The notes under the pieces are model-generated. The model was not told where the DNA came from. It saw only the letters and a list, made by a program, of their open reading frames with translations, and searched no databases. Of a stretch of 64,000 nt of DNA, positions 1-64,000 are shown piece after piece (positions within the stretch are counted from its first letter, which is position 1; every line of letters starts with the position of its first letter). The position numbers and the translations under genes were made by a program. The stretch lies in IMG/VR virus record IMGVR_UViG_3300017971_000203, one strand, 5' to 3'. Source of the DNA: a virus.

Positions 1-1701
1 GGTGAACTGATCACGACCCCATTCGTTGGGATCCGTGAACGTTCCATCCGCCCCCTGTGCCCACAGCGCCTCGGGACCGCCGGCAGGCCAGGTGTACTTC
101 GTCTGGTCGCCGAAGTCCGCCGTGTGGGCGGTCTCGACCGGCGCCGCGTAGTACATCACCGTCACCAGGGTGTTGGCGTCGGCTGCCGTGTCCAGCGTGA
201 CATCGATCGCGCCATCGGTATAACCGATGGTGTTTGTTCCAGCGGCGTCGACATCTCCGGTCAGGTTCCCGGAACCATCATCGATGATGGTCTTCGCAGC
301 TCCACCGGAAGTGTAGGAGATCGTGACAGTGCGGGGCTGCACTGGCACCTCGCCGAGATCCTCCTGAATGAGGGGTAGTCCGGTCGCTGTCCCGTCGCCT
401 CCAGCGGCGAGGACACGAGACATCAGCCGCGTGTTCAGAGCGCCGGGAACTTCATCTCCACCAGGCTCCGTCACAGCGATGATATCGGACAGGTCGTTGA
501 GCACGTCCGGGAAGTACTTCCCAGAAGTCGAATCCGAAAAATCGACCTCCTCGTACTGCTCCTGCACGGAGTAGCCGCCCAGCGACGTGTTGTAGAGCCA
601 GACGTTGACGTTCCACGCCGAGTACAACCCGGTGTCCGCATCGTAGTTGTCGACGTTACCCTCGACCGTCACCCGGATGTCGTCGCCCCAAGTCCCAGCA
701 CTGATAGGGTTCATGTCCCAGGCATCGATGATGTAGTCCACCAAGATTGGGGACCCATCATGCGGAGCCGTGGTAGCCGTGAAGTCCCAGGCCCCCGTCT
801 CGTAGTCGATGTTGCCAGCGGACACATCACCGGCCAGAGTCCCAGCCGTCGCCGAGTCGTCACAGCCCTTGTCCACAGACGCCGGGGTGCACGCAATGCC
901 GATCGCCGCCGCATCAGGGACCTCCGTGACATCGAAAGTCACCGTGAAGATGCCCGTGACACAGTCCAGAGTGGCCACCGTACCTGCCACCGTACTCCCG
1001 GTCATCGTTCGACCATCCGCAGCCAGCGTCGTGAAGTCGAGCGTGGTAGGAGCCGCACCTACGAGCCAGTCGAGCTGAGTCGCGGCCGCCGAAGTGTCCG
1101 GCACGATCGCCAGGAGCTTCTCATCGATGCCGTCAAAGTCCGCCGCGATGGTTGGGAGAATGCCAGGAGGCACTCGACCTTCGAAGCTGAGCTCGGCACC
1201 ATCTCCGACAAGCAGAGTGGTTCCATCCCGCTCGACGCACTGCGTCGAAGCGACAGGCGTGTCCGCCTCGCGCCACCGGATGGACATGCTGAAGGGCACG
1301 ATCGGCGTGTCGCCACCGTTCACCTTCAGCTGGGTGGTCAGGGCAGTCTCCGAGAACACCGTCTGGGATCCATCGCCCGTGTCCAGCTCGAAGTCGTACT
1401 GAGCCGACTGGAGCTTGGCTTCCGACATATCAGCGTCGCCAGGCACGACACGAACAACGTAGGCTCTACGCCCTCCATTTGCGAAGTACGCCGCCATCGC
1501 CAGCGGCAAGTAACTGTTCTGCGTCAAGTCACCGAACAGGCGCGTGAACTGCTCGAAGCTCGTAACAAGCGTGGCTTCGTTCACAGGACCTTTCGTGGTG
1601 AACCCGACGACACCGAGATTCGAAGTCGACACCCCCTGGACCACTTGGACCTGGGAGGGAATCTCCTCGATGAAGACTCCAGGAGCGAGCAGCTCGGCCA
1701 T
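1..1701 (-). CDS. Tail sheath protein (3'-truncated by window edge)
   Basis: Manual translation from ATG at 1701: MAELLAPGVFIEEIPSQVQVVQGVSTSNLGVVGFTTKGPVNEATLVTSFEQFTRLFG, the classic sheath N-terminus. Absent from the ORF track because it runs off the window. Confidence 0.93.
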   Translation of the reverse strand, partial: MAELLAPGVFIEEIPSQVQVVQGVSTSNLGVVGFTTKGPVNEATLVTSFEQFTRLFGDLTQNSYLPLAMAAYFANGGRRAYVVRVVPGDADMSEAKLQSAQYDFELDTGDGSQTVFSETALTTQLKVNGGDTPIVPFSMSIRWREADTPVASTQCVERDGTTLLVGDGAELSFEGRVPPGILPTIAADFDGIDEKLLAIVPDTSAAATQLDWLVGAAPTTLDFTTLAADGRTMTGSTVAGTVATLDCVTGIFTVTFDVTEVPDAAAIGIACTPASVDKGCDDSATAGTLAGDVSAGNIDYETGAWDFTATTAPHDGSPILVDYIIDAWDMNPISAGTWGDDIRVTVEGNVDNYDADTGLYSAWNVNVWLYNTSLGGYSVQEQYEEVDFSDSTSGKYFPDVLNDLSDIIAVTEPGGDEVPGALNTRLMSRVLAAGGDGTATGLPLIQEDLGEVPVQPRTVTISYTSGGAAKTIIDDGSGNLTGDVDAAGTNTIGYTDGAIDVTLDTAADANTLVTVMYYAAPVETAHTADFGDQTKYTWPAGGPEALWAQGADGTFTDPNEWGRDQFT

Positions 1702-1777
1702 TGATCATCCTCCTACGTTCGCATGGTGCGACAGGTCTGTCTCGACTCCAAAACCGTCGAGCCGGTTTGCTTAGGTC

Positions 1778-2125
1778 TCAACCCTTCCCCTTGCGCGTCG
1801 TTGACTTCGGCTTCGACTTGACCTTGGCCTTGGCCTTGGCCTTCGGCTTTGGTTTCGGCTTCAGAGCCGGCGGCTCCTCCGGCGCCGCCTCCTTCACCGC
1901 CTCGGGATCTGGAGAGACCGGGGCGGGCTTCGGCTCCGGTTCAGGAGCCGGTGCAGGGTCTGGTCGATAGACCAAAACCCCATTCCGCACCGCGCGCAAG
2001 AGCTCCGCCGAGCCCTCCAGACGTTTTTCCACGGGTGTCCACCGCTTCGCCGCGAAGTGTGCAGTCGTACCATCTCGTAGGGTCAAAGACCGCCCCCCTC
2101 GAGCCTTGTTGTAATACCTGCCCAT
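1778..2125 (-). CDS. Hypothetical protein with Pro/Lys-rich tail
   Basis: RBS GAAAGGAG; lies in the tail operon; low-complexity PAPEPEP/KPKPKAK C-terminus. Confidence 0.65.
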   Translation of the reverse strand: MGRYYNKARGGRSLTLRDGTTAHFAAKRWTPVEKRLEGSAELLRAVRNGVLVYRPDPAPAPEPEPKPAPVSPDPEAVKEAAPEEPPALKPKPKPKAKAKAKVKSKPKSTTRKGKG

Positions 2126-2141
2126 CTCCTTTCCACCTCGC

Positions 2142-2903
2142 CTACTGGTCTACGGTACTCCGAATAGCCGTAACTGCAGTGTGCCGCACGGGGTCTTCCA
2201 AGTCCAGTTCTGCCTCGATACGAATAGACACAGAGAAAGCAATCACGCGGTCTGTCGGTTCCCCGAACTCATCCTGTGGTCCGACACTCTCGAGGAACAC
2301 ATTGTAGTAGCGCTTGTCCCCGACACTGTCCACCACCAGCAAGTGACTATAGCTGTGAGCGCGGAACCTCTTCAAGACGTGGTTCAAAATAGCGTTGGCC
2401 TGATTCCTCGGGCCTGACTGCAATCTCCCACCCCGATTTCTTGCCGTGATAGTGAGCGAATACGAGAGGTCCCAGGGATCCGCCTGCGTCACCTCTTCGA
2501 TCTCACTCCACCCTTCCGAATAGACTTCTCCGAACACCTCGTAGCGAAGTCTCTGGGCTCCCGGCGCTGCCGTCCTGTACTGCTTGAGCCCTGGGTGCCT
2601 CCGCTGATTCGCGGGCTCCATGTTGTCTCTTCGGATCATGATATTCGGAAACTTGAACTCCTGCAGCCGATCGTCCGGGCTCGCAAAAACGATAGGAACA
2701 CCAGGCTCCCCCATCGGAGGGCACACGCCTGGGATCCCTGTGAGGTAGTACTTGTCCCCGGCGATCCCGGGATCCTGGCTGAGCTCCCCGCCCAGAGTCA
2801 GAATGACGCCCTGGTCGAATTCACGGAGGCCCACGGTGCCGTTACGAGCCGCACCACGCCGCCGTTCATCCTTTGTCCCCTGGTTTTCGTTCACCCCAGG
2901 CAT
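2142..2903 (-). CDS. Tail terminator/sheath stabiliser (T4 gp15-like)
   Basis: PIVFASPD...FPNIMIRRD pattern; position between neck and sheath genes. Confidence 0.6.
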   Translation of the reverse strand: MPGVNENQGTKDERRRGAARNGTVGLREFDQGVILTLGGELSQDPGIAGDKYYLTGIPGVCPPMGEPGVPIVFASPDDRLQEFKFPNIMIRRDNMEPANQRRHPGLKQYRTAAPGAQRLRYEVFGEVYSEGWSEIEEVTQADPWDLSYSLTITARNRGGRLQSGPRNQANAILNHVLKRFRAHSYSHLLVVDSVGDKRYYNVFLESVGPQDEFGEPTDRVIAFSVSIRIEAELDLEDPVRHTAVTAIRSTVDQ

Positions 2904-2907
2904 GAAC

Positions 2908-3474
2908 CTATCCAGTCACAAGCTCCGGCACGCGCTCCTCGAGCCCAATGAGAGACGCCTGAGCCATCCACACAGACATCCCAGACTGATCGTCCAGTCC
3001 TGGCAGGGGCGGCAAGTAGCCCGCTTCACAGAGGGCCTCAGAGGCCTTCCCGAGTGCTTCCACGGCACACTCTCTGTCACAGTCGCGGGCATCCTGAACA
3101 GACACAACGAGACTTTCCAGGTACTCCTCGAAGCACTCCCCCACGGAAGCTCTTTCCGGGAGGGCCTCTTCCCCGGGGGTCTCTGCTCCTTCCTGTTTGG
3201 AAGCAACCCCCTTGAAAGTCTTCCCGAGATTGTATTGCTTCAGGAAAAGCCGATCCGAATTGCTTCGGTCTTCTTCCTGCTTCGACCTGATCTCGGCCGC
3301 CCTCTTGTCGGCCTGTCGCCAGTCCTCCGCAGTCATCGGCTTCTCGGGATCGAGCCCGAGAGACTTCCGAAGGCCGCCCTCCTTGATCTTCATGTTCTGG
3401 AAGGGCTTGCCCTGCCCCTTCTCCGCGAGCCCCTCCCGGATGCCTTCCAGGACTGCATTCATCTGAGCGTTCAT
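2908..3474 (-). CDS. Hypothetical protein
   Basis: Tiles the operon; RBS GAGGGGG. Confidence 0.6.
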   Translation of the reverse strand: MNAQMNAVLEGIREGLAEKGQGKPFQNMKIKEGGLRKSLGLDPEKPMTAEDWRQADKRAAEIRSKQEEDRSNSDRLFLKQYNLGKTFKGVASKQEGAETPGEEALPERASVGECFEEYLESLVVSVQDARDCDRECAVEALGKASEALCEAGYLPPLPGLDDQSGMSVWMAQASLIGLEERVPELVTG

Positions 3475-3492
3475 GTGTCCCCCTCGCCCGGA

Positions 3493-4308
3493 CTAAAACC
3501 GGAAGCCAAGCATCTTCTGGAAGCGCTCGTAGTCCCGCAACCCCGAAGCGCCGATACCCGGAGCCGAAGCCTCCCGACCCCACTCCCGATACCACGGATC
3601 CTGCATCGTGCGGCGCCAGTCCCGCCGATTCTTGGCGAAACCGAAGAAGCCCGATCCCCGCAGACGCCGTAACGCCGGTCTCCAGTGCATCTTCCCACGC
3701 ACATCCCCAAGACCGAACTCCAAACGGATCGCCTCGAACGCAACATCGGGAACAGCCCTGGCGTCGGGCATCGTTTTCTTCTTCCTCTTCCCAGCATCCC
3801 TAATCCCGAGACGGGCCAACAAGAGCTTCCACTCCGAAGCGTCCTTCTGACGCTGCTTCGCGATCTTCTGAACTTCCCGCTGCGTCATCTTCCGCGACAC
3901 CATAATCGCTTCAGACTTCTTCGGGAAAAATGGAATGGTATCCAGAGTCCACGGAGAAAAGCGCGCCAACACAAGCACTTCCTCGGAAGGCCTCTTCGGC
4001 GGCCTATGAGATCGAACATACAAAGCGACCTCTTTACCGTCAACTCTCCGAATTTTCTTGGCCTTTTGGCGTGTCCGTATAACCCACGCCTCCTCCCCCT
4101 CGGAGAGTCCGGTCGCTTTCGCCAACTCCAGGGACTGCTTGTAAGCCTTCCAGTTGTCCCCGGAAGGGATGTCCTGCCGTATCTCCTCCAGCACCTTCGT
4201 CGCCACATCCCGGGGAACAGCGGACAGAAGAGCCGCCGTCCGATCTGGCCACTCCCGAACCAGCTTCAAGACCTGTTGGAACGACCGCGTTGGCTTGATC
4301 CGGATCAC
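3493..4308 (-). CDS. Putative neck/tail morphogenesis protein (HK97 gp10-like C-terminus)
   Basis: LEFGLG...MHWRPALRRL resembles the EFG...P.WRPA motif; synteny. Confidence 0.45.
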   Translation of the reverse strand: MIRIKPTRSFQQVLKLVREWPDRTAALLSAVPRDVATKVLEEIRQDIPSGDNWKAYKQSLELAKATGLSEGEEAWVIRTRQKAKKIRRVDGKEVALYVRSHRPPKRPSEEVLVLARFSPWTLDTIPFFPKKSEAIMVSRKMTQREVQKIAKQRQKDASEWKLLLARLGIRDAGKRKKKTMPDARAVPDVAFEAIRLEFGLGDVRGKMHWRPALRRLRGSGFFGFAKNRRDWRRTMQDPWYREWGREASAPGIGASGLRDYERFQKMLGFRF

Positions 4309-4823
4309 GACGCCGCCAGCTCCTTCTCCGTCTCAGCAATCCTCTCCCACAGGGTCTGCCGCCGGGGTCCCAAGAGCTGCACCACCGTGACGAGGCGCTG
4401 TCCGTCCTTCAGAACCACCGGAACGTTTGGAGTATCCCTGTGAACGGGCTGCATCGACCGGAGATACTCCACATGCTCCTCACACACCCCCACGATGCGC
4501 TCCCGACCACTCACCAGGATACCGTACTTTGACTCACGCGCACACACGAAACACCAATCCGAGAAACGGCCCTCCGACATAGGACCCTCGTACTCATGGA
4601 ACGTGTCCCCTTTGATCGGACCGCCGCAGTCATCCACTGCTGTGCATCGGGTCCCAGGCAGTCCGAACTCGCGCCCGCGCCAGAACCTCAAACACACGGC
4701 GCACACCGGCGAAACGCCCTGCGCAACGTAGACTGCCACCCGGTCAGCGTTCACGGGCACTCTCCAGTCGTCCCCTGCCCGAAGAGCTTTTGCTCCGGTG
4801 GATAGGAAGTGTAGCGTCGGCAC
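4305..4823 (-). CDS. Cys-rich putative zinc-binding protein
   Basis: CAVC, CTAVDDC, CFVC and CEEH motifs. True start may be downstream of 4823. Confidence 0.55.
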   Translation of the reverse strand: MPTLHFLSTGAKALRAGDDWRVPVNADRVAVYVAQGVSPVCAVCLRFWRGREFGLPGTRCTAVDDCGGPIKGDTFHEYEGPMSEGRFSDWCFVCARESKYGILVSGRERIVGVCEEHVEYLRSMQPVHRDTPNVPVVLKDGQRLVTVVQLLGPRRQTLWERIAETEKELAAS

Positions 4824-5389
4824 TCGAGAGTGAACCCGACAAACGCAGGGCCATCGAAGAGGTGCCCGTCATCCGCAGCCTGGATCACGTCGAAAAAGTA
4901 CCCCCCGAAATTTGGGTCACTCCGGATCACAGACGCCTGATCGAAAAAAGGCAAATCCCAGAACTCGATGATGTCCCCCTCCACGGGAGAAGGCACGCCG
5001 CGCCTCTCCATCTCGACCCGAGCGATCCAGACGTTACACCGGAACTCAACCGCCGCCCCCTCCTCTCTCGTCTCCCCCGTACTGGTCGGATACGACACGA
5101 AGGCATCGATCTCGTAAGGGCCCTTGTAAGCAAACGAGATGGGCTCCCCGTAGACCGGGTCATAGACCGTGTTTGACTGGTCCTGAGCGTAATACTTGAG
5201 CTTCGTGCCAGCGATAGCTGTGTGTTCTTGAGCCCACAGGTCAAAGAGCTCCAACTCCCGATCATCCAGGTACATCGGAGCTGTCCCCACCTCGACCCCG
5301 TGGTCCTGTCCGAGCCCATGGGAATCTCCGGGGCCACCACCAGGAGCCATGAGGAAGTCGAGATCTGGGACGTTGTGGTGCCTCTTCAT
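4751..5389 (-). CDS. Neck/head-closure protein (T4 gp14-like)
   Basis: DPVYGEP and PVEGDII motifs; directly follows the gp13-like gene. Confidence 0.7.
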   Translation of the reverse strand: MKRHHNVPDLDFLMAPGGGPGDSHGLGQDHGVEVGTAPMYLDDRELELFDLWAQEHTAIAGTKLKYYAQDQSNTVYDPVYGEPISFAYKGPYEIDAFVSYPTSTGETREEGAAVEFRCNVWIARVEMERRGVPSPVEGDIIEFWDLPFFDQASVIRSDPNFGGYFFDVIQAADDGHLFDGPAFVGFTLECRRYTSYPPEQKLFGQGTTGECP

Positions 5390-5393
5390 GAAC

Positions 5394-6149
5394 TCAACCC
5401 GTGATGAACGGCAGCGGGTAGTTCGCCTTCTGCAAGTCTTCCTTCAGCTCCCGAAGCTCTTCCATCCCTTCCTGCTTGAGCTCGGAACCGTTGAGCTGCC
5501 GTTCGCCCTGAGCCCCAGGGAAGCTCGGATACTTGCTCCGATTGCCTCCCACGATGACCTTGAGCTTCGCAAGCACAAAGCGCCGAATGAGCTCGAAGTC
5601 GAAGACCTCCAGCTGATTGAACGTCACCGACGTTGACTTGTAGGTGATCTCCATCTCGTAAGCGCTGCGCGGCTGAGGAAGCACCAAGAGCTTGCGCTCT
5701 ACGGGATCAAACTGCCAATTGAGATCCGAAGACAGCACACGTTTCGCCGTCTCAGTGTACTGGATGGACTGCGCCAGACTCGAATACAGACCTGCACTCT
5801 CCGGTGCCGCGAAGATATCGTAGGGGATCTTCTCATCGCTCACCAAGTAGGGAGCAAAGACCAGGGTGAAGTCATACGGACTTCCTGGGAACGCAAGATC
5901 GAGCACCATGTCACAATCATCCGGGACATCGTACTCGACCACGCCCTCCGTCAAAGAGATCCGCGCCTTGCGGATCACACCCTTACCCTGGACGTACCAG
6001 AGCTTCGCGTCTTCGATGATATCGGCCAGCTGCGAAGGATGGACCTCGACCTTCAGGATCGGCGCTCCCAGCTGCCGAAGCGCCCACCTGACGATCTGCT
6101 CCTCCGTCATCAGGTTGTTCCGCGGACGAGTCGTGGTCATCACCGTCAC
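5394..6149 (-). CDS. Neck/head-tail adaptor (T4 gp13-like)
   Basis: LRQLGAPILKVEV..QL and LNGSELKQEG match gp13 motifs. Confidence 0.8.
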   Translation of the reverse strand: MTVMTTTRPRNNLMTEEQIVRWALRQLGAPILKVEVHPSQLADIIEDAKLWYVQGKGVIRKARISLTEGVVEYDVPDDCDMVLDLAFPGSPYDFTLVFAPYLVSDEKIPYDIFAAPESAGLYSSLAQSIQYTETAKRVLSSDLNWQFDPVERKLLVLPQPRSAYEMEITYKSTSVTFNQLEVFDFELIRRFVLAKLKVIVGGNRSKYPSFPGAQGERQLNGSELKQEGMEELRELKEDLQKANYPLPFITG

Positions 6150-6151
6150 AG

Positions 6152-6499
6152 TCAGCCCTCCAGCAACCGGTTGATCTCACGAAGAACAGTCTTCCGGTCC
6201 TTACGCGGCGCCTCATAGTCCCGGATCATGCGCAGCTCGCCTTCGTCAAAGTCCTCTGTCTCCAGGATGTCCAGGATCTCCCGGGCTGTCAGGTCGTCAT
6301 ACTCCTCGATGGGGAAGAGGGTGCTTTCCTCCTTCCACCCTTCGTCCACGACCGCGGTCCGGGTGGTCTCCCCAGGGAACGTGACCACCTCCTCAAAGAG
6401 CTCCGGGTGGACTCTCGCCACCTCCTCCGGGACCGAATCCCCGGGCCGCACCCGACCCTTGTAGAAGAATTGGACTCCATCATCCTTCTTCACGAACAT
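6152..6499 (-). CDS. Hypothetical protein with small helical C-terminal domain
   Basis: Start MFVKK after GGAGG; C-terminal YDDLTAREI...YE..RKDRKTVL helical module. Confidence 0.6.
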   Translation of the reverse strand: MFVKKDDGVQFFYKGRVRPGDSVPEEVARVHPELFEEVVTFPGETTRTAVVDEGWKEESTLFPIEEYDDLTAREILDILETEDFDEGELRMIRDYEAPRKDRKTVLREINRLLEG

Positions 6500-7037
6500 G
6501 CCGCACCTCCGCGCCCTCCCTGAGAGCTCCCATACCCAGATAATCACCGAAGCCCTGCTGCTGCGATTGCGGCGGTCGTGCCGCCGCAGGCGCCTCCCCA
6601 GGGCTCATCAACTCCTGCAGCACTGTCGCCTCGGCCTGGCTCCGAGGCGTCGGGTCTGCGAAGCGGCCCACCGTGGCCGGCAGCACCTCCTGGGCCTGGG
6701 GATCCCGCATCGGATACGCACTCCGCTCCAGCACAGGACGCCCCTTCGGGCGAACCGCCTTCTGGAGGCCAGGGCGCGCCTGACGCGGAGCAGGCAGGCC
6801 GCCTGTTCCCAAATCTTGTCGGAGCGCCACGAGACCGGCCCTCAGCTCCGCCAGCTCCCCCGCGATCGTATCCAGCCTCCCGATGGTCGCGTCCACGGCT
6901 TCCACCAGGACCGCTCCGCGATCAACTTCGGGCCCCTCCTCCACCACAGGCTCTGCCTGCGGCTCTTCCAGAGATGGGGGCTTGAGCACACCCAGCCCAT
7001 GCAACTGCTCAAGAACCTTCTTCGCCTTTCCTGCCAT
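6480..7037 (-). CDS. Hypothetical protein
   Basis: Start MAGKAKK after RBS GGGAG; first gene of the neck operon. Confidence 0.6.
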   Translation of the reverse strand: MAGKAKKVLEQLHGLGVLKPPSLEEPQAEPVVEEGPEVDRGAVLVEAVDATIGRLDTIAGELAELRAGLVALRQDLGTGGLPAPRQARPGLQKAVRPKGRPVLERSAYPMRDPQAQEVLPATVGRFADPTPRSQAEATVLQELMSPGEAPAAARPPQSQQQGFGDYLGMGALREGAEVRHVREEG

Positions 7038-7187
7038 CACCGTCTCCCTTCTGTCCGGATCGGACGATCCCAACTGCCCTGACTCGACTGTAGCGCGTCG
7101 TGCGGCGTGTCGTCCAGACAAGTGACAACGGTCCAGTATAGTCGCCCGCTCGAACAAAAGAAAAGCAGGCCTACGTCACGGTCGAGC

Positions 7188-7216
7188 TTTACACACGCTG
7201 TGATGTATGGTAGCGT
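7188..7216 (+). promoter_or_regulatory. Sigma70-type promoter for the leader/tRNA operon
   Basis: TTTACA-17 nt-TAGCGT with TG extension. The same TAGCGT -10 occurs at 55031 and 61088. Confidence 0.65.
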
Positions 7217-7262
7217 CAATTCGTTGGCTGGGCTCCTCCTCCAGTCACATCATGGTGAGACG

Positions 7263-7328
7263 ATGATGTCATTGCTTTCCAGTTACCTACTTCATCATTC
7301 GGCCCTGCCGAAGGGGGGTGCTGCGTAA
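7263..7328 (+). CDS. Attenuator leader peptide MMSLLSSYLLHHSALPKGGAA
   Basis: 21-aa ORF after GGTGAG. Codons 3-13 are only Ser/Leu/Tyr/His; the 3' part is complementary to the terminator 5' arm. Confidence 0.75.
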   Translation: MMSLLSSYLLHHSALPKGGAA

Positions 7329-7357
7329 GCACAGGTTCTGACACCCTGGTTCCAGTC

Positions 7358-7396
7358 AGCCCCTCTCGGCAGAAGTCGGGAGGGGCTTTCTGATTT
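7358..7396 (+). terminator. Attenuator intrinsic terminator
   Basis: 13-bp stem AGCCCCTCTCGGC/GTCGGGAGGGGCT, AGAA loop, then a T-rich run (TTTCTGATTT). Confidence 0.8.
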
Positions 7397-7397
7397 C

Positions 7398-7485
7398 GGG
7401 GGTTGTTCCCGCCGGCGGGCTGTAAACCCGTTGTCTTGTGAAACAGGTGGGTGGGCGACGAGAGGTTCAATTCCTTCAACCCTCA
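7398..7485 (+). tRNA. Atypical tRNA-Tyr(GTA)-like RNA, 8/4 fold, no canonical D-arm
   Basis: Acceptor GGGGGTTG/CAACCCTC; anticodon arm GGCGGG-CTGTAAA-CCCGTT; T-arm GAGG-TTCAATT-CCTT. Confidence 0.7.
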
Positions 7486-7557
7486 AACGCAGGCCTTGCG
7501 CGTGGGTTCGAATGCAAGCATAGTAGACAGTTCGAACCTTCGCGCAGGAGCACTGCA

Positions 7558-8067
7558 ATGACCACACGCCGAACCAGCACCGAAGAACGCATCAAGGACG
7601 CACACCGAAGGGGCTACCGAATTCGAAAAGACGGAAAAGTCATAGGGCTCAACGGTCGCATACTGAAAGTGCGTACAACCGGAGGGACCCCCTACCCGAA
7701 GTTCAACGTCGCCAAGCCCAGTCAGGGATCCATACCCGTCCATCGCTTCGCCGGGTTTCAATGGTTCGGAGAGATCGTGTTCCGGCCCGACATCCAAGTG
7801 CGCCATCTGGACGGAAACCCGTTCAATAACTCCAGAGACAACCTAGCCTTCGGAACCGCCAGCGAGAACATGCTCGACAGACCCGAAAAGGACCGAGCAG
7901 CTATCGCAAAGTACGCTGCATCACATCGCAGACGTTTGACAGAAGCACAAGTAGCCGAGCTCCGATCAATGCGGGACAACGGCGCCACCCTAGCAGAACT
8001 GGTAAAGGCCTTCGGAATAGCCAAATCAACCGTCTCCTACATCGTAAACCGAAGGACGTACAAGTAG
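7558..8067 (+). mobile_element. Free-standing HNH homing endonuclease with C-terminal HTH
   Basis: VHR...VRHLDGNPFNNSRDNL..GT.SEN motif; C-terminal helix-turn-helix; RBS AGGAG; inserted in the tRNA cluster. Confidence 0.88.
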
Positions 8068-8104
8068 GAGCCGTGGGTCTTTGACAATCGAGGATCTTCC
8101 GTCA

Positions 8105-8189
8105 GGAAGGAGCCACTGAGTGGTCAGTAACCGGTCTCGAAAGCCGGGGTGGGCACCGCGTCCCAGGGGTTCGATTCCTCCTCCTTCCC
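8105..8189 (+). tRNA. tRNA-Ser(CGA), 8/4 allo-tRNA-like
   Basis: Acceptor GGAAGGAG/CTCCTTCC (8 bp); 4-bp T-stem; 5-bp D-stem ACTGA-GTGG-TCAGT; long variable arm; anticodon 8138-8140. Confidence 0.8.
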
Positions 8190-8190
8190 T

Positions 8191-8266
8191 CGCCTCGTAG
8201 CTCAACTGGTTAGAGCGCCGGGTTGTGGTCCCGGAGGTGCGGATTCGAGTCCCGTCGAGGCGCCCA
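8191..8266 (+). tRNA. tRNA-His(GTG)
   Basis: Cloverleaf, anticodon 8225-8227, C73 plus encoded CCA. Position -1 is T, not G. Confidence 0.9.
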
Positions 8267-8340
8267 GCCATCGTAGTCCAACTGGAAGAGACGCAGGGTC
8301 GAGGGCCCTGATGTTGCGGGTTCGACTCCCACCGACGGCA
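8267..8340 (+). tRNA. tRNA-Leu(GAG), short variable loop, C33
   Basis: CAGGG-TCGAGGG-CCCTG anticodon arm; T-loop TTCGACT; one acceptor mismatch. Confidence 0.72.
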
Positions 8341-8381
8341 CTTGACTTTCGCCTCACCCCTCCCCCGGCTATCCTGAGCCC

Positions 8382-8630
8382 ATGAGGTGGAAGATGACCC
8401 TCATCCGAAGAACAGAAGAAGAAGACGCACCGGGGCTGGATGATCCCCCTCTCCAGGTAGGCGACGGTCTACTGGCGCTCTGGTGCTCGGGCTCCGGGGC
8501 CACCAGGTACCTGCCCAGGGAATTCATCGACGGGATCGTCGCAGACCCGACCTTGTTCTCCCGCCTCGTGGACGAGCTCCAGGAAGAGCTCAAAATGGTC
8601 CACGCCTGGAAATTCCGAAAGCCGGTGTGA
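8382..8630 (+). CDS. Hypothetical protein between two tRNA-Leu(GAG) copies
   Basis: 82-aa ORF whose stop lies inside the 5' end of the next tRNA. Confidence 0.5.
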   Translation: MRWKMTLIRRTEEEDAPGLDDPPLQVGDGLLALWCSGSGATRYLPREFIDGIVADPTLFSRLVDELQEELKMVHAWKFRKPV

Positions 8631-8694
8631 TCCAACTGGAAGAGGTGCAGGGTCGAGGGCCCTGTTGTTGCGGGTTCGACTCCCACCACCGGCA
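8621..8694 (+). tRNA. tRNA-Leu(GAG) second copy, short variable loop, C33
   Basis: Perfect acceptor GCCGGTG/CACCGGC; anticodon arm and T-arm identical to the 8267 copy. Confidence 0.75.
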
Positions 8695-8696
8695 TT

Positions 8697-8725
8697 GCCC
8701 CCGTAGCCCAGAAGGCAGAGGCCCC
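8697..8725 (+). pseudogene. Truncated tRNA 5' fragment
   Basis: GCCCCCGTAGCCCAGAAGGCAGAGGC has acceptor 5' strand and D-arm only. Confidence 0.55.
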
Positions 8726-8726
8726 G

Positions 8727-8800
8727 GTCCCGATAGTCTAATAGGCAAAGACAGCGCCTTTAAACAGCGCCGAATTCGGGTTCGAATCCCGATCGGGACA
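8727..8800 (+). tRNA. tRNA-Leu(TAA), short variable loop
   Basis: Acceptor GTCCCGA/TCGGGAC; anticodon 8761-8763; perfect T-arm; 31-39 mismatch. Confidence 0.75.
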
Positions 8801-8861
8801 TTGCCCCTCCGCCGCGCCGTCTGTACAGTCTTCGTAGCGACCACAGGCACAGGAGCGCATC

Positions 8862-9047
8862 ATGCCCATCCACTTTGAACGCTTCCGATTCCTCAACGGC
8901 ACCGGAAAACACGTGGAAAACGTGTCCTACCAGGGGCACATCTTCGTCAAGGTCGACGACCACCCCGAGATCGAGGTTCCTCCCGGAGAATCCCGGCCCA
9001 TCCCTGACGGCGAAGTGATCGAGGTCTCGGCCCCTCGGGAGCTGTGA
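8862..9047 (+). CDS. Hypothetical protein
   Basis: RBS AGGAG, 61 aa. Confidence 0.55.
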   Translation: MPIHFERFRFLNGTGKHVENVSYQGHIFVKVDDHPEIEVPPGESRPIPDGEVIEVSAPREL

Positions 9048-9054
9048 AGTCGCC

Positions 9055-9804
9055 ATGCTACAGCACCTGATCGACAAAGGCCGGAAGCTACTCGAAGCCC
9101 GCCCGATACCGCTTCCGAAGAAAGCCATCAACAAAACCATGAAGCGGCTCGTCGACCACCTGGAAGCGGCCTTCACAGAGCACGAGAAGGACTCCCCAGG
9201 AGAGCCACTCGGGAGCGGCATCTGGGCAGTAGCAGATCTCGACGTCACCGATGTGCTCGGAACAAAAAAAGCAATCCAGGTGATGATCCACTCCACGAAC
9301 TCTTCAGGCAACTCCCTAGGCGTCAACGCCCACTACAACGTCCGCACGAACGACATCGACATCTACATCCGTGGGCAGATCCCCGGGCAACTGGCTCTCC
9401 AGCTCCTCCGAGGAAAAGGCCGACGCAGTATCGAAGGCTCCATCCGGGACCTGCTCGAGCACGAACTCACCCACGCCCTCGACAACCTGCGCTGGGACCC
9501 TTCCACGTACAAGGGCTTCTTCTCCGACGACTACGAAGCCTCCGACGAAGGCAACGCCGCCCAGCTCCGCGACTTCAAGCGCTACGTCAACCAGCGCATC
9601 GAAGTGAACGCCCACATGCAACAGGTGGTGTCCCAGGTCCTCGTGGCCGCCGAGAAGTTCGCCCGGATTCTGACGAAGAAGTCCCCCCAGCAGCGGGTCC
9701 GCTTCCTACTGAAGCAGTCCGACACCTGGAAGGCCATCGGGAAGTATCTCAACTCCCGCAACAAACGGCGCATCCTGAAAGCGGTCTACGCAGCGCTGTC
9801 CTAG
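9055..9804 (+). CDS. Zincin-like metallopeptidase, putative internal head protein
   Basis: HELTH plus downstream EVNA; N-terminal LIDKGRKLLEA tag. Confidence 0.7.
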   Translation: MLQHLIDKGRKLLEARPIPLPKKAINKTMKRLVDHLEAAFTEHEKDSPGEPLGSGIWAVADLDVTDVLGTKKAIQVMIHSTNSSGNSLGVNAHYNVRTNDIDIYIRGQIPGQLALQLLRGKGRRSIEGSIRDLLEHELTHALDNLRWDPSTYKGFFSDDYEASDEGNAAQLRDFKRYVNQRIEVNAHMQQVVSQVLVAAEKFARILTKKSPQQRVRFLLKQSDTWKAIGKYLNSRNKRRILKAVYAALS

Positions 9805-10742
9805 ATCACGCCCATGTCCTGGAGCACAGTCACGACGCCCTTCTTGATGGTCTTCCGGCTCTTGGTCGTGAGCTGCCCCTGGATCTCGTTCCAGGTGTGC
9901 GACTGTCGCAGGAGAAACGTCACGGCCCGGCTCGGTGTCCAGGCCACGAGCTTCGACCGGTGCGCCGGTACCAGGTCCCGCACCTGGCTCGCGATCTCCT
10001 GCATGAAGGCCTTCACCTCTTCGGGCTGGTTCAGATAGCGCTTCCGAGCTGCCTTGGCGTCCTGCTTCCGCTGCTCCTTCGACGGAGGCGGCAACACACC
10101 GGCCTGCGACAACCGATCCTTGAAGCGCTGTACCGAGTGCCCGACGCCGAGCTCTTTCCGCTTCCGGGCAACCAGTCGGTGAGACACCTCGAAGCCGGTC
10201 ATCTTCAGGAGCTTCGACACCGCGCGATCCGAGAACGGGTGCAACGGATCCTCCCGCTGTAGGATCGCCGCAATGGTCTGCTGAAGCCGCTTTTTCCGAA
10301 GAACGTCCTTCGCGTGGGTGATCTCGTGCATCAGAGCGTACTTCATCGCGCCCTGAACGCTCGACATCTGAGTACCCTTCAGGAGCGGCACGATCTCACC
10401 CGCGCCAAGGTTGCCGTTCATTTGCACCTGTATGATCCGGTCCCGGGGCATGTAGACCGCACCAAGGAAAAGGCCCCTCACACCCCTCTGCTGGACGCTC
10501 ACGATCGACACGGGTATTTCCCGCTTCTTCCCCCTCACGTCCGAAACAGAGATGGTCTCGGTCCCCCAGACCTTATTCCCTAGGGGTGCAAGGGGAGACG
10601 TCCGTGCGAGGGAACGCAAAGAGGGCTCGAACTGCTTCATAAGCCGCTTCACCAGAGCCTCGACCACTTGGGGAGGCAACGCGATCGGACGCGCTTCGTC
10701 CAGGAGCTCCCGTCCCCGCTCAATGGTCTCCGAGATGCTCAT
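9801..10742 (-). CDS. Zincin-like metallopeptidase with inserted sigma54 RpoN-box DNA-binding domain
   Basis: HEITH...EVKA; insert EDPLHPFSDRAVSKLL...VSHRLVARKRKELGVGHSVQR; N-terminal IERGRELLDEA tag. Confidence 0.72.
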   Translation of the reverse strand: MSISETIERGRELLDEARPIALPPQVVEALVKRLMKQFEPSLRSLARTSPLAPLGNKVWGTETISVSDVRGKKREIPVSIVSVQQRGVRGLFLGAVYMPRDRIIQVQMNGNLGAGEIVPLLKGTQMSSVQGAMKYALMHEITHAKDVLRKKRLQQTIAAILQREDPLHPFSDRAVSKLLKMTGFEVSHRLVARKRKELGVGHSVQRFKDRLSQAGVLPPPSKEQRKQDAKAARKRYLNQPEEVKAFMQEIASQVRDLVPAHRSKLVAWTPSRAVTFLLRQSHTWNEIQGQLTTKSRKTIKKGVVTVLQDMGVI

Positions 10743-11095
10743 GACTTCTCCAGATCCGCCAGCGCCTTGTGAGCCTTGTCGGTCAACTCGTACTGCTCGT
10801 CCCAGGTTGGTGAACTCTTCCACCGACCTGTTGCATCAGCCCCCGCCGACGTCGACAGCCCCTGCCGGCGCTTCCCGACAGCCTTCACGAAACCCCTCTT
10901 CTCGAGCTTGCGGACCATGTTCAGCTCGCGCCTCGTGGTCGCAGCATCCACCCGGAACTTCCCCCCGATGGTGAACTGCAACCTGGCAACCATGGCCTTG
11001 GTCAGCTTCAGCTTCTTCGCCCGACTGAGAGCCTTCGGCTTCGCCTCACCCAAGAGCCCCCGACCCTTTTCGATTACTTCAGACAACTGGCTCAT
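10739..11095 (-). CDS. Basic, possibly winged-helix, putative internal head protein
   Basis: N-terminus MSQLSEVIEKGRGLLGEAK; RKLEKRGFV...YELTDKA wHTH-like pattern. Confidence 0.6.
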   Translation of the reverse strand: MSQLSEVIEKGRGLLGEAKPKALSRAKKLKLTKAMVARLQFTIGGKFRVDAATTRRELNMVRKLEKRGFVKAVGKRRQGLSTSAGADATGRWKSSPTWDEQYELTDKAHKALADLEKS

Positions 11096-11244
11096 GACAC
11101 CCTCCAAAAAACGACGTCCCCGAGCATACCAGCCCGGGGTCTCACAAGGGAAGACCCGACAACCAGTCCAGCCAGGACACCCCCTCAACAAGCTGCGCAA
11201 GACCCATCAGCAGCAGCAGGAGAAAAATCCCCCACGAGATCCCG

Positions 11245-11721
11245 CTACTCCGGATCCCCTTCAGCTTCGTTATGTGTCCGTCCTTGCTCCTGGGCATCTC
11301 GTATCCTCCCTCGTTCGAGCAGGTAGTCCCAGTCCACCGTTCCGTCCGCCTTGAGCGGTGTGCTGCAATCGAACAGATAGTACGCCTTCACGGGGTTCCC
11401 CGGTCCGGGCGCCGCCTTGAACCGAACGCCTGACAGCCTTCCAGATCTGTAATTGAAGGCGCCGCTCAGGAGGTCTGACTCGAGGTCTACCTCTCCCACC
11501 GTCGAAAAACGCCCCTCCTGGACCACGCTACCGTCCGCAGAGCTCCGCTCCTGCACCAGGAGGCCTGGATACCCCTCGAAGGCCGACATCACCGGAACCC
11601 AGGCCACGGTCTCTTCCAGGGTGGCACCCTCGGGCCCGAACTTCTTCCCGTCCCCGACCCCGAGGATCTCTCCATCGATGTACTGGTCCGCGTAGGACCG
11701 GATGTGGAACGACGACATCAC
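11245..11721 (-). CDS. Free-standing paralog of the MCP insertion domain
   Basis: YIDGEILGVGDG, SADGSVVQEGRF and NYRSGRLSGVRFKAAP...YYLFD align in order with the MCP. Confidence 0.75.
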   Translation of the reverse strand: MMSSFHIRSYADQYIDGEILGVGDGKKFGPEGATLEETVAWVPVMSAFEGYPGLLVQERSSADGSVVQEGRFSTVGEVDLESDLLSGAFNYRSGRLSGVRFKAAPGPGNPVKAYYLFDCSTPLKADGTVDWDYLLERGRIRDAQEQGRTHNEAEGDPE

Positions 11722-11734
11722 AAAGACCCTCCTA

Positions 11735-12103
11735 TCAGTACCTCCGGGGCCATTCCTTCAGCTTCTGATCGGCGAAACGCTCGAAGAGCCGTTCCGCCTC
11801 ACCGATCTGCTTCCTGGCAGCCAGCTTGTCCTTTGGGCTCCCATGATGCGCCTGCCGAAGCACCTCGATCAGCTTCATGGCTTCCTCGAGCTGTCTCTCC
11901 ACGTCATCCACCGCCCTTCCCAACAGGTCGACCATGCCCGGGTGCTCGCGCACGCGAAGAGCTCTCCCTGTGGTATCGTCGTAGTAGCCCAGCGCGACCA
12001 GCGTCCGGCAAAGGTGCTGCAGAGTCTCCGACTTGTCCAGATCCGCCTCCTTGAGCGCATACACAATGTCGCCCTTTCCTCGGATGTAGACAGGCATCCT
12101 CAC
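11735..12103 (-). CDS. Hypothetical protein
   Basis: Tiles the operon; a 73-nt internal fragment is duplicated at 13159-13231. Confidence 0.6.
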   Translation of the reverse strand: MRMPVYIRGKGDIVYALKEADLDKSETLQHLCRTLVALGYYDDTTGRALRVREHPGMVDLLGRAVDDVERQLEEAMKLIEVLRQAHHGSPKDKLAARKQIGEAERLFERFADQKLKEWPRRY

Positions 12104-12360
12104 CCCTTCTCAGCCAGAACCGTCCGGTCCTCCTGCACAGTGATCTTCACAGACCGCCCGCACATATAGCAGTCCCCGGAGCTCGTCCCCGGCCTGATCT
12201 TCCCGAACCACTCCATGCACGCGACGTTATTCACATGGAAGCAGTGCGGGCATGAAACGGGGAGCACTACGACCTTCGGACCGATCTTGTCCCACTCACT
12301 CGACACTGGCCTTCGGCTCCCTGCAGCCCTCCTTGCTGGACATCCACACGTCCCCGACAC
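12100..12360 (-). CDS. Small zinc-ribbon protein
   Basis: CPHC...CYMC; start uncertain (possibly near 12299). Confidence 0.5.
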   Translation of the reverse strand: MSGTCGCPARRAAGSRRPVSSEWDKIGPKVVVLPVSCPHCFHVNNVACMEWFGKIRPGTSSGDCYMCGRSVKITVQEDRTVLAEKG

Positions 12361-12580
12361 ACTCGAACGCCGTCGTCTCCCCGTCCTTCAGCTTGAAGGT
12401 GCAGGACACGTAGCCATCCCTGTCCGAGTCCTGGTTGACACAGACGATCCTCTCGACCTCCAGGCCCAGCTGCTGGGCGAAGGTGTGCGCCTGCTTCTCC
12501 GCCTGCGCTTTGTGGTCCCTGCACCCCGCAAAGGCCAGAGAAAAGCACACGAGAACGGCCAACAACACTGCATACTTCAT
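12296..12580 (-). CDS. Predicted lipoprotein
   Basis: Hydrophobic signal peptide ending in lipobox-like FAGC; four further Cys. Confidence 0.65.
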   Translation of the reverse strand: MKYAVLLAVLVCFSLAFAGCRDHKAQAEKQAHTFAQQLGLEVERIVCVNQDSDRDGYVSCTFKLKDGETTAFECVGDVWMSSKEGCREPKASVE

Positions 12581-12900
12581 CCGTCGTCTCCTCGGATAGA
12601 ACCGCGCGACCGTGGACGCACGCCTTGGAAGCGGACAATCGCTTCACCGTTGTCCGCACGAATAAACACCACACCGTCCAGCGGGAGAAACCTACCGTTC
12701 TCGAAGCCCATCATGAGATGTGCGATGGGAATAAGTACGCGCTCATTACTCTCGAGAAACTCCATACCGACTCCCTTGGAGTACCCGAGGAAAGCCTTCT
12801 TACAGGCCCCCTCGCCAAGAGCCGCTTGGTCCCTGGGATCAACCGCGAACACGAAGCCATCCCCCTTGCAAGACACCCTGACCCGGATCCCCTTCTCCAT
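12577..12900 (-). CDS. Hypothetical protein
   Basis: RBS GAGGAG; downstream of the promoter at 12954-12982. Confidence 0.6.
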   Translation of the reverse strand: MEKGIRVRVSCKGDGFVFAVDPRDQAALGEGACKKAFLGYSKGVGMEFLESNERVLIPIAHLMMGFENGRFLPLDGVVFIRADNGEAIVRFQGVRPRSRGSIRGDDG

Positions 12901-12953
12901 CCGTTCGTCTCCTCGGATAGAACTACACGCCCGAAGGCGCCTGTACTACGAGT

Positions 12954-12982
12954 AGGCTAATAGGTCGCCGCAGGATTGTCAA
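12954..12982 (-). promoter_or_regulatory. Sigma70-type promoter
   Basis: TTGACA-17 nt-TAGCCT. Confidence 0.6.
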
Positions 12983-13065
12983 GCGGAAAAGCGGCCCTTC
13001 AACGAACAAGCCCCCGTCTCCTCTTCCTCACCACGCTAGGCGGAATATCGCAAGGACCAAAAACG

Positions 13066-13094
13066 GAAAAAGGCGCCCCGGAGAGGGGCGCCTT
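13066..13094 (-). terminator. Intrinsic terminator
   Basis: AAGGCGCCCC/GGGGCGCCTT stem followed by T-tract on the minus strand. Confidence 0.7.
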
Positions 13095-13187
13095 ACGGCT
13101 CATATCGGCCGGAACGAAAACCGGGCCTCGCCCGGTAGTCCGCGCGCTTACAGGTTCTGCACGCGAAGAGCTCTCCCTGTGGTATCG

Positions 13188-13289
13188 TCATAGTAGCCCA
13201 GCGCGACCAGCGTCCGGCAAAGGTGCTGCAGCCTTTGCCTCGCCCAAGAACTCCCGGCCCTTCTGGATGGTCTCTGACAACGAACTCAT
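13188..13289 (-). pseudogene. Truncated tagged-protein gene (chimeric remnant)
   Basis: MSSLSETIQKGREFLGEAK fused out of frame to a copy of 11950-12022. Confidence 0.7.
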
Positions 13290-13378
13290 AGCTTCCTCCT
13301 CCAAACAACGACGACACCGAGCATAGCAACCAGATCACAGAAAAGGGATGTCCCTACAGGACATCCCCTACGAGCAGA

Positions 13379-13648
13379 TCATTTCTCGATGACCTTGTAG
13401 GACCCGTCCCGCTGCTTGCAGGCGCAGGCGACCATCCCGAAGAAGTGCTCGTGAGAACCGTCCCACCAGGAACAGTTCACCCAATAGAGCCGGTCAGCCC
13501 CATCGTACTCGATGGAATCCACGTGGAGCCCCTGCTTCTGGAAATGGCACCCGATGGCCTTCGCCGCCTCGTGCTTCGTGTAGTGGCAGCGCAGCGCGAA
13601 ACTGACTTCGGGAGTCTCGATCGTGGTCTTGGTGGTGTCGGTAGTCAT
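13379..13648 (-). CDS. Hypothetical protein
   Basis: Own promoter (TTGACA-16-TATGCT, 13693-13720), RBS GGAGG and terminator (GGGATGTCC/GGACATCCC, about 13341-13368). Confidence 0.65.
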   Translation of the reverse strand: MTTDTTKTTIETPEVSFALRCHYTKHEAAKAIGCHFQKQGLHVDSIEYDGADRLYWVNCSWWDGSHEHFFGMVACACKQRDGSYKVIEK

Positions 13649-13752
13649 CGTGTTCCCCTCCGTTGGAACGTTGTGTCCGTCAACTGAAGCTAAGCATACA
13701 CCCTCTGACGCCTATGTCAACAGGGAAAAGCAAAAAAGATCAGAAAGGGGAT

Positions 13753-14085
13753 CTACAGAGCTTTCAACTTCGCGAGCACAGCCTTCTCGATCTTCATCTG
13801 AAGGCTCATGGGAACGCCAAGACGAGAACCCGCCCCCGGAGAAGTCTCTCGGTGAAGCTTGGTATCGGGAAGAACCTGTCGCACCAGCCCCAGATCAATT
13901 TTGTCCAACTCGAGGTGTATCGGAAGGGTCTCCCCCCACACGCGAGTCTTCCTGTAGATCGTCTCAATCCCGACCTTGACCGTGGGACCGTGTTTCGACC
14001 GGATGACAGTCAACTTGATCCCTCCAGCTTTCGCTTCGTCGAAAAGCTCTCGACCCCGGTCCACTGCTTCCGACAATCTGCTCAT
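13753..14085 (-). CDS. Putative internal head protein
   Basis: N-terminus MSRLSEAVDRGRELFDEAK; RBS AAGGAGG. Confidence 0.65.
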   Translation of the reverse strand: MSRLSEAVDRGRELFDEAKAGGIKLTVIRSKHGPTVKVGIETIYRKTRVWGETLPIHLELDKIDLGLVRQVLPDTKLHRETSPGAGSRLGVPMSLQMKIEKAVLAKLKAL

Positions 14086-14203
14086 GCCTCGACCCTCCTT
14101 CTACGCCCCATCTTGCCGAGAGGCCCCCCTACCCGTCAAGACGAAGAAAGGCCGCCCCCAGAAGGAAGCGGCCTAGTGTCGAGCCCGAAGAGAAGATCAG
14201 CGC

Positions 14204-14227
14204 TTACAGGTTCTGCACTCGCAGCTG
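14204..14227 (-). repeat. Duplicated 3' end of the MCP gene
   Basis: Identical to 15495-15518; a 15-nt copy is also at 13148-13162. Confidence 0.85.
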
Positions 14228-14232
14228 TCCGG

Positions 14233-14520
14233 TCACATATCCTTGCCCGGTTGCGGTCGCAACACGCCTTGCTTTCTCGCTTGCGCCTCAATCTGCTCCC
14301 ATGCCACCGAATGAGGTAGACCAGAGGCCTTCACCACCTTGGTAACCGCCTTCGTGGCCCTTTGATAGAAACGTTCCTCTTGACGAGGCGAAGCATAACC
14401 GACAGACCCTAGATACAAACGCATCGCCTTGACTGCCGCATTCAGTACCCCCTTCGGAGGCATCTTCACCTCACTCAACAGCTCCCGCCCTCGTTCCACC
14501 GCTTCTGATAGCTTACTCAT
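14233..14520 (-). CDS. Putative internal head protein
   Basis: N-terminus MSKLSEAVERGRELLSEVK; RBS AGGAGG. Confidence 0.65.
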   Translation of the reverse strand: MSKLSEAVERGRELLSEVKMPPKGVLNAAVKAMRLYLGSVGYASPRQEERFYQRATKAVTKVVKASGLPHSVAWEQIEAQARKQGVLRPQPGKDM

Positions 14521-14569
14521 GCTCCGCCCTCCTGTTGCGCTTCATACTGCCGGGCACATCCCAGAAGCG

Positions 14570-15412
14570 TCAAGCACAGGCTCTGCGCTTCCGCGTGTAA
14601 CACGCCGAGCACAAGCCCTTCGCCAGCACCGGCTTCTCGTTACATTCTTCACAGAGCGTCCCCTTGCCCGTCTTCCGCCGCCCCTTCCACCAGCAGGCCT
14701 GACACTGGTCCTCGCGCGTGACCGGCCGCCCGCACGCGCACAAGGCCATCTGAACGTCCAAGTAGTGCTCTCTGGCTTCCCGGTAGACCTGATACTTCGT
14801 CTCGTTCCTGATATGCTCGGGCGCCTCGAGGTACAGATAGTCGAGCACGAGGATCGCCTTCGAACCCGTCCACTTCACGGAATACCAAAAAGAGCGGCCC
14901 TTACACTGCTCCACGATCGCCGCCCTAGACACCCCTGTCCAGCGCATCAACCGCACACGCATGGTCTGGAGAAACGTGCGACACGCGCTCGAATACATAG
15001 CCAGAGGGTAGTCGTTGCCCTGCCCCTTCCCCCTCTTCGACAGAGACACGTGGCCATCGGCATCCCAGAGACCACGGAAGAAATGCGGCTCCAGCTCCCG
15101 CGGCAACTCCAGGGGCCACCGGAGGTCATGCGTCTTCGGCCCGCAGATCCCAAAGCGCTCTTCCACAAGCTCTACGAGCTGCTTCGAGTCCGCATAGGCC
15201 TGAACAGCCCTGACGCCCTTCCTGATGCGCTTCGGCGTCTTCTCCGGGGCAAACAACGCCAGCCAACGCTCGGCTGTGGCGCGGTTCCCAACCATGCTGA
15301 CACGGTAGGTTCCGCGCTTCGCGTAGACGTTCCCGTCCCCGTAGAGCACCCCGAGCCACCACGCCAGCTCAGGCGACCACCCTTCGAAAAAGCCCCAGTT
15401 GATCACCGCCAT
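14570..15412 (-). mobile_element. Free-standing double-motif LAGLIDADG homing endonuclease with C-terminal zinc fingers
   Basis: WLGVLYGDG and FFRGLWDADG motifs; CAC..CQAC and CEEC..CSAC. Confidence 0.85.
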
Positions 15413-15494
15413 AACGAAAAATCCCCACGCCGCAGTTACGGGACGTGGGGACTACTTTAGCTTCTTCGCGCGGGGGCGTCAACCCCCGTCGTTA

Positions 15495-16997
15495 TTACAG
15501 GTTCTGCACTCGCAGCTGCCCATAATATTCCGATCGGAGCAATTTCTTCGCGTATCGCGTGCGAAGACCCTTGCGGAAGCTCATGTCGTTCGGATCGAGG
15601 AAGGTCGGAGTTACCTGCAGCGGAATGTAGGGAGCCCACACGAACCCACTGTCGAGGTAGCTGGCGCCCTTCAGCCCGATCAGGGCCATGTCGCTCTGGA
15701 AGAAGGGGTCGATGTAGACGACCCACTTGTTCATAAGCGTGCCGTTCTTGTACACGCCGAACTGACCGTGCTGCGTCATGGGACGCGGCATGTCGAGCGG
15801 CGCACCGAACTGCGGACCCGAACTCCAAATGGGCCGGAAGTCGCCGTGGGTGGTCAGCTGCTCGATGAGCGCGCTGATCTCGGGCGAGGTGACGATCCAG
15901 TTGGCCGGCGCACGCAGCGTGGCTTTGTGGATGCCGTTGGACACCCGGCTGAAGCTCGTGATGATGCTCCGCAGGTGGTCGACCTCGCTGATCCCGGCGG
16001 GCGGGATGCGATCGAAGACGTCGGTCGTCCCGGTGCTGGCCAGAAAGAGATCCGTGATGATCTCACGATCGATCTCGAGCGCCATCTCCTGGGCGGCGGC
16101 GGAAACGAGCTCGGCCTCGGCCTCGATACCCTGGAGCGCCCGGAGGTCCTCAGCGGCCTCGCTGGACCACAGAGCCTTCAGGCGACGGCTCTCGGCCTCG
16201 ATGACGGCCTTCTTGACGTCGAGCTTCATCCTCGGGAGGAGGGTGTTCAGCTCACCGTCGTAGCGGTAGTACATCTTGATCTGGTTGCCGTTGAGCGGCG
16301 CAGCATCGAAGAAGACTCCCGCAATCGCACCGTTCGAGTAGTTGAGCGTACCCGCAGTGAGATTGCTGGTGGCACCGGTGTCGGCGGTCCCGTCCGCAAG
16401 GAAGAAGCCTTCCTGCACGGTGCTTCCGTCCGCAGCACTGATCTCACGGATGATCACCTGGATGCCGCGATCGGTGCTGGGCTTGTGGACCGGGGTGAAC
16501 GACAGGCTGACCGACAGAGGCGTCTGACCAGACACGTAGTTGATGCCGTCACCAACTGCCAGAACCTCGCCGTCCACATACTCGGACGTGTAGTTCTGGT
16601 TGAAATCGCGCGGGAAGATCTCCCCTGCCGTGACCGCACCCTTGGTGGTCGCGTACACGTAGTCCAGATAGAAGACTGCGCCTTGCGGTGCGGTCATCGG
16701 CTGAACAGAGACGATCTCGTTCGCGATGAGATTGGGGAACACCCGGGTGAGCACCGGGAAGATGAACTTGGTGAAGTAGCCCACGTTGATGGCGCGGGTC
16801 TCTTCCGACATGGCACGGAGGTGACGGGCCTGATTCTCGAACAGCATCGCCAGGCAGCCCTTGCGATACATATCGAAGGGCGTGCGGCCGGGCATGCCCT
16901 CCATCAGGTCGTCCCACTTCTCCACCAGGACACTGACCAGTCGCTGGTCGGCGATCGTCCCCGTGCTGTCTTCGATGATCATTCGACGAGCTTCCAC
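15495..16997 (-). CDS. Major capsid protein (T4 gp23-like)
   Basis: EKW, LFENQ, VQPMTAP, RLKALWSSE, LEIDREI, WAPYIPL and GLRTRYA motifs; GTG start after AAGGAGG. Confidence 0.95.
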   Translation of the reverse strand: MEARRMIIEDSTGTIADQRLVSVLVEKWDDLMEGMPGRTPFDMYRKGCLAMLFENQARHLRAMSEETRAINVGYFTKFIFPVLTRVFPNLIANEIVSVQPMTAPQGAVFYLDYVYATTKGAVTAGEIFPRDFNQNYTSEYVDGEVLAVGDGINYVSGQTPLSVSLSFTPVHKPSTDRGIQVIIREISAADGSTVQEGFFLADGTADTGATSNLTAGTLNYSNGAIAGVFFDAAPLNGNQIKMYYRYDGELNTLLPRMKLDVKKAVIEAESRRLKALWSSEAAEDLRALQGIEAEAELVSAAAQEMALEIDREIITDLFLASTGTTDVFDRIPPAGISEVDHLRSIITSFSRVSNGIHKATLRAPANWIVTSPEISALIEQLTTHGDFRPIWSSGPQFGAPLDMPRPMTQHGQFGVYKNGTLMNKWVVYIDPFFQSDMALIGLKGASYLDSGFVWAPYIPLQVTPTFLDPNDMSFRKGLRTRYAKKLLRSEYYGQLRVQNL

Positions 16998-17029
16998 CTC
17001 GCCCTCCTTTGGTGAGAACAACAAACTGG

Positions 17030-18679
17030 TCAGGCCCCCGGGGGCAGCAGCGGCCTGAGATCCTCAAGTGAACATGATAATCCGTTGTAGCCCCCGGAAT
17101 CCTCGGAGACGAGTTGACGCCCGCCCCTCGGCTTCGGCCACGGCTCCTCTTCGTCGCGCGGCGTGCCTCTAAGACCACCGCCGAACTCTTCGCTCAGCCG
17201 TGCAGCAAGCTGCCGCACAGACTCTCTTCCTCTCTTCTTCGGCCGACTCTCCTCGATGAGAGCATCGACCTCTTCCTTGGAGTCGATCGACTGGACCGAC
17301 TCCAGGATGGACCGGATCTTGTGCGCGTGCGGATTCGTATGCAGACGCTGCTCGGCGTACAGGCGAAGACCTGTGACCTTCAGGGCCTCCAGAGCCTTCT
17401 CCAGAGCCAACTCGAGCTTCCCACTGCGCTCAATGAGCTCGGCCCTCTCTTCCTGCGCCTTCTCGTGCCGCGCTTCCTGCAGAGACGCGAGGTCCCCCAG
17501 CTCAGCCAGCGCTGCGTCCACACGCTCCTGGAACTCTTCCACGGAAGCGTACTCCGTGACATCCCCGACTAGCCGCCTCACGCGATTGGCCTGTGGGTGC
17601 CCAGAGACAGCCCGCTCGAGGTAGCAGAGATAGCCGGCCACCTGGGCGGCCTCCATCATCTCTTCCACCTCCTCCTGGAGCTCCTCGATCCGGGCATCCC
17701 GCTCTTCCAGCTGCGCCCGGAGGTCCGCCAGCTCTGCGTCCTTTGCAGCCAGGACATCCACGGACTCCTCGGACAGCATGAACGGACTCAAGATTTGGGA
17801 GATCTGCTCGAGCGCCAGGGCCTTCTGCGTCTCCGCCGGGTCCGCCGAAAACTCCTCCCGGACCTGCTCCTCGACCTGCGCCCGAATTTCGCCCATGCGG
17901 GACAAGAGCATCTCGGAGAGCTTCGCCTCCATCTCGTCCCGGACCTGGACCTTCGCGATCTCGAGGGTGTCGTCATCGACGCCCTCGACGTGCACATCCG
18001 GCACCTCTTCGGTCAGCGGCGTCACCTTGAGCTCCACGCCCTCGAAGAGGAACCTGCCGGAACCGGTATCGACATCTTCGCTCACGAGCTCGGGGTAGGC
18101 ATCCTGGTCCGCAGGATCCGCAACGAAATCGAACGCGACAAGCCGGTAGTCCTCCTGGACCACGTCCTGCCCGCGCTGGTTGGGCTTGGTTGTCCCGTAG
18201 CCCCTGGAGCTGACGCCCACGCGGCAACCGCTCCTGAGAAGAGCCGCGAGGTCCTTGCCCCGGCTGGTGGGAAGAATCTCGGCTTCACCGTAGATCTTCC
18301 CGTCCTGGCCAACGGTCAAGTTGGTGATGATATGAGATACGCGGGAGAGCGCGGTCTTTCCATCGGAGGGGTGATCGAGCTCTCCGAACACCTTCCGCTG
18401 ACCGAAGCTGCTCTCGAGACGCTTGATCTCACGCTCCCAGAGGGGCAGCGGGTAAAGGCGCTTGTTCTCTGTCGCCTCGTCATACCGCCCGAACTCTCCA
18501 CGAACACGAACACGACCAGTACGCTTGTCCTCCAGAATCTCCAGAGGGGCCAGCTCGTCCAGAAACTCGCGAAGTACGGGAAGGTCGCCGTTGATGGCAA
18601 CGGAGTCCTCTGTCAGCACCTTGTCCGCCATTTGTCCTGCCTCCGAAACCGGCAAGCTGGTTTGTTGGACGCCCGCCAT
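17030..18679 (-). CDS. Prohead protease (gp21-like) fused to coiled-coil scaffold
   Basis: NKRLYP, GELDHP, GVSSRG and FDFVADP motifs; acidic coiled-coil C-terminal half. Confidence 0.92.
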   Translation of the reverse strand: MAGVQQTSLPVSEAGQMADKVLTEDSVAINGDLPVLREFLDELAPLEILEDKRTGRVRVRGEFGRYDEATENKRLYPLPLWEREIKRLESSFGQRKVFGELDHPSDGKTALSRVSHIITNLTVGQDGKIYGEAEILPTSRGKDLAALLRSGCRVGVSSRGYGTTKPNQRGQDVVQEDYRLVAFDFVADPADQDAYPELVSEDVDTGSGRFLFEGVELKVTPLTEEVPDVHVEGVDDDTLEIAKVQVRDEMEAKLSEMLLSRMGEIRAQVEEQVREEFSADPAETQKALALEQISQILSPFMLSEESVDVLAAKDAELADLRAQLEERDARIEELQEEVEEMMEAAQVAGYLCYLERAVSGHPQANRVRRLVGDVTEYASVEEFQERVDAALAELGDLASLQEARHEKAQEERAELIERSGKLELALEKALEALKVTGLRLYAEQRLHTNPHAHKIRSILESVQSIDSKEEVDALIEESRPKKRGRESVRQLAARLSEEFGGGLRGTPRDEEEPWPKPRGGRQLVSEDSGGYNGLSCSLEDLRPLLPPGA

Positions 18680-18688
18680 TTCAATCCC

Positions 18689-18865
18689 TCAGTACCTTCG
18701 CCACCGGAAGACCCCCTTGAAGGGCGTGTAGTCAAGAGCCGATTTCGACTTCTTTTTCACCTTCCGGGTTTTCCGTCGCTTCGACGATTCGAAGCCGATG
18801 AGCTCCTTCCGTCCGCTGCTGTACGCCGACCGCCTTCTACGCCAAGACTTGGCGCGACGGCCCAC
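18689..18865 (-). CDS. 58-aa highly basic protein (below ORF-track cutoff)
   Basis: GTG after GAGGAGG: MGRRAKSWRRRRSAYSSGRKELIGFESSKRRKTRKVKKKSKSALDYTPFKGVFRWRRY; fills the intergenic gap. Confidence 0.65.
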   Translation of the reverse strand: MGRRAKSWRRRRSAYSSGRKELIGFESSKRRKTRKVKKKSKSALDYTPFKGVFRWRRY

Positions 18866-18867
18866 GG

Positions 18868-19905
18868 TCAGTTTCCCTCCTCGTCCTCCTCGTTCTTCTC
18901 ACCCTCGTCGTCGTGGCCCTTGCCGCACTTCTCGGCCAGGCCGGGATCGCCCGTGAGGCTCTCGTAGAGCTCCGCGCCATCGAGGAGGTGCTTCATCTGA
19001 CGCTGGAACGCCTCGACGATCTCAGCGTCTTCGGCAGAGAACTCCTCTTCCTCGAGGCCTTCCGCGAGTGACCCCGCTGCCACGCCAAGCTTCGCATACG
19101 CAGCTGCGAGCTCATCGTAGCGTTGCCCCTTGTCCTCCTGATGGAACTGGGCGAACGCCTCGGAGAGCAACCCCGAGATCTCCTCGATGAAACGGAAGCT
19201 CTTGATCGCGTCGTCGGACCGACCATCGTCCACTTCGCCCACGAGGCCTTCGATCCCCTCGATGAGGTTCGCAACCTTCGTGTCCGCGGACATCCCGAGC
19301 ACGCCCGTGAGGCGCTTCTTGCCCTTCTTCAGGACGTCGCCGAACTTCTTCTTGATCTTCGCGTACTTCTTGGCAAATCGACGACCGAGCCCGGACTTGC
19401 GGAACTTCTTGGAAGCCCGCGCCAGAGCGGCCTTCTTTCCACGACGTCCTTTCTTGCGCTCACGGGCCTTCTTGCGCGCTTCGGCACCGAACATCTTCTT
19501 GAGGAACTTGAACTCCACCAGGGGCAGTTCATTGTCCTCACAGAAGCTCTTGAGAGCACGCCCCATGTCCTCTTCACTGAGGTCATCGGGATCGATGTCG
19601 GCTTCTTCGAAAGCCTCGAGAACACCGAGTGCCAAATCGAGGCGCTCTTCGGTGTACTCCTCCTCCTGGAAGAGATCCATGAGGTCTTCGACGACCCTAT
19701 CTTCCTCTTCCCCGAGGTACTGCTGGAGCTCCTCCTCGGTGAACTCGGCACCCTCGCCTTCGAAGTCCTCCGCGGTCTGCGCCTCGACATCGTCGTCTTC
19801 ATAGTCAGAAGCGTTCCCCTCCGCGAGGACTTGTTTCCTCGGGAGTTGAAGCCCCAGCGCTTCGAAGTCTTCCTTCAGAGATGGCACCACGATGTTGGTC
19901 GGCAT
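18868..19905 (-). CDS. Prohead core/scaffold protein
   Basis: Acidic with a central Lys/Arg block; between portal and protease, like T4 gp67/gp68. Confidence 0.6.
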   Translation of the reverse strand: MPTNIVVPSLKEDFEALGLQLPRKQVLAEGNASDYEDDDVEAQTAEDFEGEGAEFTEEELQQYLGEEEDRVVEDLMDLFQEEEYTEERLDLALGVLEAFEEADIDPDDLSEEDMGRALKSFCEDNELPLVEFKFLKKMFGAEARKKARERKKGRRGKKAALARASKKFRKSGLGRRFAKKYAKIKKKFGDVLKKGKKRLTGVLGMSADTKVANLIEGIEGLVGEVDDGRSDDAIKSFRFIEEISGLLSEAFAQFHQEDKGQRYDELAAAYAKLGVAAGSLAEGLEEEEFSAEDAEIVEAFQRQMKHLLDGAELYESLTGDPGLAEKCGKGHDDEGEKNEEDEEGN

Positions 19906-19914
19906 TCTGTCCTC

Positions 19915-20820
19915 CTACTCTCCTGCGGCCTCCCACCTCTGCGCGACCGCTGCGATGAACTGTACTGCTACATCAAGGTCGGGGAGTCTCTCCGCCGTTG
20001 CTTTGCAAAGCCTACTGAGAGCCGCTTCTTCCTGCAACTGCTGCGAGGCCTCTCGGAGAGAGCGACGAACGTCATCGAGGTTCAAAGCCAGGTCCTCACA
20101 GAACGCTTCGAAGGAGTCCTCGAGACCGCCCGAAAACGCTGCCCTTTCGGACAACTGCTCCAACGAGCATCCCACCGTGGCTAACAACTCGTCAAGACCT
20201 TCGACCAGCTTTTCAGCATACTCAACTACCGAAGTATACTCGCTTTTTCCTGCAATCCCCCGGAAATACTTGATTTCGGACGCTTCGCACTCGTCAAGTC
20301 CGTCCGAAAGAAAGCTCTCGATGGCTCCCCTCTTGTCTTCGATGAGGGACAACCAGGGGCGCTCGGACCCTAGATGTGCCTCAATGAGGCCTTCCACGAG
20401 CTCCATCTCCGAAGGAGGCTTCGGGGGCACCAATGACGCCACTTCCAGGAGGCGGTCGAAGGCTGCCTCCGAGTCCCCCTCCAAAAAGGAAGAGACCGCT
20501 TTCCCAACCTCTTCTTCGACGTGCTCCCACACGTTCTCTTCTTTCACCACTGGGAGGTCAACCTCTGACCAGCGCTGTACGACCAGCTCACCGTCATTCC
20601 TCTCGAGCATGACCAGCCCGAAGCGCCCGTCCTCGGACACGACAAAGACGTGATCCTCGAACGTCGCCACTCGACTGAAGCGGACACCGTCCTCGAAGAC
20701 CGCCTCTTGAGACGACCGAAGAGCGTTGTCCACGGCGGCCAGATGCCTCTCGTAACTCTTCCCGTTGAGATGGAGAGTTTCGAGCACCTCCGACTTGACG
20801 AAGAACTTGTTTGAGCTCAC
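19915..20820 (-). CDS. Acidic hypothetical head-module protein
   Basis: Overlaps the portal stop; tiles the operon. Confidence 0.6.
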   Translation of the reverse strand: MSSNKFFVKSEVLETLHLNGKSYERHLAAVDNALRSSQEAVFEDGVRFSRVATFEDHVFVVSEDGRFGLVMLERNDGELVVQRWSEVDLPVVKEENVWEHVEEEVGKAVSSFLEGDSEAAFDRLLEVASLVPPKPPSEMELVEGLIEAHLGSERPWLSLIEDKRGAIESFLSDGLDECEASEIKYFRGIAGKSEYTSVVEYAEKLVEGLDELLATVGCSLEQLSERAAFSGGLEDSFEAFCEDLALNLDDVRRSLREASQQLQEEAALSRLCKATAERLPDLDVAVQFIAAVAQRWEAAGE

Positions 20821-22580
20821 CGGGCAGCCCTTCCACGATGAGAGTAGTGCAGATCTTGGACGAGACCCCGGAGTTGATTCACCTTCCGGGAGATAGCGTA
20901 GTTGCTACGGAGCATCTGGTCAATTTGGCCCTTCGCCCGCCGCTCGGCGGCCCGATTCCCGGCCTCCAACTCCTGCAAAGTGATACCAGGCGACACAGGA
21001 CTGCGCAAACCCAGCAGCGACGGGACTTGCGGGAGGGGCCGCGACATCATCATGCCGCCACCGCCCATTCCCATAGTATGCTTCTGCATCGTAGCATCAG
21101 CCCGACCCTGCACATCTGACTGCTGAATGAGCTCGTGCTCACGCTCCGAAACAACCGTCTTGATCTCGTCTTCGTTCAGATTGTAAACGTTCTCGAGCAC
21201 CCACCTCAGACTCACGTGCTCACGCACTCTCGAAGCGAAGTCGGCCCGGGCGTTCTTCACCTCGAGCTGCGCCAACTCGAAGATCGAAGAGGGCACCGTG
21301 AACCGAACATCGAACTCCACCGCATCCGGCGGAATACCAATTGCAGCCAGGTGCACGCGGAAAATCTTCTCCACGCCCAGCCGCAAGTCCTGCTGAACCC
21401 GCAGGATCGTCCGAGCAAAACGGACATCCTCGCTCGATAGAATGGCCCGGTTCACGCCCTCTTCCTGAGAGAGGTACGCTTTCGGCACGTGGAGAGACCC
21501 AAAGAGCTTGTTCAAGAAGTACTCGATGTCCTCCATGTGCTGCCACGAGGGGCCCCCGAGAACTTCCACGCGCGTCGCTTCCGCACCATTCACCACCGGG
21601 ATGAAGATGTCCTCGTCCTGGGCCAGCATGTCCAGCTTGAGATCCAGCTTGTTCGTCCGGGGGTTGATGTACTTCTTCTTCTTGTACTGCTGCCGCACCG
21701 TGTGGAGCAATCTGAGCGCTTCGTTCAGCGGCCGGTTCCCAACATCCACGTAAAAGGCGTAGCGCTCAGGAGCTCTCTGCAGACGGTAGATCAGAGCGGC
21801 GTCTTCCAGCAGGATGAGCCGCTTCCAGATCCAGCGGGCGGGCTCGAGTACGGAATATCCGTACACGGACCTACGGTGTTTCCCTCTGTGCCTGAAATGA
21901 GCGACCTGCCACGGCTCGAACGGGATGACACCCTCGTAACCCACCGTCTTCGTCGGCCCGAAACGGTCCGAAGAGCCCTTCGTCTGAAGGCGCTTCGTGA
22001 CCAAATCGTGGAACTCTTTCGGGGTGTAGCCCACTCTCCGGTTGAAGTCCTGAACGAAGCCGTAGAGCTCGCCGCGGGGACCTTCCACGCGCCGCACTGT
22101 GTGCGTCGGAAGGTGGTTCAAGGCCACCACGCCGTCATCCGGGTGTACCACGATCTCCTCGTAGTCGTTCCCCATCTTGCACATCTGGCGCGAGATCGAC
22201 CACGAATCCTCCTCGAACCGGAGAACCCGGTGGAGGAAGTCGTTGCCGAGCTGTTGCAGGTCACGGTCCGGGCTCTCGATCCAGATCCGCCGATTCGTCG
22301 GGGTGTCCGGCTGGGTGGAGTCGTCCCCGTAGATGTTCAGGATGGCCGCGACCTCGCCGTAATCGTCCATCGACTCGTAGTCGACGAAACGGCTCATGAG
22401 GTCCTGCTCGAGGCGCAGGTAGTCCGCGACCACATCGAAGCCGTAGCTCTGGAGAAGGTCGAAGGAGCTCCCGGGGAGGAACGACGACGTCGCCCCCTGG
22501 GAAAGGCGCAACTGCGCCTGCTCCTTGTCTCGGACGAACAGTCTGCGCACGCGCTGTAGCGTGTCCCCGAGTGTGCTCAT
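20817..22580 (-). CDS. Portal protein (T4 gp20-like)
   Basis: LEDAALIYRLQRAPERYAFYVDVGN, EDIFIP and EDIEYF motifs. Confidence 0.95.
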   Translation of the reverse strand: MSTLGDTLQRVRRLFVRDKEQAQLRLSQGATSSFLPGSSFDLLQSYGFDVVADYLRLEQDLMSRFVDYESMDDYGEVAAILNIYGDDSTQPDTPTNRRIWIESPDRDLQQLGNDFLHRVLRFEEDSWSISRQMCKMGNDYEEIVVHPDDGVVALNHLPTHTVRRVEGPRGELYGFVQDFNRRVGYTPKEFHDLVTKRLQTKGSSDRFGPTKTVGYEGVIPFEPWQVAHFRHRGKHRRSVYGYSVLEPARWIWKRLILLEDAALIYRLQRAPERYAFYVDVGNRPLNEALRLLHTVRQQYKKKKYINPRTNKLDLKLDMLAQDEDIFIPVVNGAEATRVEVLGGPSWQHMEDIEYFLNKLFGSLHVPKAYLSQEEGVNRAILSSEDVRFARTILRVQQDLRLGVEKIFRVHLAAIGIPPDAVEFDVRFTVPSSIFELAQLEVKNARADFASRVREHVSLRWVLENVYNLNEDEIKTVVSEREHELIQQSDVQGRADATMQKHTMGMGGGGMMMSRPLPQVPSLLGLRSPVSPGITLQELEAGNRAAERRAKGQIDQMLRSNYAISRKVNQLRGLVQDLHYSHRGRAAR

Positions 22581-22581
22581 A

Positions 22582-22917
22582 TCAGCCCCTCATAGACAGT
22601 TGCCGCACAAACGCGACCACAAACTCATCCGAGTTGGCCCGGATGGCTTTCGACAGCTTGTTCGCGACGATCCCCGGCAGCTGCTCCATCTCGCCGTAGT
22701 CCGCCGGCCGAAGCCCGACCGACTCCAACCCGGCCGCGACAGCCTGCGCCGCCAGAACGGCCGACTGCCGGACCACGTCGTCATACGGCAGAAGAGAAGC
22801 CACCTCCGCCGCCCTGTCCGCATCGACCTTCGCCGGGGACAAAGCCCGGAAGCCAGCGTGACGGACGCCGAAAACGCCTTCGAGGACCTGCTTCACATCT
22901 TCAGGTGGACCAGCCAT
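22582..22917 (-). CDS. Hypothetical protein
   Basis: Translationally coupled between terminase and portal. Confidence 0.6.
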   Translation of the reverse strand: MAGPPEDVKQVLEGVFGVRHAGFRALSPAKVDADRAAEVASLLPYDDVVRQSAVLAAQAVAAGLESVGLRPADYGEMEQLPGIVANKLSKAIRANSDEFVVAFVRQLSMRG

Positions 22918-25900
22918 CAGAAAGGTATGTCCGTTCCGCTTTGGATGAAGAAGTCCAGCACCGGGTCATTCTCCAGACTCGGCGACCGCAACTCCTCGTT
23001 CGCCAGCGCCGCTTGGTAGCCGGCTTCCAGTGCATGTTGCTGCTCTGCCATCCAGGGCATCGCATCAGGGTCGGCGTGGGTTGAGATGCCCTTGAGCATC
23101 GCGATCGGCATCTGCACAGGCTGCTGCAGCAGAGAGTACAAGCACCCCGCAAGTGCATCGGACACATCCTTCGACCCGCCGTCCGGCTTCGTGACCTTCC
23201 GCCTCTCCCAATCCGCCTCGAGACCACGCAGCTGAGAGAACAACGGTTCATAGTAGTAGCAAGACACCCGGTCTTCGTACAGGGCCGACTTCACATTCTG
23301 GTAAGGATCCCAGGTTCTGTCCATGCTGACCTGGCTCGTAGAGAAACCAGCCTTGTCCAGCTGCTGCAGACTCTCAATAGCCTGCCACTGGTCCATGGAC
23401 ACGCTCCGCACCGGATACCCGTGCTCGACGAACTCGTAGATCAGCTTCCGGTACAGCGCAAAGTCCAGCTCTCCTCCGACCGGGGGCACGATCTCGAGAA
23501 CGAAGTCCACCACGAACAGAGGGGCCTCGTCCGGGTACGCCGCCAGCTTCGAATCCCTGCGCTGGACCCGCTTCGTCCCCGCGATGTGGCCCATGCAGAA
23601 CCCGGCAGAGCAGTTGTTGAGAGCGGGGTCGATGTGCACGTGACGGACAGCGTGGGGGTTGAGCTTCGGCTGCAACACCGTCACCCAGCGCCCCTTCGGA
23701 TCCCGAACCTTCACCTTCTCGACCAGCTTCGACCAAACGACCCCGCCACCCTTCGACGGGTCCAAGACCTCGTGCGTAAAGGGGTGCTCGCGGGTGTCGT
23801 CCTTCATACCCAAAATCTTGTGGATCCGGTGAATGAACGGAGACATCGCGACCGTGGCCACCCCAGCGAAGTCCCGGATGCCGCCCTCCAAGTCGCCTTC
23901 GAAGTCCAACCGGAAGTCGTCCGGCACCTCGATGAGGACCGTCCGCTCTGGGGTGTTCTCCTGCAGGACCTTGAGCTCGAACTCGTCCTCCACGAACTTG
24001 CTCGGAATCTGCTCGTTCCCGCACAAGACAAAGAAGCTGTTGTCCATGCTGTGGTCTGGCTGCACATCCCAGAGGGAATAGTCCCGAACAAACACAGTAG
24101 GATCCGCCTTCGCCTTCCCGATCCGCTTCGCGAGGAAAGAGTCCCGGGTCGACTTCGACGACGGCAGGAAGAGCTTCCACTGCCTGCGATACCGAGAGAT
24201 GAGCCGGCGCCGCAGGTTGTCGTAGATGTCCTTCGCCATGTTCACCACGCCGAAACGGTTGTCGTCCTTGCGGGAACGCCGCTTCGGCATGAAATTGGTC
24301 TCGTCGATGAGCGCCGCGATGGGAGACATACCCAGGGCGCTCCGGGGCGTCGTGGCCTTCGCGACCACCAGAACGTTGTTCGGGAACCGGATGTTCTTCT
24401 GCGTGGCCCGAAACGGGAAGTGCTCCGCGAAGTAGGGCGAAGCAGCGATCTTCCCGATGACGTTCTTGAGCACGACCTCTTTCGCGAGGTCCTCACTGGC
24501 GGAGAAGCCTGCCACAGACACAGGCGTGTCCGCGCCGACACCCAGGGCTCTCTGAGGATCGTGCATGCACGAGAGCTCGTAGAGCACCCGACAGATGCCA
24601 ATAGAACTCACGAAAGTGTTGTGAATGACCACCCCGTTCGCTACGAAGTTGTGGTCTCCAGGAACACTCAGGTCGAACACCTCCCGAACACCTGAATCCT
24701 CAACGCTCCGAACACGCTCCCATAGAATGTCCGACCCTGCATACCAGGCCCACTCCCCCGAGTATCCGGTAGCGTCCACAAACGCCTCAAAGCGACTGCG
24801 ACTGCTGTGACGCCCTCCCAGAGCGAACCGCTTCTTCAGCCCGCACCCCCGATCTCCAAGTTCTTCAAACGCCGCAGATAGGCGCGCCTTGTCGACAGGC
24901 ACCACATCCGTATTCGTCGACTCCCGAACGGAAGACACCGAAAAGCAGGCGTCCCGTAGAGCCGCGCTAGCGCTCTCCTTCCCCTTGATATCCCCGAGGC
25001 GCTCCAGAAACCTCAAAACGGCCGAGCGACCACTGACGCTGAGCCGATAGGCCATCGAAGACCGCTTCTCCCCGAGATGCGTGTAAGTCTTCCGACAGGG
25101 CGCATGACGGGAAGGAATACCCAAACGAAGGAGAAGAAACTGGATGTCCCGTACCATGCGCTCCGAGGCAAGCGTTATCTCCGCCGTCCTGTTGTGCAGG
25201 TTCAGATGACCATCACACGACCAGATCCGGTTGAGGAACAGCGCTAGCTGGTCCTCCGGTAAACCGTAGAAAGCGGCCGGAACGCGCTTCCCCGCAGCGG
25301 TGTGCGCGAGATCGTACCTCTCTACAATCCACTTCATGCCGCGCGAACGATACGTAGTCGCCTGACCCGAGTTCGCATCCTTGACCGGAACAGCCGAGGA
25401 AAGAGAGGGGTCGGTCATCCGGGCTCGATCCGCGAGGCGCTCCGTACACTCCGCGTACTCTTTCAACACTTCCGGCTGCATATTCGTGAACGTGGGCATC
25501 GGACCCGTACACCCGCCGTCCGCCAGGAGATAGCCCACCACCTTCACCTCGTCGTCCGATACCGTCGGACCACTATCCGGGGAGGGCAAGGAGCGCGGGG
25601 TCGCAACCAGATCCGACACAGATATCGACTCGGCAGGGAGCCACCCACGCCCTGTCAATACGGGGTGATCTGTACTCAGAACAAGGGACTGCCCACTCAT
25701 CAACCGCAGTGTCACGCACGGCTTCCTGCCCGAAGGGAACGCGGTAGCGTCCGACACTCGAGACCTTCCCTCGGCGGAAAAAGACTGCACCTTGAGCGCC
25801 TCCAGGTCGCGGACGCGGGAGCGCCGCCCTGTAGAGACGTCGAACACTTCCGTGTCCCCATCGACACACTTCCCGTACCCGATAGCCCCCGTGAAGATGA

Positions 25901-26231
25901 TCTCGTTGTAGTCGCCCTGGAAAATCTCCACGAGATCGTCATAGAGCTTCGGATAGAGGACGTCGCAGGTCTCCCCGAGGTAGTAGGGGTCGTAGACGAA
26001 AGTGTGCATGTCGACCAGAGGGCGCTTGTAGTGCGCGCTGGTCATCGAATCAATCAGCCGGTCGCCTTCCCCGAGGAAGTCGAACTCCGGATCGGACGTG
26101 GCCTCTTCCAGGATCTTGAACAGGACCGCACGCTCCTCCTCGGAGAAACTCTCGAGGTCCTTCATGATGAGCCCTTCCAGCTCATCAACGGTCTGCGTCG
26201 ACCACGCCCTTCCTTGACCCTCGTGAATCAT
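22917..26231 (-). CDS. terL: Terminase large subunit with intein
   Basis: Walker A GAIGYGK|T split by the intein; LIDE Walker B; RNase H-like HIDPA...SKDVSDA. Confidence 0.9.
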   Translation of the reverse strand: MIHEGQGRAWSTQTVDELEGLIMKDLESFSEEERAVLFKILEEATSDPEFDFLGEGDRLIDSMTSAHYKRPLVDMHTFVYDPYYLGETCDVLYPKLYDDLVEIFQGDYNEIIFTGAIGYGKCVDGDTEVFDVSTGRRSRVRDLEALKVQSFSAEGRSRVSDATAFPSGRKPCVTLRLMSGQSLVLSTDHPVLTGRGWLPAESISVSDLVATPRSLPSPDSGPTVSDDEVKVVGYLLADGGCTGPMPTFTNMQPEVLKEYAECTERLADRARMTDPSLSSAVPVKDANSGQATTYRSRGMKWIVERYDLAHTAAGKRVPAAFYGLPEDQLALFLNRIWSCDGHLNLHNRTAEITLASERMVRDIQFLLLRLGIPSRHAPCRKTYTHLGEKRSSMAYRLSVSGRSAVLRFLERLGDIKGKESASAALRDACFSVSSVRESTNTDVVPVDKARLSAAFEELGDRGCGLKKRFALGGRHSSRSRFEAFVDATGYSGEWAWYAGSDILWERVRSVEDSGVREVFDLSVPGDHNFVANGVVIHNTFVSSIGICRVLYELSCMHDPQRALGVGADTPVSVAGFSASEDLAKEVVLKNVIGKIAASPYFAEHFPFRATQKNIRFPNNVLVVAKATTPRSALGMSPIAALIDETNFMPKRRSRKDDNRFGVVNMAKDIYDNLRRRLISRYRRQWKLFLPSSKSTRDSFLAKRIGKAKADPTVFVRDYSLWDVQPDHSMDNSFFVLCGNEQIPSKFVEDEFELKVLQENTPERTVLIEVPDDFRLDFEGDLEGGIRDFAGVATVAMSPFIHRIHKILGMKDDTREHPFTHEVLDPSKGGGVVWSKLVEKVKVRDPKGRWVTVLQPKLNPHAVRHVHIDPALNNCSAGFCMGHIAGTKRVQRRDSKLAAYPDEAPLFVVDFVLEIVPPVGGELDFALYRKLIYEFVEHGYPVRSVSMDQWQAIESLQQLDKAGFSTSQVSMDRTWDPYQNVKSALYEDRVSCYYYEPLFSQLRGLEADWERRKVTKPDGGSKDVSDALAGCLYSLLQQPVQMPIAMLKGISTHADPDAMPWMAEQQHALEAGYQAALANEELRSPSLENDPVLDFFIQSGTDIPF
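24618..25868 (-). mobile_element. LAGLIDADG intein in TerL (417 aa)
   Basis: CVDGDT...VIHN|T; GYLLADG and RIWSCDG motifs. Confidence 0.92.
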
Positions 26232-26941
26232 GCCGCGCTTTCATCCTGGACGATCGAGCTGTCCTCCTCGGCCGCTTGTTCACGCTTCACCCCCAGGGCC
26301 AGCATCTTCTGCGCCATCCCGAGGACCCGCTGCCGCGACTTCGGATTCGATATGATCTCGGCCACAGGTGCGGGCTGCTGGTGCACCGCGACCTCCGCTG
26401 TGCCGAGGTTACGCTTCACAAGCCCGAAGTCCATCTGCACCTCGGCATAGGTCGCCAAGATCTCCCGGGCGCCCTTCACCTCACGGTGCGTTCCCGGAAG
26501 GAGCTTCCGAACGTTCTGCTCGATCTGGAAGTCGATCTCCACCCGCTTCATCTGCAGCGTGTACAGCCTCTTGAGCTCCTCCAGAACATCCAGGCCTTCT
26601 GTCACAGTCTCCACCGCCTTCTTGTGCAACGAAGGAAGCGCCTCCCGAACCAGCTCCTCTTTGGGGATGCTGTTCCGAACCTCCCGGAGAGCCCCCTCCA
26701 GGTGGCTGGGGTTCACATCGTTGAACAACCCGAGCCGCTCCTGAACGTACTCCACGGTCTTAGCCAAAGAGAAGCCCCGCACCATCGGCTCCTTGATCTT
26801 GGCGTACTCGGGATGCTCTGCAATCCGTAGCGCCAAGTGGTGCTCGATCTCATCCGGGCGGGTCGTCCGACTGATCGGCTTCATCGGCTTCGGGAGCCCG
26901 TCGATGAGCGGAATGTCCGAAATGTCTATGTTTCGAGGCAT
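26228..26941 (-). CDS. Probable terminase small subunit
   Basis: Helical protein directly upstream of and overlapping terL. Synteny only. Confidence 0.5.
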   Translation of the reverse strand: MPRNIDISDIPLIDGLPKPMKPISRTTRPDEIEHHLALRIAEHPEYAKIKEPMVRGFSLAKTVEYVQERLGLFNDVNPSHLEGALREVRNSIPKEELVREALPSLHKKAVETVTEGLDVLEELKRLYTLQMKRVEIDFQIEQNVRKLLPGTHREVKGAREILATYAEVQMDFGLVKRNLGTAEVAVHQQPAPVAEIISNPKSRQRVLGMAQKMLALGVKREQAAEEDSSIVQDESAA

Positions 26942-27001
26942 TGCAACCCTCCTTTGCTATCGCAAAGTGTACGGGTTACTCCGGCCTCTGTCGAATCGAC
27001 C

Positions 27002-29863
27002 TCAGTGGATAGAGGCCCACGTCGGCCCCGCTTTCGCGTCCACCTCTACGGGAACATCCGGCAGGAAGGGAACGATCCCCTCGATCATGCCCTCTTGCAG
27101 TTCGTGCTTCACCTCGGCCACCAAATCAGGATCGTCCTCGACCTCGGTGATGATCTCGTCATGGACCATGTGCACCATCTGGACCCTGGACCCGAAGCGC
27201 TTGAGGCGGTGCCAGACGTACCAGAGCGCGTTCTTCAGACCGTCCGCGCCAGTGCCCTGCACAGGAGTGTTGCCCGTGATGTAGACCTGGCCCTCTCGAC
27301 GTGCCACGAAGTAGGTGTTCTTGACGATCGGACACCACACGAAAAAGTCCTCCACCTCCCTGTCCTCCCGATGCCCCTGGAGCACCTGCGCATGCGTCCG
27401 CTTCAGCAGGTTGACCACGTAGTACGTGCCGCCCTTCGGAACATTCTGAAGCTTCTCCGACTTCGGCGTGTACTTCGACATATCCCGTTCAGCGCACGTC
27501 GTCGCTACACCGGCAAGCACACACAGAGCTTGGAAAGCGTCGGCTGCCTCCTTCGAACGGCAGCAGAAACGCTGACGGCCCCCCTTCTCTGTCCAGCCAT
27601 CCCCTCGAAGCATCGTCTCCATCAGGAGCACCGCCTGATCCCTGTTGAGGTAGCCCAAGAACTCCGCCGACAGCAAACGCCCCGGGAACAAGCGGTGCAA
27701 CCGCTCCGCCAAGTCCCGCTTGAGTTCCCACGTGACCCGGTCCGAATGCTGCGGGTAATGATACCTACCCGTAAGACATTCCACATCGATACGCTCGAAG
27801 AGCGCGTCGATGCGTTCCACATTACCCGCATTGGCTCGGGCACTCTGATAGATCCTCGCAATCTTCCGCCCCCGCTGCTCACACAGCGTACCGTCCGTCA
27901 GCAACCAGCCAACAAGCTCCACCGAAGTGTCCGAAACGCAGGACTCACTAACCGAGTACGTCCCGGTTCTGTGGATTCGATAGTCCCCCCACTGCGACAG
28001 TTGGTCGCTCATGCGGCACACGTCCTGTCCCGAATGTTTGTCCTTCACGAGCCACCGATGTTGCGGAGTCGTCACCGCGTTGAACGACCGAGACCGGAAA
28101 GACACGATCCGACCTTTGTAGTCCGAGAAAGTCTTCAGGTCATCCATGTCCTGCCACTCCAACTCACCCGTATCCGCGTTCTTCGTGAGCAGAGTGTCGT
28201 CTCTTCGAAGATCCGGACCCTTCACCCACCCTCTCCTCGTGAGGGCTTCCGTCTCCGCATCCACACAGTTGTAGTAGTTGTTGTAGTCGGTATGGCTCTC
28301 CAGGTACCGCTTCCGACCCGAGAGCGTCCGGGAGAACCCGCGCGGGCGGTGCACGCGCATGACGAACTGCTGCCAATCCCTCACGCCCTCGTACCCATCG
28401 AAGTAGCGCCGGTGGAACTGGACCGCTTCCTTCTCGGTCATCCGAACGCCGTAGTTCGCCCAGGCGTAAGAGACCAGGCGCTTCGGCATCAGACCATAAA
28501 TCAGCCCAAAATTGATGGGCTTCGCCATCTGCCTCTGTTCGCCCGTCACCCCCAGGAGCGGAACCCCCATGACGATGCTGGCGGTCATCTTGTGCGGGTC
28601 GTGCCCCTCCCGAAAGAGCTGCAACAGCACGGGGTCCTGGGAGAGCTGCGCCATGATGCGGAGCTCGATCTGGCTGTAGTCGGCCCCAACTAGGACAAAC
28701 CCGGGTCGAGCCCGGAAACAATTGCGATAGTCCGCCGTCCGAGGGATCTGCTGCAGGTTCGGATCGCTGTTCGAGTACCTGCCCGCGCCCGTGAAGGGGA
28801 AGAAACTCGAGTGGACTCGCCCTGTGAGTGGGTGCTGGAAGCGCTGGTACTTAGGCCCGAAAGACGACCACCTCTGCTTCGCTTCCCGGAAGTCCACGAT
28901 CTTCTCGATGATGGGATACTTCAGGGACTGCTGCTTCAGGGTGATCGCGTTCGTGTCCGGGACTCGGATCCCATACCGAGCCAGAGCGCTCTGCATCTGC
29001 TGGGCAGAGTTCAGGTTCCAGGGAGCCCCGATATCCGCGAAGAGCCCGAGCTGTCCCCCAGGGTGCGGGAGCTCCCGCATAAGCTCACCCCGGAAGCGAT
29101 CCCGTTTGTCTCTGTAACCCCTCGCGACCCGGTTCCACTCGTCCCAGTCCACCCAGAACCCGTTCCGTTCAATGACGGCCTCCGGGAGTACCGCCTGGAA
29201 CTCGATGAGCGCGACCTTGTTGAGCTTCTGCTCCCGCAGCTGCTCCCGCAGTGTCTCCCGGAGGTCAGGGAGATGCGTCACGTCCTCCGTGGCATAGTCC
29301 AGCTGCTTCTCGGAGAGCTCGTTCTGCGACCAATCCGACTTCCCCATCGCCTCGACGCGGGTCTCGAAGCCTAGATCACGCTCGTAGAGCTTCTCTAGCT
29401 TGTGCCCCTTCCGGCTGTCCCCGCGACCATTGTGGACGAGACACGAAGCCCGGTACGTGTCGAAGACCGGCCACCACGCCATGTCGTAGTGGTGCAGCGC
29501 CATCTTCTGGTCGAACTGCAGGTTGTGCCCGATGATGATCGGACGCCCCTTCCCGACCTCCGCCTCTGGGTTGTGAAGCGCATCTCGAATCGGCCCGGGC
29601 CCACCCGTCTTGAAGAGGTCCACCACGAAGACCTCTTTGCACCCATCCGGGTTGAGCGATAACAGACGAGGACGACCAAGGTGCGGATCGAGTGCCGTTC
29701 TCCGGATCTGCTTCGCCGTCAGCCCCGACAGGCTGCAGGGCGGATTCTCCGTGTCCACCCGGGCGACCTCGAAGTCCAGCCCAATGGTCCGAGAACCCCG
29801 GCACGCAGCTGCCACCGTTTCGAGATCCCCAGCGTGCTCGATATAGACCGACTCATACTGCAT
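27002..29863 (-). CDS. polA: DNA polymerase family A (3'-5' exonuclease + polymerase) with intein
   Basis: GLDFE, GHNLQFD, ADYSQIELR, RQMAKPINFGLIYG and VHDEI motifs. Confidence 0.95.
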   Translation of the reverse strand: MQYESVYIEHAGDLETVAAACRGSRTIGLDFEVARVDTENPPCSLSGLTAKQIRRTALDPHLGRPRLLSLNPDGCKEVFVVDLFKTGGPGPIRDALHNPEAEVGKGRPIIIGHNLQFDQKMALHHYDMAWWPVFDTYRASCLVHNGRGDSRKGHKLEKLYERDLGFETRVEAMGKSDWSQNELSEKQLDYATEDVTHLPDLRETLREQLREQKLNKVALIEFQAVLPEAVIERNGFWVDWDEWNRVARGYRDKRDRFRGELMRELPHPGGQLGLFADIGAPWNLNSAQQMQSALARYGIRVPDTNAITLKQQSLKYPIIEKIVDFREAKQRWSSFGPKYQRFQHPLTGRVHSSFFPFTGAGRYSNSDPNLQQIPRTADYRNCFRARPGFVLVGADYSQIELRIMAQLSQDPVLLQLFREGHDPHKMTASIVMGVPLLGVTGEQRQMAKPINFGLIYGLMPKRLVSYAWANYGVRMTEKEAVQFHRRYFDGYEGVRDWQQFVMRVHRPRGFSRTLSGRKRYLESHTDYNNYYNCVDAETEALTRRGWVKGPDLRRDDTLLTKNADTGELEWQDMDDLKTFSDYKGRIVSFRSRSFNAVTTPQHRWLVKDKHSGQDVCRMSDQLSQWGDYRIHRTGTYSVSESCVSDTSVELVGWLLTDGTLCEQRGRKIARIYQSARANAGNVERIDALFERIDVECLTGRYHYPQHSDRVTWELKRDLAERLHRLFPGRLLSAEFLGYLNRDQAVLLMETMLRGDGWTEKGGRQRFCCRSKEAADAFQALCVLAGVATTCAERDMSKYTPKSEKLQNVPKGGTYYVVNLLKRTHAQVLQGHREDREVEDFFVWCPIVKNTYFVARREGQVYITGNTPVQGTGADGLKNALWYVWHRLKRFGSRVQMVHMVHDEIITEVEDDPDLVAEVKHELQEGMIEGIVPFLPDVPVEVDAKAGPTWASIH
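27269..28267 (-). mobile_element. LAGLIDADG intein in PolA (333 aa)
   Basis: N|CVDAET...YITGN|TPVQG; penultimate residue is Gly. Confidence 0.9.
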
Positions 29864-29906
29864 CCCGCCTCCTTCACCGAGATGCTATAGAGTCAAACCG
29901 CAATGG

Positions 29907-30116
29907 TCAAGACCGAGGTCCGAACACGTACACCTTGTCGGAGTGCGCCTTCCGTTTCTTGGCCGCGATGGCGTTGGCTTCTTTCTCGGTGTCCACGTGC
30001 GCGATGAGGTAGAGCTCTTCCCCCGGCTTCTCGAACGAGTCGACACCGACCACGTTGTAACCGCTCTCCGGGACGAACTGCTTCTTCTGCGCCAGGCGCT
30101 TCGACATGCTGCTCAT
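29907..30116 (-). CDS. Small hypothetical protein coupled to the SAS gene
   Basis: ATGA overlap with the SAS stop. Confidence 0.6.
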   Translation of the reverse strand: MSSMSKRLAQKKQFVPESGYNVVGVDSFEKPGEELYLIAHVDTEKEANAIAAKKRKAHSDKVYVFGPRS

Positions 30117-30970
30117 TTCCGTCTCCTTAGTCGGACCTTCTCGGGGTTGATGCAGCCGAAAAAGTTCCGAGCCACATCAGGACAAGGCGGCGGCTCCACG
30201 GGGTCTTCCCCCTTGTCCGCCTTGAAGATGAAGTCGCTCATGTCGGCAGAGTACTTGTCCAGCTCTCCCGACCCGTGCTCGAGCGCAACCTCCTGCTCGG
30301 GAGTCTGCGGCTTGTAGACATCGTGCGACCACTCTGCAAAGTCGTGCTGCCCCGGCGTCCGGATCTGGAGCTCCTTGGTCATCCCGTCTTCGTCGACCAC
30401 GGTGAAGTGGTAACTCCGATAGTCACCGCGCGGGTTGTTGACGTAGTCGTCGTCGAAGACCACCTCATAGTTCTCCTGGACCTTCTTCGCCGTCTCGAAG
30501 ACCTGCTCGAGGTCGTCCACCTCGATCCGGATGCCCGTGGCATCTGTGATCATGCCCGGACGGGGATACTTCCAGTCTTCCCACTTGCCCGGGTTGCGCA
30601 CGATCTTCCCCAGGATGCTCTCCATGGTTTTCACACGCCCCGTGATCCGGGCTCCTTCCGGCGCCATCGCGCTGAGACGCTTCTTCGCCTGGTCGAAGCC
30701 CGCTGCGTGCTTCTGCCGGAGCTCTTGCGCCTCGGCAACATGATCGGCCAAAGACATCCCGGGCTCGAGAATCCCGGAATCGACGATCTTCCCGAGCTCC
30801 TTGATGACAGAAGAATGGGCCTCCCCGCCCCCGGTCCTGCGCTCCTTCACACGAACCCACGTCCCGTCCGGTAGTTTCATGTGCGGGCCGCGCTTACGTT
30901 GTCGGACCGTCCACGGAGGGTAGGTGAGCTCTTGCAGGATCTTCCGGCCTTCCTCGATCAAGCGCTTCAT
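30113..30970 (-). CDS. RelA/SpoT-family small alarmone synthetase (SAS)
   Basis: GRVKT.ES..K, DATGIRI, DDY..NP..YRSYH and ELQIRT...HDFAEWSH..YK; N-terminal LIEEGRKILQE tag. Confidence 0.88.
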   Translation of the reverse strand: MKRLIEEGRKILQELTYPPWTVRQRKRGPHMKLPDGTWVRVKERRTGGGEAHSSVIKELGKIVDSGILEPGMSLADHVAEAQELRQKHAAGFDQAKKRLSAMAPEGARITGRVKTMESILGKIVRNPGKWEDWKYPRPGMITDATGIRIEVDDLEQVFETAKKVQENYEVVFDDDYVNNPRGDYRSYHFTVVDEDGMTKELQIRTPGQHDFAEWSHDVYKPQTPEQEVALEHGSGELDKYSADMSDFIFKADKGEDPVEPPPCPDVARNFFGCINPEKVRLRRRK

Positions 30971-31353
30971 ACTCCGCCCCTTGCGTATGGAGCGAACTCC
31001 TCGAAGAAGTGGTTCTCGAGGTCCACACCTCTAGGCAGCTCCATCGAGAGGGCGTTGTACCCAATCATCACACCCTCGAACACTCGGAACGTCTCCGGCG
31101 TCAAGCGCCGGAACTCCCACCTGGTCCCGCTCCGCTTCTCTTCGACTACCAGTAGCCCCTCACCAGCGTCCTCCACGGACCCTACCACCCGGAACCCGGA
31201 ATCCTCGAAGCTGTTGGTGACAAACTCCCACGCCTCCCCTTCTTCTTCAGAGTACTGCCGAACGGGGCCAATGGCCAAGAAGGGCAAGTTCAGGCCCCCC
31301 TCCCTACGGACAGGCGTCACAACATACACACGGTTCTTATTGAGCTTTGCCAT
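30967..31353 (-). CDS. Hypothetical protein
   Basis: Coupled between the giant protein and the SAS. Confidence 0.65.
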   Translation of the reverse strand: MAKLNKNRVYVVTPVRREGGLNLPFLAIGPVRQYSEEEGEAWEFVTNSFEDSGFRVVGSVEDAGEGLLVVEEKRSGTRWEFRRLTPETFRVFEGVMIGYNALSMELPRGVDLENHFFEEFAPYARGGV

Positions 31354-34300
31354 CAGTAGTACCCCATCGGCTTGACATACTTCGAATAGACGTCCCCGAC
31401 TTTTCTCTCAGAAACAACGAAGTCTTCGATAGGCACACCGTTGACATCCTCGATCCCGGCGTCCCGGAGCCTCTGGATGACATCCTTCCGAATCTGCCCC
31501 GAGGGGTCTGCGCTCGGGAGAATGTTGATCCGTGCAATGTAGTTCGGACCAATCGCCTGGTTCGCGATAATCTCTGCCCGATTCCCCTTATGCCTACCGC
31601 TGATCTTCTTCAAGGCTTTCGGAAGAGCGGCCCGGTCCGTCCAGGAGCCCGCTACCGTGCTGCCGAACGTATCCTCCCCAACCTGGACAAGGTCCAAACG
31701 ATCCAGGATGTCCGGGGCCAGAATGATGTTGATGGGGTGTCCACCGCTCGTCCCCACTCCTCCGTAATCCAGACAGTCCTTCCAGCTGTCCTGCGTGCTG
31801 AACGACGTTCGAAACGTGATCTTATCCGCCCCTCCTGTTCTCATATCGTTCGTGTAGCCGGAGATCACCGACTCGCCCTTGGCACCGAGCCCGCCAAAAA
31901 TCCGACCGTTCGGACCCTTCTGCCCCGTCTGCAGAATGTTCACGAGGTGCTTCGGGTTCGAAAGGGCCCACGAACAGTAGCGCACAAGCGGCTCCCCGTC
32001 ATCGTCCCGAATCTTACTCCAACGCCCTCGCTGCACCGGACCCGTGAGCCCGGGGGCTATCTCAGCCTGCTCCGTAGCATCGATCTCTTCTTTCTTCACC
32101 CCCACAGCAGAGAGACGCTTCCGAAGTAGCTTGATCGCCTCGGCTGTGTCCGAAGAAGTGGGATTCGACTTCCGAAGTAGAGTGCCCAGCTCCGCAATGT
32201 CTCCCGCATGCTTCTTCCGAGCCGCGGACAAACCATCGAAGGTATTGGAGTACAGACTCAAGGCCACGTTCTCCTTCGTCAACGTCCCCGTCGAGGCCGT
32301 CAGAAGGTCCGCTTCTTGGGGCGACTTCGCCCACAAGAGCGCCTGCATACGCAGCTTGTCCTTGTCACTGTCCGAGGGGTTCCTGAGCACCTTCGAAGCA
32401 TCCGACCCGAAAACCTTCTTCGTCATCTCCTCGAAAGCGGCCTTGAAAGACTGCCCCGACTTGGGACGGACCTTCATCACCATGATGTCCTTCACGGCTC
32501 GTGCATTAGGCTCCGTGCCCTTCCCCGGGACGTTCACTTCGCCAGTCATCATGAAAGCTTCCGAATCGCCGGTCTCCCACTTGTTCGAAGTCATGTGGGC
32601 AATCGGGACTCCAATCGGAGGCTCCTCCTGAAACACCCCCGTGCTCTCATCGAAAGGCGCCCACGGGGCGGTGTAGGTGGTTCCGAAATCGTCTGGCTGC
32701 TCCAACGCCTTCTTGTCCCGCACACGGAATTGCACGGTGTAGTAATCCTTGCCTGCCTGGTCCCGGTTCTTGCGCACACGAAAAGTGTGGCTCTTGATGA
32801 GATCCGCATCGCCTGTGATGGCGAAACCGCCCCAGCCGACCCCCGCCCAATCCGTGGTGTCGTTGATTAGTTTGTCCAGCTGCTCCATGTTCCCGGGGGC
32901 CGCCGGAGGGGGAGGGCTCGTAGACAGGTAGGTTGCCTGACCAGGGTGCGGGTGAATGGGGACCGCGTCCTCGGGCTGCGTCGTAACAGTCTCGGTCGTG
33001 GTCACAGAAGCCGCCTCCCAGTCCGACTTCTTCACCGGGGTGAGGGTGTAGTAGCTCCCCTTGATCGTAGGCCCCACAGGAGAAATCCCCAGCTCGGCCA
33101 AGCAACCATTGATCTGGGACTTCGCATGTGCCGGGTCGCTTCCGTTCGTATGGCGCACCATGATGAGAGTGTCGTCGTTCTTGTGCTCCGCTGTGTTGCA
33201 ACCGTACTTGTCCCAAGCAACCTCCTCGGCCGACTTCGTAGTCGTAAAGGTCTCCGTGGTAGGACCGGCCGCTGCGGTACTCGGCTTCCACCCATCCTTG
33301 AACGTGAACGTCCCCTTGGAATCGTTGTGCTTCGTCCGGGCCAACCCCGTCAAAAACACCTCGAAATCCCTTCGGACCGAAGTCTTCCGACCGAGCATCT
33401 TCTGGATGAAAGCCTCCTGTTTAGCCTTGTCTCCAGGGAAACGCTGCTCCGCATAGGGACGAACGGACTCCCGGAACTCGTCGGGCTTGATCGCTTCGAC
33501 CTTCTCGATGGCCCCAGCCATCTCCTTCGGGTCGAACTCGAACTTACCCTTCGACCAGTCCCCCCAGAACTTGTTGTAGAAAGGCGTCTCGTAATTCCCC
33601 GAGGGCTTCCAGTTCGCGTCCAGGCGCTCCTCACCCGAGATCATGTAACGCCAGCCCTGCTCCTTGTCGATGCCGATGACCTTCCCGCTCTCGAGGACCA
33701 TGAAGTTCTCAGCATGAGAATCGTGCTGAGACATGCACCAGTCGAGGACATGCTCCGACGCCACATCGGCCTTCTGTGAATCCGTGAGCGACGCCGGCGA
33801 ATGCTGCATGGGGAGCAAGCTCCCCTGTACACCCGGCAACCAGGGCTGAAGGGTCCCGTACTCAGTCGCCCCTCCCTTCTTGCGCTTCACCATCCCCACA
33901 TTCGGATGGTCTGGCTTCACCTGCTTCGCAATCTTCGCAAAAGCGTCCTGAGCAGCCGCCGCGTAGGGCTTGTCCTTACCCCCGTATCCCTTCGTCTTGG
34001 CCAGCTTGAACATCCAGATCTGGCCGTTCTGGTCCTCGTAGAACTCCTTGATCCCAGCTCCTGCAGTGCCCCCAGGGGGCGTCTCCGTGGGCGTGAGGTC
34101 CTTGAGATCCGGCACGGGAAGCTCGTGCGCAGGCGTCCCCGGAGACACCGAGGGCTTCTTCTTCTTGAACTTGAACGCAACCTCCCCACGGGCTTCGCGA
34201 AGGCGCGTGAAGAAGTCCTCGAACTCCTGCCGAATGCCGTTCTTGCGCTTCAGAACTGCCTGGCGCTTCGCTTCGAGCTGCGACGCCGTCCACCCCTGCT

Positions 34301-37300
34301 CGGCCGCGTGCGCACTCAAGTAGGGATCCACCGCCTCCATCCACTTCGAATCGGGGATGTTCTCAATGCGGGAAACGTAGGGCTCCACCGAATTGAAATC
34401 CAGCTCGACCTTCTGCCCCACATACGCCTTGAACAGCTGGTCGTAGATAGACGGCGTCGGATTCGGTTTCGCCTGATGCCCCAGAGCCAAGATACTCTGA
34501 TCCAGGTGCAGGAACGCCTGCTCCTTGTCGATCCCGATGACCCGATTGCCGGCGTCCAGCAAGAAGTTCCTGCCCTTCGTATCCTGGTTCGCGAATGCCC
34601 AGTCCATGACCCGCTCACGGAGCAGATCCCGCAGCTGGTCGTCGCTCATGTTCTTGATGGTCGACACCGGGACCTGCTTCCCACCCTCGCCCGTGCCCGC
34701 GGGCGCGACCGACCCGAGGTTCGGAATCAGAGCCTGGACAGCGCCGGTCTTCCCGCCGATCGTACAGGCCTTCGACGACACGAAGTGCTCCGACTCGACC
34801 ACAAGCGACGACAGATCCGACGCAGCCTGTGCTGCCAAGCCCTTCACCTTGCCCGGCTTGAAGAGAAACTTGTTTGGCTGGCCCGGGGCCGACACAAAGA
34901 ACTTCGGCTTGTTCCCTCCGAGCTGAGCCTGCGCATTCGCGCCGAGCGTCATCGCCTCGATCGGAGGAATGTCCGGGACCTCGAACCCGACCGGCGGCAC
35001 GCTTGAACCGGACTGAGCCGGCACGGGGTTCATCCAGTGCCCCTCGACCTTCGCAGCCTTCTTGAGCTTCTTCTTGACCGCTTGGACCTCTCCGGCCGCC
35101 GCCGCAGCCATCATGCCATTCAACGCACCGATAGTCTTCAGACCATACTTGTGCTTGAGCTGCTGCTTCTGCGCCTTGAGCCAGTTGGGACTGACCTGGA
35201 GCTCCGCTATGGATGCTGCGGCCATGAGCTCGTTCGTGAGCATCGCAGCCGCGACATGCTCCTTCCAGTCCTCGCCGAAGAGCTGCTGGTAGCTGCTCGC
35301 CGGCATACCACCGGAGATCGTCCCCGTGGAAGGATCCAAGTAAGAACCGGCGAGCACGACAGCCGCCTGGTCCTTCTGGCCCATCGAGAGCACACCAGCC
35401 TTCTTCGCAGCTTCCATCAGCGTGGGCGTGGCGCCGAAAGAGGGCACCAAAGCACCGGACTTGGACTTCGAGACCTGCTCCGAGAGCACGTAGGCAAGGG
35501 TGTTCTTATGGGCAGGGAAGTCCTGGATCGCCGCCGTAGTGGCGTAGATCTTCCCGACGCTGTACTGCGTCATTCCGAAGCCGGCCCCGATGGCGCGATC
35601 CTTCGAAGCCCCCAGCAGGCCTTCGCCCTCGAAGTTGTCCTGGATGTGCTTGACCATCGCCGCAGTCGCCAGACCGTCGAAGAGATCCTTCCAGTCCATG
35701 CTCTGCGATGAAATCTCCCCCTTCGCCGTCGCGATCGCATGCGTAAACGGGTTCTCCGTCCCCGGATACCACAGACTGTCCGCCATCTGCGTCGCGAAGA
35801 ACTGCTTCTGCTTCTCCCTCTCATCCTTGATGAACTTCTTGAGATCGCTGAACGCGGTCTGCTTCTCGATCGCAACCTGCGACATCGCCATCGCAGAAAC
35901 AAGGCCTGCAACCTTGGAACGCACAGCAGGCGTCGGAGCCAGCCCGGCTGCAATGATCAGGTCGTTTGTGACAGCTTTCGTAGGATCGTCTTCGAAGTGC
36001 TCCACCAGCTTCTTCGACACCTCAGTCGCCAGGATAGCGGCCTGGGTGTCCAGATACTTCTCAGGCGTCTCCCCAGCATTCGCCAACGTCTCGGCTTTCC
36101 CGGGCTGCCACTTCATCGCGTGCATCACACCCGCAAGGTTCGGCGGACCCGCTCCAATAGGGAGCACCTTGTTTGCACTCACCGCTTCTTTGATCTTATC
36201 CAGCGGCGTCTCCGCGAAGTCCTTGGCCCCCTTCTCGTAGTAGCCCGCCATCATCTTGATGCGGCTCTCTTTTAGGTCTTCTGTCGAACCTGGCAGCGCC
36301 GCCCCATGCCTGTACACGAACCGCAGATACTTCGCCGAAACCTCGAGCTCGGGCTCGAGCTCTTCCGACGCCGCTTTCACTGTGGGACCCGTCCAGTCGA
36401 ACTCTGTCCCTCCGACCTTCTGGAACATCGCCATGGACGCCGTAAGACTGCCCGCCACGTTCTTCCAGTCGTCACCGAAGTGCTCCTTGAAAAACTCATC
36501 GAGCTCCTCATTCTCCAGAGCTCCCCCGACACCGCCCTCGAACTCGTTCAAGGTGTCGAGCATGACCGCGTACTTCTGCGGGAGCCCCGGGAAGTCGACC
36601 GTTTCATCCAGCTTCGAAAGCCCCTCGAGCGACTCAAAAGCCCCGCCGGTCTTGTCCTTGAACTTCCCCAGGAAATTCGCCTCGGCCCCGGGCTTGAGAT
36701 CATGAACCTCCACGATGTCCTCGAACAGGTCGATGACGTCGTCGTGGTCCAACCCGTACTTCTCCGCCATCTCGGGAGAGTCCATCTGGCTGTACGCATC
36801 GTAGGCAAAATGCAACGCCGCAGCCGTGCTCTTCCAGCCCTTGCCGAAGTGCTCGCTCAAGAGCTCGTCGTCTTCTTCGTCCATGTAACCGAAGCCGCCG
36901 GCCTCGTCCGCCAGGTCGAAGAGGATCTTGTGCTTCCCCGAGAAGCCGATCAGGTTCTTGCCGGGCCCGGGTTCCTCGTCCTCGTCATAGGGGTCCTCGT
37001 CCACGGGATCGGGCACCGGCTCCACCGGCTCAGGTTCGATCGCAGCCGAGGGCATCACAGCCACGGGAAGCTCGCCCTTCTTCTTCTCGACCTTCTTGTG
37101 CTGCGCCACGAGCCCATTGATCAGGGCCATCTGGGTGCCCTGGTAAGGCGGCTGTCCCAACCTCCACGCCGTAGCCGCCAGGGTCCGGGCCTCCTTCGCC
37201 GGATAGCCCGTGAGCTCCTTCAGCTTCGGCAGCGCGGCCTCGATCTCATCCTTCGGCGGCAGCGTACCGTTCGGTTTGGCCTCCATGGGGAGCATCTGGG

Positions 37301-38108
37301 CCGCCGTGACAACAGCCTTGGCGACCTTGTACTTGGCCTTCCAATCGGGCCCGAAAGCGTTCTTCGCCAGCTGCACGGTCTTCTTGGGAAGCTGGTCGAG
37401 CCCACCCTCCCCGTCGATGCCGTCCATGAGGTCGCCGATCGTCTGGGGCAAGACCTTCCCGGCTACCACGCCGAGCTCGGGCGGGCCCTCCGGCTCGGGC
37501 TCGGTCTTCGACGGCGGCACTTCTCCGGCGGCCGGTCCCGTCGCCGTGATGCCTTTGTCCTTGGCGGCCTTGTACTTTGCCTTCCAGTCATTGCCGAAAG
37601 CCACCTCGAAGGCCGTGTTCATCCCCGTATGCTTCGACTTGAGCACGTCGAAGCCCTGACCGGAGACGAAATTCACGAGGTCCTGATCTCCGAGGGCGTC
37701 GCCCTCCTTCAGCTTCTTCTGGATCGTCATCGCGAGCTCGGCCGGAGTCCCGGCCTCGATCTCGACCTTCCCAGAAGTCGGCTGCAGGTCGTGCGGACCC
37801 TTGTAACCAGGGGGCACCTTCCCCTTGACCATCTCCGCCCACTTCGAATCTGCGGGCGGGTCGATCAGATCCGGGTAGTGCTTCTGAACCTGGTCGTGGG
37901 TGATGAAGACCGGTTGAACCTTGGTCTTGTCTTTCTTCGACCACTTGAAACAGAACAACCTGTTCGGGGTGGCCTTGTAGTAGGATGCCTCACACAATTC
38001 GAGAGGAACCAGGGTGCTCGACATGCGACGACTCTTCGGCTGGAGGGGGTGGCGCGGGGGGCTTCCCCAATCTTGACAGCCCCCAGCGTATCCCTCGAGC
38101 GCCGCCAC
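31353..38108 (-). CDS. Giant (~2,200 aa) multidomain protein: two HipA/PI3K-like kinase domains and a possible C-terminal ADP-ribosyltransferase-fold domain
   Basis: FLFKP...DWAFANQDTKGRN...IGIDKEQ and WMFKL...DWCMSQHDSHAEN...IGIDKEQ. Start may be the ATG at 38024. Confidence 0.75.
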   Translation of the reverse strand: MAALEGYAGGCQDWGSPPRHPLQPKSRRMSSTLVPLELCEASYYKATPNRLFCFKWSKKDKTKVQPVFITHDQVQKHYPDLIDPPADSKWAEMVKGKVPPGYKGPHDLQPTSGKVEIEAGTPAELAMTIQKKLKEGDALGDQDLVNFVSGQGFDVLKSKHTGMNTAFEVAFGNDWKAKYKAAKDKGITATGPAAGEVPPSKTEPEPEGPPELGVVAGKVLPQTIGDLMDGIDGEGGLDQLPKKTVQLAKNAFGPDWKAKYKVAKAVVTAAQMLPMEAKPNGTLPPKDEIEAALPKLKELTGYPAKEARTLAATAWRLGQPPYQGTQMALINGLVAQHKKVEKKKGELPVAVMPSAAIEPEPVEPVPDPVDEDPYDEDEEPGPGKNLIGFSGKHKILFDLADEAGGFGYMDEEDDELLSEHFGKGWKSTAAALHFAYDAYSQMDSPEMAEKYGLDHDDVIDLFEDIVEVHDLKPGAEANFLGKFKDKTGGAFESLEGLSKLDETVDFPGLPQKYAVMLDTLNEFEGGVGGALENEELDEFFKEHFGDDWKNVAGSLTASMAMFQKVGGTEFDWTGPTVKAASEELEPELEVSAKYLRFVYRHGAALPGSTEDLKESRIKMMAGYYEKGAKDFAETPLDKIKEAVSANKVLPIGAGPPNLAGVMHAMKWQPGKAETLANAGETPEKYLDTQAAILATEVSKKLVEHFEDDPTKAVTNDLIIAAGLAPTPAVRSKVAGLVSAMAMSQVAIEKQTAFSDLKKFIKDEREKQKQFFATQMADSLWYPGTENPFTHAIATAKGEISSQSMDWKDLFDGLATAAMVKHIQDNFEGEGLLGASKDRAIGAGFGMTQYSVGKIYATTAAIQDFPAHKNTLAYVLSEQVSKSKSGALVPSFGATPTLMEAAKKAGVLSMGQKDQAAVVLAGSYLDPSTGTISGGMPASSYQQLFGEDWKEHVAAAMLTNELMAAASIAELQVSPNWLKAQKQQLKHKYGLKTIGALNGMMAAAAAGEVQAVKKKLKKAAKVEGHWMNPVPAQSGSSVPPVGFEVPDIPPIEAMTLGANAQAQLGGNKPKFFVSAPGQPNKFLFKPGKVKGLAAQAASDLSSLVVESEHFVSSKACTIGGKTGAVQALIPNLGSVAPAGTGEGGKQVPVSTIKNMSDDQLRDLLRERVMDWAFANQDTKGRNFLLDAGNRVIGIDKEQAFLHLDQSILALGHQAKPNPTPSIYDQLFKAYVGQKVELDFNSVEPYVSRIENIPDSKWMEAVDPYLSAHAAEQGWTASQLEAKRQAVLKRKNGIRQEFEDFFTRLREARGEVAFKFKKKKPSVSPGTPAHELPVPDLKDLTPTETPPGGTAGAGIKEFYEDQNGQIWMFKLAKTKGYGGKDKPYAAAAQDAFAKIAKQVKPDHPNVGMVKRKKGGATEYGTLQPWLPGVQGSLLPMQHSPASLTDSQKADVASEHVLDWCMSQHDSHAENFMVLESGKVIGIDKEQGWRYMISGEERLDANWKPSGNYETPFYNKFWGDWSKGKFEFDPKEMAGAIEKVEAIKPDEFRESVRPYAEQRFPGDKAKQEAFIQKMLGRKTSVRRDFEVFLTGLARTKHNDSKGTFTFKDGWKPSTAAAGPTTETFTTTKSAEEVAWDKYGCNTAEHKNDDTLIMVRHTNGSDPAHAKSQINGCLAELGISPVGPTIKGSYYTLTPVKKSDWEAASVTTTETVTTQPEDAVPIHPHPGQATYLSTSPPPPAAPGNMEQLDKLINDTTDWAGVGWGGFAITGDADLIKSHTFRVRKNRDQAGKDYYTVQFRVRDKKALEQPDDFGTTYTAPWAPFDESTGVFQEEPPIGVPIAHMTSNKWETGDSEAFMMTGEVNVPGKGTEPNARAVKDIMVMKVRPKSGQSFKAAFEEMTKKVFGSDASKVLRNPSDSDKDKLRMQALLWAKSPQEADLLTASTGTLTKENVALSLYSNTFDGLSAARKKHAGDIAELGTLLRKSNPTSSDTAEAIKLLRKRLSAVGVKKEEIDATEQAEIAPGLTGPVQRGRWSKIRDDDGEPLVRYCSWALSNPKHLVNILQTGQKGPNGRIFGGLGAKGESVISGYTNDMRTGGADKITFRTSFSTQDSWKDCLDYGGVGTSGGHPINIILAPDILDRLDLVQVGEDTFGSTVAGSWTDRAALPKALKKISGRHKGNRAEIIANQAIGPNYIARINILPSADPSGQIRKDVIQRLRDAGIEDVNGVPIEDFVVSERKVGDVYSKYVKPMGYY

Positions 38109-38124
38109 GACAAGACCCGCTCAC

Positions 38125-38928
38125 TCAGAACGGTGCGTCGTCCTCGTCCAGGTCGTCACCCCGGGCCGCCTGCTGCAACTCGAGCTCGGCCCGCTTCCCA
38201 GCTTCTTTCAGCACAGGCGCCAGGAAGTCGTTGATGTCCTTGTTCGCGAAGGCACAGTACCGAAGCACCACGTCCATGGCGCGGCGGCCCTTCTGATTGA
38301 GCCGCACGTAGATGTGCTTCTTCGCCCCGTACACGAAGACCATGAAGCTCTTGTCGAGGGTGTCCCCGTACTCGTTGAAGAGCTCCTGGAGGATCACCGC
38401 GAGGTCGTCCATGGACTTCGCGTTCTTCGCCTTCTGCTCGAACTTCTTGCTCTGCTCGGGAGTCAGAGACTTCTTCACCTGCGACCCAATCTCCCCGATG
38501 ATCCGCTTGAACGCGCGCTGGTCCGTGAAGGCGAACATCTCCTGCAAGGGCTCCTTGCCGTACTTCTCCGCCATCCGGTTGTAGAGTTCGATCATCTTCT
38601 CCGCGTTGAGCTTCCCAGCCAGCACGTTGAGCCGAACGACCTCGAACTCCTGGAGGTCCTCGTCCCACTCATCCAGGGGGAGGATGAGCGCAGGGACCGC
38701 ATCGAGCTGCGCCTCCTTGGCAGCCCTCCACCGGTGTTCGCCGCCGATGATGCGATAACGACCGTTCTGGAGGTCCACCACTGTGATGGGAGATATGAAC
38801 CCGACCCCCTCCCGACCGATCTCCTTCACGAGGCGCGTGAACGTCGGGTCGTCCATGCTCTGGGGATTCGACCTCGTCGGGACCAGAACGTCCACAGAGA
38901 GGTACTCGAGCGGGTAACGCCGGGCCAC
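38125..38928 (-). CDS. ParB/Srx N-terminal domain protein
   Basis: NPQSM...PITV...YRIIGGEHRWRAA motif. Confidence 0.85.
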   Translation of the reverse strand: MARRYPLEYLSVDVLVPTRSNPQSMDDPTFTRLVKEIGREGVGFISPITVVDLQNGRYRIIGGEHRWRAAKEAQLDAVPALILPLDEWDEDLQEFEVVRLNVLAGKLNAEKMIELYNRMAEKYGKEPLQEMFAFTDQRAFKRIIGEIGSQVKKSLTPEQSKKFEQKAKNAKSMDDLAVILQELFNEYGDTLDKSFMVFVYGAKKHIYVRLNQKGRRAMDVVLRYCAFANKDINDFLAPVLKEAGKRAELELQQAARGDDLDEDDAPF

Positions 38929-38929
38929 G

Positions 38930-39178
38930 TCACAGCCCCCCTTCTTCCATGACCGAAATCAGGGTCGAGAGCATGCTCTCCACAACCGTGAATTCCGCAA
39001 CCATTTGCTTCACGAACTGATCGTAGTGCATAGCGTCCTTGAACTGGAACCCGGAAACCGAGAGCTCCTTCATCTTCATCTGCCACATCTCAAGGATCTG
39101 GTGGCAGTTCTGGATCTGCCCGCACAGAATGTCAGGCATTATCGGAAAGGTCAGAAACTGTCCCTGCTGAATCGGCAT
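38930..39178 (-). CDS. Hypothetical protein
   Basis: RBS GAGG; tiles the operon. Confidence 0.55.
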   Translation of the reverse strand: MPIQQGQFLTFPIMPDILCGQIQNCHQILEMWQMKMKELSVSGFQFKDAMHYDQFVKQMVAEFTVVESMLSTLISVMEEGGL

Positions 39179-40073
39179 TGTCTTCCTCGTCGTCGTACAT
39201 CTGGGCCATGCGCTGCAGCGTTCTGGCCCCGTACAAGAGATCCATCCCGCTGCCCTGCGTGTCCATCACAATCATACGCACCCCGAACAGGTTCTCGAGG
39301 TTCGCCAGGTAAGCCAGGAACTCATCGCTGCCCGGGGGACACGATCCGTTCGTAGCCAGGTAGTCCATACAGACCAGGGTCAGAAGGTGCCCTCGCTTCG
39401 CGCTCTTCGCAATGAACTCACAGCAAGACAGCGCTTCGTTCACGATCGCCTTCTGGTCCGGGTAGAGCCGGAAGCGCACCCAGTCGCTCTCCGGGATCTC
39501 CTCCACGGTCGGCTCTTCGTAGGCCTCCTCCGGGGTGTCCGCCTTCCCCGTTTCCACGGCCTTCTCGGCTTCCTTCTGCGCCTCCTTGAGCGCGTGCCGA
39601 TACGCCCGGATAGCATCGGAGAGGTCCTCGTAGCGACAGTTCTCGGCCTTCTCCACCCACGCCGCCACGTTGGTGGGAGTCAAGACCCCCACGAGCTCCC
39701 GCGTCTTCGAATAACCCAGCCGGATGATACGCTTCTTCAGATCCGGATCCAGCTCGGACAGGTCGTCTACCTCCAGACGATAGAAGATCCGCCGAAGAAA
39801 GCGCACCTTCCGGTCCCGCATCCCGAGCACGTCGTAGGCGAACTGCTCGACGTTGTCGTACCCCCAGAAGGTACACACAGGAGGCTTCGTAGGGTCGTTG
39901 TCGATGGGGACATCGTAGAAAGTGTAGAGGATCCGCCCTAGCTCCAGGTAGCCGGCATCCAGGTCCTCCTGCAGCCGCACCGCCCTGTTCCGAAGCTCCT
40001 CGGCCCAGGCTCTCGAGCCCACCGGAAACTCACTCGGAAACGTCACCCGCAACGTGTTGCCCTCTTGCATCAC
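39132..40073 (-). CDS. Hypothetical helical protein
   Basis: Tiles the operon. Confidence 0.65.
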   Translation of the reverse strand: MMQEGNTLRVTFPSEFPVGSRAWAEELRNRAVRLQEDLDAGYLELGRILYTFYDVPIDNDPTKPPVCTFWGYDNVEQFAYDVLGMRDRKVRFLRRIFYRLEVDDLSELDPDLKKRIIRLGYSKTRELVGVLTPTNVAAWVEKAENCRYEDLSDAIRAYRHALKEAQKEAEKAVETGKADTPEEAYEEPTVEEIPESDWVRFRLYPDQKAIVNEALSCCEFIAKSAKRGHLLTLVCMDYLATNGSCPPGSDEFLAYLANLENLFGVRMIVMDTQGSGMDLLYGARTLQRMAQMYDDEEDNADSAGTVSDLSDNA

Positions 40074-40077
40074 ACCC

Positions 40078-40680
40078 TCACAGTCGGTACAGCCGCACCA
40101 CCACCATCGAGCCCTCGTACTTCGCCGCGTAGCAGCCCCGAATCGACCAGGAAACGATCTGCTTGTCGTTGCCCAGCACAGACTTGTCCAGGGCGTCCCC
40201 CACGGTCTTGAGCACGTTGTCGCCGTCCGGGATCGTCTCCCGCCAGATCCGGCCCTCCGGGTCCTTCTTCCGGTAGAGCCTCTTCGGCCGGTCCGCGATC
40301 GCCTCGACCTTGAGCACCACCGGGCCCGTGATCAGCTGCACTCTCTCCGTGCTCTTCCGCAGCTGGTTCTTGAACAGGAAAGCCGCCGCCTGCTCCCACT
40401 CCGAAGTCTTCGTGGGCGTGTAGGTGTGCGGGATCGTCCTCCCGTCCTTGGTCTTGATACGCACGCTCTTCGGGCGCGCCTTCCCGATCGGCGGACCGAG
40501 GATCTCCACTCGGAAGAACAGTGGCAAGAACCGCGTGATCCAGTCATCCAGGATACAGAACGCCGCGTACTGAACGTGAGCCTCACCCCTCCTGGAAGCC
40601 GCCTGGAACACGGCCCCGACGTCCTCGATATCAAGATCGGAAAGGCGCAGCACCTTCCGCCTATACTCCTCACCGTCCAT
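40078..40680 (-). CDS. rusA: RusA-family Holliday junction resolvase
   Basis: GKARP...YTP and PDGDNVLKTVGDAL...NDKQI motifs. Confidence 0.85.
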   Translation of the reverse strand: MDGEEYRRKVLRLSDLDIEDVGAVFQAASRRGEAHVQYAAFCILDDWITRFLPLFFRVEILGPPIGKARPKSVRIKTKDGRTIPHTYTPTKTSEWEQAAAFLFKNQLRKSTERVQLITGPVVLKVEAIADRPKRLYRKKDPEGRIWRETIPDGDNVLKTVGDALDKSVLGNDKQIVSWSIRGCYAAKYEGSMVVVRLYRL

Positions 40681-40993
40681 CGGGGACCCCCGCAACGAAC
40701 ATCCGACCGGTGAGAACCACGGCCGCCAGGATCGTGTCCGCGTCCTCAATCCGGTACAAACGCAGGTCCTTCGTCAACCGGATCGACCTGTTCTTTCGCA
40801 CCTCCCGGCACAGCTGCCGGAACTCTTCGGAAACCCCCACAGAGGTGTCTTCGTACAGATAGCAGAGCGAACAGACAGCATCGTCTTCCGGGCCGACTCG
40901 GAGCTTCCATCGAGCCCGCTCCTCGCCGCAGATGTTGCACTCACAGGTGTTCCTCGGGGTGAGTTTGTCCGGGAGCTGTACGGGGTGCTTCAA
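40670..40993 (-). CDS. Zinc-finger protein
   Basis: CNIC...CSLC. Confidence 0.55.
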   Translation of the reverse strand: MKHPVQLPDKLTPRNTCECNICGEERARWKLRVGPEDDAVCSLCYLYEDTSVGVSEEFRQLCREVRKNRSIRLTKDLRLYRIEDADTILAAVVLTGRMFVAGVPDGR

Positions 40994-41961
40994 AACGGCA
41001 TCTCCTCTTTCTTGGGCTTCTCACACTCGAAGCAGGTATCCAGCACAGCGCACTCCTTAGCGCGCGGCGCGCGGGCGCTCTTGCACACACGATCAGGAAG
41101 CGGTCCACCCTCCACGCCGTCCCAGAGCGACGACAACGCCCCCCTCATCCGGGCAAGGAAGTCCTCGTCCCGCTCAATGTGATGCTCCACCAGGGACCTC
41201 GTTCCGAAAGTCCCTTTGGCCCAGTACAGGATGCACGCCCACTTGAGCCCGGTCGCGAGCAGGTACACATGCGCCTGTGCGACGTGCTTGATGTCAGGCC
41301 GATCACGGACCTTGTAAGCCCCGTTGTTGCTGATGCTCTTCACCTCGAGCAGCCCGAGGTCCTCCCTCCACGGCACCTTCAGGAAGCCGTCCGGGTGCCC
41401 GCCGATCCGGAGCTCCGGGACACCGAACCACATCTCCTCGTACTCGAAGTTCGACCACTCGTCCTCGGCTTCGAAGCCGCACTCACAGCAGCTGTCCGGG
41501 CGGGGGACAACCGAGCGCATCTGGTCCTGCATGAACTCCGCGAAAGGGATCACCGAGTTGCTCAGGAGCTGAGTTCGCGTCAGCTCCTTGAGCCTCTCCA
41601 GACGCGCCTTGTCGTCGTCGGAGAGCCCGCCATAGAGAGCCCCGCACAAGCAGCAGCGCCAACTCCCGAGGAGCAAATCGAGCTCCGGGAGGAGTCTGTT
41701 CTGCAACCCCCAATGCAAAGAAGTCCCGTGCAGAAACGTCAAGAGCAAGTTCGCATTGACCGCGTCCACCCGGGGGAGCTCCATCCGATGCAAGTACACG
41801 TAGGCCCGGGGACAGATGTATGGGATGCTCGAAGCCCTCAACCACTCTGCCTCTGTGAACGGCGGCTTTATCTCATTCCTGACATAACCCCGCTCCACGA
41901 GCTCTCGAATCGTCCCGCCTGCCTGTGAAGCAATCAGCGAGGTAGTAGTCTTCGCACCCAT
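40990..41961 (-). CDS. Cas4-like PD-(D/E)XK exonuclease
   Basis: RASS..CPR, GTSLH, GHPDG, LLEVKS, QAHVY, plus three C-terminal Cys (Fe-S pattern). Confidence 0.8.
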   Translation of the reverse strand: MGAKTTTSLIASQAGGTIRELVERGYVRNEIKPPFTEAEWLRASSIPYICPRAYVYLHRMELPRVDAVNANLLLTFLHGTSLHWGLQNRLLPELDLLLGSWRCCLCGALYGGLSDDDKARLERLKELTRTQLLSNSVIPFAEFMQDQMRSVVPRPDSCCECGFEAEDEWSNFEYEEMWFGVPELRIGGHPDGFLKVPWREDLGLLEVKSISNNGAYKVRDRPDIKHVAQAHVYLLATGLKWACILYWAKGTFGTRSLVEHHIERDEDFLARMRGALSSLWDGVEGGPLPDRVCKSARAPRAKECAVLDTCFECEKPKKEEMPF

Positions 41962-42293
41962 GATAATCTCCCCCTCCTGGGCTTCAGGAAGTCTCTCAGA
42001 GCCGTCATCACGCCCACGTACTGGTCGATGAGCGCCACCGCTTCGTCGCTGTAGAAAACAAACTCACAGTCCCGGCACGTCCACGAGCTGTCTTTCCACT
42101 CGAAGAGGTCTTCACAGCTCACGCACATGAAGCACACTTTTGGCTCCCCGGAATCGGGGCTCTCGAAGAAGTACGGGCGCACTTTCCCCGACAAAACCGA
42201 TGTAGCCGAGACCGCCTCGGGCTTGTAACCCCCTTCCAGAAGCCGCTGCGCCTCCTCGAGCCTCTTCTCCTGCCCTCTACTCAGCATCGACAT
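41934..42293 (-). CDS. Zinc-ribbon protein
   Basis: CVSC...CRDC. Confidence 0.55.
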   Translation of the reverse strand: MSMLSRGQEKRLEEAQRLLEGGYKPEAVSATSVLSGKVRPYFFESPDSGEPKVCFMCVSCEDLFEWKDSSWTCRDCEFVFYSDEAVALIDQYVGVMTALRDFLKPRRGRLSWVRRLLPR

Positions 42294-42849
42294 TGATCAA
42301 CCTCTCGAACACCTCGAGCGGGAGCAATACCCAATCTTGGTAGGGGGTTGCCGCCCGCATGGCTCCTCGCCCTGACGCCCCTTCGAACGTGACGACCAGA
42401 GCCGGCTTCTTCCCCTCCTGAGAAGCTCCCTCGGACACCTTCGCCAACCACTCCTTCTGGAGCCGTATCGACCTCGCCTTGGTCCGCTTGTGCTCCACGT
42501 GAAACCCGGGAACTGTCAGGTCTCCTTTCCTCGTCACCCTCTTCCCCTTTGACCGAATGACCGTCTGGTCCCCTCTCCCGAGCCGCACCATTCCGAACCT
42601 GGAGTGCGCCCCCTGCCACTTCGAGAACGTACCCGCCCCGGAAGCAGGAAGCCTATACCCCCCGAGCCGTTCCGCGACACGATCCTCGTGCTTCTTCGTG
42701 TTCTCTGCATCGCGCCTCTTCCGGCTCTTGGGCTTCGGGATCTTCACCTCTGCTCCTCGTGACCGCAGCCACGGCACCTCCACTGAAAAGGAGGGGGAAA
42801 CGCTCCCACCGAGCCCTCGATGACCATCCCGCCACCACACTTCGGACAA
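42277..42849 (-). CDS. PD-(D/E)XK nuclease, Hjc-like resolvase
   Basis: HEDRVA...PASGAG...KGDL...VEHKRT motif; start uncertain. Confidence 0.7.
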   Translation of the reverse strand: MSEVWWRDGHRGLGGSVSPSFSVEVPWLRSRGAEVKIPKPKSRKRRDAENTKKHEDRVAERLGGYRLPASGAGTFSKWQGAHSRFGMVRLGRGDQTVIRSKGKRVTRKGDLTVPGFHVEHKRTKARSIRLQKEWLAKVSEGASQEGKKPALVVTFEGASGRGAMRAATPYQDWVLLPLEVFERLINVDAE

Positions 42850-42865
42850 AGGTCCGACTCAGGCG

Positions 42866-43957
42866 CTACGGGCGGCACATCACCGTCGCCAATACCTCCC
42901 TCACCTTCCACCAGAAAGGGAGGTCCTGCTGCATCTGCTTCGTCGCATCCTTCTGGATCCGGAACTCTTCCCCTGCGAGTACCCACGGCTTCCCCTTCTT
43001 CTTCGACTGCTTGAGAAGTCCGAACTCCTTCAACCGATCCACCGGCCACCCACCGTCATCGAAGTCCCCGCGGCAGAGGTCTTTCGAATTCTTGAACAGA
43101 AGCCGGAACTCACCGGCACGACGGGGGTCGAACGTCTTGTTCTTGTGCACACGGAACTTCACCACCGCACAGTCCGGCTCGTTGGCCCCGGCGCCCTTCT
43201 TCGGCTCGTACCCGACCGGAGAGAAGCGGGTCTCCGTACACGCCGCGTACTGGGGCATGGACCCGCCCGGCTTCACCTCAGGGGAACCGAACATGACAGA
43301 GGGATCGACCCGGGTGTGGTTCGTCACCAGCACCGTGGGATACCTACCGAACTCCGCATAGCAGCCCCGGAACGCCATCGCGATCTTCTGCGTGCCCTTC
43401 GACAGCAGCCGAGCCTGCACAGCCATGTGGTCCTTCCCGGAAGACTCCTCGATCACGGTAGTCGGCACGAGAAGCGCCAGGGAATCGATGACCAATAGGT
43501 CCAAACTGCCGCTCCGGATCAGAGCTTCCGCGACATCCAGGCCCATCTCCCCGTGAGTAGGCTCACAGAACACGAGCGCATCGACATCCACGCCGAGGGT
43601 CCGGGCCCACCGCTTCTCGAAATCGTTCTCCGTCGAGATCAGAGCCGTCACAGAAGGCTTCTGCTTCCCGCAGACGCACACCTCCAAAGGCACAAAGCAG
43701 CTGGAACAGCACTTCTGCGCCATCGCGATGCCCTTCAGAGTGGTCGCCGTCTTTGCCGAGGACGGGGGACCGAAAATCGTGTGGAAGCGACCTATGGTCC
43801 AGCCCCCTCCGAGAGAAATGTCCAACCGCAGTGAACCCGACGACCAGCGGGGCATGTTCTCAGCTCTGGCCTCGGCAGCCAACTGGATGGCCCCCTCGCC
43901 GAAGTCCTCCACGAGCTTGTCGACCGCCGCTTTTCCCAAGATGTCCTTGAGGTCCAC
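42866..43957 (-). CDS. recA: RecA/UvsX-like recombinase
   Basis: SSGSLRLDISLGGG, GPPSSAKT, LLVIDSLALLVP, QARLLS and VHKNK motifs. Confidence 0.9.
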   Translation of the reverse strand: MDLKDILGKAAVDKLVEDFGEGAIQLAAEARAENMPRWSSGSLRLDISLGGGWTIGRFHTIFGPPSSAKTATTLKGIAMAQKCCSSCFVPLEVCVCGKQKPSVTALISTENDFEKRWARTLGVDVDALVFCEPTHGEMGLDVAEALIRSGSLDLLVIDSLALLVPTTVIEESSGKDHMAVQARLLSKGTQKIAMAFRGCYAEFGRYPTVLVTNHTRVDPSVMFGSPEVKPGGSMPQYAACTETRFSPVGYEPKKGAGANEPDCAVVKFRVHKNKTFDPRRAGEFRLLFKNSKDLCRGDFDDGGWPVDRLKEFGLLKQSKKKGKPWVLAGEEFRIQKDATKQMQQDLPFWWKVREVLATVMCRP

Positions 43958-44772
43958 TACACCACCACCGCCCCGAGGAGACCCGACTCTTTCCAGGCCT
44001 CCTTCACCTTGCCCGCGAAGACAGGCCAGCTCTTCTTCTCCGCCACACCGCCGAGGTCATCCACGATGTCCCGGGCCGCGACAATCATCCCGTAGCTGTA
44101 GAGGCGGTGATTCCCACCCGTCCGCAACGTCGTCTTCGGCAGATACCCGTTCTTCTCCATCCTGAGCACGGCCGACGTCGTCCGGCCCATTGCCTCAGAG
44201 AGCACGCCCACGCGGTAGAGCCTCTTCAAGCTCTCCTCCCCAGAAGACAAGCGGACCTTCACCACGAATTTCTTCGCCTTGGCAAAGACCTGCTTCTCGT
44301 CCTCCTTGATGAGCCCCGACGCGATGGCTACATCCCGGATCTCGGCAATCAGCTTCTCAGGGTAGAGCCGGTCTCCACGCCGAGCTCGGCGCAGATCCGT
44401 GGTCGGGATCTTCCCCTTCTTCTCCCAGATCCGAACCGTCTGCACAGACCTCCGCAAAACCAGCGCCACCGCCCCGATCGTGTAGACACGGCCCCGGTAA
44501 GTCCTGCCGTCTGCGAGCTCAGGATTCACCAGGCACTCGAACCCCGCATCCGCAATGACCTTGATGGCCCTGCGACGCGCCTCCTTCTCCTCCCGGGCGG
44601 CAATGGCCTCCGGCGTGTTCGCACGCTTCTCCCGAGAAGTCCTGTTCTGGTCCAAAACCCGCTTCCTGTAGACCGGGTTCCTCTTGTACCGCTCACGGCG
44701 GTCCAGGTTCCGCTGTGCCTTGTTCTCTTCCCACCACTGCTTGAAGCTCCAATCCGAGCTGTCTCCTAACAT
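43957..44772 (-). CDS. Tandem MerR-type HTH DNA-binding protein
   Basis: YTIGAVA...TVRIWEKKGKIP...RLY and YRVGVLS...LRMEKNGYLP...HRLY; own promoter TTGACT-17-TAGAGG (44795-44823). Confidence 0.78.
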   Translation of the reverse strand: MLGDSSDWSFKQWWEENKAQRNLDRRERYKRNPVYRKRVLDQNRTSREKRANTPEAIAAREEKEARRRAIKVIADAGFECLVNPELADGRTYRGRVYTIGAVALVLRRSVQTVRIWEKKGKIPTTDLRRARRGDRLYPEKLIAEIRDVAIASGLIKEDEKQVFAKAKKFVVKVRLSSGEESLKRLYRVGVLSEAMGRTTSAVLRMEKNGYLPKTTLRTGGNHRLYSYGMIVAARDIVDDLGGVAEKKSWPVFAGKVKEAWKESGLLGAVVV

Positions 44773-44831
44773 GACAACCTCCCCGTGCACCTTCCCTCTA
44801 CCATGTCGCGCTGAAATAGTCAAGCAAACCC

Positions 44832-47261
44832 TTATCTCTCGCGGACTTGCTCGTAGTAGTCATCCCGGTTCCGGCCCCACCGTGCATACATCGGGATGTA
44901 GTCGTCCCGGAGATCCACGACGATCGGGGCCTTTTTTCCCGAGTGCTCTCTGAGTATTCGACCCCACGGCTGCTCGGGGTCGTAGATCGGCGTTGCCATG
45001 ACGAGTGTGTCGAGCCTCGGAACATCGAAGCCCTCGCTCGCGAACTGATAAGTGGCGAAAATGACCTGCGCCATCTTGGCCTCCACGAGGGCGTCCCCGC
45101 GCACCCCTCCAACGCAGAAGCTGGTCGTCGGCGTCTTCAGCCCGTGCCGCTCTTTCCACTTCAAGAGCTCGAGCTCGGCCTTCGCATCCCCCGCCTGCAC
45201 CAGCTTGAGCAGGCGCCCGGCGACGGGGTGCCCTTTCGGCAGAATCGTCTTCCAGCCCTCACGGAACTGCTCCTCCAGAAGGCTCAAGTGCTTGAGCCGC
45301 TTCGACAACACCAGAATGTACCGCCCTGCCTGAACAGCCCTCGTGATCTGGTCCACGATGATGCGGTTCCGCCTCGGGTTCGCACACACGAGCCGAAGCA
45401 GGAGAGCCTCGTTCTCGGTGATAGCCGGCTTCGGAGGCACGACATCAAACTCTGTCCACACCCTCTTGAGCGTGGGCTTCATGGTGGACTGGTGCGCCGC
45501 ATGGAGCATCTTCCCCAGGTGGAAGAAGAACACATCCTCGGTGCCGTCCGCCCTGCGCGGCGTCGCCGAAAGGCCCACCCTCCAGCGGGCTTTGAACATC
45601 GGAGGGATCTGGGAAAACGTCGGCGCGGAGACCCGGTGCACCTCGTCGAAAATGAGCAGCCCAGGCCAATCGTAGAGGGTGTCCGGGTAGTTGCGCCGAT
45701 GGACCGACTGCATCATCGCCACGGTCACGTGGTAGCCGTGGTGATCGCAGCTGTCGCCCTGGATCGTGCCCACGCGCGCGTCCGGGAGAAACACCTCGAA
45801 GCTCTCCCGCCACTGGTCCACCAGGGCTTCGTTCTGGACGAAAACGATGGTCGGCACACCCATCTCTGCGATGAGTGCGCACGCCCAAACGGTGTTATGC
45901 GTCACCGTGAAGTCGCCCAACAGGAAGCGTCCGTCCCCGTCGAGAGTAAACCCGGCCCACGCGCCTTCCCCTATGGGCTCCACCGAAAAGCCTGTCCGCG
46001 TCGCGACCTTTTTCTGCCTCCTCGGACCCGGGTCCTTCCGGGCCAACCGGAAAGGAACCTCGGAAAAGTCTCCTGACAGGCCCACGCGCCAATAGGACAC
46101 CCCATCGACTACCTTCTCACAGACAGAAGCCCTGAACCCGAGGGACCGGCCCAGAAAAGCAATGTCCTCCGCCCACTGCTTCCTCTTCTGACAAACCCGA
46201 AGCACACCCGCGTTGTGGTGCCCATCCGAGTCGAGAAGTCCCGCCAGGAACGCCAAGCGGGTCTTGCGAGTACCACGGAGATACATCGCGGGGAGCCTTG
46301 AACCGTCCCCATACACCTCCCGGAGCTCTCGGAGGAGAAGGTTACGGACACCGGCCTGCCCGGCCAAATGATAGGTAGGACAACGCCCACCCGTCGTATC
46401 CGCACGAACCCGAAGCCCCCAGCTTGCCGCCACCTCCTCGCACAGCGACACGATCTCCGGATCCGCAGTCGTCACCGCCGCCCGAACAGGGGACTTCGAA
46501 CCGTCCCCGTACCACACTCCGAGAAAGTAAGGGTCAATCCCCCACGCAGGAGGACCCTCCAAGTATCCAGGATAGAACTCCACTCCGTTCTCGGGGGCGA
46601 ATTGCTTCCACAAATGCTTCTGTGTCTTCGACCACCCCAGCCAGTCCTCCACGCACACATCCTTGACCTCATCCGTCTGCGTGTTCACCAGAGTCAGTAT
46701 GTGCGCATCGTTGCACTCCCAGGGTTCTCCGTTGACGGGCACGATCCGATACATCGGACCCGACCCCCGCGTCGTCGACAAGACCTCCCTCGAGCGGCTG
46801 TCCGGTCCAAGCAGGAAATCCCCCTCTCGGACATCCTCCACCGCCACCGCTTCCCCGTCCGACTTGAGGACCTTGGTTCCAAGGGCCAAGCACTTCCCCC
46901 ATCCGGTCGGCGCTCGGACGATGCCCCCGTAGCCCGTCTTGAGCTTCGGCACCACATCGCGGATTGCGAGCTCTTGCCCCGGACGCAGCTGCCCCTCGAA
47001 AGCCAGCCGCTCCCCCCAATCCCCTGTACCCAGGGTGGTCAGGTCCTCGACCTCGTTGTCGAGGCGGGCGTTGTCGAGGAAGAAGGCCCGCGGAACTCCG
47101 AACCACTCAGGCGCCGAGTCCCAGAGGTGCAGCGTCGCGGGATCGGACTGCGGGTGGAGCCGTCTCTGATGGATTGTCAGGGACCGCTCGAGCCGGACGC
47201 ACTTGGCAAACGTGAGCGCGCTCCGGTCCAACCAGGCCCATGAGTCGAGGCGAACCTTCAC
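44832..47261 (-). CDS. SF2 DExH helicase (UvsW/XPB-like) with intein
   Basis: APTGWGK|T, DEVH, LSATP, EGFD and GRILR motifs. Confidence 0.9.
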   Translation of the reverse strand: MKVRLDSWAWLDRSALTFAKCVRLERSLTIHQRRLHPQSDPATLHLWDSAPEWFGVPRAFFLDNARLDNEVEDLTTLGTGDWGERLAFEGQLRPGQELAIRDVVPKLKTGYGGIVRAPTGWGKCLALGTKVLKSDGEAVAVEDVREGDFLLGPDSRSREVLSTTRGSGPMYRIVPVNGEPWECNDAHILTLVNTQTDEVKDVCVEDWLGWSKTQKHLWKQFAPENGVEFYPGYLEGPPAWGIDPYFLGVWYGDGSKSPVRAAVTTADPEIVSLCEEVAASWGLRVRADTTGGRCPTYHLAGQAGVRNLLLRELREVYGDGSRLPAMYLRGTRKTRLAFLAGLLDSDGHHNAGVLRVCQKRKQWAEDIAFLGRSLGFRASVCEKVVDGVSYWRVGLSGDFSEVPFRLARKDPGPRRQKKVATRTGFSVEPIGEGAWAGFTLDGDGRFLLGDFTVTHNTVWACALIAEMGVPTIVFVQNEALVDQWRESFEVFLPDARVGTIQGDSCDHHGYHVTVAMMQSVHRRNYPDTLYDWPGLLIFDEVHRVSAPTFSQIPPMFKARWRVGLSATPRRADGTEDVFFFHLGKMLHAAHQSTMKPTLKRVWTEFDVVPPKPAITENEALLLRLVCANPRRNRIIVDQITRAVQAGRYILVLSKRLKHLSLLEEQFREGWKTILPKGHPVAGRLLKLVQAGDAKAELELLKWKERHGLKTPTTSFCVGGVRGDALVEAKMAQVIFATYQFASEGFDVPRLDTLVMATPIYDPEQPWGRILREHSGKKAPIVVDLRDDYIPMYARWGRNRDDYYEQVRER
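45894..46892 (-). mobile_element. LAGLIDADG intein in the SF2 helicase (333 aa)
   Basis: CLALGT...VTHN|T; LGVWYGDG and LAGLLDSDG motifs. Confidence 0.92.
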
Positions 47262-47482
47262 CGAACAAATGGTCGGGGTATGCCGCCTCGAGCCACTCTA
47301 CCCTCTTCGCCCTGGACGAAGACGACCTCACCTCGAGCGGCCTCGGCCCACCTCTTGGGAGGGAGGTCCCCCGGCTCCTTTTCGAACCAGCTGAAATTGA
47401 TCTCGTGCACCAGGCCCTTGGCCTGGACATTCACGACCATCTTCTGCTTGCCGAGAAGCAGGGTCACGTCTTTGATATCCAT
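47258..47482 (-). CDS. Hypothetical protein
   Basis: RBS AGGAG; tiles the operon. Confidence 0.55.
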   Translation of the reverse strand: MDIKDVTLLLGKQKMVVNVQAKGLVHEINFSWFEKEPGDLPPKRWAEAARGEVVFVQGEEGRVARGGIPRPFVR

Positions 47483-47522
47483 TTCCGTCTCCTGCTATCG
47501 AACCAGGGAACCGGCGGCCGAA

Positions 47523-48362
47523 TCAGAAGGGAATTTCGTCCTCGGCCACCTCACCACCGGAGTTGCTGACGCTGCTCGAACCGCTCTTGGGAGAGCTCGA
47601 GCCCCCACCCGACCCCATCGAGATCAAAAGGTCTTCAATCTCATCGTTCGTCGGAGGTGCGAGGAGCTCGTCATAGTTGAAAGGCGGCACCCGTCGCACG
47701 AGCTTTCCTTCCTCATCGAACTCGACCTGGAAAAGCCGCTGGAGATTGACCATCTTCTCGGCGTTCGCCTCGGCCTCGTTGTACCACTTCGAGAGCTTCT
47801 TCCCGCGGTACATCGCCTTCTCGAAAAGCGCGTCGTGATCCGTCACCTCCTGCAAGAGCTCGTGCTCGCCGCCGATATCCGGGTCGCTCCGAGTGGAGTC
47901 TCGATAGGCCTCGATCACCCAGCCCGCGAAACCGCCCTTGCGCTGCCGCTTTGTCTCCAGGCGGTCGAAGCTGTTGTAGAGCGCCGCCATGAACTTCATC
48001 TCGAACTCACGGACATTGCCACGCTGGTCCGTCCACGACCGCATGTCTACGACCGTGTAGAAGTAGCGCGTCCACCGACCATACCCGCGCCGCTTGTCGT
48101 AACGCCTCCCCAGCTTCTTACAACAGATAGAGTTCGGCGTGTTCGGGCAGGAGAAGTGGTTGTTCCAGCCTTGGCCCGGGAGGCTGGGATTGTGCTCGTA
48201 GGCCGGCTGAGGATCGTCATCGACAGCGACATAGCGCCGGCGTTCGTCCTTTGGCACCCAGAACCTGTCCGGGAGCTGCATGCGCTCCCGAGCCCTCTTG
48301 TCCTTCGCTGCTGCCTCTCTCTTGTCCAGTTTCCAGCTCGGTCTGCTCTGCTCTTCGCTCAT
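47523..48362 (-). CDS. Single-stranded DNA-binding protein (gp32-like)
   Basis: Start MSEEQ; Zn-site pattern H...C......CC; acidic tail EDEIPF; promoter TTGACT-17-TAGATT (48475-48503). Confidence 0.72.
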   Translation of the reverse strand: MSEEQSRPSWKLDKREAAAKDKRARERMQLPDRFWVPKDERRRYVAVDDDPQPAYEHNPSLPGQGWNNHFSCPNTPNSICCKKLGRRYDKRRGYGRWTRYFYTVVDMRSWTDQRGNVREFEMKFMAALYNSFDRLETKRQRKGGFAGWVIEAYRDSTRSDPDIGGEHELLQEVTDHDALFEKAMYRGKKLSKWYNEAEANAEKMVNLQRLFQVEFDEEGKLVRRVPPFNYDELLAPPTNDEIEDLLISMGSGGGSSSPKSGSSSVSNSGGEVAEDEIPF

Positions 48363-48499
48363 CTCGCATTCCCCTTCTTCAACAGCGGATGTTGCTTCTA
48401 TCCCGAGGCCCGCCTTCACCCCGGCACCCGGCACCGCCCATCCCGAATTGGATCGGACGATCCAGACATACCCTAATCTAACAGGACGAGCTTTGATAG

Positions 48500-49429
48500 T
48501 CAAGCCCCGCCAACCGCCAAAGCACGATTGTGCCAGCTGCCGCCCGTGGACTCTATCGACTGCAGCCGATCCGGGTCCCAACCCTGCCTCTTCGCAAACT
48601 CGAAAAGGGTCCCGAGCCCCAGGCCCCCCGACTGCTTGCGGAAGGAGTTCCACTTGGTCTTCAGCTCTTTCGTCCCAGGATACTTGGAGCTTCTCTGCGA
48701 CCACTGGTCCCAGATCCGAAAGCCCCTCCCATTCCCGTTCCCGACATCGTCCCAGGTCTGCAGCGCGAAGCCGATGTGCAGCCAGAGCTCGTACTCCTCG
48801 GGCTCGATGAAAGCCAAAGCAGAGTGAATGACAGGCGGGTCCGCATGCCCCTCCTCGAACTTCCGGGAAGGTGGCCGGAATCCCTTCGGGAGCATCCATG
48901 CGGGTCGGGGAAGGAGCTCCCGCGCCCACTTCGGCACATCCGGCAGCTCCGACACAGGCCTCCCGCTCCACACGTAGACTCTTCCCGAAGCGTGGATAGA
49001 CGGAGGCGCCACCACGTAGCCCTTCGAGAGCACATCGATGAGCCGACTCTCCCCCCGCTGCGTCGCTCGGCCCACCGAGCAGTTCTTCGGACGTCGGTAG
49101 TAGTAGTGCCAGCCCTTCCCGGTCTCCACCGAGAGTGTTTCCGGCAGCCCGTAGCCGTGGGCCTCGTCGAGAGCGTCTCTCCCGTCGATGTCGACAACCA
49201 CGAGCTCACTGGGCTCGAGCAGCAACGCAACGTTTGCATCGGGCCGCCACGACCACCACCGCGCGGCCTTTTTCGCCGTCACGAGCCGGTCCTGGTAGCC
49301 ACTCCTCGCCAGGGGAGCCTTCCCAATCCCATGCTCGTGGTGCCCCCGGCCACAAGCACACAGACCCAACACAGTAGGCCAACAGAGCGGGATCGGGTGC
49401 CACCCGAGGTCCACATAGCTCCGCACCAT
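48500..49429 (-). CDS. Bifunctional primase/polymerase (Prim-Pol) with PriCT-2 domain
   Basis: GWHPIPL, GKAP, VVVDID, GWHYYY, YVVAPPSIH and YELWLHIGFAL motifs. Confidence 0.9.
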   Translation of the reverse strand: MVRSYVDLGWHPIPLCWPTVLGLCACGRGHHEHGIGKAPLARSGYQDRLVTAKKAARWWSWRPDANVALLLEPSELVVVDIDGRDALDEAHGYGLPETLSVETGKGWHYYYRRPKNCSVGRATQRGESRLIDVLSKGYVVAPPSIHASGRVYVWSGRPVSELPDVPKWARELLPRPAWMLPKGFRPPSRKFEEGHADPPVIHSALAFIEPEEYELWLHIGFALQTWDDVGNGNGRGFRIWDQWSQRSSKYPGTKELKTKWNSFRKQSGGLGLGTLFEFAKRQGWDPDRLQSIESTGGSWHNRALAVGGA

Positions 49430-49475
49430 CGTCCAGGGTCCGTGAACGCAAGCTCTCGTCTCATGCTACCCTCCC

Positions 49476-51896
49476 TCAGAAGATCGGCTCTTCCTCGAGC
49501 CCGTCGTCCACGGTGTCGTCGTCAATTTCGCTGAAGTCCATCAGCTCGAAGTCCCAGTGGGTATCGAACGGCGGGATCAGGGTCTCCCGGCCCTTCATGG
49601 GAATCACACCCATCCGGCGGCTCTTCACCATCTCTTCCGTCTGAGTCAACGCGAAAGCGAGGTCCGCGTTCCAGCCGACCACGTCGGAGAGCCCTATGTT
49701 CTCCAGCACATTCGACTGCGGCTTACCCTTCTTCGCCTCCCGGTTGAACTGCGTCGAAGCCGCCAGCGCGACCTCCCTCGATATGCAGATCCGCTTGAAC
49801 TCGTTGAAGACCTCGGCCATGCGCTCCGTGCGCGTCTTCCCCTCTGCCCGGAGCAGGTAGGCCCCATCCACGATCGCGAGCTCGCAATCGGCTTCCTCGA
49901 TGGCCCCGTCGATGGACTCGAGACGGAAGTCGAACTGGCCACCGATGATGTCGAGCCCCACGGCATCCTTCAGCTCCTCGACGCCTTCGAAAAAGCGCTG
50001 CTCGTCCATCTTGGGGAGCTTCCCACGCCGCAGCATCCTGTACGGGAGACGGAAGTACATCGCGGCGAAGCGCTGCAGGATCGTCTCTTGAGCCATCTCC
50101 GTCGTCAGGAAGAGCACCCGATGCTTCTTCTTCCAGGCCTTGAGCGCCAGGTTGATCAGAACCCAGGTATTGTGCACCACCACATCGTTCGCGACGAAGC
50201 ACTCCGTACCAGGAACTGTCAAGTCGAACACCCGTCGGAAGCCCGCTTCCCGGATCTCAACCACACGATCCCAGACGAGCCCAGAAGACCACCACCAGGG
50301 CTCCGAACCTCGCACCCCCTTTTCGTGTATGTGGCAACGCTTATAACGACGGATCCTCTCTCCGTCCCAACACCTCGGAGACCCTGTGTTCGGGTTCCTC
50401 CTCTTCGCCAAGAGCGCCTTCATACGAACCGCTTTCGGCCCCCACAAAGAGAGCTCCCTATCGAAGGCCTCCCAACTCTCCGCGTACACCCGCAAGCGCC
50501 AAGCGTCAAACACAGCCCCCTTCAACCGGGTGGGCTTGTAGTGCACCGAGGACCGAATTCCAAACCGAAGCAACAGGTGAGAAATCTGCCGAAGCATCTT
50601 CCCACTTGCAAGCACAATCCCCGGACCGTTGTCCACATAACCATCGCACATCCAGAAAATCGACAAGAAACGAGCTAGCTGTTCCCGGTCCAACCGAAAC
50701 ACCGCATCCGGTATCGCCTTGTCCCTGGATAGAGTCCTGTCAATCCCATGTTCCCGTAGGAGCTCTCGAACCGGATTGACCCTGCGACGCAAGTCCCCGC
50801 CACCCGTGAACGTGTAATCATAACGGCTCACACGACGAACCGCGGCACCTTTCACCTCGGCCGCCTCGGTAGCCACCCGAACAACCTCCGGATCGCCCTT
50901 CGAAAAGGACACGTGGTGCCCTGTATAGCTGCCGTCCGCAAGGAGCACTGCCAAGAGATCCACATCCTCCGGGGACAAGGCCTCCGGCATCTCAGGGAAG
51001 CCCATTCTACTAGGGGTTCCAACGGTTTCCCCGATGCGGACTCGGTCCGCCCGGCGCCACCCATCCGGCAATATGAAAGGGTGCTCTGGAGTGACAATCA
51101 CCCTCTTTCCGCTTTCGAGAACGAACTGCAGACACCGCTTCGTCCCCGTGTCCACCTTGGCCTGAATGGACCGCGTAACCAAACCACCCGACTTCGACCA
51201 AGACCGAACGTCCTTGAAGGGATCGAGCCCCGTCCGCTCCGAACCCAAGTGTATGTCCGCCAGCGAAGCCTCGCACACCTCCCGGATGGTCCGAACCACA
51301 CCCGTTTGTGGATCCATCAACTCCGTCCGAGCTTCAACACACTTCCCCACGCCCGTGCGCGCGACGAACACAATCAGGTCCTTCGGCCACATCCCGAGGG
51401 TCTCCCCCGTGACAGTCTTCCACGGGAATGGGATCCCCCGCTTGCCGTCCTGGATATCCTTGTAGCGCTTCTTCGCCAGCGGCAGCTGTCCCCACAGAGG
51501 AACCACGGGCTGGATGATGAGGTGCTGCTCCCGAAGGACCTTCTGCGTGTTGTTCAGGGCACTGATCCCTTCATCGACGTCCTTCTTCATCACGGCGGCG
51601 CCGAGCTTCTGCAGCCCGGTGTTCAGGTGGCCCAGCGTGCGGAGCTCCTTGGTCTTCTCCATCCAGAAGTCGAAGGGCTCCGGCGGACAAGCCGGAAGCA
51701 CCACCCCCGTATCGCCCTCGATCGTGGCGCGCGTCGGGAGACCCTCGTAGTCCTTGATGTAGCCGACCAGGTACTGGTAGACCGTCGCCGCATCGGCGTC
51801 GTGAAAGTGAACAGGCTCGAGACCGGTCGAGATCGCTTCCCGGATGCGCTCCCGGCCCCCTTCCAGCATGCTGGATACGAACTCCATGAAAGCCAT
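49476..51896 (-). CDS. dnaB: DnaB-like replicative helicase with intein
   Basis: ARTGVGK|T, TTEM, IVDGAYLL and STQFNRE motifs. Confidence 0.9.
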   Translation of the reverse strand: MAFMEFVSSMLEGGRERIREAISTGLEPVHFHDADAATVYQYLVGYIKDYEGLPTRATIEGDTGVVLPACPPEPFDFWMEKTKELRTLGHLNTGLQKLGAAVMKKDVDEGISALNNTQKVLREQHLIIQPVVPLWGQLPLAKKRYKDIQDGKRGIPFPWKTVTGETLGMWPKDLIVFVARTGVGKCVEARTELMDPQTGVVRTIREVCEASLADIHLGSERTGLDPFKDVRSWSKSGGLVTRSIQAKVDTGTKRCLQFVLESGKRVIVTPEHPFILPDGWRRADRVRIGETVGTPSRMGFPEMPEALSPEDVDLLAVLLADGSYTGHHVSFSKGDPEVVRVATEAAEVKGAAVRRVSRYDYTFTGGGDLRRRVNPVRELLREHGIDRTLSRDKAIPDAVFRLDREQLARFLSIFWMCDGYVDNGPGIVLASGKMLRQISHLLLRFGIRSSVHYKPTRLKGAVFDAWRLRVYAESWEAFDRELSLWGPKAVRMKALLAKRRNPNTGSPRCWDGERIRRYKRCHIHEKGVRGSEPWWWSSGLVWDRVVEIREAGFRRVFDLTVPGTECFVANDVVVHNTWVLINLALKAWKKKHRVLFLTTEMAQETILQRFAAMYFRLPYRMLRRGKLPKMDEQRFFEGVEELKDAVGLDIIGGQFDFRLESIDGAIEEADCELAIVDGAYLLRAEGKTRTERMAEVFNEFKRICISREVALAASTQFNREAKKGKPQSNVLENIGLSDVVGWNADLAFALTQTEEMVKSRRMGVIPMKGRETLIPPFDTHWDFELMDFSEIDDDTVDDGLEEEPIF
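50169..51341 (-). mobile_element. LAGLIDADG intein in DnaB (391 aa)
   Basis: CVEART...VVHN|T; LAVLLADG and IFWMCDG motifs. Confidence 0.92.
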
Positions 51897-52543
51897 CAGT
51901 TACCTCCCCCGACAACGTCGCCCTTGATCTCTCGGGCCAGAGCCTCCGACATATCGGGACCGATGACATTGAAGGCCAGGAAGCAATCGGCCGCCCCCTT
52001 CAACTGCTTCGCGAACTCCGACCGCAAACCGAGGCGGGTCGTGAGGAGGGTCGTCCCCATGTTCATGGACCGCTGCTTCACCAACGACAGCATCTCCGAT
52101 CCGCCATAGTAGCGGTCGTCCAGGTCCTCCTGCGTCACATCGTCCAGAACTAGGAGCTCCACGTCCCGGCACCTGGCAAGGAGGGTCTGCTCTGTGTCGA
52201 ACTTCTCCCCCTCCCGTCTGAGATGCCTAAGCTCCCAGACACGGAAGAAGTGGACGGTCTTGTCGAACGTCCTCGCGCGCCTGCACGCGAGGGACGCCAT
52301 CGCGGACTTCCCGACCCCCTGGGGTCCAGACAACAGCAGGGTCGGTCCCTTCTCCATGTGCTCCCAGAGCCCCTTCAGGAACCTCCGATAGGGCGCCTGC
52401 ACGCTCTCCGGGATCCGGGCTGCGCTCATCCTCCACAGCCTGCGGGGAAGTCCCATGTAGTCGAGCTCCACCCACTCGAGCTTCCTCGGTTCATCCGGCT
52501 TCTTCTTCTTCCTCATTGCATCCCGCCTCCTCGGTTCGGTCAC
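51896..52543 (-). CDS. DnaC/IstB-like helicase loader
   Basis: GPQGVGKS and LLVLDDV motifs; directly upstream of dnaB. Confidence 0.82.
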   Translation of the reverse strand: MTEPRRRDAMRKKKKPDEPRKLEWVELDYMGLPRRLWRMSAARIPESVQAPYRRFLKGLWEHMEKGPTLLLSGPQGVGKSAMASLACRRARTFDKTVHFFRVWELRHLRREGEKFDTEQTLLARCRDVELLVLDDVTQEDLDDRYYGGSEMLSLVKQRSMNMGTTLLTTRLGLRSEFAKQLKGAADCFLAFNVIGPDMSEALAREIKGDVVGGGN

Positions 52544-54138
52544 ATGATGCCAAGCTGCTGCCCCAGCTTGCGCGCCTCTTCATATGGCTTCTCGAGCTCC
52601 GCCGGCGCCTCCACGTCGTGCGGGTTGTCGTCCAGCCAGCTCTCCCGGGCCTTCACTGCGTCCGCCGCGTCGCCCCACTTCAGCGCGTCGTTGACGACCT
52701 CGTCGGCGAAGTACATCAGCAGTCGGATGGACGGGGTCGCCCCCTTCCAGCGCCGCTGCGTCGATACCTGCTCCCAGTAGCGGAGCATGAAGCGCATCCC
52801 GACCTCGAGCTCCTCCACAGTGAAATCTGTAAGGAGCTCCACGAAGTGCCCGCAGACATTCTTCGAACGGAAAGGCCGCCCGGCACGCTCCCCCCGCGCC
52901 TCCATCCCCTCGGTCCAAACCTCCTGCAGACGGTCCATCACCGCCCCCGCGCCAGGAGGAAGGGGCTTGCCCTTGGCGTTCGAGCGCGCCCGGTCCCGCT
53001 CCAGCCGCTTCTCGGTCCGCTTCTCCACCGCATCCCGAGACCGAGCCTCCGCCTTCTCCTTGACTTCGAGCACCTTCTCCCGTTCCTGTGCCGCCAGAAG
53101 GGAACCCGCGAACGGCACGTCCACATTGGAAGGCGGCGCCGGGATCGGCTTGTACTTGCGCTGCTTCTTCTGCTTGCTCCCGCGTCGCCACCCACGGACC
53201 TCGTCTTTGTCGTCTTCGGTGTAGGCGTAAGTAGGAGAAGGGGGCGAGGGCGCCGGCGGAATTCCCTGATCTACTTCCAGCTGTTCGGTTGTTCGTTCTC
53301 CGCCCTGCTGGTCGATCCCCCCTGCCCTATCTCGTGGATGACCCCCACAGTCAGACCCCGGTGTGTTGCGCGCGGGCGCGACAGCGCCCTCAGACGTTCG
53401 ACTCTTTTTTTCTTCTTCTTTTTCTTCTTCCACTTCTTCTATTTCTGTGGGTACCCCGGGATCCAAAACCGGGGAGCTCGTGGTCCGGTTCTGGGGCAGG
53501 CCTGATCCGGGGGTGGACTGTGGAGCGCCCGGGGGTAGCCGATTATTGGCCACCTGAACAGGTGTACCGAAAATCGCCTCTACTGTAGACAGCGCCTTGT
53601 TTTCCGCCGCTTCCTGGAGGATCTCGGCCCGGAACACCTGCACGTAGTTCTCCACGATGGACACCCTCTTGGCTATGGGCATCTCACAAGGGAGCATGTA
53701 GCTCTTTTCACCCTCTTTCTCGAGGGCAGACCAAGCCAGAGAAGCAAAGCGGTCCGCGAAGAACACCTCGTGTGTCTGGATGGCGCCTTCCTCTTGGTGG
53801 TCCTCCGTGTAGCCCAGGATGTAGACGGTGCTCTGGCCCTTCGGGGTCCCTGGACGGAGGACGAAGCCGAGTTCTTCCAGGAACTGGAGCTGCACTTTCA
53901 AGTGGCTCCTCGACAGCCCGGATAGAGCCGCGAGGCGCCGTTGCGAGACTCTGACAGCCAGGATACCTGCTCTGTGGAGCTGCTTCAGGCGGATGTGGCC
54001 GTGTTCATCGGTTCGCCAGACGAAGCGGCGGAGAGCCAGGTAGGCCATCTGGGCGGACTTTCCGAGCATCACCGGGATGCCCGTTTCGAGGTAGTCGTGC
54101 CCTACCGGGGTGAACAGATCGTCGGGTCCTACTCTCAT
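52540..54138 (-). CDS. Replication initiator (N-terminal winged helix)
   Basis: SQRRLAALSGLSRSH...LEELGFV HTH; initiator-loader-helicase gene order. Confidence 0.65.
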   Translation of the reverse strand: MRVGPDDLFTPVGHDYLETGIPVMLGKSAQMAYLALRRFVWRTDEHGHIRLKQLHRAGILAVRVSQRRLAALSGLSRSHLKVQLQFLEELGFVLRPGTPKGQSTVYILGYTEDHQEEGAIQTHEVFFADRFASLAWSALEKEGEKSYMLPCEMPIAKRVSIVENYVQVFRAEILQEAAENKALSTVEAIFGTPVQVANNRLPPGAPQSTPGSGLPQNRTTSSPVLDPGVPTEIEEVEEEKEEEKKSRTSEGAVAPARNTPGSDCGGHPRDRAGGIDQQGGERTTEQLEVDQGIPPAPSPPSPTYAYTEDDKDEVRGWRRGSKQKKQRKYKPIPAPPSNVDVPFAGSLLAAQEREKVLEVKEKAEARSRDAVEKRTEKRLERDRARSNAKGKPLPPGAGAVMDRLQEVWTEGMEARGERAGRPFRSKNVCGHFVELLTDFTVEELEVGMRFMLRYWEQVSTQRRWKGATPSIRLLMYFADEVVNDALKWGDAADAVKARESWLDDNPHDVEAPAELEKPYEEARKLGQQLGIM

Positions 54139-54593
54139 CCCCCCGCCTCCTTACGTGCCAGGATGCGCTTGAACGCTTGCTCCGCCCAGGCGTCTCTTGG
54201 GCGGGGATATCGTTGATCGAACACCAGTTTGATGCCTTCGAGGAGGGGGGTGCCGTCCTTGGCCGAGTGGCAGCAGAGGTCCCCGATGATCAGGATGCTG
54301 TTGCCGTTGTTGCCCCGGATGCGGATCCATTCAAACTCCGCCAGAAGGTCGATGGCTTCTCGAATGTCCTCCTCTTTGAGCTGCAATGCGTCCCCGATCA
54401 TCACGGCGTCGTACAGCACGTGAAGCGTTCCGCTTTCTGTGGGGTCCAGCAGGCCTGTGCCCTCGCCCCCCTGGATGGATCGGTACACCAGAAAGTGGAA
54501 GACCTCGAAGGCGACCGCTCCGATCTCTCGGAGCAGCCTCTTCGCCAGGATGCGGTCGGCCACTCGGTTCCATGTTTGTTCAGCCCACGACAT
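54135..54593 (-). CDS. Winged-helix-like protein
   Basis: IREAIDLLAEFEWIRI pattern; coupled to the initiator. Confidence 0.55.
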   Translation of the reverse strand: MSWAEQTWNRVADRILAKRLLREIGAVAFEVFHFLVYRSIQGGEGTGLLDPTESGTLHVLYDAVMIGDALQLKEEDIREAIDLLAEFEWIRIRGNNGNSILIIGDLCCHSAKDGTPLLEGIKLVFDQRYPRPRDAWAEQAFKRILARKEAGG

Positions 54594-54768
54594 CGTCTCT
54601 CTCCTGTTGGTCTTCGAGGATGAATCCGCGCTCCTCGTTGGTCAGTCGCAGCCAGAGCTCGTCCAGCTGCTCCCTAATCTTGTCGGCTGCGGGACTGTTC
54701 CCTCTGCCGACCCCGACAAGCACCCGGAGTCGCTCCCGGGTCTCGAGGTAGCTCTCATACGCGGCCAT
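54580..54768 (-). CDS. Small hypothetical protein
   Basis: RBS-like GGAAGG; first gene after the structured leader. Confidence 0.55.
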   Translation of the reverse strand: MAAYESYLETRERLRVLVGVGRGNSPAADKIREQLDELWLRLTNEERGFILEDQQERDDVVG

Positions 54769-54784
54769 CCTTCCACCTTCCCCA

Positions 54785-55020
54785 TAAACGAAAAGCGCCT
54801 GGGGTCGACACGGGCATCGGGGACCTCCACAGGAGCTTTCGCCACCCGATCCCCACGCCCATCCCAGGCGCTCTTCTATCGGACTCTCGTCCGAAGGTCT
54901 GTTCAGTTGTCACATGCGGGCATACCGCAACGCATAACGCCATCGGCGTGTCCTGTGGAGTTTTGGTGGTGGCATTGTGCGGTTTGGTCCCGGGTCGACT
55001 TCGGGACCACCCAACCGCGG
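54785..55020 (-). ncRNA. Structured 5' leader or ncRNA upstream of the replication operon
   Basis: Hairpins at 54794-54872, 54879-54894 and 54979-55018, with long-range complementary segments. Confidence 0.5.
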
Positions 55021-55030
55021 GTTTGTCGAA

Positions 55031-55060
55031 ACGCTACCAGCTCGGATCCGGAGCTGTCAA
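55031..55060 (-). promoter_or_regulatory. Promoter with dyad in the spacer, duplicated at 55586-55615
   Basis: TTGACA-GCTCCGGATCCGAGCTGG-TAGCGT; second copy TTGACA-GCTCCGGATCCTGGCTGG-TAACGC. Confidence 0.7.
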
Positions 55061-55067
55061 CTTCTTG

Positions 55068-55556
55068 TCATCCTCGGGTCCGGTAGCGGTCTTGGATCAT
55101 GGCCGCCATGTCGTTTGCGAGCTCGGCGGCGCGTTCTTTGTTGGCAGAGGGTGACTTCGCTATGTCTTTCTCTACCCATTTCGCAAGGGCACTCTGGTCT
55201 CCCATTGCCACCTTCGCCACTAGAACGGCATCCCCCTTGGTCTTGGACTTCATCAGGTGGACGCTCTTCACGCCGCGAAACGAGGATCCAGGACGGTGCG
55301 CCGTGATTGTGTCCCACACGCTGCGGTTCTTGTAAACGGCGATTTCGTTGGCCGCATCGACATAGACCGTTGCAACACTTTTCGGGATCGAACCGAATGG
55401 TTCCAGGTGCTTCCCGAGGCCAAACTTCGCGGGTCCGAGCGTGGAGGTCTTGACGGCTTTGAGCTGCACTTTCGAGGTCGTTTCGTGCAAACCACTCATG
55501 CGCTCGTACACTTGTTCCAGACTTCGACGGTGCTTTTTCCAATCTAGACTTGGCAT
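55068..55556 (-). CDS. Hypothetical basic protein
   Basis: RBS GGAGGAG; flanked by the duplicated promoter. Confidence 0.7.
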   Translation of the reverse strand: MPSLDWKKHRRSLEQVYERMSGLHETTSKVQLKAVKTSTLGPAKFGLGKHLEPFGSIPKSVATVYVDAANEIAVYKNRSVWDTITAHRPGSSFRGVKSVHLMKSKTKGDAVLVAKVAMGDQSALAKWVEKDIAKSPSANKERAAELANDMAAMIQDRYRTRG

Positions 55557-55615
55557 CGTGTTCTCCTCCGCTTATGTCCGTACAAGCGTTACCAGCCAGG
55601 ATCCGGAGCTGTCAA

Positions 55616-56038
55616 CTACTTTTCGGGTTCGTCACCCTTGCAGAGGTGAATGAAGATCTTCCTCAGAGCGTGGAATTCGATCTGGCGAATGCGTTCTCTG
55701 GAGAGGTTGAAGATCTTCCCGATTTCTTCCAGGGTCACGCCGTGTCTGTCCGCGACATCCAGAGCACAGGTCTCCTGCATATCCGGGAGCTCTGTGCAGG
55801 GAAAGCACTCCCGGAGGGATCCGCTGGCAGTCACCTCGTAGGCGAGGTGGTAGCGGCAGCTCACCCAGGGACAGGGGCGAATGCCTTTCCGGCATTGGAT
55901 CCGGTTCGTTGGTCTGATGAGGCCTTTCGGCTTGCGGTAGGATTTTTCAAAGCGGCGGGTCGTGGGAATAATCCGACCGCGGACGTGTCCGCGGCGAGTC
56001 GCACGGCCCTGAGACCGCTTCCGAATGGGCCTTTCCAT
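55616..56038 (-). CDS. Sigma70 region-4 HTH protein with Cys/His-rich N-terminal domain
   Basis: TLEEIGKIFNLSRERIRQIE; CPWVSCRYHL. Confidence 0.8.
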   Translation of the reverse strand: MERPIRKRSQGRATRRGHVRGRIIPTTRRFEKSYRKPKGLIRPTNRIQCRKGIRPCPWVSCRYHLAYEVTASGSLRECFPCTELPDMQETCALDVADRHGVTLEEIGKIFNLSRERIRQIEFHALRKIFIHLCKGDEPEK

Positions 56039-56041
56039 GGC

Positions 56042-56266
56042 TCAGTCTTTGACGCGCGCTGGTTTCGGGATGGCTCGGATGTAGAGCTCCCAGACCTCTC
56101 CTACGCCCCCGCGCGCGTGCCCGAAGAGGGGGTCGTCGAGACGCTGCTCCCAGTGGGGGAGCGCTTCCTGAGCTTTCTGCATAGTCTGGTAGGACTCCAT
56201 CAGCACTCCGCTGGAGATGCTGTCTTTCTTCCTGTGATAAATGCCGTAGCGAGTGGACTTGTTCAT
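56042..56266 (-). CDS. Hypothetical protein
   Basis: ATGA overlap with the upstream gene. Confidence 0.55.
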   Translation of the reverse strand: MNKSTRYGIYHRKKDSISSGVLMESYQTMQKAQEALPHWEQRLDDPLFGHARGGVGEVWELYIRAIPKPARVKD

Positions 56267-57567
56267 TTTGGCGGGCTATTCAGAGTCGTTTTCACGGAGC
56301 ACCAGGGACAAACGGACCCTCGTCTATGAGAGGAGCATTCAGGGCAAGGGGTGGATGTCATTATTTCTTCCACGGACCAGCCCCTCTTCGCACAATGCAG
56401 GATCTGGTACGGCACGAAAAAAGGGCATCGGTCGTCTCGAGCCCACTCTGTGATGGACTTGATTTCACCGAAAGCTACCAGGGGGTGTCCTATGTTCGAG
56501 GGTGTTGTAGCCGCTTTTTCGAAAGGCCAGTTCCTGCAAAGGCGTTCGGCAAGAGCAGTTTCAGAAACGATGACTCTGGGGTCTTCCAGCCACTCGTGAA
56601 AGGCTTTGGTTTCGCCCCAGGCTTCGATCTCGGACGTTCTACGCCTATATATACGGGGCCGCTTGGAAGCCGAGGACCCGGGTCGGCGACCGCGCGGTTG
56701 AGCTTTCATAGCCTGTTCCAGGGGCTCGCCGGCTTTCAATTTCCTCCGAAGGGTATTCTCGGTAATTTCACATCGAGGGTCTTCGACCCACTCTCGGAGG
56801 GTTCTCTCTTCACCAAAGGCTTTCCATTTACGAGGGGTTCTGCCTTTCTGGGGAGGAGCAAGCAAGGCTTCTCCTCGGAGTCCTTTTCGAAAGCGGTTTT
56901 GTATGGTGGTGTGACTCACATGGGCGCGGGGGTCCCGCGCCCAATCCAGAGCCGTTTTTGATTCCCCAAAGGCTTCGTACAATGGCGCTGTGCGTTTCTG
57001 GACGTTCGGTTCGAAGGAACGCTTTTTAAGCAGAGCTTCCCCTTTCAGACCTTCTTTGAGGCGGTTCCTGACGGTCCTTTGCGAAACTTCGCATCGGGGA
57101 TCTCCGGCCCATTCCTCGGCGGTCTTCTGTTCTCCGAAAATTTCATACAGCGGGCTTTTCCGTCTCGGTACGCGCTTCAGTAGAGCCTCGCCCTCTACAC
57201 CCTCTCGGAGACGATCTCGGATGGACTTCTGTAACACTTCACACCGAGGGTCCCTTGTCCATTCCTTGATGGTTTTTCGTTCTCCAAAAATCTCCACGAT
57301 TTGGGTGGTTCTGCGTCTGACCAGGTCTGTCCCGGTGATACCTTTTCGGAGTCTTCGTATGAGGAGATCGAGGTTGACCTGGCATCGAGGGTCCTCTGCC
57401 CATTCTTTTAGGGCTTTGGCTTCTCCGAAGACTTCGACCACAGAGTTTTCTTCAAGGGTGCTCTCTGGTTTGTCGACATACGATAGGGCCGCATCGTAAG
57501 TGACGAACAAGCGTCCGTTCGCTTTCCAACGGATCACCTTTTCAATTTTCGATTTGGTGGTTTTCAT
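56263..57567 (-). CDS. Tandem-repeat DNA-binding-like protein (7 modules) with C-terminal zinc finger
   Basis: Seven FGE.K...EW..DPR...RL..G repeats; CPEC...CPWC. Confidence 0.75.
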   Translation of the reverse strand: MKTTKSKIEKVIRWKANGRLFVTYDAALSYVDKPESTLEENSVVEVFGEAKALKEWAEDPRCQVNLDLLIRRLRKGITGTDLVRRRTTQIVEIFGERKTIKEWTRDPRCEVLQKSIRDRLREGVEGEALLKRVPRRKSPLYEIFGEQKTAEEWAGDPRCEVSQRTVRNRLKEGLKGEALLKKRSFEPNVQKRTAPLYEAFGESKTALDWARDPRAHVSHTTIQNRFRKGLRGEALLAPPQKGRTPRKWKAFGEERTLREWVEDPRCEITENTLRRKLKAGEPLEQAMKAQPRGRRPGSSASKRPRIYRRRTSEIEAWGETKAFHEWLEDPRVIVSETALAERLCRNWPFEKAATTPSNIGHPLVAFGEIKSITEWARDDRCPFFVPYQILHCAKRGWSVEEIMTSTPCPECSSHRRGSVCPWCSVKTTLNSPPK

Positions 57568-59708
57568 CGTCGTACCAGGTAACTGATGAAGCTGTTGGAG
57601 ACCAGCTTGATGAGGTCTCTGCCGAGGGATTCCGGGCTGACCCTCTTCCAGAGCTTGCTCGGACCGAACATCTTCCGCATGTCTTCAGGGGTCAGGTCGT
57701 AGCGGAGCTCTCTCCGCTGCCCCCACCCCAGGTAGGATCCAACAAAGACCGTCGTGACGTGTACACCTCTGCTGCGGGCCTTGGAGACGGTCTGGGCGAC
57801 GTAGCGCTTCAGCTGGTCGGTGCTGTAGCTGCGGCCCTTCCAGGACTGGAAGTAGGGCATCCCGTCCGTTAGGACAATCAGATGTCGGTCCTGGGAGCTG
57901 TCCTGGAGCTGTCGGACTGCGAGGCGCAAAGCGATGTGGAGCGGGGTGCTACCCTTGACGAAAGCCCGCACGGAGGGGTCCGTTTCCAGGCGATTGTAGC
58001 GGAAGAGGTTCACCGTCCCTCCGCTGGGAGAAGAGAACCCCCAGACACGCACGTCGCAGAAGGGGAACCGAAGAGCTCGGGTGATGATGCGAGCCGCTCT
58101 CTCGACCTGTTCAGCCTTATCTCCCATCATGCTCGAGGAGAGGTCCACCAGGACGATGGCTTCGAAGCCCATCCCACGTTCTTCGTGGGAGAAACAGTCG
58201 ATCGGGGTCTTGCTCACCCTTCGTTGGATGTGGGCCTGTACGTCGGCTTCGGTGCCCGTGTCCCGCAGAGAGAACTTCCGGCGTCCGAGGACGCGCATGA
58301 AGGTAGCCCGCAAGCGCTTCACTGCGGTTCGGTCTTCGGGGGCCAGGGGGACCACCATGGTGGATTTCGGAATGTCGACGAAGTCCACCTTTGCCCGGGC
58401 GTCCTTTTTCAGCCACTCGTCTCGTTCTACGATGGGAGTCTTCGCCAGGGAGACCAGGGCTTTGTCGACCAGGTGCTCGGTGTCCTTCTGCGAACGGGCC
58501 AGAGCCCTCTCGACCAGATCGCCTTTGTTGATGTTGGCGTTAGTGATGCTCCCGGCGAGGCCCCGGGACTTCGCCTTCTTCCAGTCCGGCGTGTATTCGT
58601 CGGATTGCACCGAATTCATCGACTGCTCGGCTCTCTGAGGGAGCTCCCCGAGGCGATCAAGGAGGTCGCTCAGCGCCTGTGCGCGCGTCTGAAGGTTCGC
58701 AGACACAGGGGGAGGTTCCCATGGTTTCTGCTCTTCGGGGTCCTCCTCGGGGCTCTCCGGGCTCTCTTCGGGTTCTTTTTCGTCTTCTTCCGAGGGCTCG
58801 GACTCCCCCGACTCTCCGTTCTCTTCGTCTTCGCCCTCGGAGTCGCCCTCTGGGCTCTCCTGGTCGCCGGGATCCCCGGTTCCCCCGCCTCCTTCCCCTT
58901 CTTCTTTTTCTTGGTTTTCGTCACCGTCCTTGTCGGGGTCTTCATCCCCGCCCAACCCCAGCATCATGGAGAGAAACTCTTCGGCTTCGTTCGGGCTCAT
59001 GCCCTGGGAGTCCGGCGGGTCTTCTCCCTTGGATTCACGGATGAGCTCGTTCACGAGCTTCGTGATCAACCACTTCGCGATCAACAGGGTGGCGTCGAAG
59101 CCGCGGCGTTCGACCTTCTTCATGGCCTCCACGAAGTAGGGACGGAAGCGTTCGAGATGTTCGACTTTGATCTCGTCCACCCCGAGGCTCAAGAGCAGGA
59201 AGTATCCGAGGAGGTTCTCGTCTTCTCCTCTGGAGAGGAGCTTCTCGGCATCCACGATGTCCAGGAGTCGCAGGTGTAGATAGTTCCCCGGGTAGAGGAG
59301 TCCCCACAGGGACGTCACGCGGTACACTTCCAGGATGTTGACCAGTGTTCGGAGCTTCTGAGCCAGGAGCGCGTCATCGATGTTGATATGAGCTTTCCGG
59401 GCGTACTCAGAGGCACGCTTCGTGTAGGCGAACAGGAAGGCGTCTCGAGCGTCGGGATCCGTACCGAACAGGATGTGCGACAGCTGCCTGGCGACGCGGA
59501 GGTACACTTCGGGATCGTTGAACGGAACCGTGATGACATTGAAGGTCGAAGAGGGCACTCCTGGTTTGCTTTTCAGGTAGAGCTTCCGACCGACGATGCC
59601 GCCGAAGGTGTGGACGGTCTTGTAGCAGATGTCCAGCTCCTGCTGTATCTGCTGCTCCTCTTCCGGGGAGCGGAACTTGTGAGCTCTGCCGAGGCGGGGC
59701 ATGACCAT
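57564..59708 (-). CDS. CobT/NorD-like VWA-domain protein
   Basis: MIDAS motif DLSSSM...GSTP...LTDG; long acidic linker. Confidence 0.85.
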   Translation of the reverse strand: MVMPRLGRAHKFRSPEEEQQIQQELDICYKTVHTFGGIVGRKLYLKSKPGVPSSTFNVITVPFNDPEVYLRVARQLSHILFGTDPDARDAFLFAYTKRASEYARKAHINIDDALLAQKLRTLVNILEVYRVTSLWGLLYPGNYLHLRLLDIVDAEKLLSRGEDENLLGYFLLLSLGVDEIKVEHLERFRPYFVEAMKKVERRGFDATLLIAKWLITKLVNELIRESKGEDPPDSQGMSPNEAEEFLSMMLGLGGDEDPDKDGDENQEKEEGEGGGGTGDPGDQESPEGDSEGEDEENGESGESEPSEEDEKEPEESPESPEEDPEEQKPWEPPPVSANLQTRAQALSDLLDRLGELPQRAEQSMNSVQSDEYTPDWKKAKSRGLAGSITNANINKGDLVERALARSQKDTEHLVDKALVSLAKTPIVERDEWLKKDARAKVDFVDIPKSTMVVPLAPEDRTAVKRLRATFMRVLGRRKFSLRDTGTEADVQAHIQRRVSKTPIDCFSHEERGMGFEAIVLVDLSSSMMGDKAEQVERAARIITRALRFPFCDVRVWGFSSPSGGTVNLFRYNRLETDPSVRAFVKGSTPLHIALRLAVRQLQDSSQDRHLIVLTDGMPYFQSWKGRSYSTDQLKRYVAQTVSKARSRGVHVTTVFVGSYLGWGQRRELRYDLTPEDMRKMFGPSKLWKRVSPESLGRDLIKLVSNSFISYLVRR

Positions 59709-59710
59709 GC

Positions 59711-60574
59711 CTACTTCCTCCCAGCCTTGGCTTTGGGCTTCTCTTTCACGACCACGACGCCGAAGATGTCCTTGATCCATCTTCCCACAGTCCGGCGGTC
59801 GTCGTCATCGAACTTGCCGGAAAGAATCCAGAGGGCCCGTTTCGCCCCGAGCCTGCTGAAGTGCATGCCCAGCTGCACGAGGTCCCGCGTGGACAGGGCG
59901 TAGTCGATCTCCCCCTTCCGGGTATGCTGCGCCAGACGGAGCATCGAGTTCACCACCTTGTTATCGAGGCAAGGACCGTCTTTGACGAGCACGGCCTCCA
60001 GGATGGTCTCTTCGCGTTCGGGATAATCGAGGGGAATGAGGTGGAAGCGACTCTTCAGGTCTTCGTTGAGTTGATACGTGCCGCCATAGACCGCGGTATT
60101 CATCGTACCGACCACCCAGAGCTTGGCCTTCCCGTGCAGCCGGAACACCCGCTTTGCTTCGGGTACTTCGATCTTCTTGCGGAAATCGGAGGCGGGGTTC
60201 AGCACCTTCTGCATCTGCGGCGTCAGAGCGTTGACCTCTTCCAGGCAGAGGATGCAGTGCCCGCACTCGTTCGCGATCTCGAACGCTGTGGTGAGAGGTC
60301 CTAGAACGAAAGGCGTCTCATCACCCCGGATGATGAAGTTGCCGAGCAGGTGAGAGCGTCGCACGTCTTCGGAGCAGTCGAACGTGACAATGGGGTACTT
60401 GTGTGTGTAGGCGAAGGTGGCGACCGAGAGGGACTTCCCGATGCCCTTGGGCCCCACCAGGATGACGTTCGCTTCGAACGAGAGCTGTTCGTGCACTCCG
60501 AGCAGGTCATGAACGTCCAGGTACAGGGGGGCCTTCAGGGGCATGTATTCTTCGGTGGGCAATCGTTCGATCAT
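59711..60574 (-). CDS. MoxR/CbbQ-family AAA+ ATPase
   Basis: GPKGIGKS, LCLEEVN, GTMN...YGGTYQLNEDLKSRF and STR motifs. Confidence 0.9.
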   Translation of the reverse strand: MIERLPTEEYMPLKAPLYLDVHDLLGVHEQLSFEANVILVGPKGIGKSLSVATFAYTHKYPIVTFDCSEDVRRSHLLGNFIIRGDETPFVLGPLTTAFEIANECGHCILCLEEVNALTPQMQKVLNPASDFRKKIEVPEAKRVFRLHGKAKLWVVGTMNTAVYGGTYQLNEDLKSRFHLIPLDYPEREETILEAVLVKDGPCLDNKVVNSMLRLAQHTRKGEIDYALSTRDLVQLGMHFSRLGAKRALWILSGKFDDDDRRTVGRWIKDIFGVVVVKEKPKAKAGRK

Positions 60575-60576
60575 AG

Positions 60577-61059
60577 CTATCCCTCCTGGGTGATGCTGGT
60601 GATGCGTCTCTTCAGGTTCCTCGACGGGGTCACTTTCAGAGCTTCGCTCTGTTTGTGCAAGGCGACCACGTCTTCTCTTTCGAGCTTTCCGATTTCGATC
60701 AGGTACTCGATCTTCGAAGGGTTCATCTGCAGGGTGCGCACGACGTCGAAAGCCTCCTGGAGCTCGATGCCTTCTTCGTCCAGCTTGTCTCGGAGCGCGT
60801 TCACGTCCGGCAGCTTCGACACACGGAGCTGCTTTTCTACCGTGAGCTCTCCTATGTCTAGCGCCCGCCCGGTCTTCGTGTGGAAGCCCTCTTCAGTGGC
60901 TTCCAGGAGGCCGTTCCGAAGGCTCTTCAGACGCTTGGTGCACAGGTCCGACAGCGCCTTGAGCGCCACGTGGTAGACCGCGGTCTCCCGCAGGTCCTCC
61001 GGGGGCGTCTGGAACAGTGTCAGTGCCATCGCTTCCTTCAACAGTTCTTCGGCAGTCAT
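60577..61059 (-). CDS. Hypothetical protein
   Basis: Start MTAEELL after GAGGAG; promoter TTGACA-17-TAGCGT (61088-61116). Confidence 0.65.
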   Translation of the reverse strand: MTAEELLKEAMALTLFQTPPEDLRETAVYHVALKALSDLCTKRLKSLRNGLLEATEEGFHTKTGRALDIGELTVEKQLRVSKLPDVNALRDKLDEEGIELQEAFDVVRTLQMNPSKIEYLIEIGKLEREDVVALHKQSEALKVTPSRNLKRRITSITQEG

Positions 61060-61223
61060 TGTCGCTCCTCGGGCTTGTTGCAAAGGGACGCTATCAGGAC
61101 ATGCCTCGATTGTCAAGGTGTGGATCGTCCGATCCAGATCAAGAAAGTGCATCGAATTGTCCCGAAAGGCACCTTCACCAGCATGAAGGGTAGAGACCCT
61201 TTGGTATGCTGTAAGGAGGCCTC

Positions 61224-61511
61224 GTGAGACCTTGGAAAGACCGGATACAGGACCCGGAGGTACGAATGCGTTTCGAGATGGCGGACAGGATGGAACGGGA
61301 CAAGTCTTTCGTGGTCCGCCCCATGCGAGCATGCGAGCGCGATCCCGATGCGTCCAGGATGGTAGTGATCTCACCGCCCAAGCACGAGATGCCTGTGGAC
61401 GTTCGCCTGGAGCAACTACAGAACTATCGCTATGTCCCCATGAGGTACCGGAACGAACTATGGTACGCCCCCGGGAGGGTCCCAGGGAGACCTTTCATGG
61501 ACGATGGTTAG
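61224..61511 (+). CDS. Hypothetical protein (divergent)
   Basis: Strong RBS AAGGAGG before GTG. Confidence 0.55.
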   Translation: MRPWKDRIQDPEVRMRFEMADRMERDKSFVVRPMRACERDPDASRMVVISPPKHEMPVDVRLEQLQNYRYVPMRYRNELWYAPGRVPGRPFMDDG

Positions 61512-61950
61512 CGCCCCCCTGATAGTACTGCTGGGCGTAGTAGGAGCACTGGGGCGCCTGTCCCGAGCTCCAATGGCAGGGCTTCCCTGCTGTTTTCGGG
61601 TTGGCGCAGGTCCCGCGGCACTGGTTCGGGCCGAGGTGCCCGGGAAAGATCCTTCTCAGCCAAGCGCAGGAGTGTTCGGTTACTCGAGGTGCGTCGAAGA
61701 GGGTCCGCTGGTCGTTGTTCAAGTCGGGCTCGGACTGCTCCTGTCGCCCCAAATCTTGAGGGGGGCCGATCCGGAGCCGCTGTCGCACGACCTCTGGCGG
61801 AAGGGCTGCGATCAGGACTTCCCGGGCCCAGCCCGATAGGGACTTCCCCTGGTTGCGAGCCCAGGCCTCGAAGAGATCCCGTTCATCGTCGCTGAGGGAG
61901 ATCACGATCTGGGGGCGATTCGTTCCCTGGTCTTCGGTTTCGTTACTCAT
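61495..61950 (-). CDS. Ribbon-helix-helix-like protein with Cys cluster
   Basis: QIVISLSDDER..FEAWA...KSLSGWAREVL pattern. Confidence 0.55.
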   Translation of the reverse strand: MSNETEDQGTNRPQIVISLSDDERDLFEAWARNQGKSLSGWAREVLIAALPPEVVRQRLRIGPPQDLGRQEQSEPDLNNDQRTLFDAPRVTEHSCAWLRRIFPGHLGPNQCRGTCANPKTAGKPCHWSSGQAPQCSYYAQQYYQGGANHRP

Positions 61951-62218
61951 CAGGAACCTCTCCAATAATCCGCGCAGCCTCCGCATCTTTCTGCCCTTGT
62001 TGCATTCCAGCCGCGAAGGCTCGGGCTCGTTCGTTTCGAAGGTGCTTCTTCGCGAGCTCGCAGTGGTCGAAATATTCGCACGAGAAGCACGCGGAGACTG
62101 CTTTCATCTCCTGGCACTTCTCCACATGCCGCTTCGTGAACTCCACCTCGAACTGGACGGAGCCCCGCTTCAGTCCGCGCAGGTTGAGCTCGAATTCGAT
62201 GTCTTCAAGAACACTCAC
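61943..62218 (-). CDS. Cys-rich hypothetical protein
   Basis: C......CFSC....C; tiles the operon. Confidence 0.55.
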   Translation of the reverse strand: MSVLEDIEFELNLRGLKRGSVQFEVEFTKRHVEKCQEMKAVSACFSCEYFDHCELAKKHLRNERARAFAAGMQQGQKDAEAARIIGEVPDE

Positions 62219-62429
62219 TGCCGAGCTCCTCCAATATGAGCTCCGGGGAACGCACAGCTCGAAGAAAGCACACCCTGTGCATTACACCCCAGTGAGGACC
62301 GGATACGAGGAGCTTGCCCCCTTGCATCTCGAGCTCTCCCATGGACACGCTGGCTACCTGTTCCCCTCCGGCGAGGGTCTCACCACAGCCGGCGCAGCGG
62401 TGGAGCTTCTTCTGTCGTCTCGTGGCCAT
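62205..62429 (-). CDS. Small zinc-binding protein
   Basis: CAGC...HRVC; RBS GGAGG. Confidence 0.5.
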   Translation of the reverse strand: MATRRQKKLHRCAGCGETLAGGEQVASVSMGELEMQGGKLLVSGPHWGVMHRVCFLRAVRSPELILEELGSECS

Positions 62430-62431
62430 CG

Positions 62432-63031
62432 CTACCTCCAAGTATGCAGCCCCAGGCACCGCATCACCGCTTGCAAGTCCTCCCAGGTGTCGCGCTTCGC
62501 TGGTGTGTACCGCAACAGATACGCGGGGTGGTAGGTGACACGAAGAGGTAACCCTTCCCAGGTGTGCCACTCCTCCCGCAGCTTCGAAATGGATTGGTTG
62601 GTCCCGAGGAGAGCTTGCGCGGCAGCGCCACCGAGAGCCACGAGGACAGGTGGACGCACCGCATCGAGCTGTCCGAGTAGGATTGGATGACAGGCTTCCT
62701 GCTCTTGGACAGACGGCGTTCTGTTCCCAGGGGGCCTGCAGCAGACAGTGTTGCAGATGTAGACGTCGCCCCGGCTCAGCCCCATCGCTCGGATCATTTT
62801 CCCGAGGAGCTTCCCGGAGGGCCCGACAAAGGGCACACCTTGATCGTCCTCTCGAGCCCCGGGCGCTTCACCCACGAACGCCAACTGCGGCGTCTTGGAA
62901 CCAACACCGAAGACAACGTTCTTCCGACCCTCGTGGAGGACACATCGCGTACACGCCTGCGCCCGCGCGCGAAGCGTGCCGAGGTCCAGTGTCCCTATGG
63001 AGCCGGGTTCGCGGAAAAGCGATCCCTGCAT
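62432..63031 (-). CDS. Uracil-DNA glycosylase family 4
   Basis: CTRC.L, GEAPG, PFVGPSG, CRPPGNR and YHPAYLLR motifs. Confidence 0.93.
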   Translation of the reverse strand: MQGSLFREPGSIGTLDLGTLRARAQACTRCVLHEGRKNVVFGVGSKTPQLAFVGEAPGAREDDQGVPFVGPSGKLLGKMIRAMGLSRGDVYICNTVCCRPPGNRTPSVQEQEACHPILLGQLDAVRPPVLVALGGAAAQALLGTNQSISKLREEWHTWEGLPLRVTYHPAYLLRYTPAKRDTWEDLQAVMRCLGLHTWR

Positions 63032-63224
63032 CAGCCGTTCAAGGGCTTTTTCGGTTGTGGTCGACTGTCGAGCAGCTTCTCTTTCGGCTCGGTGTCGCCG
63101 ATGACCTCGCGGATCATCGGAGGTCGTTTCGGCTTCGGCTTCGGCTGCTTCGGGTCGTTCTCGTTCATGTCGTCCCCTCGGAGTCCCTGGTCACACTCTG
63201 TATAATCAGGGCGGAGGGGGATTG

Positions 63225-63548
63225 TCAAATCAGAGCTCTGTAGGCTTCACACTCTTCGAGGCGCTCTTCCAGCCAGGAGGGGCCGAAAAAACGCACGATG
63301 CTGTCTTTCCACCACTCCTCCGAGAACGTGAAGATCCGCAAGGACTCCATGAGCTCCGAGAAGTAGAGCCTGGGCCCCAACGGCTCGAGCTCCTTTTCCT
63401 TCCGTTTCTCCAACCAGTCAGGGTAGAACTGGAAGACGTTTTTCACCCAGTAGGGAATGAAAACGTGTGTTGGGCAGGACTCCCATGTGTCGCACGGGAG
63501 GGGTACGTGGATGTCTCCGACAATTAGTTGCCAACGTTCTTCTTTCAT
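63225..63548 (-). CDS. Hypothetical protein
   Basis: Tiles the operon; start MKEERW. Confidence 0.5.
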   Translation of the reverse strand: MKEERWQLIVGDIHVPLPCDTWESCPTHVFIPYWVKNVFQFYPDWLEKRKEKELEPLGPRLYFSELMESLRIFTFSEEWWKDSIVRFFGPSWLEERLEECEAYRALI

Positions 63549-63552
63549 GTCT

Positions 63553-63828
63553 TCAGTAGCCACGGAGAGAGTCGTAGATGCGCCCGGCGTACATCTTGGC
63601 CATTTCGACGGCTTTCTCTCTGGAGACGGGATTGCCCTCCGCATCGGTAGCCCTGAAGCGAGGACGGTCTTCGGTGCTCTTGTAGCGGATCTCCCACCAA
63701 TCGCCGTTCGACCTCTTTCGAAGTGTCACCCAGGCTTCGCCGAGGACTGTGTCCACCGGGATCGGTTTCGTGACGATTGCTTTCTTCGGGGACAAGGTGT
63801 CGGGGTCCATGATTTCGTTGCGTCTCAT
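63553..63828 (-). CDS. Hypothetical protein
   Basis: ATGA overlap with the phosphatase stop. Confidence 0.55.
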
Positions 63829-64000
63829 GACTGTTCCCCCCAGGTACGAACGAAGTTGACCTGGCAACCGCGCTCAATGGCGCCTGGACGCGCCGCTCGA
63901 GTGGCCAGAATGGCCTGCTGGGCGTTCATCCCGTTCTGGACGAGCAAGCAGGCGATGTAGGTTCCGGTTCGGCCCAACCCGCCGCGGCAGTGCACGAGCA
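63825..64000 (-). CDS. Dual-specificity/tyrosine phosphatase (5'-truncated)
   Basis: Manual translation [19 protein letters not shown]...RPGAIE contains the CX5R motif. Confidence 0.88.

Follow-up and report, generated by a model that had tools for sequence, protein, structure and literature searches.

A short tRNA operon of an uncultured T4-like myophage is likely headed by a trp-type, ribosome-mediated (leader-peptide) transcription attenuator, a reading based on the sequence of the locus and of its counterpart in one related lineage. The phage would then probably make the tRNAs of the array only when the codons of the leader are read slowly. The DNA analysed here, referred to as the window, is a stretch of 64,000 nt and represents part of the phage genome, which has a G+C content of about 60% and encodes, among the window genes, a T4-type portal, a prohead protease and a gp13-like adaptor. 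The longest contig bearing genes of this phage measures 153,100 bp. Most window genes are carried by the minus strand; the tRNA unit is short and plus-stranded, begins in a divergent intergenic region at approximately 7040-7260 and ends at 9804. An earlier note on this DNA had proposed trp/his-type attenuation in front of tRNA genes. This proposal is partly supported overall, by a conserved ORF, conserved helices and terminator, and an amino-acid content of the leader that tracks that of the array, from which we infer leader translation, termination at the hairpin and read-through on stalling. The trigger that the note went on to suggest, loss of host tRNAs to anticodon nucleases, draws no direct support from these data and would be a speculative addition to the attenuator.

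For comparative analysis the locus has one related lineage. Searches of positions 7040-8900 against GenBank phages with megablast and blastn returned no homologue and short tRNA matches only, and IMG/VR scans with single neighbouring proteins found none either. The 185-aa protein adjoining the leader matches only itself in a set of 5.8 billion proteins; the second contig on which this neighbour is found (L001) shares 100% identity with the window, which makes it uninformative for comparison. The gp13-like protein, encoded two genes from the leader, has relatives, and profile scans with gp13 yielded 63 metagenome and 40 IMG/VR loci, among which tRNAs are found at this place only in the L002 group. 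The gp13 of this group is 65% identical to that of the window. It comprises L002, L003, L006 and IMG/VR copies from three JGI samples with an identical leader region in all of them, and the comparison below is hence one of two independent sequences, the window and the L002 group. Three patterns built on leader, promoter and terminator retrieved the same group only when searched in IMG/VR. Nine matches of the terminator pattern in bacterial genomes are without tRNAs and were taken as chance. In distant relatives the tRNA arrays lie elsewhere, contain 11-40 tRNAs and begin with tRNA-Met, and no comparable leader was seen upstream of these arrays. The sequences available cover part of each genome (completeness is 8-10% for the L002 contigs), and further tRNA genes may lie elsewhere in them.

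The putative promoter on the plus strand consists of TTTACA (7188-7193) and TAGCGT (7211-7216) separated by 17 nt. It is present at 7188-7216 as the earlier note had described, and the pattern TTTACA-N17-TANNNT occurs a single time in the 64-kb window. A consensus scanner does not list the window promoter, the -10 element of which matches at 3/6 positions only, but lists the homologous L002 site, TTTACA-17-TACATT. Within the promoter region CTTTACACACGCT is identical in L002. Upstream of the -35 element an A-rich block, CAAAAGAAAAG (7155-7165, plus strand), is likewise identical in L002, present in single copy in the window, and possibly represents an UP element. Folding predicts a 5' hairpin with the loop CUCCUCC at 7226-7246 (plus strand); the hairpin predicted there for L002 differs in its stem and carries CCACCUCCUU in the loop, which again includes CCUCC. 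As a Shine-Dalgarno sequence of a minus-strand ORF the CCTCC motif was rejected, the next ATG of L002 directly meeting a stop codon.

The leader ORF (MMSLLSSYLLHHSALPKGGAA; 7263-7328, plus strand) comprises 21 codons plus a stop, with the ATG at 7263 and the TAA at 7326-7328; it is conserved in L002 and putatively translated. Translation confirms that the regulatory codon run, codons 3-13 (7269-7301, plus strand), TCA TTG CTT TCC AGT TAC CTA CTT CAT CAT TCG, specifies Ser, Leu, Tyr or His at 11/11 positions. In the six frames of the window it is the only run of these four amino acids that reaches a length of at least 9, and the number of runs of at least 11 expected per window is 0.008 from composition and 0.015 from dinucleotide shuffles. 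The L002 leader, MQVLLSSYYLLSSVPPGEAPV, is likewise 21 codons long; its ATG and TAA align with those of the window, and the ORF has no indel between the lineages whereas its flanks do. The L002 codon run reads LLSSYYLLSS, i.e. 10/10 Leu, Ser or Tyr and no His codon.

The pattern of substitutions differs between the two parts of the ORF. Codons 4-13 specify, in the window and in L002 alike, no amino acid that the array lacks, despite non-synonymous changes, which from the window to L002 are Leu to Tyr at codon 9, His to Leu at codon 11 and His to Ser at codon 12. Codons 5-8 (CTT TCC AGT TAC), the best placed of the run, are identical in both lineages, and the amino acids LLSSY are kept. In codons 14-21, in contrast, 7/8 positions differ with no regard to the amino acid (A>V, L>P, K>G, G>E and others). 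Changes within Leu/Ser/Tyr/His in the run together with free change at codons 14-21 thus fit selection on codon class and RNA pairing and not on the peptide. It is therefore highly improbable that a functional peptide of 21 residues is the product of the ORF, with a terminator of its own and with the tRNAs being reached by incidental read-through. Such a peptide would be in line with the conservation of LLSSY as amino acids, and trans-acting leader peptides are known, peTrpL being an example (PMC7298713). However, the replacements L>Y, H>L and H>S at codons 9, 11 and 12 are non-conservative for a peptide, and 7 of the 8 C-terminal residues differ while the RNA pairing is kept.

This RNA pairing involves four regions on the plus strand, all of which, with the terminator and the 1:2, 2:3 and 3:4 helices that had been claimed for them, are recovered in sequence and folds. 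Region 1 (7289-7303) is the anti-antiterminator strand within the codon run and forms the 1:2 helix with region 2 (7305-7319), which, based on folds and covariation, pairs with either region 1 or region 3. Region 3 (7358-7372) is both the 5' arm of the terminator and the antiterminator partner in the 2:3 helix, and region 4 (7375-7397) completes the terminator with its 3' arm and with the T-run TTTCTGATTTC. The predicted terminator is a 13-bp stem at 7358-7387 with -25.3 kcal/mol, followed by the T-run, which is interrupted; the predicted L002 hairpin has -26.9 kcal/mol and is followed by TTTTCTTTTTC. As the T-run directly adjoins the first tRNA-like gene, which starts at 7397, a second promoter could not be accommodated between them.

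The minimum free energy folds change with the length of the transcript: in both lineages the 1:2 helix forms at first, then 2:3, and then 1:2 together with 3:4. Specifically, a window transcript that ends ahead of region 4 has region 2 (7305-7317) paired with region 3 (7360-7372), and at full length the leader adopts the 1:2 hairpin and the terminator. Folding with and without a ribosome footprint, as the earlier note had proposed, gives a consistent picture as far as geometry goes: in both lineages a stall footprint at codons 5-10 permits the 2:3 helix, while a footprint at the stop codon removes it. The stop is thus located where, in the constrained folds, a terminating ribosome masks region 2, which further argues against the functional peptide. 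The 2:3 duplex of the window has an energy of -26.2 kcal/mol, compared to -14.3 ± 2.8 kcal/mol for 1000 dinucleotide-shuffled leaders, one of which is as low (1/1000, p ~0.001). For L002 the corresponding values are -32.0 kcal/mol and -18.4 ± 3.2 kcal/mol in the shuffles (p ~0.003).

Both helices that compete for region 2 are found in the same alignment register in the two lineages, with four compensatory pair changes in total. For the 1:2 helix pairing amounts to 91% in each lineage, compared to 45-64% when the strands are slid, and there are two compensatory pairs, 7295-7311 and 7303-7307. The 2:3 helix is 80% paired, compared to 43-61% when slid, and also shows two, 7307-7370 (G-C/A-U) and 7311-7366 (A-U/G-C). 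These comparisons were made on alignment A5, which ends at region 3, since MAFFT applied to the full leader shifted region 3 out of place by 2 nt. The region 2 bases 7307 and 7311 (columns 45 and 49) covary with their partners in region 1 as well as in region 3, although with two sequences covariation cannot reach significance (118-139 of 500 in the pair-count shuffle controls). Covariation of each of the two variable region 2 bases with either of its alternative partners is the signature expected of a switch. Leader ORF, terminator, 1:2 and 2:3 helices are thereby all kept, with compensatory changes, in the homologous locus of the one lineage available.

These data also bear on the view that nothing more is present than a leaky terminator, a structure for 5' processing or stabilisation, or a small RNA with its end at 7390, with an untranslated ORF whose composition is due to chance or to constraints on the RNA. 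The Shine-Dalgarno pairing of the leader is indeed weak, with -5.8 kcal/mol in the window and -4.6 kcal/mol in L002 compared to a gene median of -6.6 and a background of -4.0 kcal/mol, and the window start codon sits inside a predicted hairpin. In addition, a motif in the RNA or DNA could account for TGCTTTCCAGTTAC being identical in nucleotides, and two lineages are all that can be compared. On the other hand, ATG, length and TAA are conserved without indels, the substitutions remain within the amino-acid set of the array, and a codon run of this kind is expected about 0.01 times per window. Finally, the three-way covariation of region 2 is predicted by a switch and not by a single hairpin. 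We therefore regard an RNA element of this sort as unlikely and favour the attenuator.

The genes behind the terminator largely agree with the earlier list of tRNAs, and the tRNA genes are present where an attenuator would control them. ARAGORN and Rfam identify tRNA-Ser(CGA), tRNA-His(GTG) and tRNA-Leu(GAG) at 8105-8341 and a second tRNA-Leu(GAG) and tRNA-Leu(TAA) at 8621-8800 (plus strand), the latter two of 74 nt each and without a long variable arm. The claimed tRNA-Tyr(GTA) is aberrant: the Tyr(GTA)-like gene at 7397-7485 (plus strand) is without a normal D-arm, is missed by ARAGORN and is matched by the Rfam tRNA-Sec model with 24 bits (E 0.08). It occupies the place of the first tRNA of L002, Tyr(GTA). 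The same transcription unit is not made up of tRNA genes alone, as it also holds an HNH homing-endonuclease gene within the array (7558-8067, plus strand; PF13392, 28.8 bits; phrog_59, 1.3e-22) and three further ORFs beyond it up to the end of the unit. Beyond its terminator, L002 carries a small HNH ORF together with seven tRNAs, namely Tyr(GTA), Ser(TGA), Leu(GAG), Ser(GCT), Leu(TAG), Leu(CAG) and Leu(CAA). The seven Leu tRNAs of the two arrays measure 73-79 nt and have no long arm. The identities represented are Leu, Ser and Tyr only in both arrays, plus His in the window.

The content of the leader follows that of the array. Two His codons accompany tRNA-His in the window; L002 lacks both in the unit behind the leader, the part of the array to which the absence of its tRNA-His refers given contigs that are 8-10% complete. 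In these two lineages His codons are found only where tRNA-His is present, which agrees with the co-variation of leader codons and tRNA content that had been suggested as a check. In both lineages it is the amino acids of leader and array that correspond, and not the codons. In the window 7/11 leader codons are read by the anticodons of the array itself, the unmatched ones being TCA, TCC, AGT and CTA, and this codon-level match was not upheld, being no better than codon usage predicts. TCA, AGT and CTA are the codons of Ser(TGA), Ser(GCT) and Leu(TAG) of L002, and the fit of these L002 anticodons to codons left unmatched in the window suggests a richer ancestral array, although codon usage by itself would produce the overall match.

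An attenuator of the same build could also report that the host is starved of amino acids in general or that its translation has slowed globally, with ermC-like or stringent-like timing of phage gene expression, and not the supply of these particular tRNAs. A codon-level match to the array that is no better than chance would suit such a role, as would the protein genes in the window operon. Nevertheless, in neither lineage does the codon run depart from the amino acids of its array, His tracks tRNA-His, and we consider a general sensor quite unlikely.

Taken as a tRNA-supply attenuator, the element would operate as follows. Host RNA polymerase would initiate at the TTTACA-17-TAnnnT promoter and a ribosome would translate the 21-codon leader. 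With fast decoding of the Leu, Ser, Tyr (and His) codons the ribosome would reach the TAA and cover region 2; regions 3 and 4 would then pair and transcription would stop at approximately 7390-7397, before the first tRNA gene. With slow decoding a stalled ribosome would occupy region 1, region 2 would pair with region 3, the terminator would be precluded and the tRNA genes would be transcribed. Since the output tRNAs carry the amino acids that the leader tests, this would amount to a demand-driven negative feedback on tRNA supply.

It is a long-standing question why phages carry tRNA genes and how the expression of these genes is timed. In a literature search no publication was found that describes phage tRNA genes as controlled by a sensor of demand, and in full-text searches there was no account of attenuation before tRNA genes, phage or cellular. 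If the attenuator reading is correct, a phage regulates its tRNA supply by demand, and trp-type attenuation extends from enzymes to tRNAs. It would also provide a compact and testable sensor of decoding speed for chosen codons. The present instance itself offers direct comparative evidence, in that leader content tracks array content in two lineages.

Leu, Ser and Tyr tRNAs are the three class II identities of bacteria, i.e. those with a long variable arm, and the restriction to class II identities points to a specific pressure on these tRNAs. The cassette might be an inducible counter-defence against an immunity system that disables class II tRNAs: the leader would detect a stall at Leu, Ser or Tyr codons and induce replacement tRNAs, some of them resistant. 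We hold this as a tentative and rather doubtful idea. MenT3 has been reported to be specific for tRNA-Ser and the abortive-infection toxin AbiEii to prefer long-arm tRNAs, toxins of this type being nucleotidyltransferases (bioRxiv 10.64898/2026.01.19.700257). Phage tRNAs are known that replace host tRNAs lost to defence, as T5 tRNAs do against PARIS and retron effectors (PMC11464382, PMC11555353), and anticodon-loop variants have been described among phage counter-defence tRNAs (PMC10264068). Bacterial Schlafen was considered as a class II-specific nuclease and set aside, class II specificity being absent from a published report on it. What makes the counter-defence idea attractive is the combination of class II-restricted arrays, short-arm Leu tRNAs and the preferences of MenT3 and AbiEii.

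Among known systems the closest in design are the leader attenuators of amino-acid operons. In E. coli those of ilvGMEDA (Ile/Leu/Val) and thr (Thr/Ile) are multivalent; trpL, hisL and leuL are further examples of leader attenuators. What the phage element has in common with ilvGMEDA, thr, trpL, hisL and leuL is a promoter ahead of a short ORF that contains a run of regulatory codons, 1:2, 2:3 and 3:4 helices that exclude one another, an intrinsic terminator, and also a stop codon placed for the masking of region 2 by the terminating ribosome. As in ilvGMEDA and thr, several amino acids would be sensed by a single leader. In contrast to the amino-acid operon leaders, it belongs to a phage, would control tRNA genes and not biosynthetic enzymes, its output would relieve a shortage of tRNA and not of amino acid, and it has no sequence or Rfam relationship to them. 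The Rfam families of Trp, His, Leu and Thr leaders and the T-box gave no match in 6900-9100 at E up to 5. The sole Rfam match on the leader is to NsiR1, with 20.5 bits and below the cut-off of 39 bits.

Control of the translation machinery by leader peptides also has precedents. The E. coli pheST genes are aminoacyl-tRNA synthetase genes attenuated by a leader peptide. In bacilli a His leader precedes hisS paralogues (PMC2965389). Like the pheST and hisS leaders, the phage element would respond to a stall at cognate codons by raising a translation component for the same amino acid; unlike it, these leaders are cellular, have an enzyme as output and sense a single amino acid. With the T-box the element would have in common that tRNA charging is sensed through the choice between terminator and antiterminator, but the T-box binds uncharged tRNA directly and does so without a leader ORF. 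The class of mechanism is thus itself known, and what would be new here is the application of leader-attenuator logic to phage tRNA genes.

Besides the promoter of the proposed attenuator leader, the window has another promoter-like site 70 nt further upstream (7115-7142, CAGACA-16-TATAGT); GTCCAG and CAGTATAG are both conserved in L002, a related lineage with a homologous leader and tRNA unit. This site could represent a second plus-strand promoter or, alternatively, serve the divergent structural operon as a signal. Both lineages also keep a hairpin in the 5' part of the leader (window 7226-7246; L002 6972-6993, minus strand). The stems differ, while the loop motif CCUCC, which resembles an anti-Shine-Dalgarno sequence, is common to the two. 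Region 2, the leader segment that pairs with either region 1 or region 3, contains a G-run to which this hairpin could base-pair; alternatively, the hairpin could have a trans role on the terminated leader RNA.

The two lineages differ in where an HNH endonuclease gene interrupts the tRNA operon. The window carries a 169-aa HNH endonuclease after the Tyr-like gene (7558-8067); in L002 the insertion encodes 56 aa (6610-6780) and has the terminator on one side and tRNA-Tyr on the other. Between its tRNA-Tyr and tRNA-Ser, L002 additionally harbours a tRNA-like fragment of ~50 nt comprising the acceptor and T-arm (about 6476-6525, corresponding to G006:C1:7399-7448, minus strand), which scores 20 bits with the tRNA model, below the cut-off. 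The records of three more distant gp13 relatives (G002, G003 and G005, for loci L073, L077 and L081) contain arrays of 11 to 40 tRNA genes, located far from gp13 and each starting with tRNA-Met.

Elsewhere in the window, a 340-aa protein (9801-10823, minus strand) has the PF04552 domain (Sigma54 DNA-binding, 6e-09), and a further relative, L004, encodes a 315-aa homologue near gp23, also with PF04552. The phage moreover encodes a small alarmone synthetase with a RelA_SpoT domain (30113-30970, minus strand; PF04607, 58.9 bits). Some small alarmone synthetases pyrophosphorylate tRNA 3' ends.

The only identities common to both arrays (window 7397-8800; L002 5931-6610) are Leu, Ser and Tyr, and His, restricted to the window array, is the single addition. 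Leu, Ser and Tyr are the three class II tRNA identities in bacteria. All three window Leu tRNA copies (8267-8341, 8621-8694 and 8727-8800) end in A73, and both Leu(GAG) copies have C instead of U at position 33. The tRNAs with Leu anticodons in the window and L002 (the latter within 5931-6357) measure only 73-79 nt (7 of 7), and therefore the Leu tRNAs of both lineages lack the long variable arm that is normal for bacterial tRNA-Leu.

Follow-up and report, generated by a model that had tools for sequence, protein, structure and literature searches.

The window, by which we mean the whole 64-kb stretch of viral DNA that was analysed, belongs to a phage with 60% G+C and T4-like head genes. It contains a tRNA island in which an 88-nt RNA gene lies on the plus strand together with an HNH homing endonuclease and tRNA genes called by ARAGORN. 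The main features of the locus are as follows.

7398-7485, plus strand: the element studied here, 88 nt, with all five helices intact
7558-8067, plus strand: HNH homing endonuclease, inside the tRNA island, whose C-terminus carries a helix-turn-helix domain
8105-8800, plus strand: tRNA-Ser(CGA), tRNA-His, two tRNA-Leu(GAG) and tRNA-Leu(UAA), called by ARAGORN
15495-17024, minus strand: Gp23 major capsid protein
17030-18679, minus strand: prohead protease

The HNH gene resembles SegB of T4 and T6 and the endonucleases adjoining bacterial L-arrays. The tRNA-Ser(CGA) gene (8105-8189), whose acceptor and T stems have 8 and 4 bp, is of the (8/4) kind known for phage tRNA-Ser from Mukai et al. (PMC5389517). 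The tRNA-Leu genes of the window (8267-8341, 8621-8694 and 8727-8800) are 74-75 nt long, have no long variable arm and are type I-like; the two with anticodon GAG carry C at position 33 and have weak Rfam scores (37-40 bits). Across the loci that carry relatives of the element the median length of tRNA-Leu is 77 nt, and type I tRNA-Leu is known from Streptomyces (PMC6614811).

Upstream of the element (7115-7396) there is a promoter-like site at 7115-7142, followed by a short ORF and by a terminator hairpin at 7358-7387, 10 nt before the tRNA. An ORF at 9801-10823 on the minus strand weakly matches the DNA-binding domain of sigma-54 (PF04552, E 6e-9), in a region that resists annotation apart from this. 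In a PHROG scan, 10 further neighbouring ORFs had no match, and a search for related loci with a neighbouring 225-aa protein returned no relatives. Pfam and PHROG scans of 18 neighbouring ORFs revealed no RNA-repair, synthetase or nucleotidyltransferase gene. A preliminary description of the element, made from the sequence without database searches, had mentioned similar elements near bacterial RNA-repair loci, a link that is not supported here: the copies found here lie in tRNA arrays, and no repair gene is near the window element.

Architecture of the element

The element can be read as a tRNA in which the arm between the acceptor stem and the anticodon arm is wired differently. Its parts, in 5' to 3' order, are given below, with values for the family of relatives where these apply.

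7398-7405, plus strand: acceptor stem 5' strand GGGGGTTG, also given as GGGGGUUG; 8 bp with CAACCCTC at 7477-7484, including one G-U; 99.3% paired in the family, with 8/8 pairs covarying (96 sequences)
7406-7407, plus strand: UU, linking acceptor stem and helix P; TT in 119 of 165 family members
7408-7413, plus strand: helix P 5' strand CCCGCC, at the usual start of the D arm and continuous with the anticodon stem; partner at 7446-7451
7414-7432, plus strand: anticodon arm GGCGGG/CUGUAAA/CCCGUU, with anticodon GUA at 7422-7424; family stem 98.3% paired, 6/6 pairs covarying
7433-7435, plus strand: helix V 5' strand GUC, the variable-arm stem; partner at 7457-7459
7436-7445, plus strand: A-rich variable-loop linker UUGUGAAACA, 10 nt; A/U-rich and variable in length and sequence in the family
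7446-7451, plus strand: helix P 3' strand GGUGGG, within the variable loop; register from MAFFT and covariance-model alignments
7452-7454, plus strand: UGG abutting helix P, a putative stand-in for D-loop G18 G19
7457-7459, plus strand: helix V 3' strand GAC, with GC before and GA after
7462-7476, plus strand: T arm, 4-bp stem GAGG/CCUU and loop UUCAAUU; family T stem 87.5-96.6% paired
7477-7485, plus strand: acceptor 3' strand CAACCCUC and discriminator A73 (A at 7485); AAC comes next, and CCA is not encoded

Ahead of the anticodon arm, whose outermost pair, a G-U, corresponds to positions 26 and 44, both the D loop and the 3' D strand are missing. Helix P forms with 6/6 pairs between 7408-7413 and 7446-7451. 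The motif GGTGGG is present in two overlapping registers (7446-7451 and 7450-7455), of which alignment with relatives selects the first. Since the strands follow one another as 5' P, 5' V, 3' P and 3' V, the two helices cross and create a pseudoknot with an H-type core. The element has the features of a tRNA, namely an acceptor stem with a discriminator, an anticodon loop of 7 nt that includes U33, and a T arm whose loop fits UUCRAnY, and its sequence contains the TyrRS identity elements A73, G1-C72 and G34/U35 along with a long variable element. The UGG directly abuts helix P in the window and in three relatives (L035, L043 and L045); the GG is offset by one base more in L009 (UCGG) and by three more in the phage crAss001, and GG follows helix P in 6/6 sequences whose retrieval did not require it.

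A single-sequence fold of the window element gave a z score of -0.64 against shuffles, and the minimum free energy structure picks the alternative GGUGGG register. As such a test cannot represent a pseudoknot and here does no better than shuffles, the case rests on relatives.

Relatives and covariation of the crossing helices

Searching IMG/VR for the exact anticodon arm returned 52 loci that are mostly ordinary tRNA-Tyr genes, of which four share the unusual build of the window element with different helix sequences. Relatives were then collected with a pattern that keeps the unusual spacing and fixes the anticodon loop, one G (G36), TGG and the T loop, so that the invariance of these positions is partly imposed by the search. 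The pattern recovered at least 115 copies in viral contigs, with at least 96 distinct sequences, and at least 71 loci that are true members in species-representative genomes; viral and genomic rewired GUA genes together amount to at least 165 distinct sequences. A covariance model (R1) built from 95 other members, with the window left out, matched the window element with 80.7 bits (E 1.8e-27), and this was the single such copy in the 64 kb. Family members score 69-97 bits against R1, and canonical tRNAs, normal tRNA-Tyr included, at most 38 bits. The window gene therefore belongs to a class of pseudoknotted tRNA-Tyr genes that lack a D hairpin.

The main covariation set was a structure-blind MAFFT alignment of 96 sequences. 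In this alignment pairing in helix P reaches 98.3%, and 5/6 pairs show changes on both sides; one of its column pairs reads UA in 37 sequences, CG in 27, AU in 11, GU in 11 and GC in 6. The T stem is 87.5% paired, its first pair being non-standard in 36/96 sequences. The whole structure of 24 pairs is 96.8% paired, a value that falls to 40-58% when the 3' partners are slid by 1-3 columns. A second set comprised 89 matches, mostly bacterial, that were aligned by a model without helix P, and in this independent set helix P is 95.4% paired and 5/6 of its pairs covary. Complementarity of helix P is complete (6/6) in 144/165 sequences, compared with 8% when strands are swapped.

Because the linker varies in length and the 3' strand of helix V does not fall in one column, helix V was scored by a rule-based test; a second model (R2), in which helix V is nested, likewise did not place this strand in a single column. 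All three pairs form in 160/165 sequences, whereas 5' strands swapped in from a sequence that differs in the middle base gave a mean of 53 and a maximum of 67. The pair types of helix V include GCC/GGC, GUC/GAC, GGC/GCC, GAC/GUC, GCU/AGC and GCG/CGC. At the level of sequence comparison, covariation establishes the rewired fold made of helices P and V.

Much of the preliminary description is upheld by these results. The 8-bp acceptor stem, the 4-bp T stem, the GTA anticodon arm and the absence of the D arm that it reported are each found at the positions it gave. The CCCGCC:GGTGGG pairing that it proposed is present between 7408-7413 and 7446-7451 and covaries in 5/6 pairs among the 96 sequences, and the GTC/GAC closure of the variable region (7433-7435/7457-7459) pairs 3/3 in 160/165 relatives. 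It had also asked for a covariance model from homologs, holding that a lack of covariation in the CCCGCC:GGTGGG helix would count against the idea; helix P covaries, as does helix V, and the objection does not arise. The re-wired L-shape with a pseudoknot that it suggested thus agrees with the covariation of both helices, the L geometry itself being what such a fold would be expected to adopt.

Detection by standard tools

Standard tRNA finders pass over the element, as had been predicted. ARAGORN made no tRNA or tmRNA call at 7398-7485, and the Rfam search of the window element gave no match at the gathering threshold, RF00005 included. Among the matches listed, ARAGORN called 0/115 viral copies of the rewired GUA gene. 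Neither the window element nor a common relative had a BLASTN match among 50,697 GenBank phage records, and a broader 7-kb query against GenBank phage records found ordinary tRNAs only; the window phage has no close relative in this set.

Several known RNA classes were considered and rejected. A permissive E-value search of Rfam returned tRNA-Sec (RF01852) as the sole match; its 24.1 bits lie below the threshold of 47 bits, the anticodon is GUA and not UCA, and the 6-bp D stem is absent. The canonical four-arm cloverleaf does not apply, there being no D stem-loop and no match to RF00005 at threshold, and allo-tRNAs of the (8/4) kind have the 8/4 split with a cloverleaf D arm that is absent here. 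A tmRNA was set aside as none was called, and a Y RNA-like mimic was rejected on the lack of an Rfam match and on neighbours that are an HNH endonuclease, tRNAs and structural genes.

Genomic setting and spread

Among the matches listed, most of the genomic members come from Planctomycetota (a complete Schlesneria genome, Kuenenia, Pirellulaceae and Phycisphaerae), with some in Leptospirales and others. All of those listed lie within same-strand tRNA arrays of up to 35 tRNAs, usually with unencoded CCA. In five carrier genomes from Planctomycetota and Leptospirales (G001-G005, with loci L233, L174, L191, L203 and L189) the arrays hold 10-35 same-strand tRNAs. The rewired gene was found in 6/151 sampled Planctomycetota genomes. 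An ordinary class II tRNA-Tyr is present elsewhere in 5/5 bacterial carrier genomes checked, so that the rewired gene is dispensable there and may have some special role; in cells, it is an accessory, array-borne gene. Among the matches listed, the window copy is closest to chromosomal array copies of Planctomycetota, with 79-82% identity, and like them it is without CCA. This identity, together with the missing CCA, weakly suggests a Planctomycetota host for the window phage.

The viral copies likewise keep the company of tRNA genes. Among the matches listed, 96/115 have other tRNAs within 500 nt, often 2-15 nt away, and the 368 tRNAs within this distance are on the same strand in all but two cases. 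In crAss001 (MH675552.1), a gut phage of Bacteroides that is in culture, an unannotated GUA gene at 4141-4238 (L396:1501-1598) fills the space from tRNA-Lys to tRNA-Phe. Its arms are 7/5, its crossing helices are CAUCA:UGAUG and CUCC:GGAG, and R1 gives it 32 bits; there is no tRNA-Tyr among the 21 tRNAs annotated within 1600-5200 of the record.

Two further genes were seen in the collected loci. A cloverleaf tRNA-Tyr at L002:1690-1776 on the plus strand, which ARAGORN calls, has an 8/4 branch and a D arm made up of a 6-bp stem and a 4-nt loop, as in Sec- or allo-like tRNAs, and may be intermediate between canonical and rewired tRNA-Tyr. At L108:724-826 on the minus strand, a 103-nt RNA adjoins a rewired tRNA-Tyr and is built on its framework of acceptor, P, V and T (46 bits), with a 7-bp stem and a loop of about 17 nt replacing the anticodon arm; it could be an intron-bearing or non-decoding relative.

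Function as a tyrosine tRNA and alternative readings

The tRNA content of the viral loci points to what the rewired gene does. In the 44 viral loci with at least 15 ARAGORN tRNAs, each other amino acid is represented in 73-93% of loci, and a canonical tRNA-Tyr in only 3/44 (7%). The tyrosine slot is thus empty in tRNA sets that are otherwise near-complete, which marks the rewired gene as the tyrosine tRNA of such sets; in phage tRNA islands, it replaces canonical tRNA-Tyr. The discriminator is A73 in 165/165 rewired GUA members of the listed set, G1-C72 is found in 91/96 sequences, and CCA is encoded in 71/95 viral copies vs 11/70 genomic copies. No TyrRS gene was found in five large carrier phage contigs, three of them complete, and the host enzyme must therefore serve these five carriers. 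Judged from these sequence features, 7398-7485 is likely a functional tyrosine tRNA (GUA) gene with a non-cloverleaf core, and the window RNA is probably charged with tyrosine and used in translation.

A different use of the same RNA is as a decoy or sponge, which the preliminary description had also put forward. In this role the look-alike would bind, or be cut by, a nuclease that attacks tRNA-Tyr, or would titrate a tRNA-binding factor, and it would take no part in translation. Overexpressed tRNA-Tyr can neutralise PtuAB toxicity (PMC12673091, PMC13096335), and the retention of canonical tRNA-Tyr in bacterial carriers would fit as well. However, a decoy would leave near-full phage tRNA sets incomplete, another tRNA-Tyr being present in 3/44 loci, and would be expected to preserve the variable arm of the target rather than rebuild it. 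Nor does it need A73, G1-C72, a 7-nt anticodon loop, a 12-bp branch or an encoded CCA, yet all are conserved. With translation-related features conserved and the tyrosine slot filled by the gene, a decoy is disfavoured, and we consider it improbable.

The RNA could instead read tyrosine codons while carrying another amino acid, with serine and leucine as candidates, which would result in recoding or mistranslation of UAY. SerRS and LeuRS recognise long variable arms, and SerRS prefers G73. The scaffold has been found with several anticodons, and allo-tRNAs that share the 8/4 branch and the long variable arm are charged by SerRS whatever their anticodon (PMC5389517). Against this, the discriminator is A in 165/165 GUA members, and U73 with GCA and G73 with CCA on the same scaffold; the preference of SerRS for G73 does not agree with such a distribution, and the gene sits exactly in the slot vacated by tRNA-Tyr. 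Mischarging is accordingly judged highly improbable.

A regulatory, non-translational role, as leader or attenuator of the tRNA island or as a tRNA-like ligand or primer, draws on the promoter-like site and the strong terminator hairpin directly upstream (7115-7142 and 7358-7387); it is hardly credible, as the same RNA occurs in many other tRNA-array contexts at 2-15 nt spacing without such leaders, and the conserved features are those of a tRNA. Finally, a decayed pseudogene, left by deletion of the D loop from a class II tRNA-Tyr, can be dismissed as next to impossible: the 5' UU-CCC and the anticodon arm do resemble ordinary bacterial tRNA-Tyr and the single-sequence fold is no better than shuffles, but 165 distinct sequences with one architecture and compensatory changes in both new helices contradict decay, and the window copy has five intact helices.

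Proposed mechanism

Read as a tyrosine tRNA, the element would reach the usual shape by another route. The acceptor/T branch retains its 12 stacked pairs as 8+4, with the D hairpin absent. The six bases after the acceptor stem continue into the anticodon stem and pair inside the loop of the variable arm as helix P, and the 3-bp variable-arm stem, helix V, is retained and crosses P. Helix P extends the 5' strand of the anticodon stem and so would occupy the place of the D stem. Stacked on the anticodon stem, it could replace the D stem and its two tertiary layers: in a normal tRNA the former has four pairs and the latter add two stacked layers, six in all, as many as helix P has pairs. In a normal tRNA, G18 and G19 of the D loop dock on the T loop; here, the UGG after helix P may substitute for them, docking on the T loop at the elbow. 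The outer L, A73, G1-C72, GUA and the protruding variable element would be kept for RNase P and the host CCA-adding enzyme, and the same features would serve TyrRS, EF-Tu and the ribosome. This reading would require the ribosome and TyrRS to accommodate a stack of 12 anticodon and P layers with the D loop missing.

Why such a fold should be selected may be connected with phage defence. The PtuAB nucleases of retron-Eco7 and Septu cut the variable arm of tRNA-Tyr at positions 47-49, and T5 and SP15 tRNA-Tyr escape them through a distinctive variable loop (PMC12673091, PMC13096335, PMC11555353). In particular, retron-Eco7 cuts the tRNA-Tyr of E. coli within the variable loop, at U47/C48, and the tRNA-Tyr of phage SP15 needs its own distinctive variable loop to neutralise this system (PMC12673091); Septu likewise cuts the variable arm of tRNA-Tyr (PMC13096335). 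In the rewired tRNA, the region of PtuAB cleavage would be locked into the pseudoknot, and the rewiring might have been selected because the variable-arm site cut by PtuAB-type nucleases is buried or removed. We hypothesise that the rewired tRNA-Tyr is possibly nuclease-resistant, which is plausible from the published work on PtuAB.

Other anticodons on the scaffold

Anticodon-free patterns and a structure-based scan of the collected loci showed that the pseudoknotted scaffold also occurs with anticodons UCU, UAU, CCA and GCA, scoring 39-72 bits against the Tyr model. The loci are as follows.

L310:8691-8777, L314:6499-6583, L306:504-589 and L251:995-1083, plus strand: non-Tyr scaffold loci (UCU, UAU, CCA, GCA)
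L309:6466-6553, L330:6235-6323, L189:1054-1142, L207:1199-1287 and L155 about 7010-7095, minus strand: non-Tyr scaffold loci
L394, L381 and L380: non-Tyr scaffold loci, listed without coordinates

Helices P and V covary in the non-Tyr variants too, and L155 holds both a rewired Tyr gene and a rewired UCU gene. The discriminator is U73 with GCA, G73 with CCA, A73 with UAU and A, G or U with UCU; for GCA, CCA and UAU it fits the amino acid of the anticodon, which argues for cognate charging. Of the 18 viral loci checked, which do not include the three GCA loci, 17 lack a canonical tRNA for the anticodon concerned. The presence of non-Tyr anticodons suggests that the scaffold may be general. It is tentatively conceivable, though rather doubtful, that phages and mobile tRNA arrays have in it a second scaffold of general use, for Tyr, Cys, Trp, Ile(UAU) and Arg(UCU) at least, with cognate discriminators, competent with host synthetases and ribosomes and persisting by escape from tRNA-directed toxins or immune nucleases to which the D arm and variable arm of ordinary tRNAs are the signal.

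Comparison with known systems

The closest known molecule is the canonical class II tRNA-Tyr(GUA) (RF00005), as in E. coli tyrT/tyrU and phages T5/SP15 and T6, with which the window gene shares the CUGUAAA loop, G-U at 26-44, A73, G1-C72, a long variable region, a TΨC-type loop and a place in phage islands. It differs in that the partner of the D-stem strand is in the variable loop, which creates a pseudoknot, and in an 8/4 rather than a 7/5 branch. The (8/4) and (9/3) tRNAs, including allo-tRNAs (PMC5389517), resemble the window gene in the 12-bp branch split as 8/4, the long variable arm and their phage clusters, but fold as cloverleaves whose D arm is normal or Sec-like, and neither a pseudoknot nor a tyrosine species is described among them. 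D-armless mitochondrial tRNA-Ser(AGY) and truncated mitochondrial tRNAs (PMC7609411) also have no D hairpin and keep the dimensions of the L through an extended anticodon helix. Whereas these mitochondrial forms simply lose the arm and use adapted partners, the window RNA has the helix rebuilt, is 88 nt long and comes from a bacterial and phage setting.

Bacterial L-arrays and phage tRNA islands (PMC8421152, PMC4758250) are the setting of the rewired gene: they hold 20-40 tRNAs and occur sporadically in Planctomycetota and other phyla. HNH- or Seg-type endonucleases are reported nearby, and the window likewise has its HNH gene at 7558-8067. These array papers rest on tRNAscan-type calls. A term search of PMC8421152 (Santamaria-Gomez et al.) found no tyrosine or tRNA-Tyr term and no non-cloverleaf tRNA; in a term search of PMC4758250, tRNA-Tyr is only ranked among the rarest isotypes, and no non-cloverleaf tRNA was found.

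YrlA and other Y RNA mimics that lie next to Rsr-RtcB (PMC4201824) have a tRNA-like module, as does the window RNA. Y RNAs are set apart by a Ro-binding stem, an adjacent rsr gene and the lack of an anticodon arm or chargeable acceptor end, none of which applies to the window; they are probably what the preliminary description referred to in naming RNA-repair loci. No description of a pseudoknotted tRNA fold without a D hairpin was found in the open-access literature searched, and targeted reading of PMC7609411, PMC5389517, the tRNAscan-SE 2.0 paper (PMC8450103) and the tRNA-array papers likewise brought up none.

Implications

To our knowledge, elongator tRNAs outside organelles have been taken to be cloverleaves. 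A conserved and widespread tRNA with a pseudoknot core would mean that bacterial translation admits another wiring of the L shape, and would serve as a natural experiment on which properties of the core are needed by TyrRS, RNase P, the CCA-adding enzyme, EF-Tu, modification enzymes and the ribosome. The rewired gene also explains a systematic annotation gap, the 'missing' tRNA-Tyr of phages and arrays, and provides tRNA finders with an additional model. Furthermore, the close match to Planctomycetota arrays offers a hint as to the host of a T4-like phage that could not otherwise be placed. The scaffold could be a ready-made orthogonal tRNA for engineering, and if it is true that the rewiring protects against Septu and retron nucleases, it would represent a new kind of phage counter-defence.

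What the first reader, a model, noticed from the sequence alone, without database searches (positions are those of the whole stretch)
9055..30970. Shared N-terminal tag on seven proteins: probable capsid-targeting signal for injected effectors
Seen: MLQHLIDKGRKLLEA (9055), MSISETIERGRELLDEA (10742), MSQLSEVIEKGRGLLGEA (11095), MSSLSETIQKGREFLGEA (13289), MSRLSEAVDRGRELFDEA (14085), MSKLSEAVERGRELLSEV (14520) and MKRLIEEGRKILQEL (30970). The bodies after the tag are unrelated, except for the two zincins. Known: T4 internal proteins use an N-terminal capsid-targeting sequence removed by gp21 after (I/L)-x-E, and a gp21-like protease is encoded here. Inference: a distinct modular packaging signal defines a payload (peptidases, DNA-binding proteins, alarmone synthetase) delivered with the DNA. 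The tag could be used to mine effectors or load capsids.
Basis: partly seen in the sequence, partly recalled or inferred. Interest (0 to 1): 0.85.

Follow-up and report, generated by a model that had tools for sequence, protein, structure and literature searches.

The report
Head-loading tag on phage accessory proteins
An uncultured T4-like phage starts six otherwise unrelated accessory proteins (plus one broken remnant) with the same 15-18-residue peptide. The peptide ends in the motif that T4-type head proteases cut, so it is most likely a lineage-specific version of T4's known "load into the capsid, then trim" signal, though nothing has been shown by experiment.

Summary
Exactly seven ORFs start with M-S-x-L-S-E-x-[IV]-[EDQ]-[KR]-G-R-x-[LFI]-[LF]-x-E-[AVL]. 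They score 22-42 bits against a tag profile; the next best six-frame hit scores 5.6 bits. One of the seven (13289) is a 33-codon recombination scar, so six are intact.

About half of the conserved residues use different codons in any pair of the five tags compared, so selection acts on the peptide. The bodies are unrelated except for two HExxH paralogues. Five of six are very basic (pI 9.7-11).

Six of the genes lie in a cassette island just after the gp23-type capsid gene, and that island is missing from the closest relatives. A gp21-type (S77) protease-scaffold fusion lies next to the capsid gene. Conserved [L/I/M]-x-E sites occupy the expected cut positions in the capsid protein and the protease. 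Six tags end in L-x-E and one in F-x-E.

The best reading (about 0.6) is a T4-CTS-like packaging and processing tag. It is a new variant of a known kind; this scan has noted similar tags in other phages.

Limits:
- The tag occurs nowhere else in about 7 billion proteins or two contig collections, so it cannot be used to mine effectors elsewhere.
- "Zincin" rests on the HExxH motif alone.
- Earlier scan notes report a second, different N-terminal module elsewhere in this genome.
- Packaging is untested.

The parts
9055..9804 (+). Tagged gene t9055: 249-aa HExxH protein. The tag is MLQHLIDKGRKLLE|A, a short variant, with the putative cut after E14.
   Evidence: 24.4 bits; GC3 0.81; tag is helix 2-14, linker 15-21, body from residue 22.
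9801..10742 (-). Tagged gene t10742: 313-aa HExxH paralogue of t9055 with a sigma-54 DNA-binding-domain insert. Its ATGA start overlaps the stop of t11095.
   Evidence: PF04552, E 5e-9; 32.4 bits; 36% identity to t9055.
10739..11095 (-). Tagged gene t11095: 118-aa protein with a very basic body (pI 10.7) and no known family.
   Evidence: (37.9 bits).
13188..13289 (-). Tag-only remnant t13289 (33 codons). The tag is fused out of frame to a 73-nt copy of 11950-12022, followed by a copy of the capsid-gene 3' end. It is a recombination scar, not a cargo gene.
   Evidence: 41.6 bits; repeat D1 at 99% identity; D2.
13753..14085 (-). Tagged gene t14085: 110-aa protein with a basic body (pI 10.3). The tag ends F-D-E|A.
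   Evidence: (39.1 bits).
14233..14520 (-). Tagged gene t14520: 95-aa protein with a basic body (pI 10.4). It shares a cassette with the LAGLIDADG endonuclease gene.
   Evidence: (36.7 bits).
30113..30970 (-). Tagged gene t30970: 285-aa RelA/SpoT-family (small alarmone synthetase-like) protein carrying a divergent tag, MKRLIEEGRKILQE|L. Its ATGA start overlaps the upstream 128-aa ORF. It lies outside the island.
   Evidence: PF04607, E 7.5e-16; 22 bits; the nearest homologue has no tag.
17030..18679 (-). gp21-type prohead serine protease (S77) fused to a scaffold-like C-terminal part; the presumed processing enzyme.
   Evidence: PF03420, 51.6 bits; T4_CASP weak; PHROG 207, E 2e-45.
15495..17024 (-). 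gp23-type major capsid protein. A conserved [L/M]-x-E|[E/D]-T-R site lies at the expected propeptide boundary.
   Evidence: (PF07068, E 3e-67).
18868..20820 (-). Two acidic proteins (345 aa and 301 aa, pI 4.5 and 4.4) between the portal and protease genes. Both are conserved in relatives and rich in L/I-x-E. They are candidate prohead-core proteins.
   Evidence: no family hit.
14570..15412 (-). LAGLIDADG homing endonuclease, the first gene of the cassette inserted at the capsid-gene end.
14204..14230 (-). Copy of the capsid-gene 3' end (26 of 27 nt) marking a cassette boundary. A weaker copy lies at 13148-13174.
   Evidence: family D2; terminator-like hairpins follow each copy.

Best explanation
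The shared peptide is a capsid-targeting and processing propeptide, working like the T4 capsid targeting sequence (CTS).

Proposed mechanism. The first 15-18 residues form a short amphipathic helix. This helix would dock the newly made protein onto the acidic scaffold/core of the assembling prohead. After the shell closes, the gp21-type protease would cut after the invariant Glu (L-x-E|A). The acidic tag is released and the mostly basic body stays inside with the DNA, to be ejected into the next host. The cargo would be four intact proteins with no known family (two of them HExxH paralogues, one carrying a sigma-54 DNA-binding-domain insert), plus a RelA/SpoT-family enzyme.

The genes are accessory cassettes. 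They accumulate by recombination just downstream of the capsid gene.

Shown here: the tag, its position, peptide-level selection, modularity, the protease gene, and the cassette structure.

Inferred: docking, cleavage, packaging and ejection.
For: - Seven N-terminal copies stand far above background.
- About half of the conserved residues use different codons in any pair of the five tags compared, so the peptide is what is selected.
- The bodies are unrelated apart from one paralogue pair.
- The nearest homologue of the RelA/SpoT body (40% identity) has an unrelated N-terminus, so the tag is a module.
- Six of seven tags end in L-x-E and one in F-x-E; five are followed by Ala. This matches the T4 gp21 rule of L/I-x-E and a Glu-Ala bond (PMC9026906).
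- An S77 protease is encoded next to the capsid gene.
- Conserved [L/I/M]-x-E sites sit at the expected propeptide boundaries of the capsid protein and the protease in all relatives.
- Five of six bodies have pI 9.7-11, whereas most tags and the core proteins are acidic. T4 internal proteins are likewise highly basic (PMC8442874).
- AlphaFold puts the t9055 tag in a separate low-confidence helix, followed by a Pro-rich linker before the folded body.
- The island is absent from relatives whose capsid protein is 86% identical, like the hyperplastic internal-protein genes of T-even phages (PMC3012670, PMC9026906).
Against: - There is no virion proteomics; the phage is uncultured.
- The tag shows no detectable homology to the T4 CTS and is longer.
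- An L-x-E inside a Glu/Leu-rich helix is not rare by chance, and because the tags are related it counts as one observation, not seven.
- One tag has F at P3.
- The tag was found in no relative or other sequence, so there is no comparative support.
- The RelA/SpoT body is not basic and its gene lies in the replication region.
- Sigma-70-like promoters precede some island genes, so late expression is not established.
- Earlier scan notes report a second, different N-terminal module on many proteins elsewhere in this genome, and one earlier case of a shared phage tag turned out to be linked to an enzyme rather than the capsid.
Confidence: 0.6

Rival explanations
1. The tag is a docking peptide for some other common partner, such as a modifying enzyme, a chaperone or a host target. 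The proteins would act in the infected cell without being packaged.
For: - G11-R12 is invariant in all seven tags, which suggests specific recognition.
- An earlier scan case (phage RB43) linked a shared leader to a radical-SAM enzyme rather than to the capsid.
- The same genome is said to carry a second N-terminal module.
- Sigma-70-like promoters precede some island genes.
Against: - No candidate partner enzyme appears among the window's annotated genes.
- This reading does not explain why the tag ends in L-x-E-Ala, why the bodies are basic, or why the genes sit next to the head genes.
Confidence: 0.2
2. The tag is a by-product of how these genes arise. A portable 5' module (promoter, ribosome-binding site, start codon and first codons) is reused when new bodies are captured by recombination. 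The peptide would be kept for expression or stability, not for targeting.
For: - The 13289 scar shows a tag 5' end joined to foreign DNA.
- The sequences upstream of 11095 and 13289 are nearly identical.
- Cassette boundaries carry copies of the capsid-gene end.
Against: - The upstream regions of the other tags differ, and two tagged genes start by ATGA coupling with no shared upstream module.
- Synonymous divergence with retained residues, including the invariant G-R and Glu, points to a function of the peptide itself.
Confidence: 0.12
3. The tag is a degradation or timing signal (an N-terminal degron) that limits the lifetime of early accessory proteins.
For: It is a short, exposed N-terminal helix on unrelated proteins. 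Some of these proteins are potentially toxic, such as the RelA/SpoT enzyme.
Against: The tag does not resemble any bacterial N-degron motif known to me (my own knowledge). The link to the head module is left unexplained.
Confidence: 0.08

Closest known systems
[quoted passage not shown]
   Same: - An N-terminal peptide shared by otherwise unrelated, mostly basic, non-conserved proteins.
- The peptide ends in hydrophobic-x-Glu followed by Ala.
- A gp21-family protease and a gp23-type capsid are present.
- The genes are accessory and variable between relatives.
- Conserved hydrophobic residues at positions 4 and 8 recall T4's targeting and processing residues 4, 7 and 8.
   Different: - The tag is 15-18 residues rather than 10.
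- It has an invariant Gly-Arg in the middle and the cut motif at position 15-17.
- It shows no detectable sequence homology to the T4 CTS.
- The cargo includes a RelA/SpoT enzyme and HExxH proteins.
- The genes lie in a cassette array at the capsid-gene end.
- Nothing has been tested experimentally.
T4 Alt, a packaged and injected ADP-ribosyltransferase with propeptides cut by gp21 (PMC9026906)
   Same: An enzyme, rather than a small DNA-associated protein, is proposed to be loaded through a protease-cut propeptide and delivered with the DNA. This parallels the tagged RelA/SpoT protein.
   Different: The enzyme family and the propeptide are different. Alt is processed at both ends; no C-terminal site was examined here.
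Propeptides of inner-body and ejection proteins of giant phages phiKZ and SPN3US, cut by gp21 homologues after Glu (PMC9026906, PMC5694885, PMC7411985)
   Same: A diverged S77 protease cuts N-terminal propeptides of many head-internal proteins after Glu. Those propeptides hold redundant cut sites; five of the seven tags here also hold a second L/I-S-E near position 4-6.
   Different: Those propeptides are long and do not share one common tag. Their cut motif has a small residue at P3.
CTS-like leader families noted earlier by this scan in other uncultured T4-type phages
   Same: A short shared N-terminal leader that matches the inferred cut site of the phage's own head protease, on unrelated proteins.
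   Different: Those families have 20-50 members per genome and relatives elsewhere. This one has seven copies and was found in one phage only. These are AI notes, not published work.

Membership tests
T4-type capsid targeting sequence / internal protein system | The same peptide at the extreme N-terminus of otherwise unrelated proteins | tested here: met
T4-type capsid targeting sequence / internal protein system | The peptide ends in the prohead-protease motif L/I-x-E, with the cut before a small residue | tested here: met
   Six of seven tags end in L-x-E and one in F-x-E. Five are followed by Ala. The rule comes from PMC9026906.
T4-type capsid targeting sequence / internal protein system | A gp21-family (S77) prohead protease in the same genome | tested here: met
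   PF03420 at 51.6 bits against a cut-off of 27; PHROG 207 at E 2e-45.
T4-type capsid targeting sequence / internal protein system | Sequence homology to the T4 CTS, MKTYQEFIAE | tested here: not met
   Comparison by eye with the CTS printed in PMC8442874 shows only a loose pattern match (M-x-x-hydrophobic-x-E-x-I/V). The tag is 15-18 aa, not 10.
T4-type capsid targeting sequence / internal protein system | Cargo genes are non-conserved and hyperplastic between relatives | tested here: met
   The island at 8.8-15.4 kb is absent from relatives with 86% capsid-protein identity. Its cassettes are bounded by repeats.
T4-type capsid targeting sequence / internal protein system | The proteins are found in the virion with the tag removed, and the tag suffices to package a foreign protein | not testable with these tools
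   This needs virion mass spectrometry and fusion assays.
RelA/SpoT homologue (small alarmone synthetase-like) for t30970 | A RelA_SpoT nucleotidyltransferase domain above the curated cut-off | tested here: met
   PF04607 at 58.9 bits against a cut-off of 27. Distant matches to solved small alarmone synthetase (SAS) and RelA synthetase domains.
Zincin metallopeptidase for t9055 and t10742 | An HExxH motif within a zincin fold or family profile | tested here: inconclusive
   HExxH is present in both. There is no Pfam or PHROG hit and no convincing PDB fold match. Atlas look-alikes are unnamed phage proteins; LPD23 and M78 appear only as weak leads.

The most novel reading that the evidence does not exclude
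The phage pre-loads its capsid with an address-tagged, exchangeable set of effectors. These include a RelA/SpoT-family nucleotide pyrophosphokinase and an HExxH protein carrying a sigma-54 DNA-binding domain, both injected with the DNA to reprogram or disarm the host at time zero. New cargo is recruited by fusing the tag to captured genes in a cassette array at the capsid-gene end. I know of no report of a virion-delivered alarmone-synthetase-type enzyme.
Probability: 0.35. Interest if true: 0.7.

Novelty: new variant of a known kind. Interest (0 to 1): 0.5.

Why it matters
If the tag works as proposed, it identifies by sequence alone which proteins of an uncultured, very divergent T4-type phage travel inside the capsid. 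It also extends the CTS principle to a longer, unrelated peptide. Among the candidate injected enzymes is a RelA/SpoT-family protein, which would be a new kind of pre-packaged host-takeover or counter-defence tool. The cassette array and the tag-only scar show how such cargo sets may be reshuffled. The practical value is limited, because the tag is confined to this phage and the principle has been known from T4 since the 1990s.

Tried and rejected
**Searches for the tag elsewhere (all negative)**
- A profile search of 1.84 billion representative proteins returned only the window's own proteins plus PPR-like repeat proteins that match by repetition.
- A word search of 5.8 billion proteins returned only the window's own proteins.
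- Degenerate DNA patterns in IMG/VR and in JGI metagenomes gave only internal chance matches in helicases, NuoG and similar proteins.
- Twenty-six related loci (352 kb) were scanned by regex, by shared-N-terminus search and by HMM, and none holds the tag.
- blastn of the island against the phage collection found no match.

The other ~89 kb of the ~153-kb phage could therefore not be scanned.

**Other attempts**
- A DNA- or RNA-level element was rejected because of the synonymous variation between tags.
- Rfam found only tRNAs in the island region.
- AlphaFold of the 118-aa protein failed (pLDDT 45).
- Foldseek and VIA-align of the HExxH protein gave no clear fold.
- A weak resemblance of the tag to the protease N-terminus (LREFLDELAP) scored only 1 bit and is left as a note.
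- A 5.5-bit hit in relatives turned out to lie in a 32-codon non-coding frame.
Full report
**1. The observation**

9055 is on the + strand and the others are on the - strand. A loose regex over all six frames finds only these seven, against 0.18 expected in shuffles. A profile of the tag scores them at 22-42 bits, and the next best six-frame segment in 64 kb scores 5.6 bits.

The consensus is M-S-x-L-S-E-x-[IV]-[EDQ]-[KR]-G-R-x-[LFI]-[LF]-x-E-[AVL]. M1, G11, R12 and E17 are invariant. The copies at 9055 and 30970 are shorter and more divergent.

In five of the seven a GGAGG-like ribosome-binding site precedes the start Met. At 10742 and 30970 the start instead overlaps the upstream stop as ATGA, and 9055 has only GGGAG further upstream.

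In pairwise comparisons of the five MS(x)[LI]SE-type tags, 3 to 10 of the 11-14 identical residues use different codons. The peptide is therefore what is conserved, not a DNA or RNA element or a recent duplication.

One correction is needed. The ORF at 13289 stops after 33 codons. Immediately after the tag it continues, out of frame, into a 73-nt copy (99% identical) of 11950-12022. That copy joins a copy of the capsid-gene 3' end. It is a recombination scar, so six tagged genes are intact.

**2. The proteins**

Without the tag, the bodies show no similarity to one another, except for the 9055 and 10742 proteins (36% identity, E 1e-26).
- Both of those carry HExxH, but they have no Pfam or PHROG hit.
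- An AlphaFold model of the 9055 protein (pLDDT 76) finds no convincing PDB fold by Foldseek or VIA-align.
- Its ESM Atlas look-alikes are unnamed phage protein clusters, with LPD23 and M78 only as weak leads. 'Zincin' is therefore unconfirmed.
- The 10742 protein holds an insert matching the sigma-54 DNA-binding domain (PF04552, E 5e-9).
- The 30970 protein has a RelA_SpoT domain (PF04607, E 7.5e-16) distantly like solved small alarmone synthetases.
- Its nearest homologue in 5.8 billion proteins (40% identity over the catalytic part) has an unrelated 109-residue N-terminus, so the tag is a separable module.
- The three small proteins (118, 110 and 95 aa) match no family.

Five of the six bodies are strongly basic (pI 9.7-11.0). 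Five of the seven tags are acidic (pI 4.4-5.1); the short variants at 9055 and 30970 are not (pI 8.3-8.4).

**3. Context**

The window is part of an uncultured phage; its proteins occur on three contigs, the longest 153,100 bp. It has a T4-type head module on the - strand:
- an intein-bearing large terminase;
- a gp20-type portal;
- two acidic conserved proteins (pI 4.4-4.5);
- an S77 protease fused to a scaffold-like part;
- a gp23-type capsid protein.

No cultured phage is close. The best capsid-protein identity is about 35% to an uncultured phage record and about 32% to the nearest cultured phage.

Six tagged ORFs lie directly downstream of the capsid gene, between it and a tRNA block. With them lie a LAGLIDADG endonuclease gene, a free-standing copy of the capsid insertion domain and two untagged ORFs.

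In the nearest relatives (86% capsid-protein identity) the same interval is only about 1.3 kb and holds none of these genes. Copies of the last 27 nt of the capsid gene recur at 14204-14230 (26 of 27) and 13148-13174. Each is followed by a terminator-like hairpin, and they bound the cassettes. This confirms leads from earlier notes on this window. The island is thus an accessory, recombination-built array.

**4. Does the tag match the protease?**

T4 gp21 cuts after L/I-x-E, first seen as a Glu-Ala bond. The 10-residue CTS of IPIII suffices for packaging and is then removed. T-even internal proteins are diverse, share only the CTS, and are highly basic (PMC9026906, PMC3012670, PMC8442874).

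Here six tags end in L-x-E and one in F-x-E. Five are followed by Ala, and the next residues contain Pro or Gly. Five tags also hold an earlier L/I-S-E.

Alignment of the 26 related loci shows a conserved [L/M]-x-E|[E/D]-T-R just before the mature N-arm of the capsid protein. It also shows a conserved [L/I]-x-E just before the catalytic core of the protease. This suggests the Glu-specific rule is kept in this clade.

AlphaFold models the 9055 tag as a separate low-confidence helix (residues 2-14), followed by an unstructured linker (15-21) before the confident body. The hydrophobic positions 4, 8, 11, 15 and 18 fall on one helical face; this is read from the sequence.

**5. Distribution**

The tag was sought in four collections, and only the window's own proteins or chance internal matches came back:
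- 1.84 billion representative proteins;
- 5.8 billion proteins by words;
- IMG/VR contigs;
- JGI metagenome contigs.

The related loci hold neither this tag nor any other shared N-terminus. The tag is therefore lineage-specific. Comparative support is lacking, and the idea of mining effectors with it fails outside this genome. The rest of the genome could not be read.

**6. Interpretation**

The best-supported reading is a T4-CTS-like signal for loading into the prohead followed by trimming (about 0.6). It rests on position, modularity, the cut motif, the protease, basic cargo beside acidic core proteins, the exposed helix-plus-linker shape, and the accessory, hyperplastic locus.

Points against it:
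- there is no experimental evidence;
- there is no homology to the T4 CTS;
- an L-x-E motif in a Glu/Leu-rich helix carries little information;
- the RelA/SpoT protein is neither basic nor encoded in the head region;
- sigma-70-like promoters sit in the island;
- earlier notes say a second, different N-terminal module occurs on many proteins elsewhere in this genome;
- one earlier tag case turned out to be enzyme-linked.

The rivals are a docking peptide for another partner (0.2), a reused 5' expression module (0.12) and a degron (0.08).

**7. Novelty**

The principle is textbook for T4, and this scan has already noted analogous leaders in other uncultured T4-type phages. What is new here:
- the particular 15-18-residue Gly-Arg-containing tag;
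- its candidate cargo (a RelA/SpoT enzyme and HExxH proteins, one with a sigma-54 DBD insert);
- the cassette array with a tag-only scar.

I rate it a new variant of a known kind, with moderate interest.

Noticed in passing
window 13148-13174, 14204-14230, 15495-21: The last ~27 nt of the capsid gene (encoding ..QLRVQNL*) recur twice downstream, each followed by a terminator-like hairpin. The copies bound one cassette holding the homing endonuclease and t14520, and another holding t14085, an 89-aa ORF and the tag scar. This points to serial insertion by recombination at the capsid-gene end.
   Followed up: yes
window 11245-11721 (-): A 158-aa acidic ORF is a free-standing copy of the capsid protein's insertion domain (40% identity over 115 aa, E 7e-22). 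It could be a decoration protein, a decoy or a relic; which is unknown.
   Followed up: partly
window 9801-10742 (-), residues 142-206: The longer HExxH protein carries an insert matching the sigma-54 C-terminal DNA-binding domain (PF04552, E 5e-9). Its paralogue at 9055 lacks this insert.
   Followed up: partly
L023:11622, L006:8605, L014:4268, L013:11646; window 6480-7157 (-): In the relatives with ~64% capsid-protein identity, the first gene after the capsid gene begins with a T4-CTS-like decapeptide ending in hydrophobic-x-Glu (for example MSRITDVLAE|L and MARLQDVMDE|L), followed by a Pro-rich stretch. The window's homologue begins MAGKAKKVLEQLHGLGVLKPP.
   Followed up: no
window 17030-18679 (-), residues 36-45: The protease N-terminal region contains LREFLDELAP, which resembles the second half of the tag (GRELLDEARP). 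The profile score is only 1 bit, and the closest relatives have D instead of the final E.
   Followed up: partly
window 22917-26231, 44832-47261, 49476-51896 (-): Inteins with LAGLIDADG endonuclease domains interrupt the large terminase, an SF2 helicase and a DnaB-like helicase. Two of the intein C-terminal splice motifs are near-identical.
   Followed up: no
window 31353-38108 (-): A 2251-aa ORF with no Pfam or PHROG match lies just upstream of the 128-aa ORF and the tagged RelA/SpoT gene.
   Followed up: no
window 11096-11135 and 13290-13329 (-): The ~30 nt upstream of t11095 and of the t13289 scar are nearly identical (TG-n-TATGCT, then CGTCGTT-TTT-GGAGG). The copy before t11095 forms a hairpin over the TATGCT.
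   Followed up: partly
P0007, P0010, P0012 (not in window): The only non-self hits of the tag profile are bacterial proteins with PPR-like 35-residue repeats (..TEGRKVLDEM..GVKP..). The match comes from repetition of a similar helix-turn, not from an N-terminal tag.
   Followed up: yes

Follow-up and report, generated by a model that had tools for sequence, protein, structure and literature searches.

Sigma-54 is an evolutionary loner, and any one of its domains, including RpoN, is taken as a mark of sigma-54 alone. Why, then, does a phage gene carry an RpoN-like segment in the middle of an HExxH protein, and what might the segment do there? We addressed this question at one locus of a 64,000-nucleotide stretch of viral DNA (IMG/VR record IMGVR_UViG_3300017971_000203), the whole of which is called the window below.

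A convergent pair of paralogs

The locus comprises the following ORFs.

9801..10742 (stop included), minus strand: P0001 gene, 313 amino acids from its ATG, the insert-carrying HExxH protein
9055..9804, plus strand: P0002 gene, the insert-free paralog, 249 amino acids, with a leader as in P0001
10739..11095, minus strand: small leader-tagged ORF upstream of P0001, 118 amino acids, no Pfam match

The original prediction had described two convergent paralogs with overlapping stops, an HExxH..D motif in both, an extra segment at 10125-10286 in the minus-strand copy and an acidic loop at the same position in the other. All four points were borne out. Both ORFs are present, and their stop codons overlap in CTAG (9801-9804). 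When P0001 was aligned with P0002, identity was 36% over residues 7-149 (E 1e-25) and 42% over residues 234-307 (E 3e-12), and residues about 150-233 of P0001 had no counterpart in P0002 in this pairwise alignment. The motif is HEITHAKD in P0001 and HELTHALD in P0002. The extra segment corresponds to P0001 residues 153-206, and the loop at this position in P0002 has a net charge of -3. At its other end, the P0001 gene has an ATG that overlaps the stop of the upstream ORF (ATGA) and is preceded by a GGAG ribosome-binding site; the two ORFs are translationally coupled.

The insert is an RpoN domain

About 60 additional residues follow directly after HExxH in P0001. The parts of the insert-bearing loop are as follows.

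10125..10310, minus strand: sigma-54 RpoN-like three-helix domain, P0001 residues 145-206 (Pfam, PDB, NCBIfam, model and fold searches)
10155..10184, minus strand: equivalent of the RpoN box, residues 187-196, SHRLVARKRK (ARRTVAKYRE in sigma-54), from the PDB and carrier alignments
10038..10124, minus strand: basic Lys/Arg-rich linker, residues 207-235, which leads the chain back to the Glu helix (model and loop charge)

The segment had been read as the RpoN domain from the C-terminus of sigma-54, which binds the -24 element, with a recognition helix that has diverged; Pfam, NCBIfam, PDB sequence and fold searches strongly support this reading. In a Pfam scan, the check suggested along with the original prediction, Sigma54_DBD matched P0001 residues 142-206 with profile positions 93-158 of 160 (E 5.1e-9); the score, 36.5 bits, lies above the curated gathering cut-off of the model (PF04552), 22.8 bits. 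Among the other carriers of the insert, P0003 and P0004 have the precomputed Pfam label Sigma54_DBD, and P0006 is under the cut-off (19.3 bits). All four carriers matched only sigma-54 models in NCBIfam, over the final 60 positions (375-433 of 434 in TIGR02395, against which P0001 scored 32 bits, with a cut-off of 277). In a PDB sequence search, the P0001 insert matched the Aquifex aeolicus sigma-54 RpoN chains 2ahq and 2o8k at E about 2e-6, and 13 of 13 matches were sigma-54. No other helix-turn-helix family appeared among the insert matches in the three libraries, where every match was to sigma-54. A word-based search with the insert alone returned just three close carriers.

The fold gave the same result. 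Foldseek aligned the P0001 insert to 2o8k with a probability of 1.0, an rmsd of 2.2 Å and 39% identity over 54 columns, and superposed it on 5nwt, 8f1j and 9mse at rmsd 1.7-1.8 Å. Its structural neighbours in the Atlas were all sigma-54 (TM 0.74-0.78). In the literature, we found no description of an RpoN domain outside sigma-54, nor of this insert-carrying protein.

The rest of sigma-54 is missing. The Sigma54_DBD match starts at profile position 93 of 160, so the ELH-HTH part, which recognizes the -12 element, is absent. The core RNA polymerase-binding domain, Sigma54_CBD, is absent from P0001 in Pfam and NCBIfam, and as neither library gave any match beyond residues 142-211, the N-terminal activator-interacting Region I (Sigma54_AID) is missing too. 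Judged from this domain content, P0001 cannot be a sigma factor.

Arginines R455 and R456 of the sigma-54 RpoN box read bases. The R456 equivalent (R189) is unchanged in all four carriers; that of R455 is H, F, H or P, and the equivalents of R455, T457, Y461 and E463 differ from sigma-54. Since the R455, T457 and Y461 equivalents are altered, the specificity of the insert may not be for the -24 element. Single changes of R456 are enough to redirect promoter choice (PMC12096077). The sigma-54 signature (E..P..P.SD, R..V...R..LG...S..R) is invariant in the carriers, for which the overall identity is only 33%.

The insert occupies a variable loop in a few family members

The insert lies in the variable loop of the scaffold family, which links the active-site helix to the Glu helix. 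Four of about 150 family members examined carry it. HExxH and the N-x3-E motif are separated by 17-48 residues in about 143 members; only in the four carriers is the distance 94-107 residues. The net charge of the loop is +15, +18, +11 and +5 in the carriers, compared with a family mean of -1.7. In the P0001 model, helix 129-162 runs unbroken from HEITH into the first helix of the RpoN domain; the pTM of this model is 0.46 and the pLDDT of the insert 54-79, which leaves the placement of the domains relative to each other uncertain. In a tree with the linker removed, the carriers and their insert-free paralogs formed one clade (98/96), within which the branching order was not resolved. This tree is compatible with a single insertion event.

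A zincin-like scaffold

The predicted catalytic residues are as follows.

10314..10328, minus strand: HEITH motif, P0001 residues 139-143, with H, E and H invariant in every family alignment
10017..10019, minus strand: Glu242 of N-x3-E in the next conserved helix, the predicted third metal ligand (invariance; gluzincin architecture, PMC5512222)
9460-9474 and 9601-9603, plus strand: HELTH and Glu183 of P0002, which has an acidic loop at the site of the RpoN domain of P0001

The scaffold belongs to a phage-only, uncharacterised family of 908 cluster representatives, whose members stand alone or form part of giant polyvalent proteins of up to 2068 amino acids. HExxH was invariant in alignments of 12, 38 and 75 members, as were the N and E of N-x3-E in the family (E242 in P0001, E183 in P0002). 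A confident model of the scaffold (pLDDT 91.8) consists of an N-terminal helix, a four-strand sheet, the HExxH helix and the Glu helix; HExxH is on helix 126-142, and the Glu of N-x3-E starts helix 181-201.

The original prediction had called this scaffold a zincin peptidase. The zincin part gained support from the invariant HExxH and Glu, the topology of the model and recurrent sub-threshold matches to zincins, while membership in a known peptidase family was found neither by profile nor by fold. No Pfam model matched the scaffold at the cut-off. The sub-threshold Pfam matches were enriched in zincins, such as Peptidase_M76 for P0002 (E 0.14) and M91, Zincin_1, M90, M48 and Tox-MPTase2 for some other members. 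We considered Peptidase_M91 as a name for the scaffold and rejected it: this match fell within the family domain in P0014 and P0021 and on a separate zincin domain in P0018, and stand-alone members had no significant match to it.

Fold searches with the P0001 and P0002 models returned matches limited to the RpoN domain and generic helical bundles. For the scaffold, Foldseek against the PDB with both models found no zincin fold and nothing at E ≤ 1e-3, and VIA-align against 48,161 representatives found none either, its best match (Z 6.7) covering only C-terminal helices. When the top 1000 Foldseek matches were re-aligned, weak whole-domain matches were seen to the HExxH oxygenase domain of ChlB (Z 4.8), PprI (4.3), IrrE (4.0) and aureolysin (3.1). 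The family profile gave only spurious repeat-protein matches among PDB sequences, and a BFVD search returned unnamed phage proteins. In brief, the family is without a Pfam model and without a solved structure, and its scaffold is predicted, from motif and topology only, to be a zincin-like HExxH...E metalloenzyme.

A shared leader and putative delivery with the virion

P0001 starts with a short leader.

10695..10742, minus strand: N-terminal leader, residues 1-16, ending in L-D-E before Ala; putative capsid-targeting propeptide with a prohead-protease site (leader HMM)

The leader is common to otherwise unrelated proteins of the window. Its HMM (E 1e-13) matched the ORFs starting at 10742, 11095, 9055, about 13289, 14085 and 14520, and weakly a seventh starting at 30970. 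The leaders end in L-D-E, L-L-E, L-G-E, F-D-E or L-S-E. One further leader-tagged protein is a RelA/SpoT-type synthetase. In T4, the prohead protease cleaves at L/I-x-E, and the present phage encodes a T4 gp21-like prohead protease at 17030-18679 (phrog_207, head maturation protease, E 2e-45). The gene context of P0003 and P0006 was taken from the phages L001 and L002; L001, a related phage, has a like arrangement of leader-tagged genes, in which the carrier gene immediately follows that of the capsid protein. The shared L-x-E leader and the gp21-like protease suggest, by analogy with T4, that P0001 is packaged into the capsid and injected.

Candidate sites and host

Sequences resembling sigma-54 promoters were not enriched in the window. 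TGGCAC-N5-TTGCW with up to two mismatches was found 9 times (20.2 ± 4.6 expected) and TGGCAC 19 times (28.9 ± 4.8 expected), and no 7- or 8-mer was over-represented. With neither an enriched consensus nor an enriched k-mer, the window holds no array of sites. A nucleotide search against phages matched tRNA genes only. The phage, which is uncultured, is T4-like and very distant from T4: no phage in the collection searched has a capsid protein more than 35% identical to its own. The sole match in a bacterial genome was to a contig of an Actinomycetota MAG.

Possible roles of the insert

We favour the explanation that P0001 is a metalloenzyme delivered with the virion and held on DNA by a co-opted RpoN domain, and give it about an even chance. 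The variable loop of a small lineage would have gained the domain of about 60 residues from a bacterial sigma-54. P0001 would be produced late, together with the head genes, probably taken into the prohead by the shared leader, cut there after L-D-E by the gp21-like protease, and injected along with the phage DNA. The RpoN module and the strongly basic linker would let the enzyme dock on duplex DNA, at -24-like sites that contain GG. Since the module and the catalytic helix form one continuous helix, the metal centre would be held near DNA-bound proteins. The enzyme could cleave or displace such proteins, with sigma-54 holoenzyme, activators or nucleoid proteins as candidates. That the domain came from the sigma-54 of the host itself, and that the injected metalloprotease homes to -24-type host promoters at infection and cleaves or evicts sigma-54 holoenzyme or activators, shutting sigma-54 stress and defence programmes, seems doubtful to us.

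The basic internal proteins of T4 are bound to the packaged genome and exit the capsid together with it. The RpoN module and basic linker might likewise be a general DNA-affinity device, by which an internal head protein stays on the packaged genome and exits with it, with neither promoter-like specificity nor a link to host sigma-54. The very high loop charge (+5 to +18) and the variation at one base-reading arginine would fit such a device, as would the leader and head-gene context, which point to a packaged protein, and the lack of a candidate site array or over-represented motif in the window. However, a simple basic tail would hardly need the sigma-54 signature, the R456 equivalent and the whole fold, all of which are kept at 33% identity. 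In addition, P0002 has the same leader and no insert, which argues that the insert is not needed for targeting. We regard this explanation as possible though unlikely. An improbable one is that the RpoN domain covers -24 elements and thus blocks sigma-54-dependent host transcription, for example of stress or envelope responses, while the HExxH scaffold has another role or none. Entry 2o8k is the RpoN domain of sigma-54 bound to -24 DNA, and the isolated domain is known to bind this element unaided. Only this domain is found in P0001, and since the core-binding, activator-interacting and -12 parts are missing, the protein might bind DNA but could not recruit polymerase. Against such a competitor, the recognition helix is altered at several positions, and the catalytic motifs are fully kept in all carriers, which argues for an enzyme in use.

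Imitation of host domains is common among phage proteins, and the insert is directly beside the predicted active site. It might copy the surface of the C-terminal domain of sigma-54 and bind protein instead of DNA, so that RNA polymerase, a sigma-54 partner or a host sensor would be brought to the active site. We consider this very unlikely: conservation falls on the DNA-facing RpoN box, the segment carries a strong positive charge, and no protein that binds the RpoN domain by itself is known to us. Hardly credible is a chance or generic helix-turn-helix likeness, or a spurious ORF. The match spans only about 60 residues, and PDB searches with the single sequence gave modest E-values of about 1e-6, but the curated Pfam cut-off is exceeded, sigma-54 is the only match in three libraries, four independent natural sequences are alike and the fold superposes on the solved domain. 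The match is far beyond chance because three more natural proteins with the insert each match sigma-54 models. Orthologs of the P0001 gene in other phage contigs, at 66-75% identity, show that the ORF is real.

A conserved RpoN copy nested in a predicted phage enzyme suggests that the module can serve as a portable DNA-reading unit, and the tethered metalloenzyme that we favour would be a natural case in which one continuous helix links a catalytic domain and a promoter-recognition helix. If P0001 is injected and sequence-specific, it would represent a new phage route to take over or disarm host transcription and a possible template for DNA-addressed proteases. If it homes to promoters, no protease addressed to promoters would precede it, and it would be the first case in nature of an RpoN domain put to use outside sigma-54. 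The large phage-only HExxH family defined here has more than 900 cluster representatives.

Comparison with known systems

The closest relative of the insert is the bacterial sigma-54 RpoN domain (the last ~60 residues of PF04552; 2ahq, 2o8k, 5ui5), with which it shares the three-helix fold and E..P..P.SD. Identity to the Aquifex domain is about 38-39%. The RpoN box keeps 4 of its 10 residues (R, V, A, R) and has R in place of K at one more position; LG...S..R comes after it. Unlike sigma-54, P0001 has its RpoN copy nested in another domain of a phage protein with a basic linker after it, and lacks Region I, the core-binding domain and the ELH-HTH (-12) part.

The scaffold resembles the zincin-like MPTase domains described in polyvalent proteins of phages and plasmids by Iyer, Burroughs, Anand, de Souza and Aravind in 2017 (PMC5512222). 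The N-terminal helix, small sheet, HExxH helix and Glu helix are common to both, as are an Asp three residues after HExxH, a variable insert site between the two C-terminal helices, and occurrence alone or in giant phage proteins beside ART, SprT-like and other effector domains. That paper, in which 'sigma' occurs 0 times, makes no mention of an RpoN insert. Unlike MPTase-PolyVal, the scaffold matches neither the Pfam MPTase-PolyVal model nor any peptidase model at the cut-off, and it has traits of its own, a conserved ARPIPL motif at its N-terminal edge and a helical C-terminal bundle.

The internal proteins and Alt of T4 have a capsid-targeting leader that is cut by the gp21 prohead protease, and are injected with the DNA. 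As in T4, a short N-terminal leader with an L/I-x-E end is present here on unrelated proteins of clustered genes, one of them an enzyme, and the phage also has genes for a gp21-like protease and a gp23-like capsid protein. The leader differs in sequence from that of T4 and is longer (~15 residues).

In DNA-associated zincins, a DNA-binding element directs cleavage to proteins on or near DNA. P0001 resembles the DNA-dependent proteases SprT, Wss1 and Spartan and the repressor-cleaving metalloproteases IrrE/PprI and ImmA in that HExxH is joined to a DNA-binding or helix-turn-helix element, and PprI and IrrE are among the weak whole-domain structural matches to its scaffold (Z 4.3 and 4.0). It differs from them in having no significant sequence or fold membership, and in that its putative DNA-binding module is inside the catalytic domain and derived from sigma-54.

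A convergent gene pair in a T4-like phage

The window has a G+C content of ~60% and comes from an uncultured T4-like phage. Contigs of up to 153 kb carry the same proteins, and its capsid protein shares at most 35% identity with any capsid protein of the phage collection searched. A portal protein, DNA polymerase and helicases are also encoded, together with the following:

9055-9804, plus strand: P0002, HExxH protein, 249 aa
9801-10742, minus strand: P0001, its insert-carrying paralog, 313 aa counted from ATG
15495-17024, minus strand: gp23-like major head protein
17030-18679: gp21-like head maturation protease

The original prediction described P0001 and P0002 as convergent paralogs with overlapping stops, and this arrangement is real. 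The stop codons overlap in CTAG (9801-9804), and blocks of 36% identity (residues 7-149) and 42% identity (residues 234-307) flank a segment of P0001, residues ~150-233, with no partner in P0002. The P0001 start, preceded by a GGAG site, overlaps (ATGA) the upstream gene, which carries the leader described below. An ORF directly upstream of a tRNA block (7438-8067, plus strand) probably encodes a homing endonuclease; it combines an HNH_3 endonuclease domain (E = 1.4e-6) with an HTH at the C-terminus.

A sigma-54 RpoN domain in P0001

In its extra segment, P0001 carries a sigma-54 RpoN domain. The Pfam scan proposed for it matched Sigma54_DBD at residues 142-206 with 36.5 bits (cut-off 22.8; E = 5.1e-9), bearing out its identification as the C-terminal -24-binding domain of RpoN; only positions 93-158 of the 160 in the profile, the C-terminal RpoN module, were covered. 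In NCBIfam, all matches of P0001 were sigma-54 models, as were those of two other insert carriers, P0003 and P0004, except for one weak row. These matches lay at the extreme C-terminus of the model (TIGR02395 positions 375-433 of 434). The pattern was the same, though weaker, for P0006, a distant carrier, and P0002 had no NCBIfam match. All 13 matches of P0001 among PDB sequences were sigma-54, the best being Aquifex aeolicus RpoN domain chains 2ahq and 2o8k (E ~2e-6).

Fold comparison agreed. The AlphaFold2 model of P0001 (mean pLDDT 81.7) superposed on 2o8k, the RpoN domain with -24 DNA, with a probability of 1.00 and an rmsd of 2.2 Å (54 columns, 39% identity); for holoenzyme structures of sigma-54 the rmsd was 1.7-1.8 Å. 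Without exception, the Atlas clusters found as structural neighbours of residues 145-202 were sigma-54 (TM 0.74-0.78). P0001 lacks Region I, the core-binding domain and the -12-reading part of sigma-54, which rules it out as a sigma factor.

A rare insertion at a variable site

The distance from HExxH to the downstream N-x3-E was 17-48 residues in ~143 family members and 94-107 only in P0001, P0003, P0004 and P0006. The net charge of this loop was +15, +18, +11 and +5 in the carriers, with a family mean of -1.7 and -3 in P0002. The insert is thus a rare, lineage-specific acquisition at a variable site of the family. A tree computed without the loop grouped the carriers with the insert-free paralogs P0002, P0005 and P0023 in one clade (support 98/96). 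Because the branching order inside it lacks resolution, a single insertion event for all carriers is compatible with the tree, not proven. HEITH and RpoN helix 1 lie on one continuous helix (129-162) in the P0001 model. Such a helix would fix the DNA-binding module near the predicted metal site, although the model places the domains relative to each other with only moderate confidence (pTM 0.46).

A diverged recognition helix

The recognition helix, or RpoN box, was predicted to be diverged, and it is: ARRTVAKYRE in sigma-54 corresponds to SHRLVARKRK in P0001. R455 and R456 are the base-reading residues of sigma-54, and single R456 changes retarget promoter choice (PMC12096077); residue pairs 455/456, 457/458 and 461/462 are essential in vivo (PMC2715252). 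The R456 equivalent, V, second R, LG, S and final R were invariant in all four carriers, as was the upstream E..P..P.SD motif, and the R455 equivalent varied (H, F, H, P). Selection thus appears to maintain the fold and some of the surface that reads DNA. The insert may prefer a sequence other than the canonical TGGCAC. In P0006 (1520-2566 of contig L002), the most distant carrier, a further 18 residues are inserted between helix 1 and the P-x-SD motif, and the N-terminus is longer, without the typical leader.

The scaffold family

A profile of the HExxH...N-x3-E scaffold, built from 12 homologs and run on 1.84 billion proteins, matched 908 cluster representatives with an E-value of 1e-3 or better; for 108 of these the value was 1e-30 or better. 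Members are stand-alone (~240 aa) or domains within proteins of up to 2068 aa, where they accompany SprT-like, ART-PolyVal, PARP, pyrophosphatase, topoisomerase I and other domains; this company is the polyvalent-protein pattern. Atlas neighbours of the scaffold were 100% viral. The closest database relatives of the scaffold and capsid protein belonged to uncultured phages of huge size, 485 kb and 595 kb (LR745208.1 21707-22423; LR756511.1 523515-524936); therefore the family reaches jumbo phages.

The original prediction of a zincin peptidase held in part. The H, E and H of HExxH and the N and E of N-x3-E were invariant in 38- and 75-member alignments. The P0002 model (pLDDT 91.8, pTM 0.86) has a long N-terminal helix, four-strand sheet, HExxH helix, loop, helix opening with the invariant Glu, and helical bundle. 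Polyvalent-protein metallopeptidases share this core order (N-terminal helix, three-strand sheet, HExxH helix, Glu helix; Iyer et al. 2017, PMC5512222). Membership of a known peptidase family was not borne out: no Pfam model matched at its cut-off, the family profile found no solved relative in PDB, and the fold-search rows that spanned the whole domain were all weak (ChlB HExxH domain, Z 4.8; PprI, 4.3; IrrE, 4.0; aureolysin, 3.1). Sub-threshold Pfam matches in the 75 members were mostly to zincins (M91 in nine, Zincin_1 in three; also M90, M76, M48 and Tox-MPTase2). The scaffold is probably a zincin-like metalloenzyme; that it is a protease is less certain.

Throughout the family, one motif, A-R-P-I-P-L(-D), hardly varies (alignments A1-A3). 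In P0001 (residues 17-23, window ~10674-10694) it lies right behind the putative cleavage site, and it also opens the scaffold domain inside giant polyvalent proteins (profile matches start at positions 8-13). The motif might serve as an autoprocessing site, or it might form a strand that fills the active-site cleft.

Leader and probable delivery

An HMM built on residues 1-27 of three proteins matched the ORFs that start at 10742, 11095, 9055, ~13289 (a remnant), 14085 and 14520; a further match, at 30970, was weak and falls on a RelA/SpoT-type synthetase. The leader consensus, M-S-x-L-S-E-x-I-x-x-G-R-x-L-L-x-E (~15 residues), is shared by ORFs downstream of the capsid gene that are unrelated in other respects, and every copy closes with L/F-x-E followed by a small residue. 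In T4, the gp21 prohead protease cleaves by an L/F-x-E type rule, and leaders of this type target internal proteins to the capsid. A related 98-kb contig has the same array: a capsid gene (protein 74% identical), a carrier gene directly after it and two more leader-bearing ORFs (starts 6007, ~6950 and 7219). By analogy with T4, the leader resembles a propeptide that targets proteins to the capsid and bears an L-x-E protease site, and we infer that P0001 is packaged, trimmed and injected.

Between capsid and carrier genes, the window has ~4.7 kb of extra small ORFs (10743-15494), several of them leader-bearing; in the 98-kb contig the two genes are in direct succession (5918-6006). This region behaves as a hypervariable cassette site.

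Possible action of P0001

As a composite reading, to which we give roughly even chances, P0001 would be a virion-delivered metalloenzyme. The RpoN module and basic linker would tether it to duplex DNA, which would place its active site next to DNA-bound proteins. The main rival is that the affinity for DNA is non-specific and P0001 rides out of the capsid with the genome. Homing to host sigma-54 promoters, with attack on or displacement of the sigma-54 holoenzyme, is possible but unsupported, and we consider it improbable. Within the window, neither the sigma-54 promoter consensus (9 found, 20.2 ± 4.6 expected) nor TGGCAC (19 found, 28.9 ± 4.8 expected) was enriched; both were, if anything, mildly depleted, at ~2 sd below expectation, and no over-represented motif was found there. 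This scarcity could reflect avoidance on the phage's own DNA, or nothing.

In the literature collection searched, queries on Sigma54_DBD/PF04552, and on the RpoN box with phage, returned nothing on an RpoN domain in phage proteins, and the polyvalent-protein paper (Iyer et al. 2017, PMC5512222) does not mention sigma. P0001 appears to belong to an established type, the injected phage metalloenzymes of polyvalent type that carry a variable insert; what appears new is the co-option of a sigma-54 domain as that insert.
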